A DNA stretch of 64,000 bases, taken from positions 10,569-74,568 of the forward strand of contig DATIPQ010000083.1 in assembly GCA_035471785.1 (NCBI GenBank), given 5' to 3'. The translations under genes were made by a program, and so were the position numbers. The notes under the pieces are model-generated. The model ran no database searches, was not told the DNA's origin, and saw only the letters and a program-made list of their open reading frames with translations. This document shows, piece by piece, positions 1-64,000 of the stretch; the stretch's first letter is position 1; each line of letters starts with the position of its first letter. The stretch is from Acidobacteriota bacterium (GTDB lineage: Bacteria > Acidobacteriota > UBA6911 > RPQK01 > DATIPO01).

Positions 1-101
1 TTCTGGGGATCGTCCGCCCCCGGGGAATCGGATGCCTGCTGGGCCGAGAGCCAAGCTGACCCTGCCAGCAGGGCGGCGAGATAGATGAGAAGACGTTTCA
101 T
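1..101 (-). CDS. 5' end of an exported-protein gene running off the left edge (partial)
   Basis: Minus-strand ATG at 101 followed by MKRLLIYLAALLAGSAWLSAQQ..., a signal-peptide-like N-terminus. Divergent from nrdR. Only about 33 codons are visible. Confidence 0.35.
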   Translation of the reverse strand, partial: MKRLLIYLAALLAGSAWLSAQQASDSPGADDPQ

Positions 102-151
102 ATCGGCAGGCGCCATTGTATCCCATTCGCCGGAAATGGTATCTATGTCGG

Positions 152-667
152 ATGCGCTGCCCTTTCTGCGGACATCCTCGCGACCGGGTCGTCGACACCC
201 GCGAAGCTGCCGAAGGGAGCGTCGTGCGGCGGCGGCGCCTGTGCCTGCACTGCGAGAAGCGCTTCACGACCTACGAACGGATAGACGAAATTCCTCTCAT
301 GGTGGTGAAAAAGAGCGGCACCCGCGAGGCTTTCGACCGTTCCAAGCTGCTCAGCGGACTGCTCAAAGCCTGCGAGAAGCGTCCTGTGAAGGCGCGGACC
401 CTTGAGGAGATCGTGGACGCGGTGGAGCGGCGTTTGATGGAAAGCAGCCAGCGCGAACTCTCTTCCCAGGCAGTAGGCCGCATGCTCATGGAAAAGCTGC
501 TCAAACTGGACAAGGTGGCCTATTTGCGCTTCGCTTCGGTCTACCTGGAATTCGACGACGTTGGGGAATTCATGAAGGTCATCAACCAGCTTTTTGTGGA
601 AAAGACCCGCAGCAAACTGGTGGAAGAGGGGAGAGCCGCCGAGGAGGAATCCCTGGAAAAGGCCTGA
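152..667 (+). CDS. nrdR: Transcriptional repressor NrdR (zinc ribbon + ATP-cone)
   Basis: MRCPFCGH...LCLHCEKRFTTYERIDE zinc ribbon, then an ATP-cone (VVKKSGTREAFDRSKLLSGLLKACEKRPV...YLRFASVY). The internal ATG at 152 is preferred over the ORF-track start at 116. Confidence 0.9.
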   Translation: MRCPFCGHPRDRVVDTREAAEGSVVRRRRLCLHCEKRFTTYERIDEIPLMVVKKSGTREAFDRSKLLSGLLKACEKRPVKARTLEEIVDAVERRLMESSQRELSSQAVGRMLMEKLLKLDKVAYLRFASVYLEFDDVGEFMKVINQLFVEKTRSKLVEEGRAAEEESLEKA

Positions 668-682
668 AGCCCTTCACCCGAC

Positions 683-1729
683 ATGCGCGAATTCCAACTT
701 ATCGACTGGATCGCCCAGCGCCGCCAAGAGGTTCCCGAAGGACTCCTGACCGGCATCGGGGACGACTGCGCCGTCTTCGACCCTTCCTTCGCCCGGCGCC
801 TGCTCGTCACCACCGACACCCTGGTCGAGGACGTGCACTTCCGCCGCCGCTGGAGTTCGCCGGCGTTCTTGGGACACAAAGCCCTGGCCGTCAGCCTCAG
901 CGACCTGGGGGCCATGGGGGCGCGTCCTCACGCCGCCCTGCTCAGCCTGTGCCTCCCCCAGGATACCGGCGAGCGGTGGGCACACTGTCTGCTGGAAGGC
1001 CTCCTGCAAGCCTGCAGCCACTGGCATTGTCCGCTCATCGGAGGCAATCTGGCCGCCGCCTCTCAGGTTCAAATCACCGTCACGGCCTGGGGATACCTCG
1101 AGAAAGGCGAAGCAGTGCTGCGCTCAGGCGGACGGGCGGGCGAGGGGCTGGCGGTGGCCGGACACTTGGGCCTGGCCCGCCGCGGACTCCTCTCCCTGCG
1201 CCGCCACGATCCCGACCTGAGCGCCGTCGAGGATGGCGGGGAGTTGCGGCAGGGCAAGGGCGATCCCCGCCGCGGACGCCTGTGGGAGGCTTTGCTGCGT
1301 CCTCAGCCGCCGCTGCAGGCGGGATGCTGGCTGCAGAGCCGGGAGCTGGCCCGCAGCATGATCGATCTCAGCGACGGACTCTGCGCCGACCTGGGCCACC
1401 TGCTGCGCAGCAGCCGCCTCGCGGCCGTCCTCGAGGAGCGGGCCCTGAACGACTTTCTGCGCGCTCAGGAGCCGGAAGAGGCGGCCGACGAGACCGAGCC
1501 ACGCCTGCAGGCCGCCCTCAAGGGAGGCGAGGACTACGCCCTGCTCTTCAGCCTCGATCCCCAGCGCGTCCTGGAACTGGAGCAATGCCCCTTGCCTCGG
1601 GGACAGCATTGCGGGCTCATCGGACACCTGGAGCAGGGGCCTCCCGCAATCTTCCTGCGCGACCTCCGGGGAAAGCGGCGTCCTCTGAAGATCTCCGGCT
1701 ACCAGCACTTCGGAGACGGGAATGCGTAA
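683..1729 (+). CDS. thiL: Thiamine-monophosphate kinase ThiL
   Basis: N-terminal REFQLIDWI...GIGDDCAVF...TTDTLVEDVHF and IGGNL motifs of the AIR-synthase-fold ThiL family. The length of 348 aa fits. Confidence 0.85.
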   Translation: MREFQLIDWIAQRRQEVPEGLLTGIGDDCAVFDPSFARRLLVTTDTLVEDVHFRRRWSSPAFLGHKALAVSLSDLGAMGARPHAALLSLCLPQDTGERWAHCLLEGLLQACSHWHCPLIGGNLAAASQVQITVTAWGYLEKGEAVLRSGGRAGEGLAVAGHLGLARRGLLSLRRHDPDLSAVEDGGELRQGKGDPRRGRLWEALLRPQPPLQAGCWLQSRELARSMIDLSDGLCADLGHLLRSSRLAAVLEERALNDFLRAQEPEEAADETEPRLQAALKGGEDYALLFSLDPQRVLELEQCPLPRGQHCGLIGHLEQGPPAIFLRDLRGKRRPLKISGYQHFGDGNA

Positions 1730-2189
1730 ACAACTGCGCAAGCTCCTCGGGCTGGGCGAGTCTCCCCGCCGCACCGCCCTGGCCTACGCCGTGGGCGTCT
1801 TCTTGGGCTTCTCGCCCTTCCTCGGTCTGCACACCATTCTCGGCCTGCTGATCGCCTTCTTTTTCCGCCTCAACCGGGTAGCCATCCTGCTCGGCGTCTA
1901 CACCAACAATCCCTGGTGGATGGTGCCCTATTACGCTTTCGCAGCCTGGTTCGGCTACCTGCTGCTGGGAGGTGCGGTAGCGAGCAGTCTTCCCCATCCC
2001 GGCCTGGAGGATCTCTTCTCTCCGGCCTACTGGCGGAGCCTGGCCGGCCAGTGGGATCTGCTGGTTCCCGCCTTCTTCGGTTCCATGGTCATAGCCATCC
2101 TGCTGGGAGCGCTGGCCTATCCGACGGCCCTCCACCTGCTGCGCCGCTACGGCAGGAGACGCCTCCCCCCTACCCCGCCAAAGGACTGA
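1722..2189 (+). CDS. DUF2062-family membrane protein
   Basis: SPRRTALAYAVGVFLGFSPFLGLHTILGLLIAFFFRLNRVAILLGVYTNNPWW is typical of DUF2062. Its start overlaps the thiL stop by 8 nt. Confidence 0.7.
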   Translation: MRKQLRKLLGLGESPRRTALAYAVGVFLGFSPFLGLHTILGLLIAFFFRLNRVAILLGVYTNNPWWMVPYYAFAAWFGYLLLGGAVASSLPHPGLEDLFSPAYWRSLAGQWDLLVPAFFGSMVIAILLGALAYPTALHLLRRYGRRRLPPTPPKD

Positions 2190-2316
2190 TCTTCCAGCCT
2201 TTACCCCGATCTGTCACAATCAGAGGCAGCGTTCCGTCCGCGTCATGGAACATTTTCAGGGCCCTATCCGTTCGCATACGGTGAAAGGGTCACTATGAGA
2301 GGCCGAGGAAGACGCC

Positions 2317-2901
2317 TTGGAAACAACCGACGCAAAGCTTGCCAAGCGATGCATCAATGGAGATTCCCGTGCCTGGGAAAGCGTGGTGGAAAGCCTCAAC
2401 CGGAAGATATACAACATGGCTTACCGATACACCGGACGCTTCGATCTGGCCGAAGAATTGACGCAGGACGTCTTTCTCAAGGTCTACCAGAACCTGGACA
2501 GCTACCGGCCCCAGGCTGGTCCGCTGAGAAACTGGGTCATGCGGGTAGGGCGCAACCTGTTGATCGACAACTACCGGGCCCGCAAGCACGACCGCAAAGT
2601 GGCCGGAAGCGACGAATTGGAGGCCATCGACTTCAAAGCCGAATCAGGACTTCCCAATCCCTTCCAGAATCTCTATGTGAAGGAGAAGGCCGAGTTCCTG
2701 ATGGACGGACTGGACCAGCTTACGCCGGAGCTGCGAGAAGCGGTGGTGCTGCGCGACTTGCAGGAGATGACCTATCAAGAAATGGCTGATCTCCTCGACA
2801 TTCCGCTAGGTACGGTCAAATCGCGCATCAACCGCGGAAGAGTGGAACTGGCCAAGGTCCTGACCGACCAGCGAAAGCGGGGCAAGGGCCTTGAGGCCTG
2901 A
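2317..2901 (+). CDS. ECF-type RNA polymerase sigma-70 family factor
   Basis: Region 2 (YNMAYRYTGRFDLAEELTQDVFLKVYQNL) and region 4 (LRDLQEMTYQEMADLLDIPLGTVKSRINRGR). TTG start with GAGGAAG upstream. Confidence 0.85.
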   Translation: METTDAKLAKRCINGDSRAWESVVESLNRKIYNMAYRYTGRFDLAEELTQDVFLKVYQNLDSYRPQAGPLRNWVMRVGRNLLIDNYRARKHDRKVAGSDELEAIDFKAESGLPNPFQNLYVKEKAEFLMDGLDQLTPELREAVVLRDLQEMTYQEMADLLDIPLGTVKSRINRGRVELAKVLTDQRKRGKGLEA

Positions 2902-2967
2902 ACGGAAACGGTAACGCGAGACCGCGGGGGCGTCCCGGCCCGGCCGAACCCGCCGCGGAGCGAGCGA

Positions 2968-3642
2968 ATGAATATGAATTGCGCACAACTGGAAACACTG
3001 CTCAGCGATTATCTGGAAGGCGAACTGAAGCCGCCCGTCCAGAGCGCTCTGGAAGAGCACCTGGAGTCGTGTGCCCGCTGCCGCCTGCTGATGGACGAAC
3101 TGCGCAGCATGCAAACCGACTTCAAGGCGTTTCCGGAACTCGACCCGCCCCCCGGACTCGTGGAGGCGATCCTGCGCAAGACCTCGGGCATCCCCGACAA
3201 GCGCTCCCTGTGGAGAGACTTGCTGCTGCCCACTTTGCAGCCTTTCCTGACCCAGCGCTTCGCCTTCGCCACGGGAATCATGTTCGTCTTCCTGTCGCTG
3301 ATGGTCAACGTGCTGGGACCGGGTTTCTCGGGGCTGAGCGCCTCCGACCTCACCTTCTCCAATCTGCGCGAGGGCGGACAGAGAGCCGCCACCCAGGTTT
3401 CTTCCTACTGGAGCAAGATGCAGGACGCCCGCCAGCGCATGTGGAACGAGATCTCCTTGTGGGCCGAGGACGTCACCGGACGCCTCGACTACCACCTGGT
3501 AACGGGACTCTTCAAGAGCTATCAGGATTCCGTGCAGGAGCAGGAGGACAAGCTGCGTCAGGAAGGCGATGAGGAAGGTTCTCAAGAGCCTGGAGAGGGC
3601 AACCCAGCCAGCTCTCCGCAAGCGCCGGAAGAGGATCGATAG
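2968..3642 (+). CDS. Anti-sigma factor (zf-HC2 type) with one TM segment
   Basis: N-terminal CAQLETLLSDYLEGEL...HLESCARC putative zinc-finger anti-sigma motif, a central hydrophobic segment, and a position immediately after the ECF sigma gene. Confidence 0.7.
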   Translation: MNMNCAQLETLLSDYLEGELKPPVQSALEEHLESCARCRLLMDELRSMQTDFKAFPELDPPPGLVEAILRKTSGIPDKRSLWRDLLLPTLQPFLTQRFAFATGIMFVFLSLMVNVLGPGFSGLSASDLTFSNLREGGQRAATQVSSYWSKMQDARQRMWNEISLWAEDVTGRLDYHLVTGLFKSYQDSVQEQEDKLRQEGDEEGSQEPGEGNPASSPQAPEEDR

Positions 3643-3678
3643 GGCAAAATACACGCCACTTAAGAGACTAGAGAAACT

Positions 3679-4530
3679 ATGACTACCCAATCCAATCCCA
3701 GCGATTCGCAGCAGGGCCGCAAGGTGCAGTGTCACTCTTGCGGACTGCCGCAACCCATCGAGCGGGCCCACTCCATCAAGGGTCGCTACTACTGTACCGA
3801 CTGCCTGGTGGCGGGCGCCGAACTGGCCGGACTGGCCAGCGAATCCGACCTCAGCAACTACTCGGCCGGACGGGCCGCGCTTTTCGGACTTCTGCCCGGA
3901 CTGGGGGCCGTCTACAACAACCAATACGTCAAGGCCGTGCAACACTTCGCCATCTTCGCCGGACTGGTCATGCTGGCCGACTATTCGGTGATCTTCATTT
4001 TCGCCTCCATCGTCTTTTACCTCTACACCATCGTCGACGCCTACCGTTCGGCTCAAGACATCATCAGGCGCAAGATACGCCGAGCCCAAACGGGCCAGCC
4101 CGTGGGAAATGGAGCCCGCGAAAACGTTCCCATCTGGGGCATCGCCCTGATCGGCCTGGGAGCGCTCTTCTTTCTCGACAACCTGCGCCTGGTCAGCATC
4201 CGCGACTTGTTCGACTATCTGTGGCCGCTGGTCTTCGTGGCCATCGGAGTCTATCTGATCTTCGATTTTTACCGGCGCGGCGAAAACGGAGAGCAGCAGA
4301 CTCAGGCTTCCCATGGCGGAAGACCTGCCGGCAACGCCTACGGGGGAAGCGCTGCCGCTGCGCCGCCTCAGCCTCCTCAAGCCTCAGCGCCGCCTGAGCC
4401 CGAGGTGCCGAGTGCAGCGCCGGAAAGCGAGCCGCCCCAGCCACCCGCCCCGACCCGGCAAACCGCTTCCGAGTCCTCCTCCCCCCAAGCGGACCAAGAG
4501 GACCACGAGGCAGAAGGCAAGGAGAGCTGA
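3679..4530 (+). CDS. Membrane protein with N-terminal Cys4 zinc-finger-like motif and LiaF/DUF5668-like TM region
   Basis: CHSCGL...YYCTDC motif, several hydrophobic helices (PIWGIALIGLGALFFLDNL, LWPLVFVAIGVYLIF) and a Pro/Ala/Glu-rich low-complexity tail. Confidence 0.55.
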   Translation: MTTQSNPSDSQQGRKVQCHSCGLPQPIERAHSIKGRYYCTDCLVAGAELAGLASESDLSNYSAGRAALFGLLPGLGAVYNNQYVKAVQHFAIFAGLVMLADYSVIFIFASIVFYLYTIVDAYRSAQDIIRRKIRRAQTGQPVGNGARENVPIWGIALIGLGALFFLDNLRLVSIRDLFDYLWPLVFVAIGVYLIFDFYRRGENGEQQTQASHGGRPAGNAYGGSAAAAPPQPPQASAPPEPEVPSAAPESEPPQPPAPTRQTASESSSPQADQEDHEAEGKES

Positions 4531-4533
4531 ACC

Positions 4534-6276
4534 ATGGCTGGACGACGAAGTCTTTCAACTCTGACCACCGGGGTGATCCTGATCGGCGTAGGGGTCTTTT
4601 TCTTCCTCTACCAGGTCATGGACTGGGACATCTCGGTCATCGAGATTCTGCGCCTGATCATCCCCGCCTTTTTCCTATGGATCGGCTTGACCAAGCTGGT
4701 GCGCCATTACACCTGGGACCCCCAGGAAGCCGCCAACAACGCCGACAAGACCAGCCTGCTGGGTGGACTCTTCTTCACCTTCCTGGGCACCGTCATCGCC
4801 CTCGACTTCTTGTGGGAGTACGACTTTCTGCCCCTTTTCGCCTTCTACTGGCCGCTCGTCATCGTGACCTTCGGGCTGGGCAAGATTATCGACTACTTCC
4901 GCCTGGGGACGGCCATGCGCTTTCGGGGCGGCGAGATCTTCGGCATCATCGTCCTCATCTTCATCGGCCTCTCGGCCCGCACCATCGACGATGCCCATTG
5001 GAACCTTCTGCCTCCCTTCCTGGAGCGAGACGACCGCTGGGAGCGCGCGCCCCGCTGGCAAGAAGCCTATTCGGTCGACCTGGAAGGAGCCACCAGCATT
5101 CACGTAGCCAACCTTTACGGCGACGTGCGCATTTCGGGCGGAGAGGGGCAAGAGGGCGTGCGGGTCGAGTTGGTCAAGATCGTCAATGAATCGCGAAGAA
5201 GCGAGGCTCGGGAGGTGGCAGACCGCATCCGCCTGCAAAGCGAGGTGTCGGAGGGGGTGTTGCGGATCTCCACCAATCGCAGCTCGGTCTCCAGCAACCT
5301 CCGCTTCCGCACCGACATGGTCATCACCTTGCCGGACGACATGCCCCTGCAAGCCGTCAACGGCTACGGCTACCTGCGGGCCTCGCGCATGAAGGCCCCG
5401 GTCAAGCTGGAAAACAACCGCGGCGAAGTGGTGGCCGAATTCATCGACGGATCGGTCGACATCACCAGCCGCCGTGAACCAGTGCTGGTCCGGCGTATCA
5501 ACGGCGATCTCACGGTCAGCAACGAACGCGGCTCGGTGCACGCCGAAGACGTCACCGGTCTGGTGCAGCTTTCCACCCAGCACGAAGAGATCAGGGCCCA
5601 AAGCGTAGACGGCGACATGCGCCTTTCCAACTACCACGGCAGCGTGCGCCTCAACGACATCGAGGGGATCGTCGAGATCGACGCCGTCGGCTCTCAGGTC
5701 AGCCTCTCCGACATCAGCAGCGACGTGACCGTGAGCAACTCCTACAAGGACTTCGAGGCCCGCGCGCTGGGAGGCACTCTGCGCCTCTCAACCAATAATT
5801 GCGATTCGGTCAGGCTCAACGAAATCGCCGGACTGGTGGAGATCGACGGGCGCCATTTCGACATCCTGGCCGAAGACCTGCAAGGGGGACTCACCGTCCG
5901 CGGAGAAAGCATCGGCCTGCAAGCGGAGCGGATCAACGGCCCGCTGGTGGCCCACACCAGTCTGCGCGACATCAGCATAGAAGAGGTCCCCGGCCCCCTG
6001 GATGTGCAGAACACCAACGGAGACATCCGGGTGGGGGCCCGGACTCCGCTGCGGGGAGCTTTTCTGGTCGAGAACAGCAATGGAGCGCTGGTGCTCGAGA
6101 TCCCCCGCCAGGCCGCCTTCAACCTGACTGCCCAGACTCAGGGAGCCAAGATCGAATCGGACTTCGGCAACATTGAGGAAAGCGATGAAGCGCTGCGCTT
6201 CTCGCAGGGAGAGGGGGGCGTCGAAATCCGCCTGCAGAACCGATTCGCTGGGATCCGCATCAAGGCCGTCGGATGA
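4534..6276 (+). CDS. Membrane-anchored DUF4097 (putative adhesin-like beta-repeat) protein
   Basis: N-terminal TM helices, then many degenerate ~20-aa repeats of the form NG.I.V / GDV.I... typical of DUF4097. Confidence 0.6.
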   Translation: MAGRRSLSTLTTGVILIGVGVFFFLYQVMDWDISVIEILRLIIPAFFLWIGLTKLVRHYTWDPQEAANNADKTSLLGGLFFTFLGTVIALDFLWEYDFLPLFAFYWPLVIVTFGLGKIIDYFRLGTAMRFRGGEIFGIIVLIFIGLSARTIDDAHWNLLPPFLERDDRWERAPRWQEAYSVDLEGATSIHVANLYGDVRISGGEGQEGVRVELVKIVNESRRSEAREVADRIRLQSEVSEGVLRISTNRSSVSSNLRFRTDMVITLPDDMPLQAVNGYGYLRASRMKAPVKLENNRGEVVAEFIDGSVDITSRREPVLVRRINGDLTVSNERGSVHAEDVTGLVQLSTQHEEIRAQSVDGDMRLSNYHGSVRLNDIEGIVEIDAVGSQVSLSDISSDVTVSNSYKDFEARALGGTLRLSTNNCDSVRLNEIAGLVEIDGRHFDILAEDLQGGLTVRGESIGLQAERINGPLVAHTSLRDISIEEVPGPLDVQNTNGDIRVGARTPLRGAFLVENSNGALVLEIPRQAAFNLTAQTQGAKIESDFGNIEESDEALRFSQGEGGVEIRLQNRFAGIRIKAVG

Positions 6277-6282
6277 GGCGGT

Positions 6283-7149
6283 ATGAAAGGAATAGAAATG
6301 ATTCAGAAACTGACCCTGGCAAGCCTGCTCTTGCTGACTGCTTCCTGCATTCAAATCGGCGATTTCGGGAAGGTAACCTACGCAGACATGAAGTCATCTG
6401 AACCGTCTCAGGGCGAAACCCGCTTGCAGGCGGAGGTCGACATGTCGGTTGGAGAGCTCATGATCCAACCCGGTGAAAACGACTTCACCTACAAGCTTGA
6501 CGCCCGCTACAACAAAGAAGCCTACGAGCCCAAGGTCTCAATGTCCCGCGATGGAGATACCGCCAAACTGAAGGTCACCTTGGAGAAGACCTCCAGCGGC
6601 ACCGCGCGCGGCAAAAACGAACTCGACCTGCGCCTCAACCCCCAGGCCGTCCTGGCCCTGACGACCAAAGCCGGCGTGGGCGAAGCCAGAATCGATCTCT
6701 CCGACATGAAAGTCGAGGAACTGCGCCTCGCCTCGGGCGTAGGCGCCACCCGGCTGACCATGCTGACCGCCAATCCCGTGCGCTGCAAGAGCTTCAAGAT
6801 CGAGGCCGGCGTCGGTGCCCTGGAGGCCACCGGCCTGGGCAACCTCAATTTTGAGAGCATGCGCTTCGAGGGAGGCGTGGGAGGAGCCGAGCTGGACTTC
6901 TCGGGAGCCTGGGAGAACCCGGGTGAAATCGAGATCGAAGTGGGCGTGGGCGGTGTGGAAATCCGCATTCCCCGCGACGTCGGCGTGCGCCTTCGGGCCT
7001 CCGAGAGCTTTCTCTCGGGACTCGACTTGAACGACTTCCAGAAGGAAGGCGGCGGCCGCTACCGCAGCAACAACATCGACGATGCCCGCAAAGTCATCTC
7101 CATCAGGCTGGAAACCGGGATCGGGGGAGTCGAGATCAACTGGATCTAA
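6283..7149 (+). CDS. Lipoprotein with toastrack/DUF2154-like beta-repeat domain
   Basis: Lipobox LLLLTASC after a signal peptide, and a C-terminal GVGA/GVGG...EI repeat region resembling the LiaF C-terminal toastrack fold. Confidence 0.5.
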   Translation: MKGIEMIQKLTLASLLLLTASCIQIGDFGKVTYADMKSSEPSQGETRLQAEVDMSVGELMIQPGENDFTYKLDARYNKEAYEPKVSMSRDGDTAKLKVTLEKTSSGTARGKNELDLRLNPQAVLALTTKAGVGEARIDLSDMKVEELRLASGVGATRLTMLTANPVRCKSFKIEAGVGALEATGLGNLNFESMRFEGGVGGAELDFSGAWENPGEIEIEVGVGGVEIRIPRDVGVRLRASESFLSGLDLNDFQKEGGGRYRSNNIDDARKVISIRLETGIGGVEINWI

Positions 7150-7277
7150 GCGCGCCTGACGACACCATTCTCATCGCTTGCGCTCTCAGGCGAGAAACCG
7201 TCCGCCTGCAACGGCGCCTGACCGAACAGGCGGGCAGTCCCGAACTTTCTCAAAGGCTCGATTTCCGTCACACCGGA

Positions 7278-7787
7278 GTGGGAGCGCGGCGCAGCGAGAG
7301 CAGGCTGGCCGCCTTGTTGAGCGAGCGACGCCCCCGCCTGCTCATCTTCACGGGAACGGCCGGCGGGCTGGATCCCTCGCTGAACATGGGCCAGGTGGTC
7401 TTGCCGCGGGCCTGGCGCTTTCAAGACGGATCTCTCCACCCCCATGATGAGGCGCTGCTGGCCGCCGCGGCTTTGCAAGCGCAGAAGCTGGGACCCGGAC
7501 TGCTGACATTGACCGACCTGGGTTTGACCGTGGCGCGGCCCGTGCTTCTCCCCTCGGCCCGCAAACGCCTCCACTTGAAGACCGGCGCCGCTGTCTGCGA
7601 TATGGAATGCGCCGCCGCCCTGCGCACCGCCGCCAACCTGCAAGTACCCGTCCTGGCCCTTAAAGTGGTGTCGGACACCTCCCGGTCCCGCCTGACCGAC
7701 TTCTGGAAACACCTCGACTCCAACCTCGACCGGCTGGCCCTCACCCTCAAAACACTCATCCCATCGCTGCTCGATTCCGGCTTTTGA
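7278..7787 (+). CDS. Nucleoside phosphorylase superfamily protein (MTA/SAH nucleosidase or futalosine hydrolase-like)
   Basis: LLIFTGTAGGLDP and AVCDMECAAALRTAANLQVPVLALKVVSDTS motifs. Family-like sequence (ILIACALRRE) continues upstream of the first canonical start codon (see findings). Confidence 0.55.
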   Translation: MGARRSESRLAALLSERRPRLLIFTGTAGGLDPSLNMGQVVLPRAWRFQDGSLHPHDEALLAAAALQAQKLGPGLLTLTDLGLTVARPVLLPSARKRLHLKTGAAVCDMECAAALRTAANLQVPVLALKVVSDTSRSRLTDFWKHLDSNLDRLALTLKTLIPSLLDSGF

Positions 7788-7895
7788 CGGCTTGCCTGGG
7801 GCAAATGCCCCAGGGATTGCGCTGGTCCCGCCGTGAAAGGGCGCTAGTGGAGGGGTTTGTTCGGGCACCGGTGTTGCTGTCTAGGAGGTATCATC

Positions 7896-11443
<3,548 letters not shown>

Positions 11444-11447
<4 letters not shown>

Positions 11448-12442
11448 CCGACCTGACGACCTCCTACCTTGGATTGCAACTCAAAAATCCGCTGGTGGCC
11501 TCGGCCTCTCCGCTCTCCGAGAGCCTCGACAACTACCGCCGCCTGGAGGATGCCGGCGTTGCCGCCGTGGTCAACTACTCGCTTTTCGAAGAGGAGATTA
11601 CCCACGAGTCCTACGAACTGCACCACCATCTCACCCAAGGCACCGAGAGCTATGCCGAATCGCTCAGCTACTTCCCGGAACCCGAGTACTTCAAATTGGG
11701 GCCGGAGGAATACTGCAAGCACATTCAGCACGCCGTGGAAGCCGTCGACATCCCGGTCATCGGCAGTCTCAACGGGCATTCCCTGGGGGGTTGGACCAAG
11801 TATGCCCAACTGATCGAAGAAGCCGGCGCCGCGGCCCTGGAACTCAACCTCTACTACCTTCCTACCGATCCCGAAGTGTCGGGCCAGGAGATCGAGCGGC
11901 GCTACCTGGAAGTGATCAGGCAGGTGCGCTCCAGCGTCAGCATACCGCTGGCCGTCAAGCTCTCTCCCTTCTTCAGCGCCATGGCCCACTTGGCCCGCAG
12001 CATCGACCTGGCGGGGGCCGACGGACTGGTGCTCTTCAACCGCTTCTACCAGCCCGACATCGATTTGGAGGAGCTGGAGGTGGTCCCCAACGTGCTGCTG
12101 AGCAATTCCCAGTCGCTACGCCTGCCGCTGCGCTGGATCGCCATCCTGTTCGGTCATCTGCAGTGCAGCCTGGCGGGCACGGGAGGCGTCCACACGGCTC
12201 AGGACGCACTCAAGATGGTTATGGCCGGCGCCGACGTGGCCATGCTCTGCTCAGCCCTGCTGCGAAACGGAATCGATCATGTTCGAGAAGTCCTCTCCGA
12301 GCTAGTAGAATGGATGCAGGAACGAGAGTACGATTCGGTCCGCCAGATGAGAGGCAGCCTCTCGCAGCGGTCCTGCCCCGATCCGGCGGCTTTTGAACGC
12401 GCCAACTACATGAGGGCGCTGCGCACCTACCGGGTGAACTGA
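11444..12442 (+). CDS. Dihydroorotate dehydrogenase-like protein (class 1 DHOD fold, PFOR-associated)
   Basis: LGLQLKNPLVASASPLS...LELNLY...LAVKLSPFF...LVLFNRF motifs of the DHOD/DHPD TIM-barrel family. ATGA overlap with the PFOR stop. Confidence 0.75.
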
Positions 12443-12458
12443 CAGGAAGGGGTCCGCC

Positions 12459-12935
12459 ATGCGTGAGATTCAAGCCTATGAACTGATGAACCGCGAAGTC
12501 ATCAAGGTCCGCGACGACATGACCTTGCAGACAGCCGCCTCCATCCTGGCCGGCAATGCCATCTCGGGAGCGCCTGTGGTGGATGGCGACGGCTCCGCGG
12601 TGGGGGTCATCTCCTACTCCGACATCGCCGCCCATGCCGCCGAAGGGGACGAAAGCCTGTCCGCCTCCGCCGACTATCTGCAAGGGTGGGAGGACAAGCT
12701 CAACGCCGAGGACCTCGATTCACTGCAAATCGATAACGGGGGCACTCTGGTGCGCGACGTGATGACTCCTACCGTCTACACCGTGCCTCACGACACGCCC
12801 GTCAAATATATCGCCCGCGCCATGATCGCCGGGCGCGTCCACCGTCTCTTCGTCACCAAAGGAGATGCCATCGCCGGCATCATCACCACCCTCGATCTGC
12901 TGAGCATCCTGGCCCGGGATGAAGATGAAGACTGA
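12459..12935 (+). CDS. CBS-pair domain protein
   Basis: Two CBS repeats (LMNREVIKVRDDMTLQTAASIL...GAPVVDGDGSAVGVISYSDI and VRDVMTPTVYTVPHDTPV...HRLFVTKGDAIAGIITTLDLL). Confidence 0.8.
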   Translation: MREIQAYELMNREVIKVRDDMTLQTAASILAGNAISGAPVVDGDGSAVGVISYSDIAAHAAEGDESLSASADYLQGWEDKLNAEDLDSLQIDNGGTLVRDVMTPTVYTVPHDTPVKYIARAMIAGRVHRLFVTKGDAIAGIITTLDLLSILARDEDED

Positions 12936-13010
12936 CCTGTGGCACGACCTCCGCAGGGATGCGCGCCCCCCACAGTTCGCCACTCTTCTCAGCCGCTTTG
13001 AAATGAGCTC

Positions 13011-13038
13011 TTGACAAATCGATGCTGATTGATAAAAT
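13011..13038 (+). promoter_or_regulatory. Sigma70-like promoter (TTGACA, 16-nt spacer, TAAAAT)
   Basis: TTGACA at 13011-13016 and TAAAAT at 13033-13038, about 35 nt upstream of the ATG at 13073. This is an AT-rich island in otherwise GC-rich DNA. Confidence 0.45.
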
Positions 13039-13072
13039 GTTTTTTATCAAACTGAGAAAGGACGGTTTACCG

Positions 13073-13609
13073 ATGAGCACGAGAGTGACGGGAATGATCA
13101 CGGTTTTGTTGCTGGCAGTGCTGACCCTGCCGCTGTGGGCGCAAGAAGAGGGATCGGCTCAAGAGGGCTTTGAGCTCATGAAGAGACTGGAGGGCGAATG
13201 GAAAGCTGAGGTCGATGGCGGCGAATCGACCGAAGTGAGCTATCGCCTTTACTCGGGCGGTACGGCGCTCTTCGAGCACTTCTTGCACGCGCCTTCGGAG
13301 CGGGGCGCCTTCGCGAGTCCCGAACAGGCGATGATGGTGAGCGCCATCTACGTCAACGGGGGACGTCTCTTCCTCGATCACTACTGCACCTCCGGCACCC
13401 AGCCCCGCCTGGCGGCCCGCCGTATCAGCGACGAGATGGTGGAGTTTGAATTCGAGACGCCGCAGCGGGGAGATCACGAAGGCCACATCCACCGTGCCGT
13501 TTTCCGCTTCCAGGATGACGATCATTTCACCAGCCAGTGGACCTGGCGTGACGAGCATGGCCAAGAGCACAGCAGCATGCGTCGCCATACCCGGCAGCAG
13601 ACCCGGTAG
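13073..13609 (+). CDS. Hypothetical secreted protein
   Basis: MSTRVTGMITVLLLAVLTLPLWAQEE signal peptide. The ORF-track start at 13022 lies inside the predicted promoter, so the ATG at 13073 is preferred. No family was recognised. Confidence 0.5.
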   Translation: MSTRVTGMITVLLLAVLTLPLWAQEEGSAQEGFELMKRLEGEWKAEVDGGESTEVSYRLYSGGTALFEHFLHAPSERGAFASPEQAMMVSAIYVNGGRLFLDHYCTSGTQPRLAARRISDEMVEFEFETPQRGDHEGHIHRAVFRFQDDDHFTSQWTWRDEHGQEHSSMRRHTRQQTR

Positions 13610-13653
13610 CTAGTGCTGCCGGTCATAAGTTCTGAGCCAGGGCCGCCGTTTTT

Positions 13654-13842
13654 TGTCCCTGACAGGGACAGATTCGCCAGCCCAGCGACTGTGTTCAAAG
13701 TCAAGTCCGGGCTCGCTGAAGGCGAGCGATTCGCCAGCCCAGGGTCAGCCCCGGCGAGCGCAAGCGAGACGGTGGCGCCACCCTGGGTTGCAGACGGCAA
13801 AGGTGCGAACGCTGAAAGCGTGGGATAACGCCACAGGGTGGC
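13654..13842. repeat. Structured non-coding repeat region
   Basis: Perfect 15-nt direct repeat GATTCGCCAGCCCAG at 13671-13685 and 13728-13742. Palindrome TGTCCCTGACAGGGACA at 13654-13670. Hairpin GCTCGC-TGAAG-GCGAGC at 13711-13727. 9-nt inverted repeat GCCACCCTG/CAGGGTGGC at 13777-13785 and 13834-13842. Confidence 0.6.
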
Positions 13843-13870
13843 TCAAAACTCCTGACGCACTGCATTAGGG

Positions 13871-14848
13871 TCAGTCGACCTGGCGGAAAGATCGGCTGAG
13901 GAAGGCGAACATGTCGTCCAGCTTCTGCACCACCAGGTCCCAGCCGTGGGGTCCTTGCTCGATGATTTCGAAGCGGTGCTCGATGCCTCGCTGGTCGAGA
14001 ATCTGATGAAGCTTGCGCACGCCTTCTTCCAGCGGCAGGGCTTGACCGTAGCGGTCGGCGGTTCCGTAGAAGAAATAGATGCCGAGACCGTCGTCCAGCG
14101 AGGCCTCTTGGGCCAGCTTCTCGAGGCTGTTGGCCAGCCAATGTTCGGTGTTGACCGGCGATCCGTAGAGTCCGCCCACCAGTCGGCGCAGGTACTGGGA
14201 CAGCCTTCCTTCGTCGTCGGGAATGGAGGCCAGCGGGTCGTCGCCCAGCAGAACGATGGGCGAGCCCGCCGCCACGGCGCTGAAGAGCTGGGGCTGCCTG
14301 AAGGCGATCTTGAGGGCTCCGTATCCGCCCATCGAGGTGCCGCCCAGGGCCCGTGCCGAACGCTCGCTGCGCAGGCGGTAGCGTTCTTCGGCGGCCTTGA
14401 TGACGTCTTCGTAGATGGCCCTTTCGTAGTGCACCGACCCGTCATGGGTGTCGGTGTAAAAGCCGCGTCCGCCGGAGGGATTGATGATCAGGAACTCGGG
14501 CAAGGTGCCGTCCAGCATCAACTGGGCCAGCCGCTCGGGAATGTTGCCGTAGCGTTCGACGGCCCAACTGGTGTGGTCGTTGAAGAGTCCGTGCAGGAAG
14601 TAGACGGCTGGAAAGCGGCGCTCCGGGGCCTTGTCGTAGGAGGGCGGCAGAAAGACGCTGTAATCGACGCTCTCTCCCATCGACTCCGACGAGAAGGTGT
14701 CGAACTCCACCCGTGCTCCTGCGGGCAGTTGGATCGTTTCGGGATTCTCCATCCGCCTGGGCTGGGCCCACAGCGAGCCGCAAAGAGCCGCCGCGGCCAC
14801 GGCCACCCCAAGCCAACGCACCTTAGCTTTGACGCTGTTTTTCATCAC
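13871..14848 (-). CDS. Secreted alpha/beta-hydrolase esterase (esterase D / enterochelin-esterase-like family)
   Basis: Signal peptide, FPAVYFLHGL, the nucleophile elbow GGTSMGGYGA, and a C-terminal GPHGW. Confidence 0.7.
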   Translation of the reverse strand: MMKNSVKAKVRWLGVAVAAAALCGSLWAQPRRMENPETIQLPAGARVEFDTFSSESMGESVDYSVFLPPSYDKAPERRFPAVYFLHGLFNDHTSWAVERYGNIPERLAQLMLDGTLPEFLIINPSGGRGFYTDTHDGSVHYERAIYEDVIKAAEERYRLRSERSARALGGTSMGGYGALKIAFRQPQLFSAVAAGSPIVLLGDDPLASIPDDEGRLSQYLRRLVGGLYGSPVNTEHWLANSLEKLAQEASLDDGLGIYFFYGTADRYGQALPLEEGVRKLHQILDQRGIEHRFEIIEQGPHGWDLVVQKLDDMFAFLSRSFRQVD

Positions 14849-14902
14849 TGACGGATTATACCCGTCACTCGCCGCTTCGTTCCATTTCTTCCAAGGCTCG
14901 GC

Positions 14903-15949
14903 TCAAAAGAGCAGGCGGGCGGCGGACTCGATCTTGGTGACGTAAGCGGGGACGGGGTAGCCGGGTTGGTTGAGGCCGGCCCAGGCATAGTCGCCCGGTG
15001 GCAAGGGACCTTGCAAACTGACCGTCACCGGGTGGAAATGCAGTTTGCGGAAGGTGATCTGGTGGCGGACGGGAGCCAGCGATTGCAGGCGCTTGAAGCG
15101 CAGTTTGTGATGCCTTGAAAAGACCGACAGGTCGTGGGCGTCGCGGGGCAGATCGACGCGGGGAAACTCCCACAATCCCTTGAGGAAAGGGGCGCTGTCG
15201 TCGCGGTGGAGCAGGAACTCTTCATCACGGCGGGCCACCGCCACCAGAAAATGAAACTCCTCGACCTTGCGCCGCTTTGACTTGACCGGCAGGTCCTGAG
15301 CGATTCCCTTCTCCAGACCGCGGCAACTGCCTTGAAGGGGACAACGGCGGCAGTCGGGGGAGCGGGGAGTGCAGATCAGGGCTCCCAGTTCCATCAGGGC
15401 TTGATTGAAGTCGGCCACCCGAGGACGCACGCGCTGGTCTTCCACACAGTCTTGCAGCCGGCTCCAGATTTCCTCCAGCCTCTTGCCCTTGAGTTCCTCC
15501 TCGACGGCCAGGTAGCGGGCCATGACGCGGCGCACGTTGCCGTCCACCACGGGGTGGGGCTGGTTGAAGGCGATGGAGCAGATGGCGCCGGCGGTGTAGC
15601 GTCCGATGCCGGGCAGGGCCAGCACGTCCTCATAGGCGCGGGGGAAGCGTCCGCCGTGCCGGCGGCAGATGGCCCGGGCCGCCTTGTGCAGGTTGCGGGC
15701 CCGGCGGTAGTAGCCCAATCCCGACCAAAGGGTCAGCACCTCATCGATGTCGGCGGCGGCCAGGGCCTCGATGTCGGGATAAGCCTCGATAAAGCGCTCG
15801 AAGTAAGGGAGGGCGGCCTTGATCTGGGTCTGCTGCAGCATGATCTCGGACAGCCAAACCCAGTAGGGGTCGGGATTGGCGCGCCAGGGAAGTTCCCTGC
15901 GCGCCGAGGCGTACCATTGCAGCAATGGGAGCGCCAGGTCTTCGATCAT
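14903..15949 (-). CDS. mutY: A/G-specific adenine DNA glycosylase MutY
   Basis: LPWR...PYWVWLSEIMLQQTQ, the HhH-GPD region LPGIGRYTAGAI, the 4Fe-4S cluster loop CTPRSPDCRRCPLQGSC, and a C-terminal NUDIX-like domain. Confidence 0.85.
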   Translation of the reverse strand: MIEDLALPLLQWYASARRELPWRANPDPYWVWLSEIMLQQTQIKAALPYFERFIEAYPDIEALAAADIDEVLTLWSGLGYYRRARNLHKAARAICRRHGGRFPRAYEDVLALPGIGRYTAGAICSIAFNQPHPVVDGNVRRVMARYLAVEEELKGKRLEEIWSRLQDCVEDQRVRPRVADFNQALMELGALICTPRSPDCRRCPLQGSCRGLEKGIAQDLPVKSKRRKVEEFHFLVAVARRDEEFLLHRDDSAPFLKGLWEFPRVDLPRDAHDLSVFSRHHKLRFKRLQSLAPVRHQITFRKLHFHPVTVSLQGPLPPGDYAWAGLNQPGYPVPAYVTKIESAARLLF

Positions 15950-17124
15950 GCGCGCTCAGCCAGCAGGAGCTTGGCGATGGTGGCCAACTGCATGTTGGAT
16001 GTGCCTTCGTAGATCTTGCCGATCTTGGCATCGCGGAAGTACTTCTCCACCGGGTATTCCTTAGTGTACCCGTATCCGCCATAGGTTTCCAACGCCACCG
16101 AGGCCACCCGCTCGGCCACCTGCGAAGTGAAGTACTTGCACATGGCGGCTTCTTTCACGAAGGGGCGTCCGGCGTCTTTGAGGCGGGCGCAGTTGTAGAC
16201 CATCAAGCGGGCCGCTTCCAGCTCGGCGGCGGCTTCGGCCAAAGGAAAGTGGACGCCCTGGAAGTCGGCGATCTTGCGTCCGAAGGCCTCCCGCTCCTGG
16301 GAATAGTCGAGTGCGCATTCCAGCGCTCCGCGGGCCAGGCCGATCATCTGGGCGCCGATGCCGATGCGGCCTTCGTTGAGGGTCTCGATGGCGATCTTGT
16401 ATCCCTTGCCCACCGGACCCAGCACATTGTCCTCAGGCACATGACAGTCCTCGAGGATGATCTCGCAGGTGGAGGAAGCGCGGATGCCCAGCTTGTCTTC
16501 TTTCTTGCCCACCGAGAAGCCGTCCATGTCTTTTTCAACCAGGAAGGCGGTGATGCCCTTGTAGCCCTTTTCGGGATCGGTTTGGGCGAAGACGATGAAG
16601 AGGTCGGCTTCCATGGCGTTGGTAATCCAAAGCTTCTGGCCGTTGAGCACCCAGTCGTCGCCGGCCTTGGCGGCCCGGCAGGTCATCTTGAAGGCGTCCG
16701 ACCCGGACCCGGCCTCGGAGAGGGCGTAGGCTCCCACCCATTGGGCGGCCATCTTGGGCAAGTAGCGCGACTTCTGTTCCTCTGAAGCCCATCGCATCAA
16801 GGCGTTGTTGACCAGGGTGTTCTGGACGTCCACGATGACTCCGGCGGAGGGGTCGACCACGCTCATTTCTTCCACCGCCAGGATGGACATGAAGAAGCTG
16901 GTGGCGGCGCCGCCGTACTCTTCGGGAATCTCGATCCCCATCAGTCCCAACTGAAAAAACTCCTCCACCAACTCGCGACGGAACTTGCCCTCCTGATCCA
17001 TCTCCTCGACGTGGGGCTTGAGGTTGGTTTTGGCGAAATCGGCGACCGTCTCCCGGAAGAGCTCTTCTTCCTCGCTCAGCACGGTCAGGGGCACAGGTCT
17101 TTCTTGGGCTTCTACGACGACCAT
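15946..17124 (-). CDS. Acyl-CoA dehydrogenase (short/branched-chain type)
   Basis: ALSEAGSGSDAF, WITNA and the C-terminal KIGKIYEGTSNMQ signature. Its stop overlaps the mutY start by 4 nt. Confidence 0.9.
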   Translation of the reverse strand: MVVVEAQERPVPLTVLSEEEELFRETVADFAKTNLKPHVEEMDQEGKFRRELVEEFFQLGLMGIEIPEEYGGAATSFFMSILAVEEMSVVDPSAGVIVDVQNTLVNNALMRWASEEQKSRYLPKMAAQWVGAYALSEAGSGSDAFKMTCRAAKAGDDWVLNGQKLWITNAMEADLFIVFAQTDPEKGYKGITAFLVEKDMDGFSVGKKEDKLGIRASSTCEIILEDCHVPEDNVLGPVGKGYKIAIETLNEGRIGIGAQMIGLARGALECALDYSQEREAFGRKIADFQGVHFPLAEAAAELEAARLMVYNCARLKDAGRPFVKEAAMCKYFTSQVAERVASVALETYGGYGYTKEYPVEKYFRDAKIGKIYEGTSNMQLATIAKLLLAERA

Positions 17125-17225
17125 AATATGTATCTCCTCCTTGTCAAGGCCTAAAGGCTCCTAAAAGGCCATTTTATCATTGTGCCATCCCGGACCGAAG
17201 GCCGCCTCTGCTATCATCGACGGCC

Positions 17226-18629
17226 ATGGTCAAGAAAGGTCAGACGCTGGAATTGGAGATCGAGTCGGCGGCTTTCGAGGGGTCCTCGGTGGCGCGCCAT
17301 GAAGGCATGGTGATCTTCGTGCGCAACGGCGTACCCGGCGACCGCATAAGAGGCCTGGTCATCCGCAAGAAGAAGCGTCACGCCGAGGCTGTTGTGGAGG
17401 AGGTATTGGAGCCGTCGCAGCAGCGGACCGATCCTCTCTGCGGCCACTTCGGCGTTTGCGGAGGCTGCACCTGGCAGAACTACGACTATCAGGGACAGTT
17501 GGATTCCAAGCGCCGCCAAGTGGGTGATTTGCTGCAGCGCATCGGACGCCTTAGCGATCTGGAGGTGCGGCCCACCTTGGCTTCGCCCGACATCTACTAC
17601 TACCGCAACAAGATGGAGTTCAGTTTCGGCAACGCCCGCTGGCTGACCAGAGAGGAGATCGAGAGCGGAGAGGATTTCGACCGCGACTTCGCCTTGGGGC
17701 TGCACATTCCCAAGCGCTTCGACCGCATCCTCGATCTTCACGAGTGCCATTTGCAGAGCGAGACCAGCGCCGCCATCGTCAATTTCGTGCGTCAGTTCGC
17801 CCGCCGTCGCCGGTGGAGCGCTTACGACACGCGCAACCACGCGGGATTTTTGCGCAACCTGGTCATCCGCGAGGGCAAGCGCAGCGGCCAGCGCCTGGTC
17901 AATCTGGTCACCAAGCGGTCGGAACCGGAACGCATGGAGGAAATCTGCCAGGCGCTGCTGGAGCGCTTTCCCGACCAGGTTTCGACCTTCGTCAACAGCG
18001 TCAACGAAACCCGTTCGCCGGTGGCCTCAGGAGATGAGACCGTCTACCATGGAGAGGGATCCATTCAGGAGCGGATCGGCGGCCACACCTTCCGCATTGC
18101 CCCCACGACGTTTTTTCAGCCCAACAGCCTGCAAGCCGAGCAGCTCTTCGGCGTGGCCCGGCAAATGGCGGACTTGAAGGGCGACGAGAAGGTCTTCGAC
18201 GTTTACTGCGGGGTGGGAGCCGTTTCCCTCTTCCTCTCCGACTCGGCCGCCCACATCACGGGCTTTGACCTGCACCGGCGGGCCATCGAGGATGCCGCCC
18301 GCAACGCCCTCGACAACGGCGTGAAAAACTGCCGCTTCCTGGCCATGGATGCCGTGGAAGCTTTGCAGCCGGGCGTCACCCGGCAATTGGGGCTGCCCGC
18401 GCTGGTGGTGCTCGATCCGCCCCGCACGGGACTGCACAAGGACGTGGCCAAAGCGCTGCTGGAAAGCAACGTCCCGCGCATCGTCTACATCAGCTGCAAC
18501 CCGGCCACCCAGGCCCGCGACCTGCAAATCCTCTCGCAAAGATACACAATAGAGGCCGTTCAACCGGTTGACATGTTTCCCCACACCTACCACATCGAGA
18601 ACGTGGTGGCGCTGCAACTGAGCGCCTGA
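17226..18629 (+). CDS. rlmD: 23S rRNA (uracil-5-)-methyltransferase RlmD/RumA family
   Basis: N-terminal TRAM domain, the Fe-S Cys cluster CGHFGVCGGCTWQ, and SAM-methyltransferase motifs DVYCGVGAVSL, DPPRTG and YISCNPAT. Confidence 0.85.
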   Translation: MVKKGQTLELEIESAAFEGSSVARHEGMVIFVRNGVPGDRIRGLVIRKKKRHAEAVVEEVLEPSQQRTDPLCGHFGVCGGCTWQNYDYQGQLDSKRRQVGDLLQRIGRLSDLEVRPTLASPDIYYYRNKMEFSFGNARWLTREEIESGEDFDRDFALGLHIPKRFDRILDLHECHLQSETSAAIVNFVRQFARRRRWSAYDTRNHAGFLRNLVIREGKRSGQRLVNLVTKRSEPERMEEICQALLERFPDQVSTFVNSVNETRSPVASGDETVYHGEGSIQERIGGHTFRIAPTTFFQPNSLQAEQLFGVARQMADLKGDEKVFDVYCGVGAVSLFLSDSAAHITGFDLHRRAIEDAARNALDNGVKNCRFLAMDAVEALQPGVTRQLGLPALVVLDPPRTGLHKDVAKALLESNVPRIVYISCNPATQARDLQILSQRYTIEAVQPVDMFPHTYHIENVVALQLSA

Positions 18630-18656
18630 GGTTCAGCGGCCGGCAATCGTAGCCGA

Positions 18657-19295
18657 TCAGGCCGTCAGCAGGAGCCAGCGCTTCCGATAGGCCAGATTTA
18701 CGGCCTCGGTGCGATTGCGGACCTTGAGCTTTCGCAGAATCTTGTGGATGTGCCTCCTCACCGTGTGTCTGGAAACGCATAGGGACCCCGAAATCTCTTC
18801 ATTGCTTCGTCCGCGGGCCACATGTCCAAGCACTTCCAACTCGCGGGGAGTCAACTTCAACGACCTCATCACGTTCAGTTGTTCCCTCTGAAAGGAGAGA
18901 TCGGAGAGACAGGCGAAGAGAGCGCTTGTCAGGCGGGGCGTCAATCCGGCGCTCTCGTCCATCAGCCAGTGAGTGAAACTCACTACCTCCTTGGGGGCGA
19001 AGCCGTCCAACCTGTAAAGCGACCCGGCAAAACTGGAGACGGTGGGGTCGGAAGAGGTCTCGAGATCGCAAAGGATGATGTTGATGCCTGGGTAATTGGT
19101 AACAGTACTGACGAACTTGGTTTTTTTGCATTCAAGCGAGCTGTCTTCCACGATTACGGCTTGGGGATGATTGCGCCGGATTGAGGCAAGCAAATCGTTG
19201 CCCTTGTTCAGAAACCCGGTTTTTTGAAATCCGGCCTTCCTGGCTGCCGAGGCGATGGCACTCCGCGATTTGTCTGTGCAGGCTACAAAAAGCAT
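18657..19295 (-). CDS. LuxR-family regulator with N-terminal receiver-like domain
   Basis: C-terminal LTPRELEVLGHVARGRSNEEISGSLCVSRHTVRRHIHKILRKLKV helix-turn-helix. The N-terminal receiver-like fold lacks the usual acidic pair. The internal ATG at 19295 is preferred. Confidence 0.75.
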   Translation of the reverse strand: MLFVACTDKSRSAIASAARKAGFQKTGFLNKGNDLLASIRRNHPQAVIVEDSSLECKKTKFVSTVTNYPGINIILCDLETSSDPTVSSFAGSLYRLDGFAPKEVVSFTHWLMDESAGLTPRLTSALFACLSDLSFQREQLNVMRSLKLTPRELEVLGHVARGRSNEEISGSLCVSRHTVRRHIHKILRKLKVRNRTEAVNLAYRKRWLLLTA

Positions 19296-19797
19296 GGATC
19301 TCTTCCAAGAAAGAAACTGAACCGTTCGCTTCCTCGCCGCTGGACGGAGGGCGCCGTGTTGACATTCCGGCCAATAAGCGGCCAACCCCTAAGGCAGTTT
19401 CCGCCTGGCAACACCAAGCCCGGTTCACTATTGCAATAAATATAGCTCTAAACAGCTATCGCCAGCAATCCTGAGCAACCCTGCGGGACGTTGGTCAGGC
19501 CTATCGCAAGGAGGATGAGCAGGAGGTTGAAGTGGCTTCCATCGGGAGCGTCGAGCTCCTCTGAAAGGTACGTCTTTACTGGATGTCCCTGGTCACGGCA
19601 GGTAGCCGGCAAAGCACGCGGCGGCCTCCGGATCCTGTACCAACCGAGTTAGCCCGCAAAGGGGTATCTGAATCTTTTTTGGACCACTCGATCCATAGCA
19701 AGTTGCGCAAAGTCCTGATAATATTTCTAAAATTAGCGAGCAGCCTCATACCGCCGAGAGCAAGTGGTCCTCCAGCTAGGTCGCTGAAACTTGATTC

Positions 19798-20208
19798 GTG
19801 TGTGAACTTGGTGGCCACTTGGTGGCCCTAGGGAGCCGTTTGGTGGTCCAAACACGCCTTCTACTCACTACCGACAGCGACTCCGAGCTTTTTCAAAGGC
19901 TAAAGGCGCGCGTCAGGACACATGGCGGCATTGATTTGGCTGCCGAAATGAGGACATCCGATCCAGTCGAGACGTTATTGGCGGTTGAGAATTATCAGCC
20001 TGACCTGCTGGTGATGTTTTCGGAGAATGCCGCAGTTCCTGGTATCTGCAGTCATCTTCTAGATCAGAATCCGCACATGGCTCTCATCGTCGTTCCAAGG
20101 TACCAGAAGCCCTTGTTGCTCACTCGAGAGACACTCGTGCAGGAACTTGACAGCGCCACTGAAGAGGAGATTCTCACAGCCATTCAGAATCTTAGGACGT
20201 CGCGTTGA
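19798..20208 (+). CDS. Stand-alone receiver-like (pseudo-receiver) protein, start uncertain
   Basis: RLLLTTDSDSELFQRL...QPDLLVMFSE...MALIVVPRY resembles a CheY-like fold. The true start may be the TTG at 19840. Its stop overlaps the next ORF. Confidence 0.35.
   Translation: MCELGGHLVALGSRLVVQTRLLLTTDSDSELFQRLKARVRTHGGIDLAAEMRTSDPVETLLAVENYQPDLLVMFSENAAVPGICSHLLDQNPHMALIVVPRYQKPLLLTRETLVQELDSATEEEILTAIQNLRTSR
19808..19848 (+). repeat. Three phased direct repeats TTGGTGG(C/T)C
   Basis: TTGGTGGCC at 19808 and 19819, and TTGGTGGTC at 19840. The spacings of 11 and 21 nt are close to one and two helical turns. They lie at or upstream of the start of the receiver-like ORF. Confidence 0.5.
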
Positions 20209-20246
20209 TCCGACAGCCGCCATTTTCACCGAAGGAGAAGAAGGCT

Positions 20247-20966
20247 ATGGGTCAAAAGACAGCTCTAGACAACAATCTCCGCGTTATCCTCGTAATTGGA
20301 CGGCAATATTTGCTCGATGCTCTCTCAAAACAGCTTGGCGACAGTTCGATTCTGGTGACCGGCTCGGCCACCAGCATGAGCAGGCTCAGGCACGAGGACA
20401 TCGGCGAGTCATCCGTCATGTTGCTGGTCGAAGCGGGTCCATCCACGGGGGGGTTGCCCTCAAACATCCGCAGGCTTCGCTCGGTCTGCCCGAATGTCAA
20501 GGTCCTCATTCTGGGATTGGAGGACTGCGAGCGGAAGATCCTGCAGTACGTCCAATCCGGGGCCTGCGGATATCTGCTCAAGAAGGAGTCCTTCGACGAC
20601 TTGGTGGGGGTCATCGAGGCAGCCTACAACAATGAGTTCAAGTGCGCGCCCAACATTGCTTCAAGGGTCATGGCGCGGATTCAGGAGCTGGTCAAGTCCT
20701 GCGATGGGACCATGGACACCGATCCCGAACTGACGCCTCGCGAACTTGAGATCCTGGAGCTGATCGCCGAGGGGTTGAGCAACAAGGAAATCGCGCAGCG
20801 CCTCGACATTTCTCCTTCCACCGTCAAAAATCACGTCCACAACCTTCTGGCCAAGCTCAAGGTGGGCCGCCGCGGAAAAGCGGTTTGGTGCGGATACGAA
20901 AAAGGCCTTCTCCGATCCCGATTCCTGGGCCAACTGAAAAGCGGCCTGGCCTCCGGTTCTGAGTGA
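20247..20966 (+). CDS. NarL/FixJ-type LuxR-family regulator with atypical receiver
   Basis: The receiver-like N-terminus has VMLLVEAG where a phospho-acceptor Asp is expected. C-terminal LTPRELEILELIAEGLSNKEIAQRLDISPSTVKNHVHNLLAKLKV. AGGAG lies upstream of the ATG at 20247. Confidence 0.75.
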   Translation: MGQKTALDNNLRVILVIGRQYLLDALSKQLGDSSILVTGSATSMSRLRHEDIGESSVMLLVEAGPSTGGLPSNIRRLRSVCPNVKVLILGLEDCERKILQYVQSGACGYLLKKESFDDLVGVIEAAYNNEFKCAPNIASRVMARIQELVKSCDGTMDTDPELTPRELEILELIAEGLSNKEIAQRLDISPSTVKNHVHNLLAKLKVGRRGKAVWCGYEKGLLRSRFLGQLKSGLASGSE

Positions 20967-20985
20967 AGCGGGACCCTTTGGCGGA

Positions 20986-23900
20986 TCAGATGGCGCCGGA
21001 GACGCCGTCCTGCGCCTCGGCAGCAGGCGGGCCCTGCCTGAGCCAGAGCAGATTCTCAACTGCTTGGGCCAATCCGGCGACGCTGGCTGCTTCGAAGAAG
21101 GTGCGTAGCGACACTTCGACGCCCAAAGCGTCGCGGATTCGGGAAACCGCCTCAGCCGCCAACAGAGATTGCCCCCCACAGGCGAAGAAATCGTCATGAA
21201 TCCCCACACGGTTAAGAGGCAGAATCTCAAGCCAGACGGCAGCGATGGCTTTCTCGACGGATGTGCGGGGAGCAACGTGGTCCTGGCCTTGGCCGCGGAC
21301 CCCGCGTTCGGGGGCGGGCAGCAAGGCCCGGTCGACTTTGCCGCTCGGCAGCAGGGGCAGGGAGTCCAGCGTCAGGAAAGCGGAGGGCACCAGGGGATGG
21401 GGCAGCATTTCCCTCAGGTGAGCCCTCCATTCTTCCGAGTTGGACTCGCTGTCTGTTTCTGTCACCACGTAGGCTACGATCCGCTTTCCGCTCAAAGGCT
21501 CTTCCAGGACCGCAACTGCGCACTCGCGGACATCCGGGTGGGAGGCGAGGATCGTCTCGATTTCGCCGAGCTCGACGCGGTAACCTCTAATCTTGACCTG
21601 GTGGTCAACCCGTCCCGAGAGTTCGATCTCGCCATCGGGCAGGTATCGTCCCAAGTCTCCCGTGCGGTAGAGTCGGGCGCCTGGCTCAGCGCTGAAAGGA
21701 TTGGGCAAGAATCGTTCTGCCGTAAGTTGGGGGCTGTTCAAGTAACCCCGTGCCACACCCTGTCCGCCGATATGGAGTTCTCCGATAACTCCTTGCGGCA
21801 CCGGCTCTCCGCGGAGGTCGAGAAGATAGACCTGCGTGTTTGCGATCGGCCTGCCGATGGCGGGCGGGCGTGTGGAGTCGCCACCCGGCTCCACGACTCC
21901 GAAGGTAGTCACAACGGAGCACTCGGTCGGTCCGTAATGGTTGACCAGCGCAAAGGCGTCGTCCAGCCGGCCGCGGCGATGGAGTATGTCGCCGCCCGTC
22001 AGCAACGCTTGCAGGGGCGGGGCCTGGGGCCATTGCTCGGCCAGCACTCCCTCGGCCAGAGGGGTGGGCAGAAAGCAATGAGTGATTTCACGCTTTGCCA
22101 GCCAGGAGGGGATCTTGGCCGGCGACCGCCGGATTTCTTCGTCCGCCAGGTGCAGGCTGCTTCCGGCCGTCAGGCAAGCCCACACCTCCCAGGCGCAAGC
22201 ATCGAAGGAAAAGCCAGCCAGTTGGGTGGTCCGATCGTCGGGTCCCAGTCCATAGTATTCCCGATGCCAGGAGACGAGGTTGAGGAGGCCCTGGTGAGTG
22301 ACTCCGACTGCTTTGGGCTTGCCAGTGGAGCCGGAAGTGAAGATGCAGTAGGCGAGATTCAGGGGCTTGCTGCAGCCAATCAGGTCGGCCGGCGATTGTT
22401 GGTCCAGCGCCGCCCGTTGGCTGTCGAGACAACACACCTCGACCGAGCCTGGGGCGACGAGATCCTTGGTCGCCTCCTGGACCAGCACCAGCGACGCCTG
22501 GCTCTCGTCCAGCATGAGGGCCAGGCGGGCCGGCGGCAGTTGGGGATCGAGCGGGACGTAGGCCCCTCCCGCCTTGAGAATGCCCAACAGCCCCACCACC
22601 ATCTCCGGCGACCGCGGCAGGCAGACGGCAACCAGCGACTCGGCGCCGATTCCCAGGCTGCGCAGGTGGCGGGCAAGCCGGTTGGCCCGCCGGTTCAATT
22701 CCTGATAGCTCAGGCACTCGTTTTCGCCGGTTACGGCGGGCGCGTCAGGATTCTCGGCCGCCTGTTCCTGAACTAGCAGATGCACGGCGTCCGCCGCAAG
22801 GGTATCGGCAGCGGTATCGTTCAATCGCGTCAAAAGCCGGCTGCGCTGATGAGGTGTGAGCAGCGGCAAGGCATCGACTACGCCGCTGGGATCCTCCACC
22901 AGCCCCTCAATCAGAACCGAGAAATGGCCGATCAAGCGCCGCAGGGTTTCCCTGCTGTAAAGGGCGGTGGAGTACTCGAAGCCTCCGGAGATGACGCCCT
23001 CGGTTTCAACGATGAAGAGGGAGAGATCGAATTTCGAAGTGCGGTCGTAGGGCTGCAAGCGTGTCATGTCCAGGCCCGACAAGTCTGGGTCCTTGTGCTC
23101 GAGGAGGCTAATGGTGACCTGGAAAATCGGGTGGGCGGCCGGATCGCGTTGCGGACTCAACTCTTCAACCAGTTTTTCGAAGGGAAGGTCCTGATGGGCA
23201 TTGGCGCCCAGAACGGAGGTTCGCACTTGTTCCAGCAGGTCTTCGAAGGTCAGAGCGGGACTGAAGCGCAGGCGCAGAACCAGCATATTCACGAACAGGC
23301 CGACCAGTTCTTCCAGTTGGGTCCGGTCCCGGTTTGCCACCGGATAGCCTATGCAGAGGTCGTCTTGGCCGCTCAGACGATGCAGCAGGATGCCAAAGGC
23401 CGAGGCCAGAGTCATAAACAGGGTCACGTCCTTCTGGCGGCTGAGCCGGCGAAGCCGGTCGCTGACCTCGGCATCCAACTCGAATCCAATCCACGACCCC
23501 TGATGGGACGCCACCGGCGGACGCCTGCGGTCGGACGGCAGATGCAGCGTTTCGGGAACGTCCCGAAGGTAGTGGGTCCAGTAGTTGAGCTGCTCGCGCA
23601 AAGATCCGCCTTCCAGCCGTTCCCGCTGCCAGGCGGCGTAGTCGGCGTATTGCAGTCCCAGTTCGGGCAGAGGTGAATCCTGTCCCGCGCTGAAGGCTTG
23701 ATAGAGAAGGCTCAGTTCACGAGCCAGAATATCCATTGACCAGCCGTCGGCAATCAGATGGTGAAAGGTCAGAAGCAGCACATTTTCATCCTGAGCGATC
23801 TTGATCAAGCGGGCTCGTACAAGGGGTCCCTTGTCGAGTTGAAAGGGCTCCCGGCCTTCCTGCTGTACGATCCTGTGAATCTGAGCCTCGGCATCGCCGT

Positions 23901-26900
23901 TGGCGGCCACTTCGATTAGGGGAAGCGCGATGTTCATTTCTTCGGCGATGATCTGCAGCGGCACCCCTTCGGGAGCCTGGAAGGCGGTGCGCAGACTTTC
24001 ATGGCGCCGCACGATCTCGTTGAGGCTTTTCGTCAGCGCGTCGACGTCGAGCGGTCCCTTGAGGCGCCAGGCGCCAGGCATGTTGTAGAGTCCGCTTTCT
24101 GGATCGAGCTGGTTGAGGAACCACATCCGCTGCTGGGCAAAGGAGGCCGGCGGCGGGCGGCGGCGGTCGGTCCGGGGAATCGGCTCAAGGCGCACCTTTT
24201 GGGCTGCTTCCACCGCCGCGGCCAAGCGGCTCACGGTAGGGGCTGAGAAGAGTTCGCGCAGCAGCAAGTCGCATTGCAGCTTGTGGCGGATACGAGCCAC
24301 AGCCCGGGTGGCCAACAGCGAGTGTCCGCCCAGTTCGAAGAAGTGGTCATCGAGACCGACTCGCCCCACTTGAAGCACTTCGCTGAAGATTTGGGCCAAG
24401 GCGCATTCCGTTGGTGTGCGCGGCGGCAGGTATTCGGTTTCCCGCTTGCTGCCGTCAGGCGCGGGAAGGGCCTTTCTGTCAATCTTGCCGTTGGGCGTCA
24501 GCGGCATCTCCTGCAAGAAGACAATGGCCGCGGGAATCATGAATTCGGGCAGCAGGCTGCGCAGGAACCCGCGGGCCTCGCGCATGATGGTGGCCTCCTC
24601 GCCCGTCACGTAGGCGACCAGGCGGGGCTGGCCTGGAACGTCCTCACGCAATGCCGCCACGCTCTCGGTGGTTCCGGGGCAGCGCCGCAGCGCGCTTTCG
24701 ATCTCGCCCAGCTCGATGCGATAACCGCGGATCTTGACCTGATGGTCGCTACGCCCCAGGAACTCCAGGGAGCCGTCGCCGCGGCGGCGTCCCAGGTCGC
24801 CCGTCCGGTACATCCGGCTTCCCGGTGGGCCGAAGGGATTGGGGAGGAACCGCTCGCCCGTTTGGCTGGGACGATTCCAGTAACCTCGCGCCAGTCCCGC
24901 GCCAGCCAGCCATATCTCGCCGGTGACTCCGATGGGGACGGGCTGCAGGTAGGGGTCGAGAACGTAGACCTGGGTATTGTCGAGAGGATGGCCGATCGAG
25001 ATCCTCTCCGCCCCGTCCACCCGGCAGAGAGTCGCATAAGTCGTATACTCCGTCGGACCGTAGAGATTGTAGATGCGAACTCCCGGCACGGCCTTCCGAA
25101 GTTGCGAAACCAGCTCCTCGCGCAGCGGCTCGCCGGCCAGGTTGATGGTGAGGAGCCCTTGCAGCGACAGTTCCTCATGCAAGAGCGCCTGAGCCGCGGA
25201 AGGCACCGTGTTGAGCAGCGTGGGCGGCGGCGAAAGGTGCCTTTCCGTCAGTGCCAGCGCATTCTTCTCCAGCAGCACCGTGCTTCCGCTCGCCAGGGGT
25301 ACGAACAATTCAAAGATGGAGAGGTCGAAACAAATAGAGGTCGAAAACAGGACCCGTTCCAGGTCCTTCTCCGAGAAGGCCCGCCGGGCCCAGCTGACAA
25401 AGGCGACTGCGTTGGCGTGGGTCAGGGCAACCCCTTTGGGCCGCCCCGTGGAGCCCGATGTGTAGATGCAATAGGCCAGAGTGGAGGGATGCAGCGGCCG
25501 TTGCGGATTGGCGTCGGGCTGCGACTGTTCCCAGGCGCGGTCTTGGTCCAGCACAAGCAGCCGGGCGCCATGTCCTTCCAATCCTTGGGCCAGACCGTCC
25601 TCCGTCAGCAGCAAGTCGGCGCCGCTGTCGGCGATCATCTGAGCCAGGCGTGCGGGAGGATAGGCAGAATCGAGGGGGACGTAGGCTCCTCCCGCCTTGA
25701 GGACGGCCAGCATTGCCACCACCATGTCCAATGAGCGCTCGGTGCAAATCCCCACCAGCTTTTCAGCGGACACCCCCAGGCTGAGGAGATGGTGAGCCAG
25801 GCGGTTGGCCCGGGCGTTCAACTGCCCGTAGCTCAATTCGCCTCCTTCGGTGCTGATGGCCAAGGCTTGCGGCGTTCGTTGCGCCTGTCTCTCGAAGAGC
25901 TTGTGCAGGGTCTTCTCGGCGGGCAGACCTCCTTCTCTATGGTTCCAGTCCGCCAGTAATTGGCGCCGCTCATTTTGGCCGAGCAGCGGAAGGCGGGCCA
26001 GAGCCGCGCCCGGTTCGGCAACGATTCCCCCGAGCAGCACTTCGAAGTGCTCCGCCAGGCGCTCGATGGTTTCCTGTTCGAAAAGGTCAGATGAGTATTC
26101 GAAATCGCCTTCCAGGGCCTGTCCGGCGCCCGTGTCGGAAACGAAAAGCGCCAGGTCGAACTTGGCCGTCTGGTTCTCGGGTTCTACCAGACTGATCTCA
26201 AGACCGGGCAGAGTGACTTCTTTCTGTCCCAGGCTTGGAAGCGTGGTGGCCTTCCCGGAGCGCGAGCCATGGGTGGTGCTGTAGCTGTAGGTGACCTGGA
26301 AGATCGGATGGCGGGACAGGTCCCGCTGGGGCTGGAGTTCTTCCACCAGCTTCTCGAAGGGCAGATCCTTGTGCAGGTCGGCTTCGAGCATCGAATCGCG
26401 CACGCGTGCCAGTTCGTCTCCGAAGGTGTCGCCGGGAGCGATGCGGGTGCGGAGCACCAGGGTATTGGCGAAGATGCCGATCAAGCCTTCGGTCTCCAGG
26501 CGGTCGCGGTTTCCCACCGAGTAGCCGATGCAGAAATCGTCCTGGCCGCTGTAGCGATAGAGGAGCACGTTGAAGGCCGCGGCCATGGTCATGAAGAGCG
26601 TCACCTGTCGGCTTTGGCTGAGTTCGCGAAGGCGCTGGCTCAGTTTCTCGTCGAACTGGAAGGGGACGATTCCGCCGCGGAAGGTTGAGGCCGGCGGACG
26701 CGGCCGGTCGGCGGGCAGGTCAAGCGATCCCGGCGCCCCATTCAAGTAGCGCTGCCAGAACTCGATATGCCCCTGCAGAACTTCGCCCTGCAGCAGATCT
26801 CGCTGCCAGCGGGCGAAATCGGAGTACTGAAAAGGAAGTTCCGCCAGAGGCGGCGGATTGCCTTCGACGAAGCTGCCGTAGAGTATTGAAAGCTCGGTCA

Positions 26901-29900
26901 GAATGACGTCCAGAGACCATCCGTCGGCCACGATGTGGTGGAAGGCGATCATCAGGATGTGCTCGCGGCGGTCCAGGCGCAGAAAGCTGATGCGGATCAT
27001 CGGTCCGCGCACAAGATCGAAAGGCTGGCTGACGTCTTCTTGCAGCCGCAGTTGCGCCTCCGCTTCCGGATCGTCCGCAACGGACAGATCGACCATGTCC
27101 AGAGGCAGTTCGCCCTGATCGAGGACCACGGGTACCGGCCTTCCGTCGACTTCGGTAAAGACGGTGCGCAGCACGTCGTGGCGACGCACGATCTCTTGGA
27201 GGCTGCGCTCAAGAGCGGTTGCATCCAGCGGCCCGCGCAGGCGCCAGGCGACGGCGACGTTGTAGAGTTCGCTCTCGGGCTCGAACTGATCGAGGAACCA
27301 CATCCGCTGCTGGGCGAAGGAAGCCACCAGCGGCAGCGCGGGATCGGCCCGTCCGATGGTATCGTCGCCGACCACTTGAGCATCGAGTACGATGCGCGCC
27401 AACTCGGCAACCGAGGGCGCCACAAAGAGCTCGGAGAGCCGCACCTCGGCATGCAGCGACTTGCGGATGCGCGCGATGACCTGGGTGGCCAGCAGCGAAT
27501 GCCCCCCGAGATCGAAAAAGTTGTCGTGAATGCCCACCCGCGGGACCTTGAGGACGTCGCTCCAGATTTCGGCGAGCAAGCCTTCGGTGGGCGTGCGCGG
27601 CGGTGCGTAGGGGGTGCCGGTATCCCTCTTGGAACCAGGCGCGGGCAGAGCCTTGCGGTCGATCTTGCCGTTGGGCATCAAGGGCAGTGCATCAAGGAAG
27701 ATGTAAGCGGCCGGCAGCATATAATCCGGCAGGGTCTCTTTCAATGCCTCCCGCAGACGATTCTGAGACGGCTTCTCGGCCACGACGTAGGCCATCAGCC
27801 GGCGGTCGCCCGAGGGCTCGTCGGGGGCCACCACAACGGCCGCGCTGACGCCGTCACAGCGCAGCAGCGCGCTTTCGATTTCACCCAACTCGATGCGGTA
27901 GCCGCGGATCTTGACCTGATAGTCGATTCGGCCTAGGAACTCGATTGAGCCGTCGGGAAGATATCTGCCCAGATCGCCGCTCCGGTACATGCGCGCCCCC
28001 GCTGGTCCGAATGGGTTGGGCAAAAAGCTCTGCGCCGTCAGTCCGGGCTGTTGCCAATAGCCTCGGGCCAGCCCCGCGCCGGCGACATAGATCTGGCCGG
28101 GCGAGCCGATCGGAACCGGCTTCATGTGCTCGTCGAGGAGGTAGATCTTAGTATTGGTCACCGGTCGTCCAATAGTGACCTTAGAGCGCCCGTCGACCTG
28201 GCAGAAAGTAGTGTAGACGGTATTCTCGCTGGGTCCGTAGAGGTTGTAGACACGTGCTTGAGGAGCCAGTCCGATGATCTGCTGAACCAATCGGCGCTGC
28301 AAAGGTTCGCCCGCCAGGTTGATCACTTTGACCGAGCGGGGAATGGCGCCGGCATCGACAAGGGCTTGCGCTGCCGACGGCACCGTGTTGATGAGAGTCG
28401 GCCAAGGCCCGGCCCAAGACTCGGTCAGGGCCAGGGCATCACGGACAAGGATCAGCGAAGCGCCGGCGGCCAGCGGCGAGAAAAGTTCGAAGATAGACAG
28501 GTCGAAACAGATGGAGGTCGAAAGCAGCATGCCCTCCAGCTCATCCCCGAAAGTCCGCTCGGCCCAGGTAAGACAAGCCACAGCACTGCTGTGCTGCAGG
28601 GCAATGCCCTTGGGATTTCCGGTCGATCCGGAGGTGTAGATGCAATAGGCGAGATTGCCCGGCTTGGCTCCGCAGTCCGGATTAGCGGTTGGATTGGACT
28701 CGATCGACGACCGGTCGCTGTCCAGGAGGAGGACGTCGAGATCGTCGCTGGGCAGCAGTGGCGACAGACTCGACTCGGTCACCAGAACGGAGGCGCGGCT
28801 GTCAGCCAGCATGAAGGCCAGGCGGGCGGCGGGATAGGTGGGATCGAGCGGCACGTAGGCCCCGCCGGCCTTAAGGATTCCCAGGATGCCGGCCACCAGG
28901 TCAAGCGAGCGGTTGAGGCAGATGCCCACCAGGGTGTCTGGCTCCACTCCCAAGGAGCGCAGCTGATGGGCGACCTGATTGGCGAGGGCATTGAGCGAAC
29001 CGTAGCTGATCGACTTTTCGCCCATGACGACGGCAGTGGCCTCGGGCTTGCGTTCGGCCTGCCACTCGATAAGTTCATGAATGCATGCCTGGGGAAAGTC
29101 GAGTTCCGCTCGGTTCCAATCCACAACGATCTGCCGCAACTCGGGCGGAGTGAGCAAGGGCAGGTCTGCGACGGACGCACCGGGATCGCCGGCGATTCCC
29201 TTCAGGAGGGTTTTGAAGTGCCGGGCCAGCCGCTCGATGGTGGCATGCTGGAAGAGACCGGTGGCGTATTCGAAGCCTCCTTGGAGCCCTCCGGCTGTCT
29301 CCGAGAAGAAGAGCGACAGGTCGAACTTGGCCGTGCGGTCATCGGGTTCGATCTGAGTCAGCTTCAGCCCAGGGAGCTTCAGGTCGTCCTCGGCCAGATA
29401 GCTGAAGAGGACTTGGAACAGAGGCTGACGGGAAAGCTGCCGTTGGGGGCGCAGTTCGGCAACCAGCCGGTCAAAGGGCAGATCGCGGTGTTCATAGGCC
29501 TCCAGCAAGCGCTTCCGCACCTGGCTGAGGACCTGCTTGAAGGAGGGGTTGTGCGACAAGTCGGCGCGCACCACTACGGTGTTGAGGAAAAAGCCCACCA
29601 GGTCCTCTGCTTCGCGATGTCCGCGGCCATCGACTGGAACCCCGATGCAGATGTCTCTTTGCCCGCTCCAGCGAGCGAGCAGGAGGTGGAATGCGGCCAG
29701 CAAAGTCATGAAGAGGGTCGAGCCGTGCTGGCGGGCTATATGCCGCAGAGCAGTCTCGGTCTGAGGCGCCAGGGAGAACTCGACCACTCCGCCCCTGAAG
29801 TCGGGCACGGCCGGACGCACGAAGTCGAAAGGCAGGTCGAGGCTGTCAGGCGCATCGGCCAGACGCGTCCTCCAGTAAGAGAGCTGTCTGTCGAGAATAT

Positions 29901-30666
29901 CTCCTTGCAGCCACTTGCGCTGCCAGACCGCATAGTCGGCGTACTGAGCGGGCAATTCGGGCAGCGGCGAGGAACCGTGCCCGGCAAGAGCCGCGTAGAG
30001 CGCCGCCAAGTCGCGGAAGAGAATGGCAAAGGAGGGCCCGTCGATCATGATGTGATGCATGTTGACGATGAGCAGATGTTGATCGCTCTCCAACCGCAGC
30101 AATTGGACCAGAAACGGGCACTCGTTCTGGAGATCGAAGGAGTGCTCGGCATGTCTTTGCAATATCTCGGCGACAAGCTCTCGCCTTTCCTCGGGCGGGC
30201 GGGCTGAAAGATCGGTCTCCTCGAAGCGGGCCTGTTCCGGCGCGGACACCCATTGGGCGCCTACTCCCTCTACGGTTCCGTAGCGCGTTCGGAGAATCTC
30301 GTGGCGCTCCACAAGTTCGTCAAAGGCCTGGCGCAGGGCCAAGAAGTTGAGATGGCCCTCGATGCTTACGATGCTTCTGAAATTATAGGCCGGTCCGAGA
30401 AGGCCGAGCTGATCGAGGAACCAGAGTCCTTCCTGAGCATAGGAAAGGGGCAGCACATCAGGACGGGGACCCGCGGCCAGGGGAGTGGTCCTGGACACCT
30501 CAGGTTGCTCGAGGAAGGCGATGATCTCCTCTCTGTATCGCCGGAGCTGCGCCATTCTTTCCGGCTTGAGCGAGTCCGCCGGGCGAACCCGCAAACGGTC
30601 TTGGTGGACCCACAACTGAACGCCTTCTTCAGAGAGTTCAGTGAGCAGTTTCCGCACTTCGTTCAT
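20986..30666 (-). CDS. NRPS, three modules: dock-C-A-T-C-A-T-C-A-T
   Basis: C motifs HHIMIDGPS, HHIVADGWS and HHLIADGWS. A3 motifs LAYCIYTSGSTGNPKG, LAYCIYTSGSTGRPKG and LAYCIFTSGSTGKPKA. T motifs FFDLGGHSL, FFELGGHSL and FFACGGQSL. The start is set at MNEVRK (30666), 8 nt after the upstream stop. Confidence 0.95.
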   Translation of the reverse strand: MNEVRKLLTELSEEGVQLWVHQDRLRVRPADSLKPERMAQLRRYREEIIAFLEQPEVSRTTPLAAGPRPDVLPLSYAQEGLWFLDQLGLLGPAYNFRSIVSIEGHLNFLALRQAFDELVERHEILRTRYGTVEGVGAQWVSAPEQARFEETDLSARPPEERRELVAEILQRHAEHSFDLQNECPFLVQLLRLESDQHLLIVNMHHIMIDGPSFAILFRDLAALYAALAGHGSSPLPELPAQYADYAVWQRKWLQGDILDRQLSYWRTRLADAPDSLDLPFDFVRPAVPDFRGGVVEFSLAPQTETALRHIARQHGSTLFMTLLAAFHLLLARWSGQRDICIGVPVDGRGHREAEDLVGFFLNTVVVRADLSHNPSFKQVLSQVRKRLLEAYEHRDLPFDRLVAELRPQRQLSRQPLFQVLFSYLAEDDLKLPGLKLTQIEPDDRTAKFDLSLFFSETAGGLQGGFEYATGLFQHATIERLARHFKTLLKGIAGDPGASVADLPLLTPPELRQIVVDWNRAELDFPQACIHELIEWQAERKPEATAVVMGEKSISYGSLNALANQVAHQLRSLGVEPDTLVGICLNRSLDLVAGILGILKAGGAYVPLDPTYPAARLAFMLADSRASVLVTESSLSPLLPSDDLDVLLLDSDRSSIESNPTANPDCGAKPGNLAYCIYTSGSTGNPKGIALQHSSAVACLTWAERTFGDELEGMLLSTSICFDLSIFELFSPLAAGASLILVRDALALTESWAGPWPTLINTVPSAAQALVDAGAIPRSVKVINLAGEPLQRRLVQQIIGLAPQARVYNLYGPSENTVYTTFCQVDGRSKVTIGRPVTNTKIYLLDEHMKPVPIGSPGQIYVAGAGLARGYWQQPGLTAQSFLPNPFGPAGARMYRSGDLGRYLPDGSIEFLGRIDYQVKIRGYRIELGEIESALLRCDGVSAAVVVAPDEPSGDRRLMAYVVAEKPSQNRLREALKETLPDYMLPAAYIFLDALPLMPNGKIDRKALPAPGSKRDTGTPYAPPRTPTEGLLAEIWSDVLKVPRVGIHDNFFDLGGHSLLATQVIARIRKSLHAEVRLSELFVAPSVAELARIVLDAQVVGDDTIGRADPALPLVASFAQQRMWFLDQFEPESELYNVAVAWRLRGPLDATALERSLQEIVRRHDVLRTVFTEVDGRPVPVVLDQGELPLDMVDLSVADDPEAEAQLRLQEDVSQPFDLVRGPMIRISFLRLDRREHILMIAFHHIVADGWSLDVILTELSILYGSFVEGNPPPLAELPFQYSDFARWQRDLLQGEVLQGHIEFWQRYLNGAPGSLDLPADRPRPPASTFRGGIVPFQFDEKLSQRLRELSQSRQVTLFMTMAAAFNVLLYRYSGQDDFCIGYSVGNRDRLETEGLIGIFANTLVLRTRIAPGDTFGDELARVRDSMLEADLHKDLPFEKLVEELQPQRDLSRHPIFQVTYSYSTTHGSRSGKATTLPSLGQKEVTLPGLEISLVEPENQTAKFDLALFVSDTGAGQALEGDFEYSSDLFEQETIERLAEHFEVLLGGIVAEPGAALARLPLLGQNERRQLLADWNHREGGLPAEKTLHKLFERQAQRTPQALAISTEGGELSYGQLNARANRLAHHLLSLGVSAEKLVGICTERSLDMVVAMLAVLKAGGAYVPLDSAYPPARLAQMIADSGADLLLTEDGLAQGLEGHGARLLVLDQDRAWEQSQPDANPQRPLHPSTLAYCIYTSGSTGRPKGVALTHANAVAFVSWARRAFSEKDLERVLFSTSICFDLSIFELFVPLASGSTVLLEKNALALTERHLSPPPTLLNTVPSAAQALLHEELSLQGLLTINLAGEPLREELVSQLRKAVPGVRIYNLYGPTEYTTYATLCRVDGAERISIGHPLDNTQVYVLDPYLQPVPIGVTGEIWLAGAGLARGYWNRPSQTGERFLPNPFGPPGSRMYRTGDLGRRRGDGSLEFLGRSDHQVKIRGYRIELGEIESALRRCPGTTESVAALREDVPGQPRLVAYVTGEEATIMREARGFLRSLLPEFMIPAAIVFLQEMPLTPNGKIDRKALPAPDGSKRETEYLPPRTPTECALAQIFSEVLQVGRVGLDDHFFELGGHSLLATRAVARIRHKLQCDLLLRELFSAPTVSRLAAAVEAAQKVRLEPIPRTDRRRPPPASFAQQRMWFLNQLDPESGLYNMPGAWRLKGPLDVDALTKSLNEIVRRHESLRTAFQAPEGVPLQIIAEEMNIALPLIEVAANGDAEAQIHRIVQQEGREPFQLDKGPLVRARLIKIAQDENVLLLTFHHLIADGWSMDILARELSLLYQAFSAGQDSPLPELGLQYADYAAWQRERLEGGSLREQLNYWTHYLRDVPETLHLPSDRRRPPVASHQGSWIGFELDAEVSDRLRRLSRQKDVTLFMTLASAFGILLHRLSGQDDLCIGYPVANRDRTQLEELVGLFVNMLVLRLRFSPALTFEDLLEQVRTSVLGANAHQDLPFEKLVEELSPQRDPAAHPIFQVTISLLEHKDPDLSGLDMTRLQPYDRTSKFDLSLFIVETEGVISGGFEYSTALYSRETLRRLIGHFSVLIEGLVEDPSGVVDALPLLTPHQRSRLLTRLNDTAADTLAADAVHLLVQEQAAENPDAPAVTGENECLSYQELNRRANRLARHLRSLGIGAESLVAVCLPRSPEMVVGLLGILKAGGAYVPLDPQLPPARLALMLDESQASLVLVQEATKDLVAPGSVEVCCLDSQRAALDQQSPADLIGCSKPLNLAYCIFTSGSTGKPKAVGVTHQGLLNLVSWHREYYGLGPDDRTTQLAGFSFDACAWEVWACLTAGSSLHLADEEIRRSPAKIPSWLAKREITHCFLPTPLAEGVLAEQWPQAPPLQALLTGGDILHRRGRLDDAFALVNHYGPTECSVVTTFGVVEPGGDSTRPPAIGRPIANTQVYLLDLRGEPVPQGVIGELHIGGQGVARGYLNSPQLTAERFLPNPFSAEPGARLYRTGDLGRYLPDGEIELSGRVDHQVKIRGYRVELGEIETILASHPDVRECAVAVLEEPLSGKRIVAYVVTETDSESNSEEWRAHLREMLPHPLVPSAFLTLDSLPLLPSGKVDRALLPAPERGVRGQGQDHVAPRTSVEKAIAAVWLEILPLNRVGIHDDFFACGGQSLLAAEAVSRIRDALGVEVSLRTFFEAASVAGLAQAVENLLWLRQGPPAAEAQDGVSGAI
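30502..30666 (-). other. TubC-type N-terminal docking domain
   Basis: KLLTELSEEGVQLWVHQDRLRVRPADSLKPERMAQLRRYREEIIAFLEQ matches the pattern (L..L...GV.LW.EGDRLR...P.g.L...l...l...K.eil.fL). Confidence 0.6.
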
Positions 30667-30674
30667 GGCGCCCC

Positions 30675-33600
30675 TCACAGTTCCGTGTATGCGACGCGCG
30701 CATCCAAGAGGTCGCGGATCGTCGCCGCCAAAGCCTGAGCGTTGTCTTTGGCCATCAAAGTGAAATGGTTCCCGGGAATCTCGCGTGTCACCAGCTTTCC
30801 AACCCACTCGCCCCACTCATAGCCGTCCCTTGAATACTCCTGCGGAATCTCGATGGAGGGGTCGGGAAAGGGTTCAGCGGCGCGCAGCAGGAACACTTCT
30901 CCCTCGAACGGCCGCGGCTGATAGGAGAGGAAGGCGTCCCGGTTGAGTTCCAGGGCGCTGGAGAGCCGCTCGATCTCGCCGCTGCCTTCCTGCAACTCTG
31001 ATGATATGAAGCCCTCCAAGCCTAGGACGTCCATCTGGCGGATCGCCGTGCGGGCCCGAACCTGCGCCGAGGGTGAAGCCAGAGCCCCGGGCGGCAACCA
31101 GGTATCGAGCATCAAGACGGCGGCCACCTCCCGTTTGCGCTGCCTCCAGCGCCTGGCCATCTCCAGGGCGATGCAGCCCCCCATCGACCAGCCGGCCACA
31201 ATCAGCGGGCCCCGGTTGCGGATCGAATCGATAACTTCCGTGTAGCGTGCGGACAGATTCTCGATGGAGTGGGCCATCTTTTTGACTTTTGTATCGGGCG
31301 CCTGCAGGCCGAAGATCGAGTAATCTCCCAGCCGTTTGGCAACCTCCATGAAGGGAAGGACCGAACCGCTGGCGGCATGCACAAAGACAATGACGGGTTT
31401 GCCGGGTCTGGGAGCCAAAGGGACCAACCTGGCCTCCGGATCCCCCGGCGCAGTCTTCAAGGTTTGGGCCAGCGCCCGCACCGAGCGCGCAGCGAAGACG
31501 TCGGCCACCGAAGGACGAAGGCCGAGTTCCTGAGAGCAAGCCGCAATGAGCTTGAAGATGAGCAGAGAATGGCCCCCAAGTTCGAAGAAGCTGTCGGTGA
31601 CGCTGATCTCGCTGAGGCCCAGGACCCGCTGGAAGATTTCCAGCAGCTTTTGTTCCTGCACGTCGGCGGGGGGAACCAGCTTTCCCTGTCGAGGCGGCGT
31701 GGATTTTTCCTCCTGCCACAGCCGCAGCAAGGCGGCTTGATCGGTCTTGCCGTTGACGTTGGCGGGGATGCTGTCGACGCTGATGAAGGACTCCGGCAAC
31801 ATGAAGCGAGGCAATATGCGGCCCGCGTGCTGTATCAGTTCCTGTGGCGAAACGGCGTCCCCGCCGGCGGGCACGATGAAGGCGATGATCCTGCCGGCGC
31901 TTCCTTTGCCGACCGGCAGCACCACGCTCTCCTCGACTGCTGGGTGCTCGCAGAGCACGGCTTCGATCTCGGCCGGCTCGATACGCATCCCGCGGACTTT
32001 GACCTGCCTGCCGATGCGGCCCAGGTGTTCCAGGACGCCGTCATCGCGATAACGGCAGAGGTCTCCGGTGCGGTACATGCGACCTCCCGGCTGCCCGTAG
32101 GGGTCGGGGAGGAAGCGCTCCGCGGTCAGGGCGGGACGCCTAAAATAACATTGGGCCACCCCCGCCTCGCCCCCCAAGTAAGCCTCGCCCGGCACTCCCA
32201 CCGGCAAGACCTGCAATCGTTCGTCCAGCACGTAGACTCTGAAGTTGGGGGCGGGCCTGCCCAACGGCACGGTAGGCGAGCCCGGATCAGGGTGCAGGAC
32301 CATATCGGTCACGCACCCTGCCTCGGTGGGTCCATAGCAATTGATCAGGCGAGCCTCCAAACGCTGATAGAAACCGTCGCGAATGCGCGGGGTCACGGGC
32401 TCCCCTCCACAGAAGACCCAGCGCAGTGAGGGACAGCTTCCCGCCGGAAGCTGATCGAGAAACACCTGCATCATGGTCGGGATGAGAAAGATCGTGGTGA
32501 CGTGGTAGCGCTCGATCTGCTCGATCAGATAGAGGGGATCGCGATGTCCCCCCGGCTGGCAGACGACCAGCGTGGCGCCGCGGTATAGGGGCCAGAAGAT
32601 CTCCCAGATGGAAACGTCGAATCCATAGGATGTCTTGAACAAAGCGGCATCGCCCGGGCCGAAGGGGTAGGACTTCTGCAGCCAGAAGATGTTGGCGAGG
32701 GCGCCTTCGACGGGGTAAGCCACGGCCTTGGGGCGCCCGGTTGATCCCGAGGTATAGAGAAGATGGATGAGATGGCGGGCAGATCCCTCGTTGACGGGAT
32801 TTGTCGAGGGGAAGTCCGACCAGCGGTGGGCTTCCTCGTCGACTGCTATCACGGGCCGCCCGCTGTCGGCAAGGCGGGAGCGGGTAGAGCGGTCGGCCAG
32901 CACCAGCAGGGGCCGGGTGTCCTCGATCATGAATTGCAGACGGCCATCGGGAAGTTCCGGGTCCAGGGGAACGTAGGCGGCGCCGGACTTGGTGACGGCA
33001 TAGAGAGCCGCGACGAGGGCGAAGCCGCGTTCCAAGCACAGGGCGATCAAAGTGTTGCGTCCGGCCCCCAGTCCCCGAAGGTAGTGGGCCAGCCGGTTGG
33101 CCTGCCGGTTGAGATCGGCATAGGTCAAACGGCCCTCGTCTCCCGCCAGCGCCCATGCTTGAGGGGTGCGCTCGACCTGCTCCTCGAAGGGCTCGGCCAT
33201 GGTGCGGTAGGGGAACTCGGGGCAGCGATAGGGATTCAAGCGGTTGAGGATGCGGTCCCGTTCCCGGGTGGAGATCAGCGGGAAAGCGCCGACGCGTCGG
33301 TCAGGTTCCTGCGCCATGGCCGAGAGCAGCCTGAGGTACATCTTCACGAAACGGGCGGCAGTACTCTCTTCGAAGAGATCGGAAGAGTATTCTAAGAATC
33401 CGCAGAGGCCTTCAGGCGTCTCCGTCAACGAAACCGTCAGATCCCACTTCGCCGACTCGCTTTCGAGCAGCACCCCTCCCACTTCGGCTCCTCGGCATTC
33501 TACGTCAGCGGCCGACTGCAGGCCGAAGAAGGTCTGGAAGACGGGACTGTAAGCGGACTCGCGGGGCACTTTCAAGGCCGCCACAACCCTGTCGAAAGGT

Positions 33601-34691
33601 ACTGATTGGTGATCCTGAGCTTCCATCACCGTGGCATGAGTGCGTCCCACAGCCTCCCTGAATGAGGGGTCTCCGGACAGATCGGTGCGCAGCGCTACCG
33701 TCTTGACAAAACACCCGACCAGAGTTTCGGCCAGCGGATGGTCTCGTCCGGCCAGCGGCGCTCCCGCGATCAGGTCGGATTGTGCTGTCAGCCGCAGCAA
33801 GAGAACCTTGTAAGCGGACAGCGTCACCACGAACAAGCTGGTTGCTTCTTGTTCCGCCAGGCGCTTGAGGTCGGAAACGAGTTGAGGAGAAGCCGCGATG
33901 GGGAGGGCGCGTCCTCGACGGCTCGGAACGGGCGGGCGGGGGCGGTCCCCGGGCAGGTCAAGCACCGGCAACTGCCCTCCGAGCTTGCTCAGCCAATAGT
34001 CGAGGTCTCGGTCCAGCCGCCGACGGTCGACGGCTTCCTGCTGCCAGGCGACGAAGTCCAAAAAGCCGATGTCGCCGGGGGGCTCCGGTTCCTCTCCTTC
34101 CAGCAGGGAGGCCATTTCTTGCAGCAACAGCGCCGCAGACCAGTAGTCGGCGATCAGGTGGTGAAAGACGAGGACCAGTACGGCCTCCCCTCCCGGCATC
34201 AGGATGGCGCAGACGCGAAAGAGGGGTGGCTGCTCAAGGGGCAGAGGGTCTCCTGCGGCTGCATCGCCGATATCCTTCATGGCCCGTTCCGCCAGCTTCG
34301 GGGAAAGGCCGGTCAGGTCATGCCATTGCAGGGGAGGCTCCAGGATGCCCGAGTCCTGCTGCAGCGGCTCTCCCTCCTCTTCGGTAATCCGCAGGCGCAG
34401 CGCGTCATGGCGTTCCATCAGCGTCCGCAAGGCCATCTCCAAGCGCGCCCGGCCCGGGGCCGCAGGAAGGCGCAAGGTCTCGAACAGGTTGTACTCAGCG
34501 CTGTCGGGAAACAACCGCGCGAAGAACCAGATGCGGGCCTGAGCAGAGCTGAGCGGTATTCGGCGTTCGCGGGGTATGGGGACCAGCTTGTCGGGAAGGG
34601 ACGGCTTCAGTCCTCGACGGAGCATTCTCTGGATAAGGCGCGTCCTGGCTGAGTCCAGATCTGCCGGGGTGCCAGGAATCAGGTCGCTCAT
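30675..34691 (-). CDS. NRPS termination module C-A-T-TE
   Basis: HHLIADYWS (C), LLYTSGSTGRPKA and INCYGPTE (A), FFELGGHSL (T), GWSMGG (TE). The start is set at MSDLIPG (34691), 2 nt after the upstream stop. Confidence 0.95.
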   Translation of the reverse strand: MSDLIPGTPADLDSARTRLIQRMLRRGLKPSLPDKLVPIPRERRIPLSSAQARIWFFARLFPDSAEYNLFETLRLPAAPGRARLEMALRTLMERHDALRLRITEEEGEPLQQDSGILEPPLQWHDLTGLSPKLAERAMKDIGDAAAGDPLPLEQPPLFRVCAILMPGGEAVLVLVFHHLIADYWSAALLLQEMASLLEGEEPEPPGDIGFLDFVAWQQEAVDRRRLDRDLDYWLSKLGGQLPVLDLPGDRPRPPVPSRRGRALPIAASPQLVSDLKRLAEQEATSLFVVTLSAYKVLLLRLTAQSDLIAGAPLAGRDHPLAETLVGCFVKTVALRTDLSGDPSFREAVGRTHATVMEAQDHQSVPFDRVVAALKVPRESAYSPVFQTFFGLQSAADVECRGAEVGGVLLESESAKWDLTVSLTETPEGLCGFLEYSSDLFEESTAARFVKMYLRLLSAMAQEPDRRVGAFPLISTRERDRILNRLNPYRCPEFPYRTMAEPFEEQVERTPQAWALAGDEGRLTYADLNRQANRLAHYLRGLGAGRNTLIALCLERGFALVAALYAVTKSGAAYVPLDPELPDGRLQFMIEDTRPLLVLADRSTRSRLADSGRPVIAVDEEAHRWSDFPSTNPVNEGSARHLIHLLYTSGSTGRPKAVAYPVEGALANIFWLQKSYPFGPGDAALFKTSYGFDVSIWEIFWPLYRGATLVVCQPGGHRDPLYLIEQIERYHVTTIFLIPTMMQVFLDQLPAGSCPSLRWVFCGGEPVTPRIRDGFYQRLEARLINCYGPTEAGCVTDMVLHPDPGSPTVPLGRPAPNFRVYVLDERLQVLPVGVPGEAYLGGEAGVAQCYFRRPALTAERFLPDPYGQPGGRMYRTGDLCRYRDDGVLEHLGRIGRQVKVRGMRIEPAEIEAVLCEHPAVEESVVLPVGKGSAGRIIAFIVPAGGDAVSPQELIQHAGRILPRFMLPESFISVDSIPANVNGKTDQAALLRLWQEEKSTPPRQGKLVPPADVQEQKLLEIFQRVLGLSEISVTDSFFELGGHSLLIFKLIAACSQELGLRPSVADVFAARSVRALAQTLKTAPGDPEARLVPLAPRPGKPVIVFVHAASGSVLPFMEVAKRLGDYSIFGLQAPDTKVKKMAHSIENLSARYTEVIDSIRNRGPLIVAGWSMGGCIALEMARRWRQRKREVAAVLMLDTWLPPGALASPSAQVRARTAIRQMDVLGLEGFISSELQEGSGEIERLSSALELNRDAFLSYQPRPFEGEVFLLRAAEPFPDPSIEIPQEYSRDGYEWGEWVGKLVTREIPGNHFTLMAKDNAQALAATIRDLLDARVAYTEL
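30678..31430 (-). other. Thioesterase domain (type I) of the C-A-T-TE protein
   Basis: The last ~251 aa are an alpha/beta-hydrolase with VIVFVHAASGS and the nucleophile elbow AGWSMGGCIALE (Ser codon about 31185-31187). Confidence 0.7.
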
Positions 34692-34693
34692 GT

Positions 34694-37600
34694 TTACCTT
34701 CCCATATCTGACAGGCGGCGCTCCACCTCGCGTTCGGGCAGTGACGCCACCATAGCCACCATGGCCTGCTCGGTGGCGTCGGCCAGGCCTTCGATGGTGG
34801 GGTTTGAAAAGAAGTCGCGCACCGACAACTGGACGCCGAAGGCCGCATCGACGCGGCTCAGCACTTGGATGCACTTGAGGGAGTTGCCTCCGACGGCGAA
34901 AAAATTGTCGTTGCGGCCCACCTTTGTCAGACCCAGGACCTCCTTCCACAGATCGGCCAACGCACTTTGAAGCTGCCCTTCGGGCTCCAGCCCCCCGACG
35001 CGGGCTTCAAGATCCCGCCTTTGCGGCGGCGGCAAAGCCCGGCGGTCCAGCTTCCCTGAAGGCGTCAAAGGCAGCTCGGACCGGAAGACATAGACCGCGG
35101 GCAGCATGAAAGTAGGAAGAAACCGCTCGGCGTGAGCGGCCAGATGGGGCAGGGCGGCGCGGTCCCCGACGACGTAGGCGACAAGTTGGGCTGAGCCTTG
35201 GCTGTCTGGTCGTAGGACAACGGCGCAAGTCGCCACCGACGGGTGGCGCGAAAGAACCGACTCGATCTCGCCGCACTCCACCCGGCAGCCGCGAATCTTC
35301 GTTTGCTGGTCCCCGCGGCCAAGAAAACGGATGAGTCCTTGATCGTCGAAACAGGCCAAATCTCCCGTCCGGTAGAGCCGCTCACCGCTGGAAACGGCGT
35401 AGGGGTTTGGCAGGAACTTCTCGGCAGTGAGCCGAGGCTGGCCATAATAGCCGCGGGCCAATCCCCCGCAGCCGGCCACGTAAAGCTCTCCCGTCACTCC
35501 GGGAGGCACGGCACTCAGAGCCGAGTCGAGGATGAAGAGGCGGTAGATGCCGAGCTGAGTGCCGATGGGAAGCCCCTCTCCGTTTTTGAAGTCCCGGCCT
35601 TCCCAGCCTGCCACCTCGGAGGTCTCGGTCTGGCCGTAGAGGTTATGCAATTCGACAGCGAAATGCCGCGAGAAGCGCTGGAGAACGTGTGCCGCCATCG
35701 CCTCTCCCGAAACCTGGATCCAGCGCAGGTCGGGGTAGTCGGCGGGCGGCGCGGACCTCAGGTAGGCCTCCAGCATGGACGGAACGAAATGGGCGAAGAC
35801 CGTCCCCGGTTTGTTGAGCAGAGATTGGATGTGTGCGACGTCGGAACTGGAACCGGGATCAGTCATGAGAATGGCCGCGCCGGCATGCAGGGGTCCGAAA
35901 ATCTCCCAAATGGCCACGTCGAAGATGAGGGGCGTCTTGTGCAGGACCCTTTCGCCTTCTTTCAAGGGATAGCGGTCAGCCAGCCAGCGCAGCCTGTTCA
36001 TGGCGCAGCGGTGATCGATGGCCACGCCTTTGGGGCGGCCGGTGGAACCGGAGGTGTAGTAGAGGCAGGCAAGGTTGTCCAAAGAAACCGTTACGCCGGG
36101 ATCGGCCCCTTGCAAAGCGTCCAGGTCTTCATCGTCCGCTCCGCCGACAGGGATGGAAAGCGGGGCCAGATCGGGCGAGGCCGCATCCCGCGTCACCACT
36201 ATCTGCAGCCCGCCGTCTTGGGCGATGCTGCGCAGCCGTTCCACGGGTTGAGCCGGATCGAGCGGGACGAAGGCCGCGCCGCTTTTGAGAACCGCCAGCA
36301 GAGCGGCCACCAGGTCGAAAGACCGTTCAATGCAGATGCCGATCCTTGCTTCCGGTCCGGCGCCGGCCTCGATCAGGACCCGCGCCAGACGGTTGGCGCG
36401 ACTGTTTAGCTCTCGATAGGTGAGGAAGCCTTGTCGGGCTTCGATGGCGACAGCCTCGGGATAGCGCCGGACCTGCTCCTCGAAGCCCTGGTGCAGTGTC
36501 TTGAGTCCGCTGTAGGCTTGGAACCGGGCATTGGCTGTAGCGGCCAGGTCTTGCCGTTCCCGGGCGGGAAGCAGGGCCAATTCATCCAGCCGCGCCTGCG
36601 GACGGCGGACGGCGTCGTGCAACAAGGTTTTCAGTGCCTTGACCAAGGATCGCGCGGCGGGCTTGTTGAGCAGGGGCGTGGCGTACTCCAACTCTCCCTC
36701 ATAACCGCCCGCGGCGCGGCGCAGGGTGCAGGTCAGGTCGACTTTAGCGGTCTCCGTGTGGATGACGACTTCTTGGATGTCCAAGTCCCGGATTCGGAGT
36801 TCCCGGTCGGCCGGGGTGCTCTGCAAGACGAACATCGCCTGAAAGACCGGGTTGCTTTCCCTTCTGCGCGGCAGCGAAAGCTCATCGACGACCACATCGA
36901 AAGGAAGCTGCTGGTTTGCCATTCCCTCCGAGAGCAAGCGCGAGGTCTGAACAACCAGCTCCTGGAAAGTGACCCCGGGGGGAAAGCGAAAGGGCAACGC
37001 CACCGTGTTGGTGAAATAGCCGATGATGGCCTCGGTCTCGGGCAGCGGGCGGCAGGCCGCCGGTACACCCACGACGATAGTGTCCTGCCGGGAGTGTCGG
37101 AATAAAGTCGCCGCAAAGGCGGCCAGCATGACCGTGAATTCGGTCGTCTCCAAACGGCGGGCCAACTGGGTTATGGCCAAGCTCAGATCGGCTTCTACGC
37201 GCACATCTTCCAGCGCCCCCTTGGGCCGGAAGCTTCTCTCCAGGACGACGTCTCGATTAAGACGCAGAGAGGGCAGTTCCCCGCTCAGTTGGCGGCGCCA
37301 AAACTCCCGCTGACGGTCCGCCTGGTTTCCTCGCAGCCAGCGCGATTGCCAGTCCGCGTAGTCCCCGTACTGGAATCCGGGTTCGGGCAAATGGGCTTGG
37401 CCGTTAAGAAAAGCGCAGAGTTCCCGCCAAAAGAGACCCAGCGACCAGGCATCGAACACGCAATGGTGGAAGTTGAGGAACAGCAGGTGCTCATCCTCGG
37501 CTACCTGAATGCAAAGCGATCTGAACAAAGGAGCCCTCGAGAGGTCGAATGGCTCCCTGGCCGCCGCCTCTGCCGCTGCCAGGGCGCTGGGGAAAGAGGA

Positions 37601-39697
37601 GACGCTTACTCGGCGAGAGGAGATGGACATGGGAGGAGCGATTTCCTGGCACAATTTGCCCTCATGCTCGACTAGAGCAGTACGCAAGGACTCGTGGCGA
37701 GCCAGGATGCGGGTGAGGGCTTGGTCTAACTCGTCCAGCGACAGATCTCCGCGGATGCGGTAGCCGAAGGGGACCGAGTAGACGGGGGCCCTCCCGTGCA
37801 GCTTGTCCAGGAACCAGAGGCGCTGCTGCCCCCGCGAGGCTGGATGGCGGCCGCGCCGAACCGTCTTCAGCCCGGCGGCGCGCCTCTGCCCGTTCCGGCC
37901 CAGTTTGCCGACGAGGATCTGCGGGTCGCCGTTCCAGCGCTCAAGCAGCAGCGCCGCCAGGGAGCGCACCGACTGGCACCGCTGAAACTCTGCAAAGCTG
38001 ATCTCGATGACGGCAACCTCGGCTATGCGTCCCAGCAGGCACAAGGCCCGCAGGGAATCGCCTCCACAGGCGAAAAAGCCCTGCTCCAGCGATTCGGGAG
38101 AACCTCCTGCGTACTCCTGGAACAGGTCCGCCACCACGAGTTCCAACTCGGAGGCTTTGCCCAAGCTGGCCTTCATGGCTGATTGGGGGGCCGGAAGCCG
38201 GCTGCGGTCCAACTTGGCGGTGACCGGCGAGAGCGGCAACCGTTTCAGAGGAATGAGCACGGACGGGACCATGACCGCCGGAAGGCGCCGGGAGAGGCGG
38301 CGCCGCAAGTCGGAGCGGGAGAAGTTCCGCGCCACAACATAAGCGGCCAGGCGCATATCGCCGGGCGCTTCCTGGTAGGCCACGACGGCCGCCTCCCTCA
38401 CTCCCGGACAGCGCCGAAGGGCGGCCTCAACTTCGTCCAGCTCAACCCGATGGCCGCGGATTTTCACCTGATTATCGACACGTCCGGCGAACTGAATATT
38501 GCCGTCGGCGAGAAGATGACCACGATCGCCGCTACGGTACATCCGGGCGCCGCGACCGGCGAAGGGATCGGGGAGGAAGCGCTCGGCCGTCAGGGCGGGG
38601 CGGTTCAGATACCCCCGAGCCAAGGCCTTCCCGCTGATGAAGAGTTCGCCGGTCTCGCCTGGCCGAACCGGTTCCAGGTCGGCGCCCAAGATATGGATGT
38701 CGACGTTGGCGATCGGCCGCCCGATCGGCACGCAGGGCTCATCGGCCTTTACCGGTCCGCTGAAAATCGCGCAACTGATGGTGGCTTCCGTGGGCCCATA
38801 ATCGGCGATCCATTCGACCTCGCCGCTCCATGGCAGCTCCCGCCAACCCACGAGCTTCTCGGTCAACAGCCTATCGCCCCCGACGAAGACCAACCGCAGA
38901 GCTTGCGGACGCTGGCCGCCCGCTCGGCATAGGGCATCGACCCAGTGATGCCAGTAGGCGCTGGGCAAGCTCAGGACGGAAACCCTTTCGCCATCCAGCA
39001 GGTCCTGCAACTGATCCGCAGTGGGGACGCGTGCTGGAGGCAGCACCACTGCCGCGCCCCGCGACCAGGCCGGAAAGATCTCCTCAAGCGCTGCGTCGAT
39101 GCTGATCGACGTGAATTGAAGCACGCGGTCTTGAGGATGGATGCGCAGGACCTCCGCCATGTGGAGGACGTGATTAAGCAAGCTTGGGCCCGCCACGGCC
39201 ACTGCTTTGGGCCGGCCGGTGGAACCCGAGGTATAGATGCAGTAAACCAAGTCCTCCGGACAGGCGGAGGCGGGAGGATTGGCTTTCGGCTGCCGCGAGA
39301 TGGCGGGCCAATCGGCATCCAAATCGACGACCCGCAATGTGCGGCTCCCCGCCAGCCGCTCCTTGAGGTCTTGACGGGTGAGCAGGAAATCGACCCGGGC
39401 GTCGTCCAGCATCCAACGAAGCCGCCGGACGGGATGATCGGGATCGAGAGGCAGGTAGGCTCCGCCGGCTTTGAGGATGGCCAAAAGGGCCTCCAACATC
39501 CGCACCGACCGTTCCAGGTGGAGTCCTACCAGGCCTGCCGGCTGCAGACCGCCTGCGATCAGGTGGCGGGCCAGTTGGTTGGCGCGGCGGTTCAGTTGCC
39601 CGTAGGTGACCGTTTGGCCTGAGGAGAAGATCGCCGCAGCGTCGGGGCACTCCTCCGCTTTGCGTTCAAAGAGTTCAGTCACCCGTTTCAGCGCCAT
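34694..39697 (-). CDS. NRPS loading + elongation modules A-T-C-A-T
   Basis: Starts directly with an A domain (VTYGQLNRRANQLARHL, LVYCIYTSGSTGRPKA), then FFACGGDSL (T), HHCVFDAWS (C), LYYTSGSTGRPKG/NLYGQTE (A) and FFAVGGNSL (T). The ATG at 39697 has GGAGGG 8 nt upstream and is preferred over 39745. Confidence 0.95.
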   Translation of the reverse strand: MALKRVTELFERKAEECPDAAAIFSSGQTVTYGQLNRRANQLARHLIAGGLQPAGLVGLHLERSVRMLEALLAILKAGGAYLPLDPDHPVRRLRWMLDDARVDFLLTRQDLKERLAGSRTLRVVDLDADWPAISRQPKANPPASACPEDLVYCIYTSGSTGRPKAVAVAGPSLLNHVLHMAEVLRIHPQDRVLQFTSISIDAALEEIFPAWSRGAAVVLPPARVPTADQLQDLLDGERVSVLSLPSAYWHHWVDALCRAGGQRPQALRLVFVGGDRLLTEKLVGWRELPWSGEVEWIADYGPTEATISCAIFSGPVKADEPCVPIGRPIANVDIHILGADLEPVRPGETGELFISGKALARGYLNRPALTAERFLPDPFAGRGARMYRSGDRGHLLADGNIQFAGRVDNQVKIRGHRVELDEVEAALRRCPGVREAAVVAYQEAPGDMRLAAYVVARNFSRSDLRRRLSRRLPAVMVPSVLIPLKRLPLSPVTAKLDRSRLPAPQSAMKASLGKASELELVVADLFQEYAGGSPESLEQGFFACGGDSLRALCLLGRIAEVAVIEISFAEFQRCQSVRSLAALLLERWNGDPQILVGKLGRNGQRRAAGLKTVRRGRHPASRGQQRLWFLDKLHGRAPVYSVPFGYRIRGDLSLDELDQALTRILARHESLRTALVEHEGKLCQEIAPPMSISSRRVSVSSFPSALAAAEAAAREPFDLSRAPLFRSLCIQVAEDEHLLFLNFHHCVFDAWSLGLFWRELCAFLNGQAHLPEPGFQYGDYADWQSRWLRGNQADRQREFWRRQLSGELPSLRLNRDVVLERSFRPKGALEDVRVEADLSLAITQLARRLETTEFTVMLAAFAATLFRHSRQDTIVVGVPAACRPLPETEAIIGYFTNTVALPFRFPPGVTFQELVVQTSRLLSEGMANQQLPFDVVVDELSLPRRRESNPVFQAMFVLQSTPADRELRIRDLDIQEVVIHTETAKVDLTCTLRRAAGGYEGELEYATPLLNKPAARSLVKALKTLLHDAVRRPQARLDELALLPARERQDLAATANARFQAYSGLKTLHQGFEEQVRRYPEAVAIEARQGFLTYRELNSRANRLARVLIEAGAGPEARIGICIERSFDLVAALLAVLKSGAAFVPLDPAQPVERLRSIAQDGGLQIVVTRDAASPDLAPLSIPVGGADDEDLDALQGADPGVTVSLDNLACLYYTSGSTGRPKGVAIDHRCAMNRLRWLADRYPLKEGERVLHKTPLIFDVAIWEIFGPLHAGAAILMTDPGSSSDVAHIQSLLNKPGTVFAHFVPSMLEAYLRSAPPADYPDLRWIQVSGEAMAAHVLQRFSRHFAVELHNLYGQTETSEVAGWEGRDFKNGEGLPIGTQLGIYRLFILDSALSAVPPGVTGELYVAGCGGLARGYYGQPRLTAEKFLPNPYAVSSGERLYRTGDLACFDDQGLIRFLGRGDQQTKIRGCRVECGEIESVLSRHPSVATCAVVLRPDSQGSAQLVAYVVGDRAALPHLAAHAERFLPTFMLPAVYVFRSELPLTPSGKLDRRALPPPQRRDLEARVGGLEPEGQLQSALADLWKEVLGLTKVGRNDNFFAVGGNSLKCIQVLSRVDAAFGVQLSVRDFFSNPTIEGLADATEQAMVAMVASLPEREVERRLSDMGR

Positions 39698-39727
39698 AGA
39701 AGCAGCCCTCCAGCCCGAGGCATCGGA

Positions 39728-39766
39728 GAGGATGGAGGGCGGCATTGGTCATCGCCCTCCATCCTC
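39728..39766 (-). promoter_or_regulatory. Perfect 14-bp inverted repeat (stem-loop) between the small ORF and the loading NRPS
   Basis: GAGGATGGAGGGCG (39728-39741) and CGCCCTCCATCCTC (39753-39766), separated by an 11-nt loop. GC-rich, with no following U-tract on the minus-strand transcript. Confidence 0.6.
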
Positions 39767-39776
39767 AGGTCGAACA

Positions 39777-40007
39777 TCAGCGTTTGGACCGCAGACGCTT
39801 GACGGCGACTTCAGGATCGGCTGCCGGATCAATCGTACGATTGACCGCCTTGGCCAGCTCTTGCATGATGACCTTGTTGCCGCGGACCTCCTTGTCGATG
39901 ACCGGGTTGACCCTGAACTCATCCAGCATGGCCTGCAAAGCGTTGTCGCGTCGGCTTTGCTCCAGCCTGCTGAATTCTTCAATGTCCGTTAGGCTTCCGA
40001 TTAACAT
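39777..40007 (-). CDS. Small hypothetical protein (76 aa), predicted helical, basic C-terminus
   Basis: AAGGAG lies 7 nt upstream of the ATG at 40007. The gene is co-directional inside the operon. No family was recognised. Confidence 0.55.
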   Translation of the reverse strand: MLIGSLTDIEEFSRLEQSRRDNALQAMLDEFRVNPVIDKEVRGNKVIMQELAKAVNRTIDPAADPEVAVKRLRSKR

Positions 40008-40150
40008 CTTGTTACTCCTTTTTGGGGTTGTTCTTGGAGGCCGAACTGGCCCCCATTACGTTGCAAAAATGATAGATGGCGGGTTGGTCCCCGATCGTTG
40101 CCCTGCCATATCCCTGGGCGTTGCGAGAAAGCCCCTGAGCAGGGCCGCCT

Positions 40151-41023
40151 TCACAGGCGCGCCGACAAGTCGGCGAAGGCATCGGCGAGTATGGCGTGCT
40201 TACCTGAGAACTTGTCGAGAATGCGGTCGCGTTGCGCCGCATCGAGTTGGTAGAGTCCCGTCTCCGCATCCGCCTTGAGGCGGAAGTAATTGCGAGGGAT
40301 TAGGTAGAGATCGCTGTCTTCCTGCATCTGGTTGTATTCAACGCTGGCGCTGCTGCGTATCCGGACCCTCTTTTGTCCCAGCAGCCGGCTCACTTGCAGG
40401 TAGAGCAGCAGCAGGGCATTTCCGGGGTGGATGCCAAGCCGCTTCCAGACGGCCCCTTGGGCGGCCTGCGTCCCCTGGGTGCCTTGAATACTGACTACCG
40501 TCGTTTCGGGCCTGCATTCCTTCCATCTGAAGTAGCCGCCGACCTTGATCAGTTCTTCTTCGCCCTCCAGAAGGTGCAGCGCCGTGCCTCCCAACACCTC
40601 CCACATGCCTCGTTTGACGATGACGGAACAGCCGCCCAGCCCGAGCAGGCTCACGCCGCCCTGGTAAAAGCCCTCCAGGTCGCCGCCGGCAAGCCGGCTT
40701 TGCAGGGCGAGGACCCCTTCCATCTGCTCTACCGTCCTGCAGCCGCGAAGTTGAAAGGGACTAAGCCCGAGCGCCTGATGGCGGGCGAAGAATTCGCGGG
40801 CCTTGCGGACCTTCCCATAGTCGGCAGAGGACTGAACTCGGGACACGAACAGGCAAGCCGCATCCAGGTGGTGGAAGTGATCAGGCCCGCCTCGTTCCTT
40901 GATCGCTTGTTCCAGTTCACATTTTTCCTCCTGCGAGCGGGCCTGACAATAGGCACGCTCCAGCATGTCCAGATCGTAGGATGCGGGGAAATCAGAATTT
41001 CGGACGATGCTCTGCATTCGCAT
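40151..41023 (-). CDS. Hypothetical protein (290 aa), faint resemblance to the VirK/YbjX (DUF535) pattern
   Basis: The segment LLEGEEELIKVG...VVSIQGTQG...WKRLGIHPGNALLLLYLQVSRLLG loosely follows the DUF535 pattern (EGE..., IGGLQG, GLRPKNLLL). This is recognition from memory only. Confidence 0.4.
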   Translation of the reverse strand: MRMQSIVRNSDFPASYDLDMLERAYCQARSQEEKCELEQAIKERGGPDHFHHLDAACLFVSRVQSSADYGKVRKAREFFARHQALGLSPFQLRGCRTVEQMEGVLALQSRLAGGDLEGFYQGGVSLLGLGGCSVIVKRGMWEVLGGTALHLLEGEEELIKVGGYFRWKECRPETTVVSIQGTQGTQAAQGAVWKRLGIHPGNALLLLYLQVSRLLGQKRVRIRSSASVEYNQMQEDSDLYLIPRNYFRLKADAETGLYQLDAAQRDRILDKFSGKHAILADAFADLSARL

Positions 41024-41156
41024 ACTGCTTGCTTTCCGGTTGCCGGCGATGGTCGTTCAGCCGCCTTTAGGGGACTGGGATTACGGTAGCCGCCAATCCG
41101 CTCCCGGCCCGTTGCAGGACCGTGTCCGCAGGCGTTGCGGGCAAGGCAGAAAGGAT

Positions 41157-42581
41157 TCAGAAGCCGACTTCCATCTGGGCATAGGAAAAGTGGCTTTGGG
41201 TGGAGGTGCCGGCATCGCGCAGATATTGTCCGGTGAAGAAGCGGCTGTGGCCGACCACCAGTTTGAAGCGACTCACATCGAAGCTGAGCGTGAGGTCGAT
41301 TTCGCTCCCTGCGTCTGGAGAGAGGTCGCCAGCCGGCTGTTGAAAGACGCGGCCGCCGGCATCGTACCAGGCATCGGAATCCTCCTGAGCCAAGTAGAAC
41401 CGCTGGTAAGCCGCCCGCAGAGAAACCCGGCGTGAAAGACGGGTCTTGAAGACGAGTTCCGCATTGTGAAGATTCTGAAGCGCGAAAAAGTCCATGTGGC
41501 CGTAATAGGCGTGGTTGAGGGGAAAGAGGTTGTCGAAGGTCTCGTGGCGGGCGTCAGAGGCGTTGCGGTCTCCGCTTCCGAAATTGTAAGCCGCCCCGAT
41601 GTGAGAATTGGGCACGGCCTTGAGCGTATGTCCGATTCCCACATGCAGCATCATGGCCCTGTGCTCCTGGCCGCCGAAGGTGCCGAACTGGCGGGCGACC
41701 TCCATATCGGCATCCCATTGAGGGCGAAGGCATGCGGCACGCAGGCCAAAAGTATGGACGTTGTCGCCGGCGGCGCCTTGAAAGCGCATCAGCCAATAGG
41801 CCTCGAGCTGAGCGTCCCGGATCAAGGTCTTGTCCGTAAAGTAGACGCCGTGAAGCTGGCTGTCGAACATTCGGCTGCCGGTCGGCGCATGGTCATTGAA
41901 GGCGTCCGGCCTGACAGGAACCAGACGGGTCGCAAAGAAATCGACTCCACGCCTTTGCGGGTCGCCAAGGGTAAGCCGGGCTCCGTCCCAAACACGGGCG
42001 GTATTGGCCCATTCCAGCGATGCGACCAGTCTCTGTGCGCCCAGGTTCAGCTTTTGGCGGCCGACGCGGAGCTTGGCAGGCAAACGGCTGTCGGGAGCCA
42101 AACCGACGTCCAGATGGGCCTGGTGGATGTCGAGTTGATCGGAGGTAAGGTTGGGGACTGCCTTTTCGTCGATGAAGTCCTCGCCCCAGATGCGCGCGTC
42201 CTGGAGTTCGATAAAAGCCGCCAAGCGGCCCTCCCAGCGGGCGGGAGCCCAGGTCAGATGGAGCCGCAAACGAGAAAGCGTAAAATCTTCGTCGGCGGCC
42301 GCCTGGGCCTCATCGAACCTGACTCCGCGTTTGATTTCGAAGCGGGCACGAAGAGTGGCGGAGGCGCTCAGCGAGGGTGCAACCGGTCGCGGACCCGGAG
42401 TGCCGAGGCTCTCCGCCCCAGCGCCGGCTGAAGCCATCTCCTTCGGGGGGCCGATCCTATCGGGCGATTCGGTGACCGGTTCCTCCTGGGCAATGGCGAC
42501 AACGCCTCGGATGCAGAGCGATATGACGATCATGGCCAACCAGCATCGAAAAGCGGAGGCGTTGACCGACTTCCTTTTCAT
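41157..42581 (-). CDS. Outer-membrane beta-barrel, alginate-export (AlgE-like) porin family
   Basis: Signal peptide from MKRKSVNAS with GGAGGAGG upstream. Motifs LRLHLTW, ELQDARIWGE, VGRQKLNLGAQRLVASLEWANTARVWDG, and a terminal aromatic (EVGF). Confidence 0.65.
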   Translation of the reverse strand: MKRKSVNASAFRCWLAMIVISLCIRGVVAIAQEEPVTESPDRIGPPKEMASAGAGAESLGTPGPRPVAPSLSASATLRARFEIKRGVRFDEAQAAADEDFTLSRLRLHLTWAPARWEGRLAAFIELQDARIWGEDFIDEKAVPNLTSDQLDIHQAHLDVGLAPDSRLPAKLRVGRQKLNLGAQRLVASLEWANTARVWDGARLTLGDPQRRGVDFFATRLVPVRPDAFNDHAPTGSRMFDSQLHGVYFTDKTLIRDAQLEAYWLMRFQGAAGDNVHTFGLRAACLRPQWDADMEVARQFGTFGGQEHRAMMLHVGIGHTLKAVPNSHIGAAYNFGSGDRNASDARHETFDNLFPLNHAYYGHMDFFALQNLHNAELVFKTRLSRRVSLRAAYQRFYLAQEDSDAWYDAGGRVFQQPAGDLSPDAGSEIDLTLSFDVSRFKLVVGHSRFFTGQYLRDAGTSTQSHFSYAQMEVGF

Positions 42582-42704
42582 GCCTCCTCCTCGGCAATTG
42601 AAGCCTCTTTGTGCATGATCTACCGTCGTCTTGGAATCCCGAGGCCGAGTAGCATCCGTCATCTCGCTTCAGCTTCTGATCCGATCAGCATCGAGACAGG
42701 TGTC

Positions 42705-43667
42705 TTACTCAGACTGGTCTTCGGAGTTGGGAGAAGGAACTTTGTACCTCATCTCGCCTCCAAAGCCCAATGCGTCATTGGAGGAATGTCCGGCTCTGGC
42801 CGCGCTGGCCAGCAGCGCGGCATCGGCCCCGATCCTCTCCTGACCGGGTATCCTGGAATGGATTCCGTCGGCCGGGCTGCCGGGCCTGAATCCGCCCTCC
42901 CCTTGCAGCATCGAAAGCAAAGCGGCCCGCAGTTCGTAAAAGCGGGGCTCACGAAGCAGCCGTCCCATGTCACGCGGCCGCCGGAAGGGGACGGCGACCT
43001 CCTGCTTGATCTTGGCCGACGGCCCGTCGCTCATGACCAGGATGCGGTCGGAAAGCTTGATGGCCTCATCGACGTCGTGGGTAACCATGACCACTATCTT
43101 GCGTTCCGCTTCCCAAACCTGGAGAAGCTGATCTTGGAGCGTCAGGCGGGTAAGAGCATCTAAAGCGCCGAAGGGCTCGTCCAGCAAAAGGACTCTGGGT
43201 TGGATTGCGAAGGCCCGTGCGATGCAGACACGCTGCCGCATGCCGCCCGAGAGCTGGTTGGGTTTCTTGTCGAAGGCTTCGGCCAGGCCCACCAGCCTCA
43301 AGTACTTGCCCGCTAACCGCCTCCGCTGTCGGACTGAGGCCGCCGACATGGTGCAGTCCAGTGCGAAACACAGATTATCGAGCGCGGTCAGCCACGGCAG
43401 CAGAACATCGTCCTGGAAGACCACGCCTCGATCGGCGCCCGGCCCGCTGATGGGGCGTCCGCCCAGCGACAGATATCCCTCGTCAAAGGTCAAGAGTCCG
43501 GCGATGATGTTAATGAGCGTCGACTTGCCGCAGCCCGAGGAGCCGATCAGCGCAACGAACTCTCGATCAGCCACCCTCAGGTCGATCCCGTCCAGAACCT
43601 GGGTAGTGACTCCGCGGGCGGTGAAGCTCTTGCTGATCCCGGAGAGGGCCAGGTAGCCGTCATTCAT
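42705..43667 (-). CDS. ABC transporter ATP-binding protein, NitT/TauT family (NrtD/CmpD-like)
   Basis: Walker A GSSGCGKST, VVFQDDVLLPWLTALDN, signature LSGGMRQR, Walker B LLLDEPFGALD, and a C-terminal ...RRPRD... tail as in NrtD-type subunits. Confidence 0.85.
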   Translation of the reverse strand: MNDGYLALSGISKSFTARGVTTQVLDGIDLRVADREFVALIGSSGCGKSTLINIIAGLLTFDEGYLSLGGRPISGPGADRGVVFQDDVLLPWLTALDNLCFALDCTMSAASVRQRRRLAGKYLRLVGLAEAFDKKPNQLSGGMRQRVCIARAFAIQPRVLLLDEPFGALDALTRLTLQDQLLQVWEAERKIVVMVTHDVDEAIKLSDRILVMSDGPSAKIKQEVAVPFRRPRDMGRLLREPRFYELRAALLSMLQGEGGFRPGSPADGIHSRIPGQERIGADAALLASAARAGHSSNDALGFGGEMRYKVPSPNSEDQSE

Positions 43668-44520
43668 AGCTGACCATCCCTTCCAGCCTCTGCACGAGGC
43701 GGTCCAGGACGAGCCCTGTAGCTCCCGTCGCCAAGATGGCGACCACGATGCTGGCTACGTTGAGGTTGTTCCACTCGTTCCAGACAAAATATCCGATGCC
43801 GCGCCCTCCGACCAGCATCTCGGCGGCCACGATCACCAGCCAGGCGATGCCCAGCGAGATGCGCAGACCGGTTACGATTCCGGGCAAAGCCGAGGGAAGC
43901 ACGATCCGGCGCAACACGGTGGAGCGCTTGGCGCCAAGGGTTCGGGCCAAATCGCAGTATTGGGCGGGAACCGAGCGCACTCCCGCAACCGTATTCAGCA
44001 GCAACGGCCACAGCGAAGACATGAAAATGACGAATACCGAGGTCGGTTCGGACTTGCCCAGCAGGGCCAGACCGATGGGGAGCCAGACCAGGGGCGAAAC
44101 GGGCTTGAGCACCTGGACAAAGGGATCCACAGCCCGGGCCAGGGTGGGGGACCTGCCGATGAGAAACCCCAGCGGCACCGCCGTCGCCGCCGCCAGCAGG
44201 AACCCGATGGCGACCCTGCGGAGTGAAGCCAGCAGGTGCCAGCCGATTCCGACATGATTCACGCCCCGTCTGAAGAACGGCTGCGAGAAGATTTCGACAG
44301 CTTGTTGCCAGACCTGATAGGGGGAAGGGGCCAGAGTCAGCACCAGCCGAAAGCGGACGGCCAGATCCCAAGCCACCAGGAAGGCAGCGAGAATCACCAG
44401 AAAGAGGGCAAAGGACCGAACCTGCTTCCGCTGCAGGATCGAACCCGGCCATCTTTCCAGGTCGGTCAGGAGGGTATGAAAACGCGCCCTCCGGATCGCC
44501 CCCGAGCTGCGTTTCTTCAC
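43660..44520 (-). CDS. ABC transporter permease, NitT/TauT family (NrtB-like)
   Basis: Six predicted TM helices and an EAA-like loop (ARTLGAKRSTVLRRIVLPSALPGI). Its stop overlaps the ATPase start by 8 nt. Confidence 0.85.
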   Translation of the reverse strand: MKKRSSGAIRRARFHTLLTDLERWPGSILQRKQVRSFALFLVILAAFLVAWDLAVRFRLVLTLAPSPYQVWQQAVEIFSQPFFRRGVNHVGIGWHLLASLRRVAIGFLLAAATAVPLGFLIGRSPTLARAVDPFVQVLKPVSPLVWLPIGLALLGKSEPTSVFVIFMSSLWPLLLNTVAGVRSVPAQYCDLARTLGAKRSTVLRRIVLPSALPGIVTGLRISLGIAWLVIVAAEMLVGGRGIGYFVWNEWNNLNVASIVVAILATGATGLVLDRLVQRLEGMVSYE

Positions 44521-45761
44521 GTGAGCGTCCTTTCCGTCCAGGAGAGCGGGTCGCGGGCGTCAAAGGGGCGTCCCTCGATCATCACCGGTTTGAAGACCTC
44601 GCTGGGCGCAGTCGCTCCCAAGGCTTGCAGAGCCTCCCGCGAAGCCGAGGTATCGAAGACCGGCCTCACATAGGCTTCGAAATCGGCGGGGGTCTCGAGA
44701 CGCTCTTTGGGCACGTATCCCCAACGCACCATCTGGGTGGCCATCCAGACGCCGAAGCTCTGCCACGGATAGGGATCGAAGTCGATGCGGTTGGGAACCG
44801 AGCGGGTCGCGCCCAAGCCGTCTTCAAATTGCCCCGTAAGCACGGCCCTTACCACTGATTCGGGCTGATTCAGGTACTCGGAGGGCGCAAGGACGGCGGC
44901 GATGTCGGCGCGGTGTGTCGGCTCGTGAGCCCACAAAGCGGCGTCGCTGACAGCCCGTAACAAGGCCCTGTAAGTATTCGGATAGGAGACGGCGAAATCG
45001 TCAAGCACGGCGAATCCGCAACAGGGATGTCCTTCCCAGAGGTCGACCGTCAGCTTGTGCAGGAATCCGGCGCCCTCGTAGACCGCCCTCTGATTGGGAG
45101 GATCGGGCCCCAGAAAACCGTCGATATTGCCCGAAATGAGATTGGCCAGCATGTCGGGCGGACGCATGACGCGGATGTCGACGTCGTTGTCTGGATCAAG
45201 GCCTAGACCGGCCAGGTAGTTGCGCAGCTGGTAGTTGGGCATCGAGTATTCGAAGGCCACCGCCAACACCTTGCCCCGAAACCCCTCGGCGGTGGCAGGC
45301 ATATCCCGGTGCCGCTTGGCCATCGTGATGGCACAGCCGTTCACGTTGCCGATTACGGCAAGACGGGTCGGCACGGCGGCCGATCCCACCCCATGGGTGA
45401 TGGCCAGAGGCATGGGCGAGAGCATATGGCTGGCATCGATTTCGCCTGCGATGAGAGAGTCCCTGATCTCGGCGTAGCCGGAGAACTTGACGAGGCTCAC
45501 GTCGAGGCCATGCTTGGCATAGAAGCCCTGCGGCTTGGCCATAATGAAGGGAGTCGCGCAGGTGATGGGGATGAAGCCGACCCGCAGCTTCCTCTTTTCG
45601 ATGTCGCTCAGAACGCCGACGTCGCGGACACCCAGCACTTGGCCGGGACTCTGCGCAGCAGGACCCGAATCGCCGCTGTTTCCGCAGGACGACAGCATGG
45701 CCCCGCCGGCGCCGGCGCCGACGAGTTTTAAGAAGGCCCTCCGGTCACATGATTTGCTCAT
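44517..45761 (-). CDS. NrtA/CmpA-family ABC substrate-binding lipoprotein with Tat signal
   Basis: Tat/lipobox MSKSCDRRAFLKLVGAGAGGAMLSSC. LRVGFIPITCATPFIMAKPQGFYAKHGLDV...IRDSLIAGEIDASHMLSPMPLAIT closely follows the NrtA/CmpA N-lobe pattern. The size of about 414 aa fits NrtA rather than SsuA/TauA. Confidence 0.8.
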   Translation of the reverse strand: MSKSCDRRAFLKLVGAGAGGAMLSSCGNSGDSGPAAQSPGQVLGVRDVGVLSDIEKRKLRVGFIPITCATPFIMAKPQGFYAKHGLDVSLVKFSGYAEIRDSLIAGEIDASHMLSPMPLAITHGVGSAAVPTRLAVIGNVNGCAITMAKRHRDMPATAEGFRGKVLAVAFEYSMPNYQLRNYLAGLGLDPDNDVDIRVMRPPDMLANLISGNIDGFLGPDPPNQRAVYEGAGFLHKLTVDLWEGHPCCGFAVLDDFAVSYPNTYRALLRAVSDAALWAHEPTHRADIAAVLAPSEYLNQPESVVRAVLTGQFEDGLGATRSVPNRIDFDPYPWQSFGVWMATQMVRWGYVPKERLETPADFEAYVRPVFDTSASREALQALGATAPSEVFKPVMIEGRPFDARDPLSWTERTLT

Positions 45762-45767
45762 CAGTCT

Positions 45768-46553
45768 TCAACCTCCATTGAATGGAACAGGGTCGGCCGC
45801 GAAACGGACGCTCAAGAAAGGGAAGCGCAGCATCGTCTTGCCGATGTCGCGATCGGCCGAACGGGTAGTCTCGGCCGGGTCGACCCAGCAGGCGCCGCGC
45901 ATGACCTTGAACTCGCCCTCCGGGGCACCTTGGGGGTCGACCGCGGGTGCGGTGCCTAGGTCTTCCTGATAGATGTCTTGGATCCACTCCCAGGCATTGC
46001 CGTGCATTTCGAAAAAGCCCCAGGCATTGGGAGGCAGAGACCTGACCTCGACGGTTTCATCTCGGTAGATCCCCTTCTCTCCGCCCGGGTAAGGGAAGTT
46101 GCCGTTGTAGTTGACTTGGTCGGTGGTAATGTTCTCTCCGAAGGAAAAGGGAGTCTGAGTGCCTGCTCGGCAGGCATACTCCCATTCCGCTTCGGTGGGC
46201 AGCCGAAACCTCCAGCCGTCGAGGCCCCGGTTGATGGTCCGTGCGAACTCCTGGGTGTCGTTCCAGCTCAGTTGCTCGACGGGCTTGTTTTCGGCCTTCG
46301 ACCAGGAGGGGTTTGATCCCATCACTTCCTGCCAAAGCAGTTGGGTACAGGCAGTATCCGACAGGAAGAAGGGCTTGGTGATGGTTACCGGGTGCAGCAC
46401 TTCGTGAGCCATGCGTCCCGGCTCAGAATCGGGCGAACCCATCATGAACCGACCGGGTTTCACCAACCGCATCCGCGCCAGAGCACGGCCTACATTGAAT
46501 TCGACATATTCGCCATACTGATCGCTGCCGCCATGGAAACTCCAACGGCTCAT
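45768..46553 (-). CDS. Formylglycine-generating-enzyme (SUMF1/FGE-sulfatase) family protein, no signal peptide
   Basis: FMMGSPDSEPGR, QLSWNDTQEF, RLPTEAEWEYACRAGT, PNAWGFFEMHGNAWEW and RGACW. The start at MSRWSF (46553) forms an ATGA overlap with the upstream desaturase stop. Confidence 0.8.
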   Translation of the reverse strand: MSRWSFHGGSDQYGEYVEFNVGRALARMRLVKPGRFMMGSPDSEPGRMAHEVLHPVTITKPFFLSDTACTQLLWQEVMGSNPSWSKAENKPVEQLSWNDTQEFARTINRGLDGWRFRLPTEAEWEYACRAGTQTPFSFGENITTDQVNYNGNFPYPGGEKGIYRDETVEVRSLPPNAWGFFEMHGNAWEWIQDIYQEDLGTAPAVDPQGAPEGEFKVMRGACWVDPAETTRSADRDIGKTMLRFPFLSVRFAADPVPFNGG

Positions 46554-47551
46554 GATTGCCTCCGCGCCGGCAAGGCCTGTGAGATGCTCCCCAAAGCCTG
46601 CAACGCCCCTTCCAGCCGTGGCAGTGAGGCGTAGACTGGATCCCGCGCCAGCACGCGGTCCACCTCTTCCAGCCTCCATAAGGGAACGTAAGGGAAAAGG
46701 TGGTGGACCAAGTGAAAGCCCTCGCCCTTCTTCTCGCCCAGGATGAACCTCTCAAACCAGTTTGAATCGCGGTTCCAGGACATGTACAGGTCGAGCCGCG
46801 GATTGGCCGATTCGACCAGCGGATAGTGTTCCATCAGTTCCGCCAGCATCCCGATCCAGACCTGGGTGGTGATCAGCGGCAGCAACCAATAGGCGGCGAG
46901 AATGTCCAGCCAGCCTCCGAATACGGCCAGGACTATGGCGGCGGCGAAGAAGAGGAGCCTTATCAGAGACTCGCGGCGCCGCTCCTCAGGGTTCCAAATC
47001 CTGTAGCGCAGGAGATGGGAGATATAGGAAAGCGTGGTGCGCGGGCCGGCGATGGAGCGCAGATGGCGGCGCAAGGCTCCCCGCTCGAGGTTGTGGCCGC
47101 ACAATCCGTAGCGCTGGTACTGCTGGTAGTCGGGATCGCGGCGGGGATCGCCCAAGCGGCCGTGGTGATCGCGCAGGTGAGACGCCCAATACCCCGTGTA
47201 GCTCTGAAGTACGGGATATCCACCCAGAAGCGTCCCCAGCAGGCGCCCCAGAGTCTTGTTCGACATCAGCGTGCCGTGACAGGCTTGATGGAGCACCCCC
47301 GCCAGCGCCCGCTGCCGCCCTCCGATAAAGAAGACCGCCGGCAGGAAGACAAGCAAGGCAACGGCGGGATGCAGCACGCGCCAGGCATAGAGGGAAATCC
47401 AAATCCAGAAGCCGATGACGAGCCAGTGCTCGGCGATTTCCAGCGGGCCGTGCCAATTGTCTAATCGGGAATGAGACCTGACGGCTTTCAGGATCTCCTT
47501 CGAGAAACGATGTCGCCTGGCCGGCTGAGCCTTCCCTTGAGCCGAGCTCAT
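46550..47551 (-). CDS. Membrane fatty-acid-desaturase-family di-iron protein (paralog 1)
   Basis: His boxes HQACH, HLRDHH and HLVHH, with hydrophobic helices between them. Confidence 0.75.
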   Translation of the reverse strand: MSSAQGKAQPARRHRFSKEILKAVRSHSRLDNWHGPLEIAEHWLVIGFWIWISLYAWRVLHPAVALLVFLPAVFFIGGRQRALAGVLHQACHGTLMSNKTLGRLLGTLLGGYPVLQSYTGYWASHLRDHHGRLGDPRRDPDYQQYQRYGLCGHNLERGALRRHLRSIAGPRTTLSYISHLLRYRIWNPEERRRESLIRLLFFAAAIVLAVFGGWLDILAAYWLLPLITTQVWIGMLAELMEHYPLVESANPRLDLYMSWNRDSNWFERFILGEKKGEGFHLVHHLFPYVPLWRLEEVDRVLARDPVYASLPRLEGALQALGSISQALPARRQS

Positions 47552-48534
47552 GCCCCCCTCCTGACTTGCCTGACAGCCGGCCTCTCACGCCACCGGACTG
47601 CCCGCCCGCGGTGAAGGAACCCGAGCAAAGCCGGTACCGGCGAGACCAAGTGGTGTTTGCCTTGGGCCTGGCTAAGCCCACCGGCGCGGATCTGGGGAAG
47701 GCGGCTCCAGTGAGCCTGGGGGCTTAGATGATGTTCCTGGTGATAGCCGTCGTTGAAAGTCAGAAGATTATAAAGTCGGCCATAGTAGCTTACCGAGTTG
47801 GCATAACGGTCTTCCGGCGAGGCGCCGTAATGCTCGTAATAGTTTTGCACGTTGACGAGAGCGAAAGACAGGTAGAGAGCCGGCAGGTAAACAAAGACCG
47901 CCCATTGCCAGTCAAGGGCCAGAAAGAGGACGATGCCGACGCTCAGAGCCATCCTATCGAGCTGGATCTGGCGTTGTTCGGCACGCCTCTTAAGAGGATT
48001 CCGCGACAGCAGCGAGCGGAGTTCCGACTCGCGTCCGCCCACACGCCACAGCCGCAAGACCGAGAGCAGAGCCCGGCCCACGCCTAAGAGCGTCGTCGCG
48101 GCTCCCCAAAATGCGTATCGCAGCAGCCCTGCGTGGTCGTCTCCCTCGCCGTCGCGAAAAGTCGAAGAGAAGTCCCCGGTAGTGCCGTCCGCCCTTTTGC
48201 GGTCGTTGTGGTAGCGATGGTGGTTGCGCACGTGAAAAAGCTCATACGCCTTCACCGACTGAGCGATGTTGAGGGAATTGAGCATGGAAACCAACCGGTT
48301 GAGAAAAGGGGACCGGAACCAAGCCTGGTGGGTGAAGACATGAGAGATGACGATGATGTTGTAGACGGTCATCAGCACCACCACGGGCAAGCCTGCAAAA
48401 CGGGTGACAGCGGAGCCGTCCCTCCAGGTCAGGGCAAGCGTCAAGGTCAATGTCAGATGGGCGACGCTGAGCCCCGCCAGAATGGCGTCTCGCGGCGTAA
48501 ACCTGCATAGCCTCATCACGATACTTCTCTCCAC
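47548..48534 (-). CDS. Membrane fatty-acid-desaturase-family di-iron protein (paralog 2)
   Basis: His boxes HVFTH, HVRNHH and HQEHH. A 4-nt overlap with paralog 1. The start may be at MRLCRF (48516). Confidence 0.75.
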   Translation of the reverse strand: MERSIVMRLCRFTPRDAILAGLSVAHLTLTLTLALTWRDGSAVTRFAGLPVVVLMTVYNIIVISHVFTHQAWFRSPFLNRLVSMLNSLNIAQSVKAYELFHVRNHHRYHNDRKRADGTTGDFSSTFRDGEGDDHAGLLRYAFWGAATTLLGVGRALLSVLRLWRVGGRESELRSLLSRNPLKRRAEQRQIQLDRMALSVGIVLFLALDWQWAVFVYLPALYLSFALVNVQNYYEHYGASPEDRYANSVSYYGRLYNLLTFNDGYHQEHHLSPQAHWSRLPQIRAGGLSQAQGKHHLVSPVPALLGFLHRGRAVRWRERPAVRQVRRGA

Positions 48535-48669
48535 TAAGTCTCGGCTAACCTTGAAGAATTCTCAGAACCGGGAAGAATGTTAGCGGCGGACTGGTCTCGT
48601 TTCGTTGCCGGCACGTATCAAGCGCCGTTCCCGCAAGGACGAATGAAAAAGGAGGCTGAGGAAGAAGGT

Positions 48670-49197
48670 TCAGTCTCGGTCCGGCTCGAGCTTGTAGATC
48701 CATTCGTCGATTTCTTTGTCGCGGGCGTTGGCGAAGGCCTTTTCCTCTCCTGCCAGGGAAAAGCCTCCCTTTTCAAGGACCCGGACGGAAGCCCGGTTGT
48801 CTTTGGCGGTACGGGCATACAAGGGCCGCTTCGGGACCAAGTCCAGCAAGAGCTTCAAGGCGCGGGTGGCGAAGCCTTTACCCCAGTGCTCTTTACCCAG
48901 CCAGTAGGTCACCTCGGGAGTTCCCTCGCGTTCAAAGCAGGAGATCATTCCGATCACCTCGCCGTCCACGTCGATGGTTCTCTTGATCACCGAATCGTCG
49001 GCCAAGATCTTCTTCCAGCGTTTCATGAAGGCCTCCTCGTCATGTGGCGACTTGGGGACGAAGGCGGCCATATGTCTGGCGTCGGGATCGCGCTGCTGCA
49101 GGAAGAAGACGGGAAGATCGTCTTCGTCTATTTCGCGCAGTATGAGTTTTTTCTTCACCAGAAGCCTATGATGCCAGGTAAGACTGCAGCTCTCCAC
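48670..49197 (-). CDS. GNAT-family N-acetyltransferase (RimJ/RimL-like)
   Basis: LILREIDEDDLPVFF...YWLGKEHWGKGFATRALKLLLD...ARTAKDNRASVRVLEKGGF. The start overlaps the amidinotransferase 3' end by about 32 nt. Confidence 0.75.
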   Translation of the reverse strand: MESCSLTWHHRLLVKKKLILREIDEDDLPVFFLQQRDPDARHMAAFVPKSPHDEEAFMKRWKKILADDSVIKRTIDVDGEVIGMISCFEREGTPEVTYWLGKEHWGKGFATRALKLLLDLVPKRPLYARTAKDNRASVRVLEKGGFSLAGEEKAFANARDKEIDEWIYKLEPDRD

Positions 49198-50242
49198 GGC
49201 GGCGCACGTCCAGGGTGGCGCAGTGGAACGATCCGCCGAAGCTGTTGAAATCTCGGAAATTGCAGAGGACGGGCTTGAATCCCCAATCCGTCAGGGCCTT
49301 GATCATCGGTTCATCGCTGCGTTCAACAATCACCCGCTCCTGGTCGAGCATGAGGACGTTCATATTGATCCATCCGCTCGACATGTAAAGAGGATGAGTG
49401 CGGGGAAACACCGGCCGCGGAGCGCGCAAGACGTCCCATCCCTTGAAGATGGAGGGCACTTGCGGCACGCGCTCGGGGTTAATGAGCAGCTTGCCGGGAG
49501 ACAACGGCATCAGGGTGGCGTCGATGTGCATGGGGTGAGTGTCATTGAACTCGAAGACGTGAAGCCGGTACTTGCCGTCAAGGTGACGGCGAAGCCACTC
49601 GATGCCGAAATCGTTGGTGACGTTGCTTTTCTGCGCGATGATGTCGCATCCGCAGCGGATGAAGTCAGCCGCTTCGAAAGTCGGTTCGAATTCGTTGATG
49701 ACGTAGCGCGGCGGCTCGTCCTCTTGTGGCTCCTCCCAGCCCTCATCGTAGAGTTCGTCCCGCAGTTCGGGCTTGGGTGCGGCTGTCCATCCGGCCCCGC
49801 GGCAAAAATACTCCTTGAGAAGAGGCCTGAAGGCGGAGGTTCCATAGTAGCGCGAGCGCCAGGCCAGAGGACATTCCAGAATCTCGTTGCCCAGCACCAG
49901 CAACACGTCCCGGGGCATGGCGTCGTAGAGTCCCGTGCTGGTCCAGCCGGGGGCCCCATAGGTACGGTGAAGGGCCTGCGGCTCGGGGCGGCGCACATTG
50001 ACTCCTTCCGCGCGCAGAATGTGGACCAATTCTTCCAGATCCCTCTTGGCGGCAGCTACTCGCTCGGCCGGAAAGGGCCTGCCGGAGCGGGCGCGGAAAA
50101 GCGCGCGCTGATGGTGAGGAAGCGGCGCCCGGACAGAAACGTGCCAGGGCGGAAACCTGGCTCCGTCCACCACGCCGACAATGACCTCTTCAAGAAGATC
50201 CCACTCGTTGTGGCAGTTGACGGGACAACCGGGGCTAGCCAT
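49166..50242 (-). CDS. Amidinotransferase (glycine/inosamine amidinotransferase family)
   Basis: NEWDLLEEVIVG, DAMPRD, HPMHIDATL and the catalytic-Cys motif GGSFHCATLD. The start is set at MASPG (50242), 4 nt after the phzF-like stop. Confidence 0.85.
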   Translation of the reverse strand: MASPGCPVNCHNEWDLLEEVIVGVVDGARFPPWHVSVRAPLPHHQRALFRARSGRPFPAERVAAAKRDLEELVHILRAEGVNVRRPEPQALHRTYGAPGWTSTGLYDAMPRDVLLVLGNEILECPLAWRSRYYGTSAFRPLLKEYFCRGAGWTAAPKPELRDELYDEGWEEPQEDEPPRYVINEFEPTFEAADFIRCGCDIIAQKSNVTNDFGIEWLRRHLDGKYRLHVFEFNDTHPMHIDATLMPLSPGKLLINPERVPQVPSIFKGWDVLRAPRPVFPRTHPLYMSSGWINMNVLMLDQERVIVERSDEPMIKALTDWGFKPVLCNFRDFNSFGGSFHCATLDVRRRGELQSYLAS

Positions 50243-51050
50243 GGCGCCCTCCGCAGAGGGCCGCACCAACACTAACGGAAACCCGCTCGCGGATGCGGGC
50301 CTGCCCTGCGACCTTGACGCGTTGACCGGCGAGTTCGACCAGCAGCCGGCCTCCCCTCGGCGACAACTGAAGTGCGGCCAGCCGGCTCTTGTGCAGCCGT
50401 TCGCCCCAGTAGGGCCCCAGCTTGCAATGGGCTGAGACGCAAACCTGGTCTTCGTCGACCCCCAAGGCGGGAAAGAACGACCGCGAGACGAAGTCTGCAT
50501 CCTGGGCGCCGGCCCTGGCGGTGACGACGTGGCCGCGGCATTCGATCTGGGCCAGTGCAGCGAAGTCCGGCCGAAGGGATGCCACCGCCTCCTCGTTGTG
50601 CAATTCGATCACGATGTCGTCGATCGACCGGGCGCATTGGACCATCTCGACGCCCAGGGCCTCTCTCAACCCCTGGGGAGGAGGACAGGCAGCCACCTCA
50701 AGCCGAGGCAGGTCGAGCGAGATGAAGCCGTCTCTGAGCCGGGCGTAGAGGGGACCGCTGCAGGTGCGGAAGCATAATTTGGAAGAGCGTCTCACCCCCG
50801 CCACCTCGTACAAGTAGCAGGCGCTTGCGATAGTGGCGTGGCCGCACAGGTTCAGCTCTTTGCGGGGGGTGAACCAACGAATGCGATAGTTGCCGCCGTC
50901 CCCGACCAGGAAGGCCGTAGTGGGCAGGCCCAGGCCCAAGGCAATCGATTGCATCCGCCGGGTGGCAGGAAAACTCTCGGCCGCGACCACTGCCGCGTCA
51001 TTACCCGCGAAACGTTGGTCGGCGAAGGTTTCAGCTATCCAGGCTTGCAT
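50235..51050 (-). CDS. PhzF-family (DapF-fold) isomerase/epimerase-like protein
   Basis: FAGNDAAVV, RIRWFTPRKELNLCGHATIAS. The canonical S-E-T-x-F catalytic motif reads P-T-T-A-F here. The start at MQAWI (51050) overlaps the upstream gene by 20 nt. Confidence 0.8.
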   Translation of the reverse strand: MQAWIAETFADQRFAGNDAAVVAAESFPATRRMQSIALGLGLPTTAFLVGDGGNYRIRWFTPRKELNLCGHATIASACYLYEVAGVRRSSKLCFRTCSGPLYARLRDGFISLDLPRLEVAACPPPQGLREALGVEMVQCARSIDDIVIELHNEEAVASLRPDFAALAQIECRGHVVTARAGAQDADFVSRSFFPALGVDEDQVCVSAHCKLGPYWGERLHKSRLAALQLSPRGGRLLVELAGQRVKVAGQARIRERVSVSVGAALCGGRHG

Positions 51051-52200
51051 GAAGAATCGCTTCCGCGCGAGCCCGCCCCGGCTGGTGGGCATCCGCTTGG
51101 CTCATTCCCAGGAACATCCGGTCGATAGCCTGGCCCAATCCCCAGACTTCGGAATAGGGCGGCCCCCCGTTCAGACCGTTGTCGATGTCACGCTGTCTGC
51201 CATAAGCCGCAATCATCCAGTCGGGAGTGGCCGGATAACGATGATGGAAATCGTGGTTGGGCAGGTCGCCGACCACCACCAGAAGCCGCGAGGGCAGATG
51301 ATAAAACAACATGGAGGCGCTCCAGGCCAGCCAGGAAGCCAGGCCCCTCGGCTTCCACGGGGAGGCCGAGGGCACGGCGCGTCCGCAGAACCGTCCCCAG
51401 GTCGCGGCCACGTGATAGTAGCGGGTGCCATGCCTGGGATCGCGCTGGGTCAGCCAGGCATGCTCCCCCAGCTTGTCGAGCAGGGCGCTCAGTTGCGCCA
51501 GCAGGATGACCGGAATCAAGAAAGCCAGCAGCAAGACCGTCCCGCCGTGGGGAAGCCAGATCGGCAGCGAGAGCCAGAAGGCGGCCCAGGAAAGGAAGCC
51601 GACCCGCCTCCAGGTCCCCTTGACCAGATTGCACCACAGCCGGTCGACGAATCCGCGTAGGTAGAAGGCGGGAGAAAAGAACACCAGAAGAGCCTGCAGC
51701 CAAAGCCGCCGCCTGGTCATGCCGGGCCGGAATCCGAGACCCAGCAGAACCTGCACCGGAGGATCCTCGTGGGTAGCGAAGACGGCTTCCCGATGATGGG
51801 AGTGAAAGTGCTCGACGCGAAAGGTGTCGGCATCCTGATAGAAGGTGAGCACCGTGACCATCTCGCCCACAAGGTTGTCGCGTTTTCCGTTTCCTGAAAA
51901 CCGCTTGTGAATGCACTGGTGAGCGATGACCAGTATCATGCTGCGGGCTGCCGACAGAGTTAGAATCCAACCTGCCAGCAGGGCCAGGTACCAAAACTGA
52001 AAGCGGAGCGAAACCGCCACTACCGAGAGCGACAGTCCTGCAAAGTAGATCGCTAATATGAGGACCAGGTAGCTGAACCAGGTATGACGGATCAGCGGCT
52101 GCTGGCGGGGCAACGCCTTGCCGGTGAACCAAGTCCAGAAATGCTGCGTCCAAGCCGGGAAGCGCAGGAACGACTCCCGCACATCGATTGCGTCAGACAT
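51031..52200 (-). CDS. Membrane fatty-acid-desaturase-family di-iron protein (paralog 3)
   Basis: His boxes HQCIH, HSHH and HDFHH, with multiple TM helices. The start is set at MSDAIDV (52200) with GGAGG upstream. Confidence 0.75.
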   Translation of the reverse strand: MSDAIDVRESFLRFPAWTQHFWTWFTGKALPRQQPLIRHTWFSYLVLILAIYFAGLSLSVVAVSLRFQFWYLALLAGWILTLSAARSMILVIAHQCIHKRFSGNGKRDNLVGEMVTVLTFYQDADTFRVEHFHSHHREAVFATHEDPPVQVLLGLGFRPGMTRRRLWLQALLVFFSPAFYLRGFVDRLWCNLVKGTWRRVGFLSWAAFWLSLPIWLPHGGTVLLLAFLIPVILLAQLSALLDKLGEHAWLTQRDPRHGTRYYHVAATWGRFCGRAVPSASPWKPRGLASWLAWSASMLFYHLPSRLLVVVGDLPNHDFHHRYPATPDWMIAAYGRQRDIDNGLNGGPPYSEVWGLGQAIDRMFLGMSQADAHQPGRARAEAILHASLDS

Positions 52201-52213
52201 TCTCAGCCTCCGC

Positions 52214-52921
52214 TTAGGCAGGAATCTTGTGGCGCCCATGAGAAGACGCGGAAATCTCCTTGCCGAGACGGTTGAAAAATCCCTCCCACAACCGCCACAT
52301 CTCTTCTGCGCTCTCCAGGACCAGACCCTCCTCGGCCGCGCTGAAGTCGTGCATCATCGTGTGGTTGGCTTCCTCGACGTGATCAGGTTCCTGCTCGACA
52401 TGAATCTCCACCCATTCCAGGTCGGTGACCCCGGTCGCGCCCGCGACCGCCTTGCCGATGGCCGAGACCATCAAAAGATCCGTCACTTCGGTGGCGAAGA
52501 TGGACCCGAGGGCTGAACAGCGGTCGCGAGAACCCCGTCGATAGCCCTCCACCAGCGCCGCCGTCTCCCGAAAGGGAGCTTGTCCGGTGATTTGCCGGCG
52601 GCTGAATCCGGCCCGCTCCATGGTGTGAATGTAGACCACTTCGTGAGCCCGGCCGACATTTCCTCCGCCCGCCTCTTGAGCGAGTATCCGCGAGATGGCG
52701 CTCTTCGATTCGATATCGGGAAGCACCGCGATGCAGCGAGCCAGGAAGGTGGGGAAGTAATGCAGCGGATGCCACCACTGCCCCACGATCACAGCGGCCT
52801 TGTCGACCGCCAGCGGCGCCTCGGCCACGCGCCGGAAGAAGTCGTGGCCGACGAAACGGCGGCGCACGGAGTTCTCCTCCAAACGGTTCGTCAAGGTGTG
52901 AGAGTTGTGCTTGCTTTCCAT
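52214..52921 (-). CDS. Heme-oxygenase-like di-iron enzyme family protein (iron-containing redox enzyme, HDO/CADD/PqqC-like)
   Basis: QWWHPLHYFPTFLARCI, ILAQEAGGG...HEVVY, FATEVTD and EWVEIHVEQEPDHVEEA supply the expected Glu/His ligand pattern of this helical family. Confidence 0.7.
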   Translation of the reverse strand: MESKHNSHTLTNRLEENSVRRRFVGHDFFRRVAEAPLAVDKAAVIVGQWWHPLHYFPTFLARCIAVLPDIESKSAISRILAQEAGGGNVGRAHEVVYIHTMERAGFSRRQITGQAPFRETAALVEGYRRGSRDRCSALGSIFATEVTDLLMVSAIGKAVAGATGVTDLEWVEIHVEQEPDHVEEANHTMMHDFSAAEEGLVLESAEEMWRLWEGFFNRLGKEISASSHGRHKIPA

Positions 52922-52949
52922 TTTCCTTCAAGTCTCCTTTCAGGGCTCC

Positions 52950-53804
52950 TCAAGCGGCCCGTTCAATCAAGAAGTAGCGGTGCAACTCGCAGGCCTTTTG
53001 GTAGAGATCCCGGTTTCCGCTGGCCTTCGCGATCTTGAGAAACGTCTTCCAAATGAAGTTGTCGCCGCCATCTCGGCGATAGTGCCTTTTGATGAGGACG
53101 GCGAATATGTCCCGGTAGTTGTCCAAGTCAATGACGCCTGAAAGCGTCAGCAGGGAATCATGCTCCCGGCTGCTCATGGGACGGCGGGTGCAAATGCTGT
53201 CGGTCGGAATGCCTGCCTCTTTCTCCGGCATGAAGCGCAGCAGCTTGCGGCCGTCATCCACATCCGAGAAGTCGAGCATGAGATGAACCCGCTTGTCCTG
53301 GGAAAAGGAAGCCGCGCTGTGAGGGCAGGAAGCGTCGAAGAACCAGGCCTCGCCGGCCCGCATCCGGTAAACCGTGTTCTCCTCCATGAAGAAACAATGC
53401 TCGTTGGTCAGAAGCGGCAGGTGAAGGCGATGGGCGTTGCGCTTCTTTTCGGGAATTTCTCCCAATTCCAGCAGATCCCTGTGGGGAATGATCACGCTGT
53501 TGGATATGACCGCCAGCCGCGCGAAGTTGAGGAAATCGAGATTGAAGTACCGCTCAACAAGCCCGGAAAGATAAGGCAGTTGTCGACCGTATTCGGTAAT
53601 CGCCGGGCGCTGCGTGAAGTCATAGTTGGTGACCAGGCCGTCGCCCCGGTCGCCTCCGGCCGCCCAGAGCATGCAACTTTTCCAAGGACCGCCGCACAGG
53701 TATTCGCTGTAAGCGTCGGAGAAAGCGAGGCGGGCGCTTTTTTCAATCTCCGCATCGGCCTTGGTCCAATCGATTTCCAACCGTCCGACTCTTTGTGTAC
53801 GCAT
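52950..53804 (-). CDS. Fe(II)/2-oxoglutarate oxygenase, proline 3-/cis-4-hydroxylase-like (aspartyl beta-hydroxylase-type cupin)
   Basis: GRLEID, IIPHRDLLEL (H108-x-D110, about 53475-53483), YRMRAGEAWFFDASCPHSA (H162) and the C-terminal LTLSGVIDLDNYRDIFAVLIKRHY. All are collinear with my recollection of Streptomyces proline 3-hydroxylase. Confidence 0.65.
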   Translation of the reverse strand: MRTQRVGRLEIDWTKADAEIEKSARLAFSDAYSEYLCGGPWKSCMLWAAGGDRGDGLVTNYDFTQRPAITEYGRQLPYLSGLVERYFNLDFLNFARLAVISNSVIIPHRDLLELGEIPEKKRNAHRLHLPLLTNEHCFFMEENTVYRMRAGEAWFFDASCPHSAASFSQDKRVHLMLDFSDVDDGRKLLRFMPEKEAGIPTDSICTRRPMSSREHDSLLTLSGVIDLDNYRDIFAVLIKRHYRRDGGDNFIWKTFLKIAKASGNRDLYQKACELHRYFLIERAA

Positions 53805-53816
53805 CGCGACTTCCTT

Positions 53817-54707
53817 TCAGGCAACGGAGGTAAAAGGCTCGCCCCAGACATTTGCGCTCTTGACCCGGTTGTGACCGTAGACATCCTTGCCGCCCACCAG
53901 GACGCACCCGTGGCGGGAGAGATCAAAGTGATGCCCGAACTCGTCGAACTCGGTCATGCCCTCATACACTTTCACGTGGGTTGGAATGACCCGGATCGAG
54001 AAGCCCATCCTCTGCTTGCGGCTGGTATTGGGATTCGAGCCGTGAACGCAGCGCGCGGTAAAGATCACGAACTCTCCCGGTTTCATCTCGGCGTAGGCGA
54101 TGTCTTTCTCGTCGGGATTCCAAGTCTTGTCGAGCTTGGCGTCGTCGTAGCTGTAGCCGAAAAACGTATTCTCGATCCGAGTGTCGTCCCAGTTCAGCCT
54201 GCGCTTCTCGTCGTAGTACCAGGTGCGGTGGCTGCCGGGCAGGAATCTCAGACATCCGTTCTCTTTGGTGGCCTCGGTGAAGGCCACCCAGGCGGTCAGC
54301 TCCATGGGGACGCCGTTGGAATGGGTAGTCGCCTTCAGCATCCCCTCGGTGGCTTCGCCAATGGCGTAGGTTTCGACCTGGTGCCAACCAGTCCCGGCAT
54401 CTCCCGGATTCTTGGGAAAGAACTCTGTGCGCCAGCAGAGCACGTCGGGGCCGATCAAGGACTGAAAGCGCCGCACGATGGCCGGCTCGGAGATGATCCT
54501 GCTCAAGCCCGGGATGTCGAGGTGGCGGTCGTAGTTAAGCGGGTTGTCGAAAGCGGCCCGCTTGGTGTTCTCAGGGTTGAGAAGCGCCGCCCGCTGCTCC
54601 TTCCACCATACCTTCATGGCCTCGGGCTCCCACAGTTTGAAGGGGCCGATGAAGCCCTGTTGGTTGAAGGTCTCCCTTTCCGATTCGAAGTCGATCATCT
54701 TTTTCAT
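53817..54707 (-). CDS. SyrB2-like carrier-protein-dependent Fe(II)/2OG enzyme (PhyH superfamily), halogenase-type metal motif
   Basis: FNQQGFIGPF, NYDRHLD, LIGPDVLCWRTEFFPKNPGDAGTGWHQVETYA, ENGCLRFLPGSH, FFGYSY and VHGSNPN...RMGF. These are near-collinear with the SyrB2 sequence as I recall it. Confidence 0.8.
   Translation of the reverse strand: MKKMIDFESERETFNQQGFIGPFKLWEPEAMKVWWKEQRAALLNPENTKRAAFDNPLNYDRHLDIPGLSRIISEPAIVRRFQSLIGPDVLCWRTEFFPKNPGDAGTGWHQVETYAIGEATEGMLKATTHSNGVPMELTAWVAFTEATKENGCLRFLPGSHRTWYYDEKRRLNWDDTRIENTFFGYSYDDAKLDKTWNPDEKDIAYAEMKPGEFVIFTARCVHGSNPNTSRKQRMGFSIRVIPTHVKVYEGMTEFDEFGHHFDLSRHGCVLVGGKDVYGHNRVKSANVWGEPFTSVA
54375..54383 (-). other. Metal-binding motif H109-Q110-V111 (no carboxylate ligand)
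   Basis: Codons CAC CAG GTC were verified on the minus strand. The equivalent motif in SyrB2 is H-Q-A, and in PhyH-type hydroxylases it is H-x-D. Confidence 0.7.
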
Positions 54708-54896
54708 CCTCGTCAGTGGAATGCAGGCCGAGTCCGCCTCGAAGGCGGCAGCCCGGCCTCTGCTCTCCAGGGCAAGGCCACTGGCTCGGCTATCTGCATG
54801 AAAGGCCAGACGACGATAGCCATCCGCTACGTCCCGCCTCGTTGCGCTCCCGTATCTCCCGTCGTTCTCGATCTCTCCTTCTGCCCTGTCTCCTCG

Positions 54897-57530
54897 TCAA
54901 CCTGAGCGGATGGAGCTGAGGGCTTCGTCCAGGGCGCGCGCCGTCGAGGCCGCCAGAGGCTGGCGAAGGATGCTGCAGTGGTCGCCGGGCACAGCGTGAA
55001 TGCGCATGGGGCCCAGGACGATCTTGTGCAGCTCGACGGCCAGCGAGTCCTGGACCGCCTGCGATGAACCCGTAGGCTGAAACAGGTCGACGGCGCCGTC
55101 AAAGGGGAGGGGACGATACTTCATGGCGGCCCCCATGCTGTCGCGGGCGACACGAAGGTTCTTCTTCAGATGGGCCGCCTGCAGACCTTGCGGGATATTA
55201 TTACCCAGCAGCCCGTTCCAAGCGGGATCGGCGAAAAACCGGGACAGGCCGTTTTTTCCATCCCCCGCGTCAACAGTCCCGGTCTCGATCTTTTGCAGCG
55301 CCTCGGTGAGCAGATCCAGGTGAGGGCTCTCTGCGATCCTGAGTCCGGTGATGGGATCGCGCAAAGGGTTGGCGTCGATGAGGCCTAGAAAATCGACCCG
55401 CTCGCCGCAGCCGGTCAGTTGGCGGGCCAGTTCGAAGGCCAGCACCCCGCCGAAGGACCATCCGGCCAGCCGGTAGGGTCCTCGGGGTTGAACGGCGCGG
55501 AGTTGCGTGAAGTGGACTTTGGCCATCTCCTCAATCGAACCCATGCAGGCTGGATCGCCTTGCTCCCCGCAATGCCAGCGCAGCCCCAGGATGCGAAAGG
55601 GAGATCTGATCGCATGGGCCAGTTCGCGATAGGCCAAGAGCTCGCCTCCCAGCGGATGGACGAACAAGAGAGGCCGTTTGGGCGGGCCGGGACGGATGGT
55701 GACGACTTCCGACCTCAGCTCCAAGCCCTCGCGCCGAAATTCACGGGTATCCAGTGCCCTTGCGAGCTCAGCAACGGTGCTGTTGTGGAGGAGAAAAGAC
55801 AGCTCGATCTCGCTGCCCACCAACTGACCGATTTCCGTCACGGCCCAGGCAGCCAGAAGGGAATCCCCGCCAACATCGAAGAAATCGTCGTCCAGAGCGA
55901 GTTGGTCATGACCCAGAATCCGCTCCCAGATTCGCCTGATGGCCTCGGCCAGAGAGTCGCCCGTGCTGACGTCGCCGTCCATCGGGGGCAGTTCGAGTTC
56001 CTGCAAGGCCAGACGGTCGATCTTGCCGCTGCTGGTCTGAGGCAACGCCTCAAGTTGGACCAGACGCGCCGGGATCATGTAGCTTGGCAGCAGGGAGCGC
56101 AAATGCCCCAGCACTTCGACGTCGCTCACCCGCTCGCCGTGGACGACAAGGAAAGCTACCAGGGCGGAAACGTCCTCAGCCAACGGGCGGGCCAGCACCG
56201 CCGCTTCGCCTACCGCGGGATGGTCGGTGAGGGCCTTTTCAACCTCGGCAGGCTCGACGCGGAATCCATTGATCTTGACCTGGGCGTCCGAGCGTCCCAG
56301 AAAATGGAAAAGCCCTTTCGTGTCGACCCGCGCCAAGTCCCCCGTGCGGTACATGCGCGCGCCCTGCCCCTCGCTGAAGGGATCAGGCAGGAAGCGCCGC
56401 GCGGTTTCAGCCGGCGCCTCCAGATAGCCTCGTCCCACGCCCTCACCGCCCACGAACAGCTCACCGGTTTGACCGGGTTTCACCGGAACCAGATTGGGGT
56501 CCAGGTTGTAGAGCGCCACATCGTCCACCGGGCTGCCGATCGGCGGCAGCGGCGGCCAGGCGGAAGGTTTCCCAGCCAAGGTGTAGCTGGTCACCAGATG
56601 GGCTTCTGTGGGGCCGTAGTGATTGTCGAAGCGGCATTCCGGCAAAGCCTGAAAGAAGCGGGCAATGGGTTTGGTGATGATGAGGCGCTCGCCGGCGGTG
56701 ATGACGTGGCGCAAAGAATCCGGCACAAGGCCAAGCCGTTGCGAGGCCTTGGCCAACTGTTGCAGAGCGACGTAAGGCAGGAACAGTCTTTGAATTGACT
56801 TTTCCTTCAATTGGTAGAGCAGCCGCTCAGGGTCCCGCCGCACTTCATCGGGGAGCAGAAACAAAGCGCCACCCGTGCACAAGGCGGAAAAAACCTCCTG
56901 AAAAGTCACGTCAAAACCCAAGGAGGTGAACTGCAGGGTGGCGAGTCCTGGAGGTCCTTGGGCGATCTGCCACCGAATCAGACGGGTCAGGCCACGGTGG
57001 CTCATGCCCACTCCCTTGGGCGGACCAGTGGAACCGGAAGTGTAGAGGACGTAGGCCAGATGCCGGGGACGCAGGAACGGGCGGGGAAAGCGTGCATTCA
57101 GCAGCGGTGCGGCGTCCTCGCCGCTGCCGACGACAAGGGCGGGGAGATCCCAGCCCGAAGCATCCTCGTCCGCCACGATCGCGGCCGGATGCAAGTTCTC
57201 GAGCATGGCGGCGATGCGCTTCCTGGGCAGAGAGGGGTCGATGGGCGCATAAACTCCGCCGGCTCCAAGAACCGCCAGCATGGCGACGAACAGTTGGGGC
57301 GAGCGGCTCATGAGAACTGCCACGGGCCTGTCGGGCCCCACACCGAGCCCCAGCAACTGCCCCCTGAGACGGCTTGAGCGTTGCATCAGCCTTCCATAAC
57401 TGATGGGGCGCCCGTTCTTATCGACGATGGCTGCCCGCTCGGGATGCACTTCCGATTGATGCCTGACCCATTCATGGACGAAGCCGGAGGCCTTTTTCTT
57501 CGAGGCTGGCCATTCATCTTGCAAAAGCAT
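54897..57530 (-). CDS. NRPS A-T-TE (completes a split module with the C domain ending the upstream protein)
   Basis: ISYGRL, LAYVLYTSGSTGPPKG, NHYGPTE, FFDVGGDSL (T) and GWSFGG (TE). The ATG at 57530 is preferred over the TTG at 57548 and overlaps the upstream stop by 17 nt. Confidence 0.9.
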   Translation of the reverse strand: MLLQDEWPASKKKASGFVHEWVRHQSEVHPERAAIVDKNGRPISYGRLMQRSSRLRGQLLGLGVGPDRPVAVLMSRSPQLFVAMLAVLGAGGVYAPIDPSLPRKRIAAMLENLHPAAIVADEDASGWDLPALVVGSGEDAAPLLNARFPRPFLRPRHLAYVLYTSGSTGPPKGVGMSHRGLTRLIRWQIAQGPPGLATLQFTSLGFDVTFQEVFSALCTGGALFLLPDEVRRDPERLLYQLKEKSIQRLFLPYVALQQLAKASQRLGLVPDSLRHVITAGERLIITKPIARFFQALPECRFDNHYGPTEAHLVTSYTLAGKPSAWPPLPPIGSPVDDVALYNLDPNLVPVKPGQTGELFVGGEGVGRGYLEAPAETARRFLPDPFSEGQGARMYRTGDLARVDTKGLFHFLGRSDAQVKINGFRVEPAEVEKALTDHPAVGEAAVLARPLAEDVSALVAFLVVHGERVSDVEVLGHLRSLLPSYMIPARLVQLEALPQTSSGKIDRLALQELELPPMDGDVSTGDSLAEAIRRIWERILGHDQLALDDDFFDVGGDSLLAAWAVTEIGQLVGSEIELSFLLHNSTVAELARALDTREFRREGLELRSEVVTIRPGPPKRPLLFVHPLGGELLAYRELAHAIRSPFRILGLRWHCGEQGDPACMGSIEEMAKVHFTQLRAVQPRGPYRLAGWSFGGVLAFELARQLTGCGERVDFLGLIDANPLRDPITGLRIAESPHLDLLTEALQKIETGTVDAGDGKNGLSRFFADPAWNGLLGNNIPQGLQAAHLKKNLRVARDSMGAAMKYRPLPFDGAVDLFQPTGSSQAVQDSLAVELHKIVLGPMRIHAVPGDHCSILRQPLAASTARALDEALSSIRSG
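54900..55694 (-). other. Thioesterase domain of the A-T-TE protein
   Basis: The last ~265 aa are an alpha/beta-hydrolase with LLFVHPLGGE and the nucleophile elbow AGWSFGGVLAFE (Ser, not Cys). Confidence 0.7.
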
Positions 57531-60500
57531 GTTCGACGATCTCCTCAAGTAATGCGTTGTACCTTCCCAACAAAGCCCCGGCCGCCGTGCCCGAGCCGAG
57601 CCTGCCCTTAAGCGTCAGTTGCCCGCTCAAGCCGCTGTCGGACATTGCCAGGTAGAGAATGAGGTCGTAGTCGTGCACCGCCGACTTGAAAAAGCCGGAC
57701 TGGGCCTCAACCGGCGCCGGCTCGGTGGTCAGCCCGGCGAAGGCGTTCATTTCGGCAGGCTGTTCATCGAAAAGGAAGAAGGCCTGAGCCAGTGCGCTCC
57801 GTTCTATTCCGGACTCCGTACTCAGGCGTCGCATCAGTTCCTCGAAGGGGACATCGTGATGTCCGCAGGCGTGCAGGAACGACTCGCGCACCCGGCGCAG
57901 CGCTCCCAAGGGCGATTGCCGGGGAGAAACCCTGGTGCGCAGAACCAGCGTATCCGTAAGCGGACCCACCATGTTTTCGAGCGGGCGCTGATGACGCGAC
58001 GCCAGATTGGTGGCCACGCGGACGTCGCAACTCCCGCCTTGCCGCTGAAGAAGCCTTTTCAAGGCCGAGAGCAAGACCACGAAGAGGGACGTCTGCTCGC
58101 GACGGGCCACTTTTGCCAGTTTCATAGAGAGAGCAGGTGCGATCTTGAGGGGATAGCTTTCCACCCCCTCCTCGGAGCCGTCCCGCGCCGGACGCCAAGA
58201 AAAGCGCATGCGCTCCAGTGGCGGCTCCAGGATGCTTTTCCATTGCGCCACCTGGCCGTCGAAAAGGCCTTGCTCCAGGCACTCCCTCTCCCAGAAGGCG
58301 TAATCGCCAAAAGTGAGGGAGGGCCGAGTAAGGGGCGAATCCAGTCCTCTGGCAATGGCCTCATAGTCGGCGGCGAATTCCCGCCCTAACACGCCCAGGC
58401 TCCATTCATCGGCCACGATGTGGTGGGCCACCAAAGTCAGGACATGGTGATCTTGCTGCAAACGGGCGATCATGAAACGGGCACACGGACCTCTCGCCAG
58501 GTCAAAGGGCCTGGCAGCCTCTGATTGAGCCGCCTCGAGCAAAAGGCGTTTCTCCTGCTCGTCGCGAATGTGTGCGAAATCGAAAAGGGCGGCCTCAACA
58601 CAGGTGCCGTCGTCCCACTGCTGCCAGAGCCTTCCGTCCCGCAGATCGAACTTGGCGCCGAGAATCGGGTGCCGCCGCGACAGTGCTTCCAGAGCCTGCT
58701 TGCCCGCGGCCAAGTCGAAGGGGCCTCTGAGAGCGAAGGAGCTGGCGATGTTGAGAAAGTGCGGGTTCTCAGCCGTCCGATCCACTGACCAGAAATGGCG
58801 CTGCACCAGCGTCGTCGGCGAGGCGGCGGCGGAACGGGCCCGCAAAGGCGGCAACCTCTTGGCAAGGCCCCGCGAGCGGTCAACTTCCGCTGCCAGCTCC
58901 GAAACGGTCGGATGCTTGAGGATGGCCTGCAGAGGCAAGGCAACGCCTAGGTCCTCGTTGATCCGGGCCATAACGCGGATGCCGATCAATGAATGTCCGC
59001 CCAAGTCGAAGAAATGGTCGTGAACGCTGAGCCGCTCCAGGCTGAGGAGTTGCTTCCAGATTTCGCACAGCCGCCGCTCGGTTTCAGTTCGGGGTGACCG
59101 GTCGGCGGCGGCTATGCCTCTTGAGTCAGTTGTCTGGAGGCCAGAGACGTCTACCTTGCCCTGGGCCGTCAACGGAGTGTCGGCGATACGTCCGATGGTG
59201 AGGAGAGGCTTCGATTGGGGCAGCAGCACGGCCAGGAGCCGCCTGACGGATTTGAGGTCAAGACCTTCGTAGCTAGCCGTGACAAAGGCCCTCAGACCTG
59301 CACCGGAGTCCTTATCCCTTACGATCCATGCGTCGTCGATGCCTTGGCAATGCAGCAACGCGGCTCTGACCTGGGCGCCATCGATGAGCATCCCATCGTC
59401 CTCCAGCACCTCGTCGTCGCGTCCCCAGAATTGCAGGTCGCCGTTCTCCAAACAGCGCACTCGGTCACCGGTCCGGCAGAGACGCTTGTCTGGAATGTCT
59501 CCATGAGGCGGAGGGGTGAATGTTTCAGCGGTTTGTCGAGGCCGATGAAGATAACCGCGGGCCAAGCCGGCCCCGGCCAAGTAGAGTTCGCCCACCACTC
59601 CGGCCGGAACGGGAAGGCCGCGCTGATCCAAGACGTAGCAGCGGGTGTTTGAAATGGGCCGGCCGATGGCCGGCGCTTGCCCGGGCCGCCGCAACTTGCA
59701 GGCGGCAAAGGCCCCGGCCTCGACAAGTCCGTAGAGGTCGTAGACCCGCAAGGAGCCGGCCGCCTGCTGACAGACCTGATCGGCGAGAGCGGTTTCGAGG
59801 CGTTCGCCGTAGAGATTGACCACCCGCAAGGACTCGGGCAAGGCCTCAGGGTGCTTCCGCAACAGAACCCGCACGCTCCCCGGTGTCGTGTTCGCCATCG
59901 TGACGGAATCCCTTGCCGGCAGGAAAGGAAGGGAGAGGGCGTTCTCGGCCAGCACCAGACTGTGCCCGGAGCAGAGCGGAACGAAGATTTCGAAGAGTGA
60001 GGGGCCGCGGCAAAGCGAGCAGGAGGCGAGCACTGCGGCAAGATCCTCGGCCGGGTAAAAGCCGTGGGCCCAGTCGAGGAGCGAAGTGACGCTTCGATGC
60101 TCGATCATGACCATCTTCGGAATGCCGAGATAATCTCGCCCGGAGAGCATGATGCAGGCTAGACTCTCGGGGGCTGCCGGCAATCCGCGATCAAGCGGCG
60201 GGGCATCCCCCTCGTCCGGCAGCAGCACCTCTCCCTCCCATCTTGGGAGAGATTCGGCCACCTCGCCTTCAGCGACCAGGACCTGGGTGCAGCACTGGTC
60301 GAGCAGAGCTTGGATTTTCAGCAGCGGATAGTGAGGCTCGATGCAGATGAAAGCGGCGCCCGCCTTAAGGACGCCGAGAAGGCTGGCGATTAGCCGCGGC
60401 GTGCGCCGCATGCACAGGGCCACCACCTGTCCCGGCCTCACGGACCGGTCCAACAGCCGGCCTGCCAGTCTGTTGGCTTCATCGTTGAGTCTGCTGTACG

Positions 60501-62136
60501 AGATGACCTCCTGCCCAAAGCGGACAGCCACAGCCTCTGGCCGTTCCCGAACGCGGGCCTCGAACAACTCGTGAAGACAGCTCGTCTCGATGTCTTGGGT
60601 GCTTTCAGCGTCCCTCCATCGCCACAGCATCAGGTCTCTTTCCGGCGGAGTCAGGAGAGGGGCGGTTGTGATGCATCCGTGAGGATTACGGGCCATTTCC
60701 GTCAACACCAGCTCAAAGTGGCCGGCCATGCGTCGGACCGCCCTGCGATCAAAAAGGTGATGAGGATATTCGAAGATGCCGTTCAGTCCGGCTTCGCTTT
60801 CCTGCAGCGAAAGCAGGAGGTCGAACTTGGCGGTTTGAGTTTCGACTTCTCTCAAGTCGGCCCGCAGTCCGCGGAACTCATATCCCTGCGAGGAGGCTTC
60901 GGTGAAGGAAAGCATGACTTGAAAGAGGGGTCCGCTACGCGGCGGGTTTTGCCGGGCGAGTTCTTCAGCCAGAGTCTCGATGGGCAGGTCCTGATGCTCG
61001 AAGGCTTCCAGCGCCGCGGCACGCTCGCCCGCCAGCACGTCCTGCCAGGTATCTGAAGGCCTGAGCGGATTGCGCAGCACGATTGTATTGCCGAAGTAGC
61101 CCATCAGGGCTTCGGTTCCGGGCAAAGTCCGGCGGATGACGGGCGTGCCGATTAACACGTCGGTCAGTTCAGTGTATCGAAGGAGCAGAATGCGGAAAGC
61201 GCTGACCAGGAGCATGAACCGCGTCGCCTGCAGGCTCCGGCCGACCTCGGCCAGGCCGGCGCCGAGTTGCTTTGAGATGTGAAAAGACACCCGTTCGCCA
61301 CGAACTTCTTCCGGGGGAGCGCAAAAAGCAGCGAAAGGCAGTCTCACGGGGGTCCATTGTCCGCTGAGCTTTTGCCTCCAATAGGCCAGGAGCTTCTCCT
61401 TGCGAGCCCCCTTCAAGTGGCCTTGCTCCCACACCGCGAAGTCGGCGTAACTCAGTGCCGGTTCGGGCAGGGAAGCTTCTGGTGCTTGGTAGAATGCGGC
61501 CAATTCGCGCAGAAATATGGAAACCGAAGAGACGTCCGCCACGATGTGGTGCAGCTTGACGAAAAGCCAATGAAGCTGATCGTTCTGCCGAAACAGACGT
61601 GCTTGAAATGGGGCGCGCTGAGCCAGGTTGAAGGGCTTTGAGGCATCCTCGCTCATCAGCCTCCAGGCAGCGGCTTCATCTGCGACCTCCTCAGCAGGCA
61701 GATTGCAAGGGGCCCTATCGACGACCTGCATCGGACCGTCCGGCGTCTCCACGAAATAGGTCTGCAGGACTTCTTGCCGGCGTCGGACCCGGCTCAAGGC
61801 GCCCACCATCGAGGACACTCTCAGAGGACCCTCCAGCTTGAGCGTGAATGCAATGTTGTAAGCCGGACTGAGGGGCGCCAGTTTCCACTGCGCCCACATC
61901 CGCTGCTGTCCTGAGGAAAGCGGGAGCGTATGGCTACGGTCGGCCCTGGGAACGGCTTGCGGCAGTGAGCGGAGGGCCGATCCCAGACGTTCGAGAAGCT
62001 GCTCGCGATGCTTTCGAAGCCGCCTCCTGCAGCTTTCATCGAGGGCGCCTGGCGGAGCTTGGTACCTAAGCCTGTCCCCCTCGGCCCAGATTCGGACTTG
62101 CCGTTGGCGCAACTCAGCCAGAAATTGCTCAATCAT
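57514..62136 (-). CDS. NRPS dock-C-A(degenerate)-T-C
   Basis: N-terminal TubC-type dock, HHIVADVSS (C), degenerate A domain, FFDLGGHSL (T) and HHIVADEWS (terminal C). The start is set at MIEQF (62136), 24 nt after the mbtH-like stop. Confidence 0.9.
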   Translation of the reverse strand: MIEQFLAELRQRQVRIWAEGDRLRYQAPPGALDESCRRRLRKHREQLLERLGSALRSLPQAVPRADRSHTLPLSSGQQRMWAQWKLAPLSPAYNIAFTLKLEGPLRVSSMVGALSRVRRRQEVLQTYFVETPDGPMQVVDRAPCNLPAEEVADEAAAWRLMSEDASKPFNLAQRAPFQARLFRQNDQLHWLFVKLHHIVADVSSVSIFLRELAAFYQAPEASLPEPALSYADFAVWEQGHLKGARKEKLLAYWRQKLSGQWTPVRLPFAAFCAPPEEVRGERVSFHISKQLGAGLAEVGRSLQATRFMLLVSAFRILLLRYTELTDVLIGTPVIRRTLPGTEALMGYFGNTIVLRNPLRPSDTWQDVLAGERAAALEAFEHQDLPIETLAEELARQNPPRSGPLFQVMLSFTEASSQGYEFRGLRADLREVETQTAKFDLLLSLQESEAGLNGIFEYPHHLFDRRAVRRMAGHFELVLTEMARNPHGCITTAPLLTPPERDLMLWRWRDAESTQDIETSCLHELFEARVRERPEAVAVRFGQEVISYSRLNDEANRLAGRLLDRSVRPGQVVALCMRRTPRLIASLLGVLKAGAAFICIEPHYPLLKIQALLDQCCTQVLVAEGEVAESLPRWEGEVLLPDEGDAPPLDRGLPAAPESLACIMLSGRDYLGIPKMVMIEHRSVTSLLDWAHGFYPAEDLAAVLASCSLCRGPSLFEIFVPLCSGHSLVLAENALSLPFLPARDSVTMANTTPGSVRVLLRKHPEALPESLRVVNLYGERLETALADQVCQQAAGSLRVYDLYGLVEAGAFAACKLRRPGQAPAIGRPISNTRCYVLDQRGLPVPAGVVGELYLAGAGLARGYLHRPRQTAETFTPPPHGDIPDKRLCRTGDRVRCLENGDLQFWGRDDEVLEDDGMLIDGAQVRAALLHCQGIDDAWIVRDKDSGAGLRAFVTASYEGLDLKSVRRLLAVLLPQSKPLLTIGRIADTPLTAQGKVDVSGLQTTDSRGIAAADRSPRTETERRLCEIWKQLLSLERLSVHDHFFDLGGHSLIGIRVMARINEDLGVALPLQAILKHPTVSELAAEVDRSRGLAKRLPPLRARSAAASPTTLVQRHFWSVDRTAENPHFLNIASSFALRGPFDLAAGKQALEALSRRHPILGAKFDLRDGRLWQQWDDGTCVEAALFDFAHIRDEQEKRLLLEAAQSEAARPFDLARGPCARFMIARLQQDHHVLTLVAHHIVADEWSLGVLGREFAADYEAIARGLDSPLTRPSLTFGDYAFWERECLEQGLFDGQVAQWKSILEPPLERMRFSWRPARDGSEEGVESYPLKIAPALSMKLAKVARREQTSLFVVLLSALKRLLQRQGGSCDVRVATNLASRHQRPLENMVGPLTDTLVLRTRVSPRQSPLGALRRVRESFLHACGHHDVPFEELMRRLSTESGIERSALAQAFFLFDEQPAEMNAFAGLTTEPAPVEAQSGFFKSAVHDYDLILYLAMSDSGLSGQLTLKGRLGSGTAAGALLGRYNALLEEIVEHAFAR
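59077..60579 (-). other. Adenylation-like domain with degenerate core motifs (approximate bounds)
   Basis: A3 reads LACIMLSGRDYLGIPKMV (60109-60162) instead of LAYxxYTSGSTGxPKG. The A4 FDxS motif is absent (CRGPSLFEIF). A5 reads DLYGLVE. A8 reads GRDDEVLEDDGMLIDG. A6 (GELYLAGAGLARGY) and A7-like CRTGD are retained. Confidence 0.7.
61972..62136 (-). other. TubC-type N-terminal docking domain
   Basis: MIEQFLAELRQRQVRIWAEGDRLRYQAPPGALDESCRRRLRKHREQLLERL. Confidence 0.6.
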
Positions 62137-62162
62137 CTGAGGCTTCCTGTCCTGGAGAGGAA

Positions 62163-62384
62163 TCACCCGGCAGATTCGGCGGCCTCCATGCTCTTGCGCA
62201 GGCTGGCGGGGCGCATGTCGGTCCAAAGTTCGCCGATGCGCTCCAGGCAGTCCTCTTTGGGAGCTGCCGATCCCACGGTTTCCCAGCCGTCCGGGACAGG
62301 CATGTCGGAACGCCAAATGGAGTACTGTTCTTCGTGGTTGCGAACCACGTAATAGAGGTCATCGCTACTGTTGTTGTCGGTCAT
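62163..62384 (-). CDS. MbtH-like protein
   Basis: YYVVRNHEEQYSIWRSDMPVPDGWETVG...CLERIGELWTDMRP matches the MbtH signature (N.E.Q.S.W......P.GW). The start at MTDNN (62384) overlaps the upstream gene by 20 nt. Confidence 0.85.
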   Translation of the reverse strand: MTDNNSSDDLYYVVRNHEEQYSIWRSDMPVPDGWETVGSAAPKEDCLERIGELWTDMRPASLRKSMEAAESAG

Positions 62385-64000
62385 AGATCCGTTCTCCCTG
62401 GTGGTTTTGGAAGACTTCGCCGTCGCTTCGCTCTTCATCCTCCCTCAAGGACTGGCCGAGCACCCGCTCGATAATGTCGCGTTCGCCGAGTTCGGTCCGC
62501 CGCGCCATGGCAAGGGCGGCGCGGCGCCTGTCGGCCTCGTCGCGGTCTTGCGACAGCTTGAAACGGCCGAGGATTTCGTCAATCTCGATTTCAAAGCCCA
62601 CGATGTACCCGATCAGAGTCTCGATTCGGGGATCGTCGGGGCTGAGCCGGAAAGCGCCTATCTCCTGATCGGAATGCTCGGCGATGGCGCAGAGTCCCTT
62701 GACAAGCTCTTCGCGGTCGGTGATCAGACGCGCGAGGCCTTCGACGTGCACGGTGAGCGAGTTCCAAGTGGGAAGTTGGTCGGTGGCATATACGTGGGGC
62801 GAGATGTAGCTGTTGGGCCCGTGAAACAAGGCCGTGACGCACCGCCCTTCAAGAAGCTCGACGTGCGGATTGGCGCGGTCCATATGCCCGAAGAGGACTC
62901 CCTTGGCTCCGCGGCCGCGGTCGAGGATGAGCGGGACCTGCGTTATCACGGGCTCATCCTCCCTGCGCGCCGAGATCAGCGTAGCGAACCTGAACCGCTC
63001 CATCACCGCATAGAGTTTGTCGCTCGAATGCTCCAGGTGGCGCTCAGGCGGATACGCGCCCGATAAGGCCTTCGCCGAACGCTCCTCGGCGGCTGGCGTC
63101 CGCCGACAGATGTCCGCGAAGATCTCTCGCGCGCGGAACGGCAACAGCGACATCAGCGTCTCGCCGATGCCAAAGGAGGACTCACCCAGCCCCTGGGCGT
63201 AGAGTCCGCAGCCCATCTCAGGGTCGGTCTGCAGCCGGTGACGGCGTGAAAGAAGGAGTCTGCCTTGGGAGTCCTTCTTGCACAGGGGCAGCACCTCGGC
63301 AAAGATTTCAGGATCGAGGGAGCGATCATATCCGGTGCTCAGCACAACGCCGTCGAAGCTCATCGAACTTGGCGAGGCGCCATATTTTGCGTCTACCGTC
63401 AGGCGCACTTTTTCCTCGCCCGCCTGAATCGCCTGCACACGCGAAAAGGGATGAATGTAGAGACGTTGGCGGCCTTTAACCTCGTCCAGATAACTGCTGC
63501 GGTAGAGGTTTTCAAGCAAGCTCAGCTCGATGACGCCGTAGTTGGTGGTCCGCAATTCCCGTAGAATCGCCGCTCGTTTCTCGGGGCTATAGTTACGAAA
63601 GGCGTCCGCATGCCTGGAGGAGAAGTGCTCGTTGACGAAAGGGCTGTCGTCCGTGGGGCGCGGAGCCGAGCCGGAAATCAGCATGTGTATGCTCGCCCGC
63701 GGGTAGCGTTGATGCAGGTATTCGAGGATCTCGCCGGCACTCTGGCCCCCGCCCACGACTGCGAAATCGTAGCTCCTCCGATGGTCCTCAAACTGTCTGG
63801 GGAAGTGGGGAAGAAATCTGCTCGAATGCACTACCCGGTCAGAGCAGCAAGCCGTCCCTGAGGGGATTCGGGGACGGCCTCCGGGAGCATAGACGATGTT
63901 CTGTGCCAAGTGCTGAGCGGTGTCTCCCGTGGCTGTCTTCGTGACCTCCACGCAAAAGCACCAGGGCACGGTCTCCCCCTTTCGGGTCAGGAGCGAGACC
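62365..64000 (-). CDS. Fusion protein: L-ornithine/L-lysine N-hydroxylase (IucD/PvdA/KtzI family) + PaiB/KtzT-like domain; 5' end outside window
   Basis: The visible N-part has HSSRFL, FAVVGGGQSAGEI, GVVLSTGY and LYAQG of the flavin N-hydroxylase family. The reading frame stays open to the window edge, so the FAD-binding N-terminus is missing. Confidence 0.75.
   Translation of the reverse strand, partial: VSLLTRKGETVPWCFCVEVTKTATGDTAQHLAQNIVYAPGGRPRIPSGTACCSDRVVHSSRFLPHFPRQFEDHRRSYDFAVVGGGQSAGEILEYLHQRYPRASIHMLISGSAPRPTDDSPFVNEHFSSRHADAFRNYSPEKRAAILRELRTTNYGVIELSLLENLYRSSYLDEVKGRQRLYIHPFSRVQAIQAGEEKVRLTVDAKYGASPSSMSFDGVVLSTGYDRSLDPEIFAEVLPLCKKDSQGRLLLSRRHRLQTDPEMGCGLYAQGLGESSFGIGETLMSLLPFRAREIFADICRRTPAAEERSAKALSGAYPPERHLEHSSDKLYAVMERFRFATLISARREDEPVITQVPLILDRGRGAKGVLFGHMDRANPHVELLEGRCVTALFHGPNSYISPHVYATDQLPTWNSLTVHVEGLARLITDREELVKGLCAIAEHSDQEIGAFRLSPDDPRIETLIGYIVGFEIEIDEILGRFKLSQDRDEADRRRAALAMARRTELGERDIIERVLGQSLREDEERSDGEVFQNHQGERIYDRQQQ
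62455..63057 (-). other. PaiB-family (FMN_bind_2-like split-barrel) C-terminal domain
   Basis: FRFATLISA...ITQVPLILD...LFGHMDRANPH...ALFHGPNSYISPHVY...LPTWNSLTVHVEG...GFEIEIDEILGRFKLSQDR follows the PaiB pattern. The heme-dependent piperazate synthase KtzT/PzbB belongs to this fold family. Confidence 0.7.

What the first reader, a model, noticed from the sequence alone, without database searches (positions are those of the whole stretch)
20986..64000. About 43-kb one-strand NRPS supra-operon: 8 carrier domains on 5 proteins, two TE termini, gene order not colinear
Every gene from 62438 down to 20986 is on the minus strand. Gaps are mostly under 30 nt, and several start/stop pairs overlap, for example ATGA at 46550-46553 and 4-nt overlaps at 47548-47551 and 44517-44520.

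The NRPS proteins, in transcription order, are:
- dock-C-A*-T-C
- A-T-TE
- A-T-C-A-T (after about 15 kb of tailoring and transport genes)
- C-A-T-TE
- dock-C-A-T-C-A-T-C-A-T

Only one protein begins with an A domain, and two end in a TE. I saw no E domains, no dual E/C N-terminal His motif, no PKS parts and no acyl-ligase or starter-C signature.

So either two assembly lines share one operon, or docking domains impose an order different from the gene order. In the first case these would be a 3-module line (A-T-C-A-T plus C-A-T-TE) and a 5-module line without its own loading module. I do not recognise the combination with the tailoring set described below as any characterised cluster. The right boundary lies outside the window.
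Basis: partly seen in the sequence, partly recalled or inferred. Interest (0 to 1): 0.7.

Follow-up and report, generated by a model that had tools for sequence, protein, structure and literature searches.

The report
Orphan NRPS cluster with amino-acid tailoring cassette
This is a real 43-kb one-strand peptide-synthetase gene cluster from an uncultured soil Acidobacterium; it belongs to an uncharacterised cluster family shared with Rhizobium, Streptomyces and other phyla, and one of its two "terminating" enzymes is most likely a side-workshop that makes a modified proline-like building block.

Summary
Twenty-two consecutive minus-strand genes run from the right window edge to 20986. They include five NRPS proteins with the stated domain orders, 8 carrier domains, 2 thioesterases (TE) and 2 TubC-type N-terminal docks.

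The same gene set, with near-identical adenylation (A) specificity codes, recurs elsewhere:
- on a Rhizobium leguminosarum plasmid, in the same order;
- on a metagenome contig, as a circular permutation;

So this is one conserved, horizontally spread pathway with fluid gene order, not two known pathways side by side.

The A-T-TE protein has a Pro-like code. In every context examined it sits directly next to a SyrB2/CytC3-like oxygenase and a proline-hydroxylase homologue, with a BesC-like diiron oxidase, a membrane diiron enzyme and a PhzF isomerase in the same cluster. This cassette also occurs without the dock-C-A-T-C protein. It most likely tailors and releases an amino acid, leaving C-A-T-TE as the chain terminator. 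The module order remains unresolved.

The "A*" domain is degenerate only in this genome. The fused N-oxygenase/heme enzyme looks NohD-like, not like a canonical piperazate synthase. I found no characterised match. Interest is moderate.

The parts
62365..64000 (-). 3' part of a fused Lys/Orn N-hydroxylase and PaiB/KtzT-family heme protein. It is 693 aa in the overlapping Logan contig, and its start lies about 450 nt beyond the window.
   Evidence: Pfam Lys_Orn_oxgnase plus FMN_bind_2. The open frame runs to the window end. The full gene is seen in L002, preceded by a BTAD regulator. The heme domain is NohD-like at three diagnostic sites.
62163..62384 (-). MbtH-like protein, 73 aa
   Evidence: The sequence carries the MbtH signature. 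Pfam MbtH is assigned to the identical gene call.
57514..62136 (-). NRPS1: TubC_N dock-C-A*-T-C, 1540 aa. The A domain is degenerate and the terminal C is divergent.
54897..57530 (-). NRPS2: stand-alone A-T-TE, 877 aa, with Pro-like code DVQFIAHLVK and an intact TE triad
53817..54698 (-). SyrB2/CytC3-family carrier-dependent Fe/2OG 'chlorinating enzyme' homologue, with H-Q-V in place of H-x-A/G
   Evidence: TIGR01762 scores 311 bits against a cut-off of 226. PDB matches to CytC3 and SyrB2 at E-65. The motif is conserved in all cassette homologues.
52950..53804 (-). Fe/2OG proline (or pipecolate) hydroxylase homologue
   Evidence: Pfam Asp_Arg_Hydrox plus Pro_3_hydrox_C. TIGR04531. PDB L-proline cis-4-hydroxylase at 146 bits and cis-3-hydroxylase at 122 bits.
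52214..52921 (-). Heme-oxygenase-like diiron oxidase (HDO)
   Evidence: Pfam Haem_oxygenas_2. The only PDB and NCBIfam relative of note is BesC, and the match is weak.
51031..52200 (-). Membrane fatty-acid-desaturase-like diiron enzyme (FAD3)
   Evidence: Pfam FA_desaturase. It is conserved next to the HDO and PhzF genes in every relative examined.
50235..51092 (-). PhzF-family isomerase
   Evidence: Pfam PhzC-PhzF. TIGR00654.
49166..50242 (-). Amidinotransferase of the AGAT/SxtG/HsvA family
   Evidence: PDB SxtG at E-128, HsvA at E-122 and AGAT at E-113.
48670..49026 (-). GNAT acetyltransferase, possibly for tailoring or self-protection
   Evidence: Pfam Acetyltransf_3.
47548..48516 (-). Membrane FA-desaturase-like diiron enzyme (FAD2). 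It pairs with the amidinotransferase in many phyla.
46550..47551 (-). GntB-like membrane diiron enzyme, an arginine gamma-hydroxylase relative
   Evidence: NCBIfam GntB_guanitoxin scores 241 bits, below the equivalog cut-off of 380.
45768..46553 (-). FGE-sulfatase/PvdO-like protein, absent from the homologous clusters
42705..45761 (-). NMT1/NrtA-type ABC transporter: binding protein 44517-45761, permease 43660-44520, ATPase 42705-43667. It is specific to this genome's version of the cluster.
41157..42662 (-). AlgE-type outer-membrane porin (Alginate_exp)
40151..41023 (-). Conserved protein of unknown function, 54% identical to the Rhizobium homologue. In Rhizobium the two FA-desaturase genes lie between it and NRPS3.
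   Evidence: No Pfam, NCBIfam or PDB match. The homologue is seen.
34694..39745 (-). NRPS3: A-T-C-A-T, 1683 aa. Codes are DAESFGDISK (basic amino-acid type) and DVWHQSLEVK (Ser-like). It has a conserved C-terminal tail.
30675..34691 (-). NRPS4: C-A-T-TE, 1338 aa, code DVWFFGC-CK. It directly follows NRPS3 in every relative where the junction was sequenced.
20986..30666 (-). NRPS5: TubC_N dock-C-A-T-C-A-T-C-A-T, 3226 aa. Codes are DLFTNALVYK, DLFTLILTYK and DAWFLGHVVK.

Best explanation
The region is one composite nonribosomal-peptide gene cluster of an uncultured Acidobacteriota bacterium. It belongs to a conserved, horizontally spread and so far uncharacterised cluster family. It has three functional layers.

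**1. A proline-type building-block cassette.**
- It comprises the stand-alone A-T-TE protein (Pro-like specificity code), a SyrB2/CytC3-like Fe/2OG enzyme acting on the carrier-bound amino acid, a proline-hydroxylase homologue, a BesC-like diiron oxidase, a membrane diiron enzyme and a PhzF isomerase.
- It is helped by an MbtH protein.
- A fused N-hydroxylase/heme enzyme probably feeds it from ornithine or lysine.
- In this reading the cassette's TE releases the tailored amino acid. It does not terminate a peptide chain.

**2. A guanidino-amino-acid branch.**
- It comprises an amidinotransferase, two further membrane diiron enzymes (one GntB-like) and a GNAT.
- It probably supplies the basic residue selected by the first A domain of A-T-C-A-T.

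**3. The peptide line proper.**
- A-T-C-A-T hands over to C-A-T-TE, which carries the true terminating TE.
- The two dock-bearing proteins (three modules plus C-A*-T-C) add four more modules, joined to each other and to the core by docking rather than by gene order.
- In this genome the A domain of C-A*-T-C has lost its catalytic motifs. Its carrier must be loaded in trans, most simply by the same-specificity A domains of the three-module protein, or else skipped.

**Shown:** gene content, domain content, conservation and shuffling across genomes, conserved A codes, and the lineage-specific decay of one A domain.

**Inferred:** the release role of the first TE, the substrates, and the order of the proteins.
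For: **One pathway.**
- A Rhizobium leguminosarum plasmid carries all five synthetases and the tailoring genes in the same order, at 50-76% identity.
- ENA contig_47258 has the same set as a circular permutation, with A-T-TE first and dock-C-A-T-C last.
- The specificity codes are nearly identical across phyla.

**The cassette is a unit.**
- The best 120 homologues of A-T-TE all have the same three-domain architecture and are 787-954 aa long.
- In all seven contexts where the downstream flank was sequenced, the gene is followed directly by the SyrB2-like gene and the proline-hydroxylase-like gene.
- HDO, FAD3 and PhzF lie together nearby in those same seven contexts.
- In Streptomyces GCA_014651175 the six genes plus MbtH form an operon of their own, with no adjacent NRPS1 homologue.

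**Enzyme assignments.** TIGR01762 scores above its cut-off, with CytC3/SyrB2 at E-65. Proline cis-4 and cis-3 hydroxylases score 146 and 122 bits. The code DVQFIAHLVK is Pro-like (the code-to-substrate assignment is from established Stachelhaus codes, recalled from memory).

**Precedent (established knowledge).** CytC1-4, Thr1-4, CmaA/B/T, BpsD/OxyD/Bhp and NikP1/NikQ/NikP2 all tailor an amino acid on a stand-alone A-T and release it with a TE.

**NRPS3 to NRPS4.** The two genes are adjacent in all five clusters where the junction was sequenced. The NRPS3 C-terminal tail (SLPxxEVxRRL) and the basic N-terminal helix of NRPS4 are conserved across three phyla.

**A\* decay.** The window copy differs at 63 of 200 A-domain columns that are invariant in the four orthologues, against 9-24 in controls. 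Its dock, C1, T and C2 domains are as conserved as in the others. The orthologues' A code (DLFT/NNAL..K) matches the first two A domains of NRPS5.
Against: - None of the other seven A domains has a Pro-like code. It is therefore unclear which domain would re-activate a released proline-type product, unless the tailoring changes it beyond recognition or the TE couples it directly.
- In this window and in Rhizobium, the terminal C of NRPS1 overlaps the start of A-T-TE by 17 nt. That is what a split C|A-T-TE terminating module would look like.
- The A-T-TE TE has a normal Ser-Asp-His triad and so could release a peptide.
- The first C of NRPS5 is an elongation-type C behind a dock, and its donor is not identified. 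The only conserved T-ending partner is NRPS3, which would make NRPS3 feed two acceptors.
- The SyrB2-like enzyme has Val where proven halogenases have Ala or Gly, so chlorination is not assured.
- No product, transcript or biochemical datum exists.
Confidence: 0.5

Rival explanations
1. Two assembly lines share one cluster. One is a 3-module line (A-T-C-A-T plus C-A-T-TE). The other is a 5-module line (dock-C-A-T-C-A-T-C-A-T, then dock-C-A*-T-C, then A-T-TE), in which the terminal C of NRPS1 condenses the chain onto the tailored residue held by A-T-TE and that TE releases it.
For: - NRPS1 ends in a C domain and overlaps the A-T-TE start by 17 nt, here and in Rhizobium.
- Both TEs have intact triads.
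- The terminal C is strongly conserved among orthologues: 126 columns are invariant in the other four orthologues and the window copy differs at only 6.
Against: - On ENA contig_47258, NRPS1 is the last gene of the operon and lies about 35 kb from A-T-TE.
- NRPS1 orthologues are rare, with 4 found, while A-T-TE and C-A-T-TE orthologues are numerous and share contigs.
- The second line still lacks a loading module, because its first C is an elongation type.
Confidence: 0.25
2. There is a single line that uses all multi-module proteins. NRPS5 passes to NRPS1 through the dock. The terminal C of NRPS1 then condenses the chain onto the first carrier of A-T-C-A-T, and the chain continues to C-A-T-TE, giving a 7-residue product. 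A-T-TE supplies a building block.
For: - It explains the orphan terminal C, the A-start protein and a single chain-terminating TE.
- On ENA contig_47258 NRPS1 follows NRPS5, separated only by a small ORF, the fusion gene and mbtH.
Against: - The donor for the docked elongation-type first C of NRPS5 is again missing.
- The NRPS5 C-terminal tail is not conserved between this genome and Rhizobium.
- NRPS1 and NRPS3 are never adjacent.
Confidence: 0.15
3. This genome's copy of the cluster is decaying and makes nothing, or only a truncated product.
For: - The A domain of NRPS1 has lost motifs A3, A4, A5 and A8, only in this lineage.
- No phosphopantetheinyl transferase gene lies in this copy, whereas Rhizobium, the ENA contig and L080 each have one.
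Against: - All 22 reading frames are intact, including 1540-3226-aa genes.
- The other domains of NRPS1 are as conserved as in the orthologues.
- An A domain of matching specificity is available in trans.
Confidence: 0.1

Closest known systems
Stand-alone A-T plus carrier-dependent Fe/2OG halogenase plus TE sets (CytC1-C4, Thr1-4 for 4-chlorothreonine, CmaA/CmaB/CmaT for coronamic acid, SyrB1/SyrB2)
   Same: An A-T unit with a TE sits next to a SyrB2/CytC3-family enzyme (E-65; TIGR01762 above its cut-off). The units are encoded as a block that supplies a larger pathway.
   Different: - A, T and TE are fused here in one protein.
- The code is Pro-like.
- The iron-site motif is H-Q-V, not H-x-A/G.
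- The block also carries a proline hydroxylase, an HDO, a membrane diiron enzyme and a PhzF isomerase, which none of these systems has.
Kutzneride pathway (KtzI/KtzT piperazate formation; KthP chlorination of carrier-bound piperazate)
   Same: An ornithine N-hydroxylase plus a KtzT-family heme protein, and a carrier-dependent halogenase-like enzyme with an imino-acid-type A domain, all inside an NRPS cluster.
   Different: - The hydroxylase and heme protein are fused.
- The heme domain carries NohD-type, not PipS/KtzT-type, residues at the three sites that control N-N bond formation.
- The host is a Gram-negative phylum.
- The rest of the cluster is unrelated.
Chimeric N-hydroxylase/piperazate-synthase enzymes (Hu et al. 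2019, as cited in PMC11705231 and PMC7347517) and the N-hydroxylamine dehydratase NohD (PMC12576811)
   Same: The two-domain fusion architecture is the same. The heme His and the Thr/Lys dyad are present.
   Different: Arg at AS1, Leu at AS2 and DRDEAD at AS3 resemble NohD (Arg, Val, DLDAER), not PipS (Tyr, Ala, EQPAEV). The product, piperazate versus a dehydration product, is therefore open.
TubC-type N-terminal docking in split NRPSs (tubulysin TubB/TubC; rhabdopeptide and PAX synthetases)
   Same: Two proteins start with a Pfam TubC_N domain ahead of a C domain. Gene order is not colinear.
   Different: The partner C-terminal peptides are not identified. There are two docks and two T-ending proteins, plus a third acceptor (NRPS4) that has only a basic N-terminal helix.
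Guanitoxin GntB and the phaseolotoxin Pht locus (amidinotransferase with fatty-acid-desaturase-like genes)
   Same: Membrane FA-desaturase-like enzymes are paired with guanidino-amino-acid metabolism. One enzyme scores 241 bits on the GntB model.
   Different: The score is below the equivalog cut-off. There is no GntC-type PLP cyclase. Here the enzymes serve an NRPS.

Membership tests
Modular (type I) NRPS cluster | C domains with HHxxxD, A domains with core motifs A3-A10, T domains with GGxS, and TE domains with GxSxG/Asp/His | tested here: met
   Pfam and motif scans. The exception is the A domain of NRPS1, which lacks A3, A4, A5 and A8.
SyrB2/CytC3 carrier-dependent halogenases | Family-level sequence membership | tested here: met
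   TIGR01762 'chlorinating enzyme' scores 311 bits against a cut-off of 226. CytC3 matches at 3e-65 and SyrB2 at 2e-64 over the full length.
SyrB2/CytC3 carrier-dependent halogenases | The carboxylate ligand of the facial triad is replaced by Ala or Gly (H-x-A/G), leaving room for chloride | tested here: inconclusive
   The motif is H-Q-V. The carboxylate is absent, but the residue is Val. This is invariant in the seven cassette homologues outside the window's own genome, whereas a typical relative has H-Q-A.
SyrB2/CytC3 carrier-dependent halogenases | Chloride- and 2OG-dependent chlorination of an aminoacyl-S-carrier | not testable with these tools
   This needs an enzyme assay on aminoacyl-S-NRPS2.
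Piperazate synthase (KtzT/PipS) | PF04299 fold with the heme-binding His and the Thr/Lys catalytic dyad | tested here: met
   FMN_bind_2 at 7.6e-34. GHMDRANPH, LPTWN and FKLSQ align to the NohD and PaiB positions.
Piperazate synthase (KtzT/PipS) | The PipS-cluster residues needed for N-N bond formation: Ala two residues before the catalytic Thr, Tyr 23 residues before the Lys, and an EQPAEV-type loop (PMC12576811) | tested here: not met
   The window has Leu, Arg and DRDEAD. These align residue for residue with NohD Val96, Arg144 and DLDAER. The score is 62 bits to PipS, against 78 to NohD and 84-94 to PaiB.
TubC-type docking NRPS subunits | An N-terminal TubC_N domain above the Pfam threshold | tested here: met
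   52.6 and 46.2 bits against a cut-off of 26.
TubC-type docking NRPS subunits | A matching C-terminal docking peptide on the upstream partner | tested here: inconclusive
   The NRPS3 tail is conserved across three phyla. The NRPS5 tail is not conserved between this genome and Rhizobium. No binding test was possible.
Amidinotransferase (AGAT/SxtG/HsvA) | Full-length similarity to solved family members | tested here: met
   SxtG at 7e-128, HsvA at 4e-122 and AGAT at 5e-113. Catalytic residues and the acceptor substrate were not examined.
GntB (guanitoxin L-arginine gamma-hydroxylase) equivalog | A score above the NCBIfam equivalog cut-off | tested here: not met
   241 bits against a cut-off of 380 for the gene at 46550-47551. 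The other two desaturase-like genes score 23 bits or less. It is a relative, not an equivalog.
Free-proline Fe/2OG hydroxylases | Full-length similarity to cis-4 and cis-3 proline hydroxylase structures | tested here: met
   4P7W at 146 bits and 1E5R at 122 bits, each over about 280 residues. The substrate was not tested.

The most novel reading that the evidence does not exclude
A cluster family that crosses at least five phyla (Acidobacteriota, Pseudomonadota, Actinomycetota, Eremiobacterota, Myxococcota) makes an undescribed peptide.

Its signature residue would be built from proline or ornithine by an unprecedented enzyme set:
- a natural N-hydroxylase/NohD-type heme fusion, which would give NohD its first physiological role;
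- a SyrB2-like enzyme with an H-x-V iron site;
- a BesC-like diiron oxidase;
- a membrane diiron enzyme;
- a PhzF isomerase.

The synthetases would use a branched or trans-loading logic: one initiating protein feeds two acceptors, and a dead A domain is complemented in trans.
Probability: 0.3. Interest if true: 0.7.

Novelty: new variant of a known kind. Interest (0 to 1): 0.45.

Why it matters
**A tractable orphan pathway.** If the reading is right, the finding points to a widespread soil-bacterial natural-product family with no assigned product. A cultivable member, the Rhizobium leguminosarum plasmid, would make it experimentally tractable.

**New enzymology.** The six-gene proline-type cassette recurs in well over a hundred genomes and metagenome contigs. 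It combines enzyme families known for difficult C-H chemistry, so it is a good place to look for new amino-acid chemistry.

**A role for NohD.** The fused N-hydroxylase/NohD-like enzyme offers a testable physiological context for a heme enzyme whose native role is described as obscure.

**A caution for annotation.** Counting TE domains overestimates the number of assembly lines when stand-alone A-T-TE tailoring units are present.

Tried and rejected
- **Starter-C or lipo-initiation for NRPS5: rejected.** Its first C matches elongation C domains at 260-337 bits. It matches the CDA and Rzm starter C domains at only 65 and 42 bits.
- **Terminal domain of NRPS1 as an E domain: rejected.** No E-domain structure appears among its PDB matches, and it is the most divergent of the seven C domains.
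- **TE of A-T-TE as a SyrC/CmaE-type Cys shuttle: rejected.** The nucleophile is Ser, within a normal Ser-Asp-His triad.
- **A docking tail on A-T-TE that could feed the NRPS5 dock: not found.** Its C-termini show no extension specific to clusters that carry NRPS5.
- **Frameshifts as the cause of the degenerate A domain: rejected.** No other frame encodes the motifs, and an independent Logan assembly agrees at 4622 of 4623 bases.
- **Promoter and terminator scans of the intergenic gaps.** Nothing above the shuffled background.
- **PLSDB plasmid search for the Rhizobium replicon.** It is not in that collection; the best hit was only 52%.
- **Ten literature searches.** Topics included A-domain code strings, chimeric piperazate synthases, and GntB or amidinotransferase combinations. 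None found a characterised cluster with this content. Mangotoxin, phaseolotoxin, chalkophomycin and diperamycin were read and set aside as different systems.
- **Resolving the protein order from tails, docks and synteny.** The result was inconclusive.

Full report
**1. What is in the window**

ORF listing, Pfam and NCBIfam scans give 22 consecutive minus-strand genes from the right window edge to 20986. In transcription order they are:

| Gene | Coordinates | Note |
|---|---|---|
| Lys/Orn N-oxygenase fused to an FMN_bind_2 (PaiB/KtzT-family) domain | 62365 to beyond 64000 | 3' part only; frame open to the edge |
| MbtH | 62163-62384 | |
| NRPS1: TubC_N-C-A-T-C | 57514-62136 | |
| NRPS2: A-T-TE | 54897-57530 | |
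| SyrB2/CytC3-like Fe/2OG enzyme | 53817-54698 | |
| Proline-hydroxylase homologue | 52950-53804 | |
| Heme-oxygenase-like diiron oxidase (HDO) | 52214-52921 | |
| Membrane FA-desaturase-like enzyme (FAD3) | 51031-52200 | |
| PhzF isomerase | 50235-51092 | |
| Amidinotransferase | 49166-50242 | PDB SxtG at E-128 |
| GNAT | 48670-49026 | |
| FA-desaturase-like enzyme (FAD2) | 47548-48516 | |
| FA-desaturase-like enzyme, GntB-like | 46550-47551 | 241 bits |
| FGE/PvdO-like protein | 45768-46553 | |
| NMT1-type ABC transporter | 42705-45761 | |
| AlgE-type porin | 41157-42662 | |
| Unknown conserved protein | 40151-41023 | |
| NRPS3: A-T-C-A-T | 34694-39745 | |
| NRPS4: C-A-T-TE | 30675-34691 | |
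| NRPS5: TubC_N-C-A-T-C-A-T-C-A-T | 20986-30666 | |

The largest gaps are 405, 198, 153, 139 and 133 nt. Consensus promoter and terminator scans are uninformative.

There are eight PP-binding domains, two TEs with intact triads and two TubC_N docks. There are no PKS, E or dual E/C features. The one error is that two proteins, not one, begin with an A domain.

**2. Host and boundaries**

A flanking acyl-CoA dehydrogenase shares a 90% cluster with a protein of an Acidobacteriota MAG. The window's own contig is 98 kb. The left flank holds housekeeping genes (PFOR, MutY, RumA-like and others) and two LuxR-type regulators.

An overlapping Logan contig is identical at 4622 of 4623 bases over NRPS1. 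It shows that the fusion gene is 693 aa and is preceded by a BTAD (SARP-type) regulator on the same strand. The right boundary therefore lies about 1.5-2 kb beyond the window.

**3. It is one conserved pathway with fluid gene order**

- **Rhizobium leguminosarum plasmid** (GCA_052947255.1, JBRFOX010000002.1). The order there is two BTAD regulators, fusion gene, MbtH, NRPS1, NRPS2, SyrB2-like, hydroxylase, HDO, FAD3, PhzF, amidinotransferase, GNAT, a Na/H exchanger, a PPTase, the unknown protein, two desaturase-like genes, then NRPS3, NRPS4 and NRPS5. This matches the window's order, at 50-76% identity.
- **Metagenome contig ENA contig_47258.** It has the same set as a circular permutation. The BTAD regulator and A-T-TE cassette come first, then the tailoring genes, NRPS3, NRPS4 (P0243) and NRPS5, then the fusion gene, MbtH and NRPS1 last. 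NRPS1 and NRPS2 are about 35 kb apart.

Stachelhaus codes were extracted by alignment to the GrsA Phe-A segment, a sequence I supplied from memory and checked against its known code. They are conserved across these phyla:

| A domain | Code |
|---|---|
| NRPS3 A1 | DAESFGDISK |
| NRPS3 A2 | DVWHQSLEVK, with close variants |
| NRPS4 | DVWF/YFGC-CK |
| NRPS2 | DVQF(I/V)AHLVK |

Conserved content with shuffled order argues against two independent pathways. It also shows that gene order carries little information about module order.

**4. The A-T-TE protein belongs to a tailoring cassette**

- The 120 best homologues of NRPS2 all have the A-T-TE architecture at 787-954 aa. They come from Rhizobium, many actinomycetes, Acidobacteriota and metagenomes.
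- In all seven contexts where the downstream flank was sequenced, the gene is followed directly by the SyrB2-like and hydroxylase genes. HDO, FAD3 and PhzF lie together nearby in the same contexts, although the two blocks can be inverted relative to each other.
- In Streptomyces GCA_014651175, MbtH plus the six genes form their own operon.
- A-T-TE and C-A-T-TE orthologues share at least nine contigs, judged by matching contig lengths in the hit tables. NRPS1 orthologues are rare: four besides the window.

The enzyme assignments all point to an imino-acid substrate tailored on the carrier:
- The NRPS2 code is Pro-like.
- The hydroxylase is a full-length homologue of proline cis-4 and cis-3 hydroxylases.
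- The SyrB2-like enzyme passes the TIGR01762 cut-off and matches CytC3 and SyrB2 at E-65.

By analogy with CytC1-4, Thr1-4, CmaA/B/T, BpsD/OxyD/Bhp and NikP1/Q/P2 (established knowledge), the simplest role for this TE is release of the tailored amino acid.

Two caveats remain:
- No other A domain in the cluster has a Pro-like code.
- The iron-site motif is H-Q-V, invariant in the cassette, rather than H-x-A/G. Chlorination is therefore not assured.

**5. The first gene is not a safe marker of piperazate**

Fused N-hydroxylase/piperazate-synthase enzymes are known and can make piperazate (PMC11705231, PMC7347517). However, Higgins et al. 2025 (PMC12576811) showed that a sequence relative, NohD, dehydrates N5-hydroxyornithine instead. 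They also showed that Ala at the position two residues before the catalytic Thr, Tyr 23 residues before the Lys, and an EQPAEV-type loop favour N-N bond formation.

The window's domain aligns residue for residue with NohD at these sites:

| Site | Window | NohD | PipS |
|---|---|---|---|
| AS1 | Arg | Arg | Tyr |
| AS2 | Leu | Val | Ala |
| AS3 | DRDEAD | DLDAER | EQPAEV |

It also scores higher on NohD and PaiB than on PipS. I therefore leave both outcomes open: piperazate, or a dehydration product such as P5C or P6C feeding an imino acid.

The amidinotransferase could make a guanidino amino acid for NRPS3 A1. It could also supply ornithine from arginine, as proposed for DpnA in PMC10888640. 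Its pairing with FAD2 recurs in Streptomyces, Xenorhabdus, Kutzneria and Acidobacteriota.

**6. Module order**

- **Firm.** NRPS3 and NRPS4 are adjacent in that order in all five clusters where the junction was sequenced. The acidic C-terminal tail of NRPS3 and the basic N-terminal helix of NRPS4 are conserved in three phyla.
- **Likely.** NRPS5 passes to NRPS1 by docking. On the ENA contig NRPS1 follows NRPS5, separated only by a small ORF, the fusion gene and mbtH.
- **Open: the donor for NRPS5.** Its first C is an ordinary elongation C. The only conserved T-ending protein with a tail is NRPS3.
- **Open: the acceptor of the NRPS1 terminal C.** This C is a divergent but strongly conserved subtype. 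It could act on NRPS2 (overlapping genes here and in Rhizobium) or on the first carrier of NRPS3.

I could not discriminate between these by tails, docks or synteny.

**7. The A\* domain**

The four orthologues keep canonical A3, A4, A5 and A8 motifs, with code DLF(T/N)NAL..K. That is the same class as the first two A domains of NRPS5 (Ala-like, from memory).

The window copy differs at 63 of 200 columns invariant in the others, against 9-24 for controls. Its dock, C1, T and C2 domains are normally conserved. Frameshift artefacts are excluded. The module has probably become dependent on trans loading, or it is skipped.

**8. Comparison with the known, and verdict**

The parts belong to known families: modular NRPS, TubC docking, SyrB2-type enzymes, proline hydroxylases, HDOs, amidinotransferases and NMO-PaiB fusions. 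No characterised cluster with this combination was found in ten full-text searches or among the NCBIfam equivalogs. MIBiG itself was not available.

I rate this a new variant of a known kind: an orphan but widespread NRPS cluster family with an unusual, conserved building-block cassette. Interest is moderate at 0.45. Orphan NRPS clusters are common. On the other hand, the cross-phylum conservation, the cultivable Rhizobium homologue and the unexplained enzyme set make it a reasonable target.

Noticed in passing
window 59100-60600 (A domain of NRPS1): The A domain has lost core motifs A3, A4, A5 and A8 only in this genome. It differs at 63 of 200 columns that are invariant in four orthologues, against 9-24 in controls. 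The dock, both C domains and the T domain of the same protein are normally conserved.
   Followed up: yes
window 54370-54390 (residues about 105-112 of the SyrB2-like enzyme); also L051, L071, L076, L077, L078, L081: The iron-site motif GWHQVETYAIGE (H-x-V where halogenases have H-x-A/G) is nearly invariant (one substitution, T to R, in L051; H-Q-V itself invariant) in every cassette homologue. A more distant relative in L038 has the usual WHQAD.
   Followed up: partly
window 62365-63050: The heme (FMN_bind_2) half of the N-hydroxylase fusion carries NohD-type residues (Arg, Leu, DRDEAD) at the three sites reported to decide between dehydration and N-N bond formation.
   Followed up: partly
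window 47548-50242; L003-L057: The pair of amidinotransferase and FA-desaturase-like enzyme (FAD2) recurs across Acidobacteriota, Streptomyces, Actinomadura, Kutzneria and Xenorhabdus, often with no other gene of this cluster. X. hominickii has three copies.
   Followed up: no
[not shown]
   Followed up: no
[not shown]
   Followed up: partly
window 41157-46553: The FGE/PvdO-like gene, the NrtA-type ABC transporter and the AlgE-type porin are found only in this genome's version of the cluster. Rhizobium has a Na/H exchanger and a PPTase nearby (between the GNAT gene and the unknown conserved gene). No PPTase gene was seen in the window.
   Followed up: partly
window 18657-19385 (-) and 20205-20966 (+): Two LuxR/GerE-type regulators lie just beyond the 3' end of the cluster, one of them convergent with NRPS5. 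Whether they belong to the cluster is unknown. The conserved regulator in relatives is a BTAD protein at the other end.
   Followed up: no
window 30675-30720 and orthologues: The extreme C-terminus of C-A-T-TE (ARxx(F/Y)xE-hydrophobic) is conserved across phyla, beyond the TE His motif. It could be the last TE helix or a recognition peptide.
   Followed up: no
window 7857-11447 (+): A 1196-aa single-chain pyruvate:ferredoxin oxidoreductase and LiaF-like/DUF4097 genes lie in the left flank. This fits a non-proteobacterial soil host.
   Followed up: no

Follow-up and report, generated by a model that had tools for sequence, protein, structure and literature searches.

The stretch of DNA analysed here, called the window, comprises 64,000 nucleotides of a contig (DATIPQ010000083.1) from an Acidobacteriota bacterium. 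It contains a gene for an Fe(II)/2-oxoglutarate enzyme with the metal motif H-x-V, here called the HxV enzyme, amidst genes of non-ribosomal peptide synthesis (NRPS) and oxidative tailoring. The features are:

53817-54707, minus strand: SyrB2/CytC3-clade Fe(II)/2-oxoglutarate enzyme with HxV motif, 296 residues (PhyH, 6.9e-30; TIGR01762)
54387-54389, minus strand: G107, two residues N-terminal of H109, from group comparison
54375-54383, minus strand: codons of H109-Q110-V111, H109 being the proximal iron ligand by alignment
54054-54056, minus strand: A218, matching SyrB2 Ser231, in the strand of the distal His; co-varies with residue 111
54042-54044, minus strand: H222, distal iron ligand by alignment (SyrB2 His235), in VHGSNPN
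53991-53993, minus strand: R239, equivalent by alignment to SyrB2 Arg254
54897-57548, minus strand: A-T-TE tridomain protein, 883 residues
~56022-57464, ~55752-55946 and ~54900-55676, minus strand: its A, T and TE domains
55860-55862, minus strand: pantetheine-site Ser563 of the T domain
55455-55457 and 54978-54980, minus strand: Ser698 and His857 of the TE domain
52950-53804, minus strand: imino-acid hydroxylase-like Fe/2OG enzyme of the proline 3/4-hydroxylase family (Asp_Arg_Hydrox and Pro_3_hydrox_C)
52214-52921, minus strand: haem-oxygenase-like diiron enzyme, distantly BesC-like (Haem_oxygenas_2, 3e-21)
51031-52239, minus strand: membrane fatty-acid-desaturase-like diiron enzyme (FA_desaturase, 6.9e-10; weak GntB match)
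50235-51092, minus strand: PhzF-family isomerase-like protein (PhzC-PhzF, 1.3e-50; 1s7j, 2.6e-53), syntenic
49166-50242, minus strand: amidinotransferase of the SxtG/HsvA/AGAT family (SxtG 9.6e-128, HsvA 6.4e-122, AGAT 7e-113)
57514-62316, minus strand: NRPS module, TubC_N dock-C-A-T-C by Pfam, directly upstream of A-T-TE
62365-63969, minus strand: fusion of ornithine N-hydroxylase and piperazate-synthase-like protein, KtzI-KtzT-type (Lys_Orn_oxgnase 4.6e-45, FMN_bind_2 7.6e-34)
30675-34949: terminal C-A-T-TE module with a code of the DVW..GC..K type

The HxV enzyme could also start at the ATG at 54698, which would yield 293 residues. The likely starts of A-T-TE and the amidinotransferase are the ATG at 57530 and M87 at 50242, respectively; the listed reading frame of the latter extends to 50500. 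The N-terminus of the KtzI-KtzT-type fusion is cut by the window end. A previous, sequence-only reading had placed A-T-TE and the oxygenase gene 189 nt apart, and the coordinates of the reading frames, both on the minus strand, agree. The A-T-TE architecture it proposed is likewise seen by Pfam (AMP-binding, AMP-binding_C, PP-binding, Thioesterase).

The 296-residue protein aligns end-to-end with CytC3 (2.7e-65) and SyrB2 (1.2e-64), as the earlier claim of collinearity with SyrB2-type enzymes had it. Against TIGR01762, “chlorinating enzyme”, it reaches 311 bits, the cut-off being 226. It is of the PhyH fold, and its predicted model finds SyrB2 (2fct) as best Foldseek match with a TM of 0.86, though the pLDDT is only 52-58 over residues 101-120, which makes the model unreliable exactly around V111. 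Over the structural alignment the sequence identity to SyrB2 and CytC3 is 34-38%. A neighbour-joining tree gives SyrB2 and CytC3 a sister clade rich in HxV enzymes, within which an HxA subclade is nested. By homology, the protein is a member of this large, conserved and uncharacterised sister clade.

WHQVETY aligns over WHQAATF of CytC3, WHQADTF of SyrB2 and WHQD of the hydroxylase ThoJ. V111 (GTC, 54375-54377) thus falls exactly into the column of SyrB2 Ala118 and of the Asp of ThoJ, i.e., the carboxylate-ligand position of hydroxylases. H109 is encoded by CAC at 54381-54383 and E112 at 54372-54374, which verifies the location given before. The missing carboxylate of the facial triad appears to be genuine: the alignment places a valine there, not an Asp or Glu. 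Also present are the distal His (H222), R239, and the equivalents of SyrB2 Arg248 (R233) and Thr143 (T138); they are invariant in the clade, as is H109. SyrB2 Arg254 binds the C5 carboxylate of 2-oxoglutarate, a role that we take over for R239.

The environment of residue 111 has changed too. Residues 218, 220 and 107 shift alongside it (S231 of SyrB2 to A218, L233 to C220, D to G107). All HxA groups that were compared have Asp at residue 107, the HxV groups without exception Gly or Glu. The strand of the distal His reads FWS(T/N)xMH in SyrB2 and CytC3, FTSRCMH in the nearest HxA relatives and FTARC(V/I)H in the HxV cassette clade. In fold, both His, both Arg, the Thr143 equivalent, the lack of a carboxylate ligand and the adjacent A-T partner, however, the enzyme resembles SyrB2 and CytC3 (2fct, 3gja), which act on aminoacyl-S-carrier proteins.

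The valine had been looked upon as an oddity of one gene. Instead, it is a matter of a whole clade: WHQ(V/L)E is found in 120 of the 120 closest database proteins, with Val throughout except for a single Leu, and about 40 genomes have the cassette. In 78 WHQ[VL]E genes, taken from the fetched loci and the window, Val is encoded by GTC (52), GTG (19), GTT (6) and GTA (1). All four codons being used, though Ala is one transition away, Val must be held by selection. A change to Ala was not seen in more than 100 cassette-clade sequences; Val is thus more than a plain equivalent of Ala. Near relatives clustered at 50% identity gave 42 informative clusters, 11 with Val and 23 with Ala. As far as these sequences tell, HxV is an invariant signature of a large clade within a cassette conserved across phyla. 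Many genomes carry its members under the automatic annotation “chlorinating enzyme”. The suspicion that a Val variant had not been described before still holds: our literature search revealed no paper pairing “HxV” with “halogenase”. HXA/G is given as the hallmark by a review of 2021, a paper of 2025 and a preprint of 2026 that curates 22 non-haem-iron halogenases, and Ala or Gly is reported at this position in every characterised Fe/2OG halogenase (PMC8407142, PMC12171316, PMC12871659, the last being the preprint).

In order, the cassette encodes A-T-TE, the HxV enzyme, the proline-hydroxylase-like protein, the BesC-like diiron protein, the membrane desaturase-like protein and the PhzF-like isomerase; its hosts are Actinomycetota, Pseudomonadota, Acidobacteriota and Eremiobacterota. 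Directly upstream of the HxV gene, 37 of 37 loci with enough sequence have a proline-type A-T-TE; in most loci the stop and start codons overlap. In most of them the proline-hydroxylase-like gene comes after the HxV gene. Its product matches L-proline cis-4-hydroxylase (4p7w, 1.6e-41) and proline 3-hydroxylase (1e5r, 2.7e-34) and looks like a hydroxylase for a free imino acid. The sole PDB match of the diiron enzyme is BesC (7twa, 1.3e-4); the gene is syntenic in about 35 loci. The desaturase-like protein is syntenic at 56-68% identity. The amidinotransferase, for which the Pfam and NCBIfam profiles gave no match, is conserved in loci L001, L002, L005 and L034. The A domain of the upstream NRPS module looks degenerate: it lacks the Asp of FDxS and has LYGLVEA for YGPTE and SGRDYLGIPK for the TSGSTGxPKG loop.

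The specificity code of A-T-TE (D213, V214, Q217, L255, I283, A285, H310, L318, V319, K509) is DVQLIAHLVK. The pocket segment aligns without gaps to the proline-activating domains GrsB1 (8p5o, 2.4e-29) and TycB1 (9bfd_B, 3.1e-28), both DVQLIAHVV, the difference being L for V at position 330. The earlier estimate of nine identities out of ten to a proline code is therefore correct, and its L/F ambiguity is settled as L. GrsB1 and TycB1, however, belong to elongation modules, whereas the A domain here stands apart from such modules and is fused to a T and a TE of its own. The active residues of these two (pantetheine-site Ser, TE Ser and TE His) are kept in 40 of 40 homologues. The former choice between Pro and piperazate can be narrowed: on its code, Pro is the most likely substrate, and piperazate is less likely.

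Our preferred, though tentative reading, to which we give slightly less than even weight, is a carrier-protein-dependent two-His enzyme that still binds and transfers chloride. A-T-TE would adenylate the imino acid, most likely L-proline, with piperazate from the KtzI-KtzT fusion as second choice, and load it onto its own pantetheinylated T domain at Ser563. The HxV enzyme would dock on the aminoacyl-S-T, hold Fe(II) by H109 and H222 only and 2-oxoglutarate by R239 and T138. Its ferryl species would abstract a ring hydrogen, and chloride, bound at the third facial position where a protein carboxylate is missing, would be passed to the substrate radical. The halide pocket would be repacked rather than closed, Val111 being accommodated by the smaller or less polar A218, C220 and G107. 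The TE would then release the modified imino acid for further processing by the proline-hydroxylase-like, BesC-like, desaturase-like and PhzF-like enzymes, and the product would be used by the NRPS.

This chlorination is favoured by the full-length homology to two solved carrier-dependent halogenases, the TIGR01762 score, the fold match, the lack of a substitute carboxylate, the interchange of Val and Ala inside one clade and the compensating changes at residues 218, 220 and 107. The constant position of A-T-TE and its intact T and TE residues argue for A-T-TE as carrier partner; the best pocket matches and the neighbouring proline-hydroxylase homologue argue for a proline pathway. CytC1-CytC4 load, halogenate and release to make a free chlorinated amino acid, and A-T-TE with the HxV enzyme matches this logic, with the same four functions but A, T and TE fused. 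CytC1 is indeed among the PDB matches of the A domain; its pocket, however, is of the aminobutyrate type, and here four more enzymes follow in an operon embedded in NRPS clusters. The BesC-like gene echoes the pairing of the lysine halogenase BesD with the diiron enzyme BesC and thereby favours a halogenase. BesD, though, is an HxG enzyme acting on a free amino acid, the BesC similarity is weak and a PLP enzyme is missing here. The reading is weakened by the uniform Ala/Gly of characterised halogenases, by Val never being swapped for Ala, and by the two methyl groups that Val adds beside a halide site which has also lost the hydroxyl of SyrB2 Ser231. Further, we know of no chlorinated product from any cassette host, and in the window piperazate is a possible substrate too; we count both against it.

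Nearly as likely, and quite possible, is a halide-independent oxygenase. Val111 would close the anion site, the iron would carry water or hydroxide, and the carrier-bound imino acid would be hydroxylated or desaturated, e.g., to hydroxy- or dehydro-prolyl-S-T. The strict selection for Val over Ala, the loss of polar second-sphere residues with it (G107, A218) and the departure from the HXA/G hallmark fit this view. So does the rest of the cassette: apart from oxygenases it holds an isomerase, and none of its enzymes would obviously use a chloride leaving group. The smaller neighbours of residue 111, in turn, fit a preserved rather than a filled cavity, HxA and HxV enzymes are interleaved in one clade, and the reaction would be partly redundant with the proline-hydroxylase-like gene next door. 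To our knowledge, the SyrB2 branch has yielded only halogenases whenever a member was characterised, which also speaks against it. What keeps this alternative so close, and equally weakens chlorination, is human AspH, the aspartate/asparagine beta-hydroxylase: a natural 2-oxoglutarate hydroxylase that binds iron by two His only (PMC10947486). AspH belongs to an unrelated subfamily, acts on proteins and has Gly at the vacant position. The shortcut that an absent carboxylate by itself means halogenase had to be abandoned in view of this enzyme.

Piperazate as the substrate is possible but less likely than proline. The fusion would supply L-piperazate, A-T-TE would load it and the HxV enzyme would modify piperazyl-S-T like KthP of kutzneride biosynthesis, a carrier-dependent Fe/2OG enzyme for a cyclic imino/hydrazino acid (PMC11705231, PMC8407142). 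KtzI-KtzT fusions lie beside the cassette in the window and, at full length, in L001, L002, L005, L041 and L086, from unrelated phyla. A canonical piperazate-code A domain is absent from these six loci and from elsewhere in the window, which makes the imino-acid-type A-T-TE the sole obvious taker. Yet these six are the only ones of about 42 loci with the fusion within 10 kb; some 35 have the same code without KtzI or KtzT in that range. DVFSVASY and DVFTVAAY, the codes published for piperazate (PMC10888640), differ from DVQLIAHLVK, whose pocket is nearly that of GrsB1 and TycB1. Also, loci with KtzI-KtzT tend to have the amidinotransferase as well, a hint that these genes serve a building block of their own. 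KthP, invoked earlier as precedent, is an analogue in function only, with a piperazate synthase gene nearby in the window too, and not an orthologue: the 42 cassette-clade loci include none from Kutzneria. The A-T-TE code here, moreover, is of the Pro type, not of the piperazate type.

It is improbable that the true partner of the HxV enzyme is another carrier, the T domain after an A domain with the code DVW[ILV][LFM]GC[CNS]VK. Of 37 cassette loci, 24 also contain this code, which counts against the preferred reading, and more distant HxV clades adjoin A-T proteins with similar DVW.[IV]G...K codes. About one third of the loci, however, lack a DVW-type code within 10 kb, the module in the window is 20 kb away, and without exception it is the Pro-type A-T-TE that immediately precedes the HxV gene, in most cases with translational coupling.

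Least probable is a plain hydroxylase in which E112 at +3 or E136, on the strand of T138, completes a two-His-one-carboxylate triad: both are invariant in the cassette clade and position 136 is Thr in SyrB2 and CytC3, but SyrB2 also has an acid at +3 (D119, a parallel seen earlier) and the title of 2fct nevertheless lists Fe(II), chloride and alpha-ketoglutarate, other HxV lineages have Q, R, A, S or T at +3, so that an acid there does not generally rescue the site, E136 is shared with the nested HxA subclade and does not track with Val, and strand residues i and i+3 should point to opposite sides.

Taken together, the original observation is confirmed and its interpretation partly supported. 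If the enzyme were halide-independent, it would represent a functional shift inside a halogenase clade. HxV marks a large, unstudied group of enzymes, encoded in a single conserved cassette across many bacterial phyla.

The interval under study is filled by two minus-strand open reading frames, with 189 nt between them:

53817-54707, minus strand: HxV enzyme, 296 aa, named after its motif H109-Q110-V111
54897-57548, minus strand: A-T-TE, 883 aa, with the Pfam domains AMP-binding, AMP-binding_C, PP-binding and Thioesterase

The 296-aa protein has a PhyH fold and passes the NCBI model TIGR01762 ("chlorinating enzyme") with 311 bits, the cut-off being 226. Its sole strong matches among solved structures are CytC3 (2.7e-65) and SyrB2 (1.2e-64), each aligned over practically the whole length. 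The full collinearity with SyrB2-type halogenases, which the sequence-only reading had claimed, is thus upheld at E values of 1e-64 to 1e-65. The comparison with SyrB2 by predicted structure, proposed there as a check, agrees: an AlphaFold2 model (pLDDT 78, pTM 0.84) finds SyrB2 as its best structural match with a TM score of 0.86. Residues 101-120 of this model are poor (pLDDT 52-58) and, therefore, neither pocket geometry nor sterics were drawn from it.

WHQVETY of the HxV enzyme lies over WHQAATF of CytC3 and WHQADTF of SyrB2, and the WHQD of the hydroxylase ThoJ lies under its WHQV, which places V111 exactly at the position of the carboxylate ligand in hydroxylases and of Ala118 in SyrB2. 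Where the hydroxylase relatives of the PhyH type complete their facial triad with H-Q-D or H-Q-E, the HxV enzyme has H-Q-V in the same column; the carboxylate two residues after the first His is absent, as in the SyrB2-type halogenases. SyrB2 His235, Arg248 and Arg254 are matched by H222 (in VHGSNPN), R233 and R239. H109, H222 and R239, together with R233 and T138, align with the SyrB2-type enzymes and are invariant in the cassette clade, that is, the HxV proteins encoded in loci of the kind described below. The substitution of H-x-V for H-x-D and the retention of the distal His had been proposed before; both are borne out, and the codon coordinates assigned to the motif proved correct on re-check. 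What the protein does not have is the HXA/G hallmark, in which the small size of Ala or Gly makes space for the halide: here the residue is Val, and it is invariant in the clade. Apart from a small residue at the anion site, everything required of a SyrB2-type catalyst is present.

A search of 5.8 billion proteins yielded 509 relatives at E <= 1e-20, and the motif was read in the best 120 of these 509. They are 65-77% identical to the query; 119 have WHQVE, one has WHQLE, and many carry the label "chlorinating enzyme". Scanning a single genome of each species gave 399 relatives. The closest cassette copies, with 75-76% identity, reside in metagenome-assembled genomes (MAGs) of Pyrinomonadaceae and Eremiobacterota and on a Rhizobium plasmid. 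Across 78 WHQ[VL]E genes, taken from the window and the homologous loci, every one of the four Val codons is in use; Ala being only one transition away, Val is held by selection. In a wider survey of representatives at 50% identity, 45 clusters had E <= 1e-30. Ala follows H-x in 23 of them and Val in 11; Ser, Thr and Asp do so in 2 each, Gly and Glu in 1 each, and in 3 the position is unaligned. In a neighbour-joining tree, built from distances only and without bootstrap, HxV is the majority state of a clade that is sister to SyrB2/CytC3, with one HxA subclade nested within it. As judged from these comparisons, valine is the signature of a clade rather than a local oddity.

A more distant HxV clade, 44-49% identical and characterised by WHQVE(T/A)F ... 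FLAKC(I/V)H, was seen in the homologous loci L051-L083 (e.g., L053 9941-10873, L068 9941-10870). It comes from many Streptomyces, Actinomadura and Dactylosporangium genomes, in which a KAS III-like gene follows it and an AMP-binding gene and a Na/H-exchanger-type transporter are often nearby. This is a different, equally uncharacterised genomic context for the motif. In the wider SyrB2-like PhyH family (representatives P0121-P0270), the residue after H-x can be A, V, T, S, N, G, D, E, F or Y, and whole groups of proteins of about 400 aa have HQTG or HQNS. The customary division into hydroxylases with HxD and halogenases with HxA/G accounts for no more than a part of this diversity.

Does the valine come alone? 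Comparison of the residues that never vary in the cassette clade with their counterparts in SyrB2, CytC3 and intermediate groups revealed three positions that change along with residue 111. The first, position 107, precedes the first His by two residues and lies on the same strand face; it is Asp in all HxA groups, and in all HxV groups it is Gly or Glu. Position 218 on the strand of the distal His (SyrB2 Ser231) is Ser with Ala111 and mostly Ala with Val111, and position 220 (SyrB2 Leu233) is Cys in the cassette clade. Smaller and less polar neighbours thus accompany the bulkier Val, a pattern that can be read either as a cavity repacked yet preserved or as a site turned hydrophobic. A hidden third ligand was also considered. 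E112, three residues after the first His, was rejected as a general explanation, the residue being Q, R, A, S or T in other HxV lineages and D in SyrB2; E136 was rejected as a Val-linked ligand since the nested HxA subclade has it too. Neither of them, from its distribution, looks like an iron ligand. In the wider family, many HxA proteins (P0121-P0270) have a Glu at the position of SyrB2 Ser231. As a relocated carboxylate this residue, position 218 here, is equally common with HxD and is uninformative on the metal site.

The presumed partner of the HxV enzyme is A-T-TE, which lies directly upstream of it in the window and in all 37 informative loci. A, T, a halogenase-type enzyme and TE are thus encoded together, by Pfam, as in the CytC1-4 type of cassette. 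The pantetheine-site Ser563 of the T domain and Ser698 and His857 of the TE are intact, and 40 of 40 homologues share them. The gap of 189 nt between the two genes (54708-54896) is unusual compared with the overlap of 4-14 nt in most inspected homologous loci; a Paraburkholderia locus (L086) has a gap of 43 nt. Neither an ORF nor an MbtH motif is found in the 189-nt gap. Several homologous loci have MbtH beside A-T-TE; an MbtH partner was sought here too and dismissed, the motif being nowhere in the window.

The ten Stachelhaus positions were taken from a multiple alignment and then compared with solved structures. In the PDB, the pocket segment is matched best by the proline-activating GrsB1 (8p5o, 2.4e-29) and TycB1 (9bfd_B, 3.1e-28), far ahead of the next match at 4e-17. 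The alignment is gapless at the code positions (FDVTFQE/FDVCYQE, RLFLP/VLSFP, HVITAGE/HIITAGE, NHYGPTEAHLV/NHYGPSETHVV). The code DVQLIAHLVK shares 9 of 10 residues with the proline code DVQLIAHVVK, just as the sequence-only reading had it, whose L/F ambiguity resolves to L. Homologues keep the code as DVQ[LIV][IV]AHLVK.

That reading had left the choice between proline and a cyclic analogue such as piperazate. Proline is supported by the GrsB1/TycB1-type code. Piperazate becomes less likely, the published codes being different, although a gene that speaks for it adjoins:

62365-63969, minus strand: KtzI-KtzT-type fusion (Pfam Lys_Orn_oxgnase and FMN_bind_2), cut by the window end

Full-length homologues of this fusion measure 660-776 aa, and the gene cluster probably continues past position 64000. 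With it, both ornithine N-hydroxylase and piperazate synthase, the hallmarks of the piperazate pathway, are encoded in the window. The fusion adjoins the operon here and in five further loci, which belong to unrelated phyla, and none of the A domains of these six loci has a canonical piperazate code; piperazate, therefore, has to be kept in consideration. Against it stand the published codes DVFSVASY and DVFTVAAY (PMC10888640), from which DVQLIAHL of A-T-TE differs, the proline-type pocket, and the persistence of DVQ[LIV][IV]AHLVK in about 35 loci that have neither ktzI nor ktzT within 10 kb. The fusion is found within 10 kb in only 6 of about 42 cassette loci. We moderately favour L-proline as the substrate, as the code predicts; L-piperazate is the less likely second choice, and the small remainder falls to some other cyclic imino acid.

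The two genes belong to a cassette, the gene order of which is kept in about 40 genomes: A-T-TE, HxV enzyme, a proline-hydroxylase-like protein, a haem-oxygenase-like diiron protein, a membrane desaturase-like protein and a PhzF-like isomerase. The start of the HxV gene is usually overlapped by the stop of A-T-TE. The hosts include a Rhizobium plasmid, Paraburkholderia, Pseudoalteromonas, Streptomyces, Nocardia, Amycolatopsis, Streptosporangium, Pseudonocardia and Micromonospora and, among MAGs, Pyrinomonadaceae, Chthonomonadaceae, Eremiobacterota and Caulobacterales. Paraburkholderia and Pseudoalteromonas have a minimal trio of A-T-TE, HxV enzyme and hydroxylase-like protein. The latter is closest to L-proline cis-4-hydroxylases (1.6e-41) and cis-3-hydroxylases (2.7e-34), while the diiron protein has BesC as its sole solved relative, a weak match. 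Two more desaturases, genes for transport and some eight NRPS modules are also in the window. Since the cassette is always found within or beside NRPS genes, its product is presumably a building block. The neighbours comprise:

30675-34949: terminal C-A-T-TE with the unusual A code DVW[ILVMF][LFM]GC[CNST]VK, also at 3966-6986 of the homologous locus L084
45768-46679, minus strand: FGE-sulfatase/EgtB-like gene, inside the cluster
46550-47551 and 47548-48534, minus strand: tandem fatty-acid desaturase genes, inside the cluster
49166-50500 (likely start 50242), minus strand: amidinotransferase (SxtG 9.6e-128, HsvA 6.4e-122, AGAT 7e-113)
57514-62316, minus strand: TubC_N-C-A-T-C module with a degenerate-looking A domain, directly upstream of A-T-TE

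The DVW..GC..K domain accompanies the cassette in 24 of 37 loci. Its role may be to activate the cassette product anew or to provide an alternative carrier partner. In actinomycetes it is often part of a second, divergently transcribed A-T-TE, and the more distant HxV enzymes are paired with similar DVW.[IV]G...K codes. Further unusual codes recur in cassette clusters of unrelated phyla, namely DAE[LS]FGD[IT][SI]K, DVW[HAV][QS]S[LM]EVK and DLF.NAL.YK (window 34694-39745 and 20986-30816; loci L005, L044, L086), which points to one horizontally spread NRPS product family.

The A domain of the TubC_N-C-A-T-C module is without the Asp235 equivalent of FDxS, reads LYGLVEA for YGPTE and SGRDYLGIPK for the phosphate loop, and has a deletion between A4 and A5; the code of its counterpart in Rhizobium (L001), DLFVNALTYK, is normal and Ala-like. 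SyrE is loaded in trans by SyrC, and by analogy the window's module may need it too. The amidinotransferase frame has neither a Pfam nor an NCBIfam match. The gene is conserved in four homologous loci (L001, L002, L005, L034) and tends to occur together with the KtzI-KtzT fusion, which suggests an amidino or guanidino building block in that subset of clusters. The tandem desaturases are kept alongside the cassette in L001, L005 and L034, and in the window an NMT1-type ABC uptake system and an alginate-export-like porin come after them and the FGE-like gene.

How might the enzyme work? The A domain would load the imino acid on its own T domain. The HxV enzyme would bind iron by two His and 2OG through R239, its ferryl species would abstract a ring hydrogen, and the radical would then be quenched. 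The TE would finally release the product for the downstream enzymes. This load-modify-release logic resembles that of CytC1-4 and is proposed for the cassette by analogy. Our narrow commitment, a tentative one that falls a little short of an even chance, is that chloride is transferred. It is chosen because the enzyme belongs to this clade, no other carboxylate stands in for the missing one, HxA and HxV lineages interleave, and the neighbouring residues have shrunk in compensation. Somewhat less probable, yet a serious rival, is a halide-independent hydroxylase or desaturase. In its favour, Val is strictly preferred over Ala, polar second-sphere residues are lost, and AspH proves that a two-His 2OG site is able to hydroxylate (PMC10947486). 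These estimates do not add up to one with those for substrate and carrier, which are separate questions.

A broader proposition is possible to a similarly limited degree: H-x-V might mark a widespread class of carrier-dependent two-His Fe/2OG enzymes with a reaction unlike that of known halogenases, be it halide-independent desaturation or hydroxylation or the use of another anion. The HxV enzyme would then open a conserved six-gene route, made up of A-T-TE, itself and four further enzymes, to an undescribed Pro- or Piz-derived building block, which would go into NRPS products from Actinomycetota to Acidobacteriota.

Reviews and recent studies define the Fe/2OG halogenases by Ala or Gly (PMC8407142, PMC12171316, PMC12871659), the last with a curated set of 22 enzymes. 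In the literature searched, no paper pairs "HxV" with "halogenase" and none is specific to the cassette or to HxV; that Val at the halide site is not a described variant thus holds within this literature, which has Ala and Gly only. The demiguisin cluster (PMC11446937) looked promising for its modified Piz and Pro residues and was rejected, as it uses different enzymes. KthP, the chlorinase of carrier-bound piperazyl in the kutzneride pathway, is not an orthologue of the cassette clade, to judge by the scan that took one genome from each species. The HxV enzyme has fold, cofactors and carrier logic in common with the SyrB2/CytC3 family. The clade is nevertheless set apart from plain family members because their defining HXA/G feature was looked for and is missing.

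Genome mining for radical halogenases rests on the HXA/G motif (PMC12171316, PMC12871659). The rule would discard the HxV clade, yet homology labels it "chlorinating enzyme", and for hundreds of genes one of the two must be wrong. The valine is a real and conserved feature, in conflict with a mining rule in wide use. Should HxV enzymes prove to halogenate, the accepted rule would be drawn too tightly, and their pocket, in which Val has Ala, Cys and Gly as neighbours, would offer a new template to those who engineer anion selectivity. Should they not, they would be an example from nature of a halogenase scaffold that was turned back to a two-His oxygenase, which would bear on the long-standing question of how halogen versus hydroxyl rebound is controlled. 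In both cases, the conservation of the cassette points to an undescribed modified imino acid that NRPS clusters of many phyla use.

Follow-up and report, generated by a model that had tools for sequence, protein, structure and literature searches.

What is made by an enzyme that carries, in a single chain, a flavin N-hydroxylase and a domain with the fold of PaiB and the heme-dependent piperazate synthases? The question is raised by the far end of the window, i.e. the whole stretch of 64,000 nucleotides analyzed here, where an earlier note had placed such a fusion at the head of a non-ribosomal peptide synthetase (NRPS) operon and had proposed, as the leading hypothesis, a piperazate-containing peptide.

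The minus-strand frame 62365-63999 consists of 544 open codons, with the stop at 62365-62367. Both Pfam profiles match in this one frame, as the note had claimed: Lys_Orn_oxgnase (E 2.4e-45) over profile positions 130-338 of 339, the N-terminal third being absent, and FMN_bind_2/PF04299 (E 7.8e-34) completely (profile positions 2-167 of 168). An independent assembly (locus L001) supplied the missing N-terminus; in it the full-length protein, P0001, is 693 aa long: the 5' 446 nt of the gene lie outside the window edge, and with them 149 residues, including the FAD motif GVGFGPSN (residue 35). The parts of the gene are the following.

62365-64000, minus strand: 3' part of the fusion gene, 1,636 nt, residues 150-693 of P0001 and the stop codon (open frame, Pfam, L001)
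63100-64000, minus strand: flavin N-hydroxylase (class B monooxygenase) domain, residues 150-449 (PF13434, 2.4e-45)
63055-63099, minus strand: interdomain linker TPAAEERSAKALSGA, residues 450-464 (pLDDT below 50 at residues 454-463)
62368-63054, minus strand: heme-type domain of the PF04299 (PaiB / piperazate-synthase) fold, residues 465-693 (Pfam 7.8e-34, alignments to solved structures)

The linker is indeed short, about 15 aa, and differs in length and sequence from homologue to homologue; the AlphaFold2 model of P0001 (mean pLDDT 80) features two folded domains with a disordered join at residues 454-463. At least 120 fused homologues exist: in a collection of 5.8 billion proteins, the best 120 matches all contain both Pfam domains, with 46-60% identity to P0001, the closest one in reference genomes being 53% identical, too distant for the species to be represented there. 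Given the independent assembly and the conservation of the fusion among homologues, a frameshift or assembly artefact was rejected.

The architecture itself is already known. Chimeras termed 'PzbAB' or NMO-PZS, with an N-terminal hydroxylase and a C-terminal PF04299 domain, are described as residing, like P0001, in NRPS clusters (Hu et al. 2019, ACS Chem Biol 14:696; PMC11705231, PMC7347517, PMC12150314). Natural KtzI-KtzT chimeras are there credited with making piperazate in vivo and in vitro (Hu et al. 2019, via PMC11705231 and PMC7347517), more precisely in actinobacteria, and from ornithine in vitro (PMC11705231, citing Hu et al. 2019). The fusion, therefore, is not a novelty, on the attribution that these papers make to Hu et al. 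2019. P0001 is about 50% identical to many fused proteins from Streptomyces, Micromonospora, Nocardia and Mycobacterium, which have its active-site signature in common; the published chimeras, as far as these sources describe them, are actinobacterial, whereas the host of P0001 is probably, judging from one housekeeping protein, a member of the Acidobacteriota, with a cluster shared with a Rhizobium plasmid.

The first domain carries all the marks of class B flavin N-hydroxylases: PF13434 and the FAD GxGxxN, NADPH GxGxSA and (A/S)TGY motifs. The NADPH motif GGGQSAGE is found at residue 232 and LSTGY at residue 369, while SPFVNE and TTNYGV contain substrate-site asparagines; HSSRFL, VVGGGQSAGEI and LSTGY, quoted in the note, are all present. 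Its assignment to the KtzI type agrees with the nearest solved relatives, the ornithine enzymes KtzI (291 bits) and PvdA (290.6), and with both of them Foldseek finds a target-normalised TM-score of 0.92. FAD and NADPH motifs, fold (target-normalised TM-score 0.86-0.93) and the substrate-site Lys/Asn/Asn/Ser, equivalent to SidA Lys107, Asn293, Asn323 and Ser469, are shared with KtzI, PvdA and SidA, which differ by having no C-terminal heme domain. These features, however, do not separate ornithine from lysine specificity: the lysine enzyme MbtG retains the same four residues and scores almost equally (277 bits).

The second domain contains the following active-site residues, located by codon map and signature table; Asn526 is a further key residue.

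62884-62886, minus strand: axial His521
62878-62880, minus strand: Asp523
62773-62775, minus strand: Leu558
62767-62769, minus strand: Thr560
62626-62628, minus strand: Arg607
62557-62559, minus strand: Lys630

The KtzT catalytic residues are kept; residues specific to piperazate synthases are not. His521 aligns with the heme-ligand histidine (PipS His66), present in 120 of the best 120 fused homologues, and Thr560/Lys630 match the catalytic dyad Thr107/Lys178 of PipS; heme ligand, dyad and propionate-binding Asn are each kept in 117-120 of these 120. Three other positions are replaced: PipS Asn68 (HP2 site), Asn in all four solved piperazate synthases, is here Asp523 (Asp in 119/120 fused homologues); PipS Ala105 (AS2) is Leu558 (Leu in 120/120); and PipS Tyr155 (AS1), which contacts the substrate carboxylate, is Arg607 (Arg in 108/120). 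Asn, Ala and Tyr at these sites are the reported marks setting piperazate synthases apart from NohD and PaiB, and NohD formed piperazate only once Val had been changed to Ala at the second of them (PMC12576811).

His-Asp-Leu-Thr-Arg-Lys is the only signature of catalytically intact N-hydroxylase-PF04299 fusions among the best 120 matches, and an artificial KtzI+KtzT concatenate, used as query, returned among its best 120 matches stand-alone hydroxylases only, with no canonical-type fusion. The published chimeras thus probably belong to this same Asp/Leu/Arg class, as inferred from the signature. Published sequence-network surveys left the fused lineage out, by a length filter of 200-300 aa (PMC12150314).

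Against solved structures the heme domain scores 94 bits with PaiB, 80 with SbPZS, 79 with NohD and 62 with PipS (62-80 for piperazate synthases), mean identity being 36% to PaiB and 27% to piperazate synthases. In 196 of 200 bootstraps of a tree built with capped distances it falls outside the clade of piperazate synthases and NohD, and no canonical piperazate synthase is found among the 150 nearest PF04299 representatives. The note had held that a domain grouping with true PaiB regulators and devoid of KtzT residues would contradict its reading: the grouping is indeed PaiB-like, but the catalytic residues are kept. PaiB (Geobacillus/Bacillus; PDB 2OL5, 9VYC) shares the Tyr-x-Pro N-terminal motif, heme binding and the conserved His/Thr/Lys; it differs in having Ala/Val at the HP2 and AS2 sites and in being a stand-alone protein of about 200 aa, encoded outside biosynthetic clusters. 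PaiB binds heme, and tests of it yielded no piperazate (PMC12603108). A true PaiB regulator was ruled out for P0001, given the fusion to an enzyme, the NRPS operon and the distinct, conserved Asp/Leu pair.

With the stand-alone piperazate synthases KtzT, PipS, SbPZS and LnzB (EC 4.8.1.1; PDB 9JN4, 9EBK, 9QLK, 9KEA) the domain shares fold, axial His, Thr/Lys dyad and an Asn contacting the second propionate, as well as the pairing with an N-hydroxylase: a partner ornithine N-hydroxylase gene lies immediately upstream of theirs, where P0001 has the two domains fused. Besides the three replacements, P0001 differs from them by Tyr in place of Phe2 and by the loss of one residue ahead of the PTW motif.

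NohD, a heme-dependent N-hydroxylamine dehydratase (PDB 9OQS; PMC12576811), also has fold and dyad in common, and its properties suggest a first alternative: the heme domain would convert N5-hydroxy-ornithine (or N6-hydroxy-lysine) to an imine, with no N-N bond formed, and the imine would cyclise and shed ammonia, yielding pyrroline-5-carboxylate (or piperideine-6-carboxylate). In this way a proline- or pipecolate-type imino acid would arise oxidatively, to be hydroxylated or halogenated and loaded by an A-T-TE module of proline type. NohD does consume N5-hydroxy-ornithine and release ammonia (PMC12576811); like P0001, it has Arg in place of Tyr155 (Arg144), a bulky aliphatic side chain in place of Ala105 (Val96) and Asp as the first residue of the AS3 loop. 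Yet, of the features characterizing NohD (Ala59, Val96, Arg144, a His2/Phe4 N-terminus, no partner N-hydroxylase), only the Arg is matched, the other sites carrying Asp, Leu and Tyr/Pro: at position 523, in particular, NohD and PaiB have an Ala, which allows a flat-lying propionate. The NohD gene cluster contains no ornithine N-hydroxylase gene, NohD groups with piperazate synthases while the fused domain does not, and P0001 is no nearer to NohD than to SbPZS. Moreover, the route is a costly one, requiring two cofactors where ordinary metabolism already supplies P5C and proline, and chimeras of the same architecture are reported, in the accounts quoted above, to make piperazate. The dehydratase alternative, though the main rival, is judged unlikely. 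The neighbouring genes are listed here.

62163-62384, minus strand: MbtH-like protein, 73 aa (PF03621, 5.3e-18), its first 20 nt overlapping the fusion gene's end
57514-62136, minus strand: NRPS N1, with TubC_N docking domain, C, A, T and C (Pfam)
54897-57530, minus strand: NRPS N2, terminal A-T-TE, proline-type code DVQFIAHLVK (Pfam and code extraction)
53817-54698, minus strand: SyrB2/CytC3-type Fe/2-oxoglutarate enzyme, carrier-protein-dependent halogenase family (CytC3 3e-65, SyrB2 2.1e-64)
52950-53804, minus strand: homologue of free-proline hydroxylases (cis-4, cis-3) (Asp_Arg_Hydrox and Pro_3_hydrox_C; 4p7w 1.6e-41, 1e5r 2.7e-34)
52214-52921, minus strand: heme-oxygenase-like di-iron enzyme (PF14518, 3e-21; weak BesC match, 1.3e-4)
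20986-39745, minus strand: further NRPS genes of the same cluster, N3-N5 (Pfam)

The fusion gene heads the operon, as anticipated: by Pfam and L001, it is followed by the MbtH gene, C-A-T-C and A-T-TE. Synteny extends to a cluster on a Rhizobium leguminosarum plasmid of assembly GCA_052947255.1 and to metagenomic contigs; the MbtH gene likewise adjoins the fusion in loci L082-L085. The A domain of N1 has lost core motifs A3, A4, A5 and A8, compared to its orthologues in L082, L083 and L085, which carry the Ala code DLFNNALTYK. As for the remaining genes, N3 is A-T-C-A-T (codes DAESFGDISK and DVWHQSLEVK), N4 is C-A-T-TE and N5 is TubC_N-(C-A-T)x3; L083 features N4-like and N5-like genes directly upstream of the fusion gene, and L085 an N3-like gene beside it. 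In L088, N-hydroxylase and PF04299 domain are encoded by a split pair of genes with a 4-nt overlap, adjoining NRPS genes. This arrangement mirrors KtzI/KtzT pairs. L088 is the informative one of four stand-alone Asp/Leu/Arg proteins looked at, the other three lying on uninformative contigs of about 1 kb.

An imino-acid-type A domain, predicted by the note, is present downstream in N2; its code, however, is of proline type, a textbook case without any pocket enlargement, and not the piperazate consensus DVFSVAxYAK. The code is the same in L082 and L085 by MAFFT alignment (a second run misplaced positions 330/331 in L085). DVFSVAxYAK is found neither in the A domains of the window nor in 80 related loci, but this absence has little power, because the code is also absent within ±10 kb of nine canonical KtzI/KtzT pairs. 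Proline-type codes, on the other hand, adjoin Asp/Leu/Arg enzymes in 6 of 11 loci, against none of the nine canonical KtzI/KtzT loci. Such a proline acceptor code, kept across phyla, also fits the dehydratase alternative, as does the free-proline hydroxylase homologue, a fixed neighbour that in L084 directly follows fusion and MbtH. The SyrB2/CytC3-type gene adjoins the A-T-TE module; its product has an unusual H-Q-V iron motif, with WHQVET kept in L082 and L085. In the biosynthesis of kutznerides, a member of the SyrB2 family, KthP, chlorinates piperazate bound to a carrier. The di-iron gene is syntenic in L082.

A second alternative comes from the neighbourhood of a clade of related fusions, L004-L007 (a metagenomic Melainabacteria genome, Amycolatopsis, Actinomadura and Actinoplanes), where the PF04299 domain is partial and His, Thr and Lys are missing, although the fusion persists. 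These loci adjoin NRPS with codes DAESFGDISK and DVWHQSAEVK, nearly those of N3 in the window, and the acidic pocket residues of such codes hint at a side chain that is basic or N-hydroxylated. Accordingly, the N-hydroxylase alone might be relevant, providing a hydroxamate-type peptide with N-hydroxy-ornithine or N-hydroxy-lysine, with PF04299 as a dimerisation, heme-sensing or regulatory module. This is improbable for P0001: in its own clade, heme ligand, dyad and Asp/Leu pair are near-invariant (117-120 of the best 120 homologues), which argues for selection on catalysis, and the annotated genes of the window include none of the acyl- or formyl-transferases that hydroxamate siderophore clusters typically have.

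A third one is suggested by the active-site signature, which is distinct, strictly conserved and co-varying: of the 150 nearest PF04299 representatives, 46-48 combine Asp with Leu. The Asp/Leu/Arg lineage could perform a different nitrenoid ring closure, for instance on another diamine, leading to a cyclic hydrazine other than piperazate or to a C-N cyclised imino acid. The score of MbtG, close to that of KtzI, and associated A-domain codes unlike the known piperazate code would fit; the proposal has no direct support, for canonical piperazate synthases the reported products are limited to 5- and 6-membered hydrazino acids (PMC12150314), and the chimera activity described in the sources quoted is piperazate formation. 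Its probability is accordingly rated as low. Somewhat less doubtful, though still tentative, is the broader view that the lineage represents either a convergent origin of heme-dependent N-N bond formation or an enzyme with a different product. In the convergent case, the active-site solution would contradict the determinants deduced from PipS and NohD.

Piperazate synthesis stays the leading hypothesis, with a cautious preference: the fusion is probably a bifunctional enzyme of the known class of chimeric N-hydroxylase/piperazate synthases (fused KtzI-KtzT, 'PzbAB'). Both domains are complete in one frame, KtzI and PvdA are the closest relatives of the first, and heme His and dyad are conserved in the second; the reported activity of published chimeras, the split pair of L088, the recurring proline-type A codes and the SyrB2/CytC3 neighbour point the same way. 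The hypothesis is less secure than originally stated, in view of the replacement of Asn68/Ala105/Tyr155, of the position of the heme domain outside the piperazate synthase and NohD clade, and of a candidate acceptor code that is that of proline, DVFSVAxYAK being absent from the window.

On the piperazate reading, the FAD/NADPH domain would, judging from homology, hydroxylate the side-chain amine of L-ornithine to N5-hydroxy-L-ornithine. In the heme b domain the hydroxylamine nitrogen would bind the iron, with His521 as ligand; Thr560 and Lys630 would strip the hydroxyl, generating an electrophilic nitrenoid, and attack by the alpha-amine would close the ring to L-piperazate. Asp523, isosteric with the classical Asn, might conceivably hold the heme propionate 'up', and Arg607, equally speculatively, might replace Tyr155 as carboxylate anchor. 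The terminal A-T-TE module, with a proline-type pocket that is conserved alongside enzymes of this class, would accept the imino acid, and the proline-hydroxylase-like and SyrB2-like enzymes may tailor the product before release of the non-ribosomal peptide.

Peptides containing piperazate are valued bioactive scaffolds. They come predominantly from actinomycetes (PMC12150314): if piperazate is made here, clusters of Acidobacteriota-like bacteria and of the Rhizobium leguminosarum plasmid would widen the search space, and R. leguminosarum, being cultivable, would provide a tractable host. Should instead a convergent origin or a different product prove true, the peptide would be the first of such kind outside actinomycetes, from a cluster family common to Acidobacteriota-like bacteria and a Rhizobium plasmid. 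The fused lineage, in which the His/Thr/Lys core is kept and all three residues flagged by mutagenesis for making the N-N bond are replaced, is in any case a natural experiment, and its activity bears on the generality of the proposed determinants of N-N bond formation.

The minus-strand frame from 63999 to 62365, made of 544 stop-free codons and ending, once translated, in ...IYDRQQQ*, contains both Lys_Orn_oxgnase (PF13434; E 2.4e-45, covering 130-338 of the 339 profile positions) and a complete FMN_bind_2 domain (PF04299; E 7.8e-34, covering 2-167 of 168), when analyzed by Pfam. The description in the earlier note, of an N-hydroxylase joined in one frame to a complete PaiB-fold domain by a linker of about 15 aa, is accurate; the linker is located by the codon map as follows:

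63055-63099 (-): interdomain linker TPAAEERSAKALSGA, residues 450-464

Since the PF13434 match begins at profile position 130, the N-terminal third lies beyond the window edge. It was recovered from a public protein collection, where the full-length product, P0001, is 693 aa long: 149 residues, including the FAD motif GVGFGPSN, are outside the window, and the whole gene is present in an independent assembly (L001). In an AlphaFold2 model (mean pLDDT 80) both domains are folded and a stretch between them, residues 454-463, is disordered; the first domain matches, by Foldseek, both the ornithine N-hydroxylase KtzI and PvdA (target-normalised TM-score 0.92). The fusion is real, well beyond chance.

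The C-terminal domain was compared with solved structures, whose identities were taken from PMC13274692 and PMC12603108. Piperazate synthases are separated from NohD and the rest of PF04299 by Phe2/Pro4, Asn68, Ala105 and Tyr155: Asn68 forces the heme propionate up, while the Ala105 site is Val elsewhere, and NohD needed a Val-to-Ala change for any piperazate formation (PMC12576811).

Solved structures compared with the C-terminal domain of the window protein: score, and signature read from alignments (axial His, Asn68 site, Ala105 site, Thr, Tyr155 site, Lys)
PaiB, heme-binding relative: 94 bits; His-Ala-Val-Thr-Met-Lys
SbPZS (9QLK), piperazate synthase: 80 bits; His-Asn-Ala-Thr-Tyr-Lys
NohD, heme hydroxylamine dehydratase: 79 bits; His-Ala-Val-Thr-Arg-Lys
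LnzB, piperazate synthase: 73 bits; His-Asn-Ala-Thr-Tyr-Lys
KtzT, piperazate synthase: 68 bits; His-Asn-Ala-Thr-Tyr-Lys
PipS, piperazate synthase: 62 bits; His-Asn-Ala-Thr-Tyr-Lys
Window protein: His521-Asp523-Leu558-Thr560-Arg607-Lys630

For scale, SbPZS itself reaches 140-151 bits with NohD, but just 70 with PaiB. In the alignment with KtzT/PzbB that the earlier note had suggested, the heme His, Thr and Lys are kept, but Asn, Ala and Tyr are replaced by Asp, Leu and Arg. His, Thr and Lys are shared with PaiB, which has Ala, Val and Met at the other sites. NohD shares Arg as well, but has Ala and Val in place of Asp and Leu; a NohD-like dehydration, which would yield an imino acid of the proline or pipecolate type, is considered rather unlikely. 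Among the best 120 fused homologues Asp is found in 119, Leu in all 120 and Arg in 108. The Asp/Leu pair marks a subfamily including both fused members and stand-alone ones of about 200 aa, and when 1.84 billion representatives were searched exhaustively with HMMER, the 150 nearest relatives included no canonical piperazate synthase. By neighbour joining, the piperazate synthases group as a clade in 194/200 bootstraps and, with NohD added, in 196/200, all fused sequences being outside; on average, the fused domains are 27% identical to piperazate synthases, 31% to NohD and 36% to PaiB. Scores, signature, nearest relatives and tree place the domain outside the classical piperazate-synthase lineage, though it keeps the catalytic core.

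Both Pfam domains are present in all of the best 120 matches (46-60% identity to the window protein), whose sources include Streptomyces, Micromonospora, Nocardia, Mycobacterium xenopi, Amycolatopsis, Rhizobium leguminosarum (plasmid), Bradyrhizobium, Paraburkholderia and many metagenomes. Two reviews (PMC11705231, PMC7347517) treat such fusions, so that a piperazate synthase in one polypeptide is not a new idea. A reference-genome scan found intact fusions with the Asp/Leu/Arg signature at five loci (L002, L003, L008, L010, L011), and KtzI and KtzT of canonical signature as separate, adjacent genes at nine. When a canonical KtzI+KtzT concatenate was used as query, its top 120 matches were stand-alone hydroxylases only, with no fusion. 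The window's class is the only catalytically competent hydroxylase-PF04299 fusion detected; for this reason we infer, rather than demonstrate, that the published piperazate-forming chimeras, whose primary study is reportedly that of Hu et al., most probably belong to it. The "unique position-specific" residues ascribed to these chimeras fit this placement.

In two of the nine canonical loci (L012:11255-13522, Streptosporangium nondiastaticum; L014:11330-13525, Streptomyces sp. NPDC008137) an Asn/Ala/Tyr synthase is fused, instead of to the hydroxylase, to a C-terminal adenylation domain (FMN_bind_2 + AMP-binding), and a KtzI-like gene stands separately just upstream: here the formation of piperazate is coupled to its loading in another way. 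In P0242, a protein of 2336 aa whose PF04299 match spans residues 449-654 (signature His-Asp-Leu-Thr-Val-Lys), the fusion runs on into about 1,700 more residues, presumably NRPS domains.

The fusion gene does head an NRPS operon, as proposed: it follows a BTAD regulator, is overlapped by 20 nt by an MbtH gene, and precedes N1, N2 and tailoring genes, in this order: SyrB2-like, proline-hydroxylase-like, heme-oxygenase-like di-iron enzyme, desaturase-like genes and PhzF.

62365 to beyond 64000 (-): fusion gene
57514-62136 (-): N1, TubC_N-C-A-T-C
54897-57530 (-): N2, A-T-TE
53817-54698 (-): SyrB2/CytC3 homologue
52214-52921 (-): di-iron enzyme
20986-39745 (-): second NRPS block, N3 (34694-39745) to N5

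Identical gene order is found in L082 (Rhizobium leguminosarum plasmid) and in the metagenomic contigs L083 and L085. In L083, synthetases resembling N4 and N5 are found immediately upstream; the second NRPS block of the window is therefore part of the same cluster. The entire multi-NRPS cluster (20986-62384, -) is syntenic with these three, sharing N3, N4, N5, fusion, MbtH, N1, N2, SyrB2-like, proline-hydroxylase-like and di-iron genes, three desaturase-like genes and PhzF, with blocks of genes circularly permuted and two TE domains. For two ORFs inside it, 49166-50500 (-; 444 aa) and 40151-41023 (-; 290 aa), Pfam gives no match at E <= 0.001. The contig is probably from Acidobacteriota: a housekeeping acyl-CoA dehydrogenase is 74-78% identical to proteins of Acidobacteriota metagenome-assembled genomes, and the presence of an alginate-export porin fits a Gram-negative host.

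The imino-acid-type A domain of the earlier note is present, in the terminal module (N2), with the classical proline code DVQFIAHLVK; the natural piperazate code, DVFSVAxYAK, is found in no A domain of the 64-kb window. By MAFFT alignment, DVQFIAHLVK is also found in L082 and L085. Proline-type codes recur beside enzymes of the window's lineage in Streptomyces (L010, DIQFAAHAVK; L011, DIQ?AAHAA-K), and DVQYI?HVAK lies beside a split hydroxylase + Asp/Leu/Arg pair (L088); none occurs within ±10 kb of the nine canonical pairs. This recurrence suggests that the fusion enzyme makes a cyclic imino acid, accepted by a proline-like pocket. The pairing is compatible with piperazate read by a second, non-actinomycete-type code and, equally, with a proline-type product.

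The N1 A domain (about residues 580-1060 of the 1600-aa ORF at 57514-62136, -) has lost core motifs, compared with syntenic orthologues, which carry an Ala code (DLFNNALTYK): A3 YTSGSSGxPKG has become LSGRDYLGIPKM, A4 FDLS RGPS, A5 LYGPTE LYGLVE, and A8 QxKxRGxRIE VLEDDGMLID. The C and T domains on either side look intact. The A domain is probably dead, so that the module would be loaded in trans, or the cluster is decaying.

In kutzneride biosynthesis, carrier-bound piperazate is chlorinated by KthP, a SyrB2-type enzyme, which the homologue near the fusion gene recalls, by resemblance only. This protein, homologous to SyrB2 and CytC3 (E about 1e-65), which are carrier-protein-dependent halogenases, is also found at L082:19562-20443 and L085:19574-20497; in all three clusters it keeps the iron motif W-H-Q-V-E-T, with Val at the position taken by Ala or Gly in halogenases and by Asp or Glu in hydroxylases. 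The adjoining di-iron enzyme has BesC (4-chloro-allylglycine synthase) as its only solved relative (E 1.3e-4); a halogenate-then-cleave logic is conceivable. Another neighbour is homologous to free-proline hydroxylases (4p7w, 1.6e-41). In L084:10001-21111, fusion, MbtH and proline-hydroxylase-like genes are followed by a glyoxalase-type dioxygenase, SfmD-type heme peroxidase, luciferase-like reductase, PhzF-like isomerase and gamma-glutamyltranspeptidase, a set which presumably resembles the 4-alkyl-proline pathway of lincomycin and hormaomycin.

In the reference-genome scan, four fusions, forming a second clade, have a truncated PF04299 part (profile positions 11-79 only), lacking the heme His, Thr and Lys:

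L004:1707-3728: degenerate fusion
L005:9866-11725: degenerate fusion
L006 and L007, match about 10001-11700: degenerate fusions

They always adjoin NRPS with codes DAESFGDISK + DVWHQSAEVK, almost identical to those of N3, as would fit a fusion enzyme acting only as hydroxylase; with His, Thr and Lys kept in the window protein, this role is judged improbable.

On balance, we lean towards piperazate formation by the fusion enzyme, an interpretation partly supported and not novel in kind. It is favoured by the published activity of this architecture, the conserved catalytic residues, the KtzI-like partner domain, the NRPS and imino-acid setting, and Asp523, isosteric with the propionate-steering Asn, unlike the Ala of non-synthases. 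Against it stand the three discriminating residues, the proline code of the acceptor A domain, and the position among PaiB-like proteins, PaiB itself making no piperazate (PMC12603108). Some different cyclisation is given little credit.

The fusion adds a new member to the known class of hydroxylase/piperazate-synthase chimeras, one found in an unusual phylum and in a cluster conserved across phyla. What is new, and useful, is that the fused class as a whole forms a PF04299 lineage of its own, distinct in its active-site signature, which makes a direct assay worthwhile.
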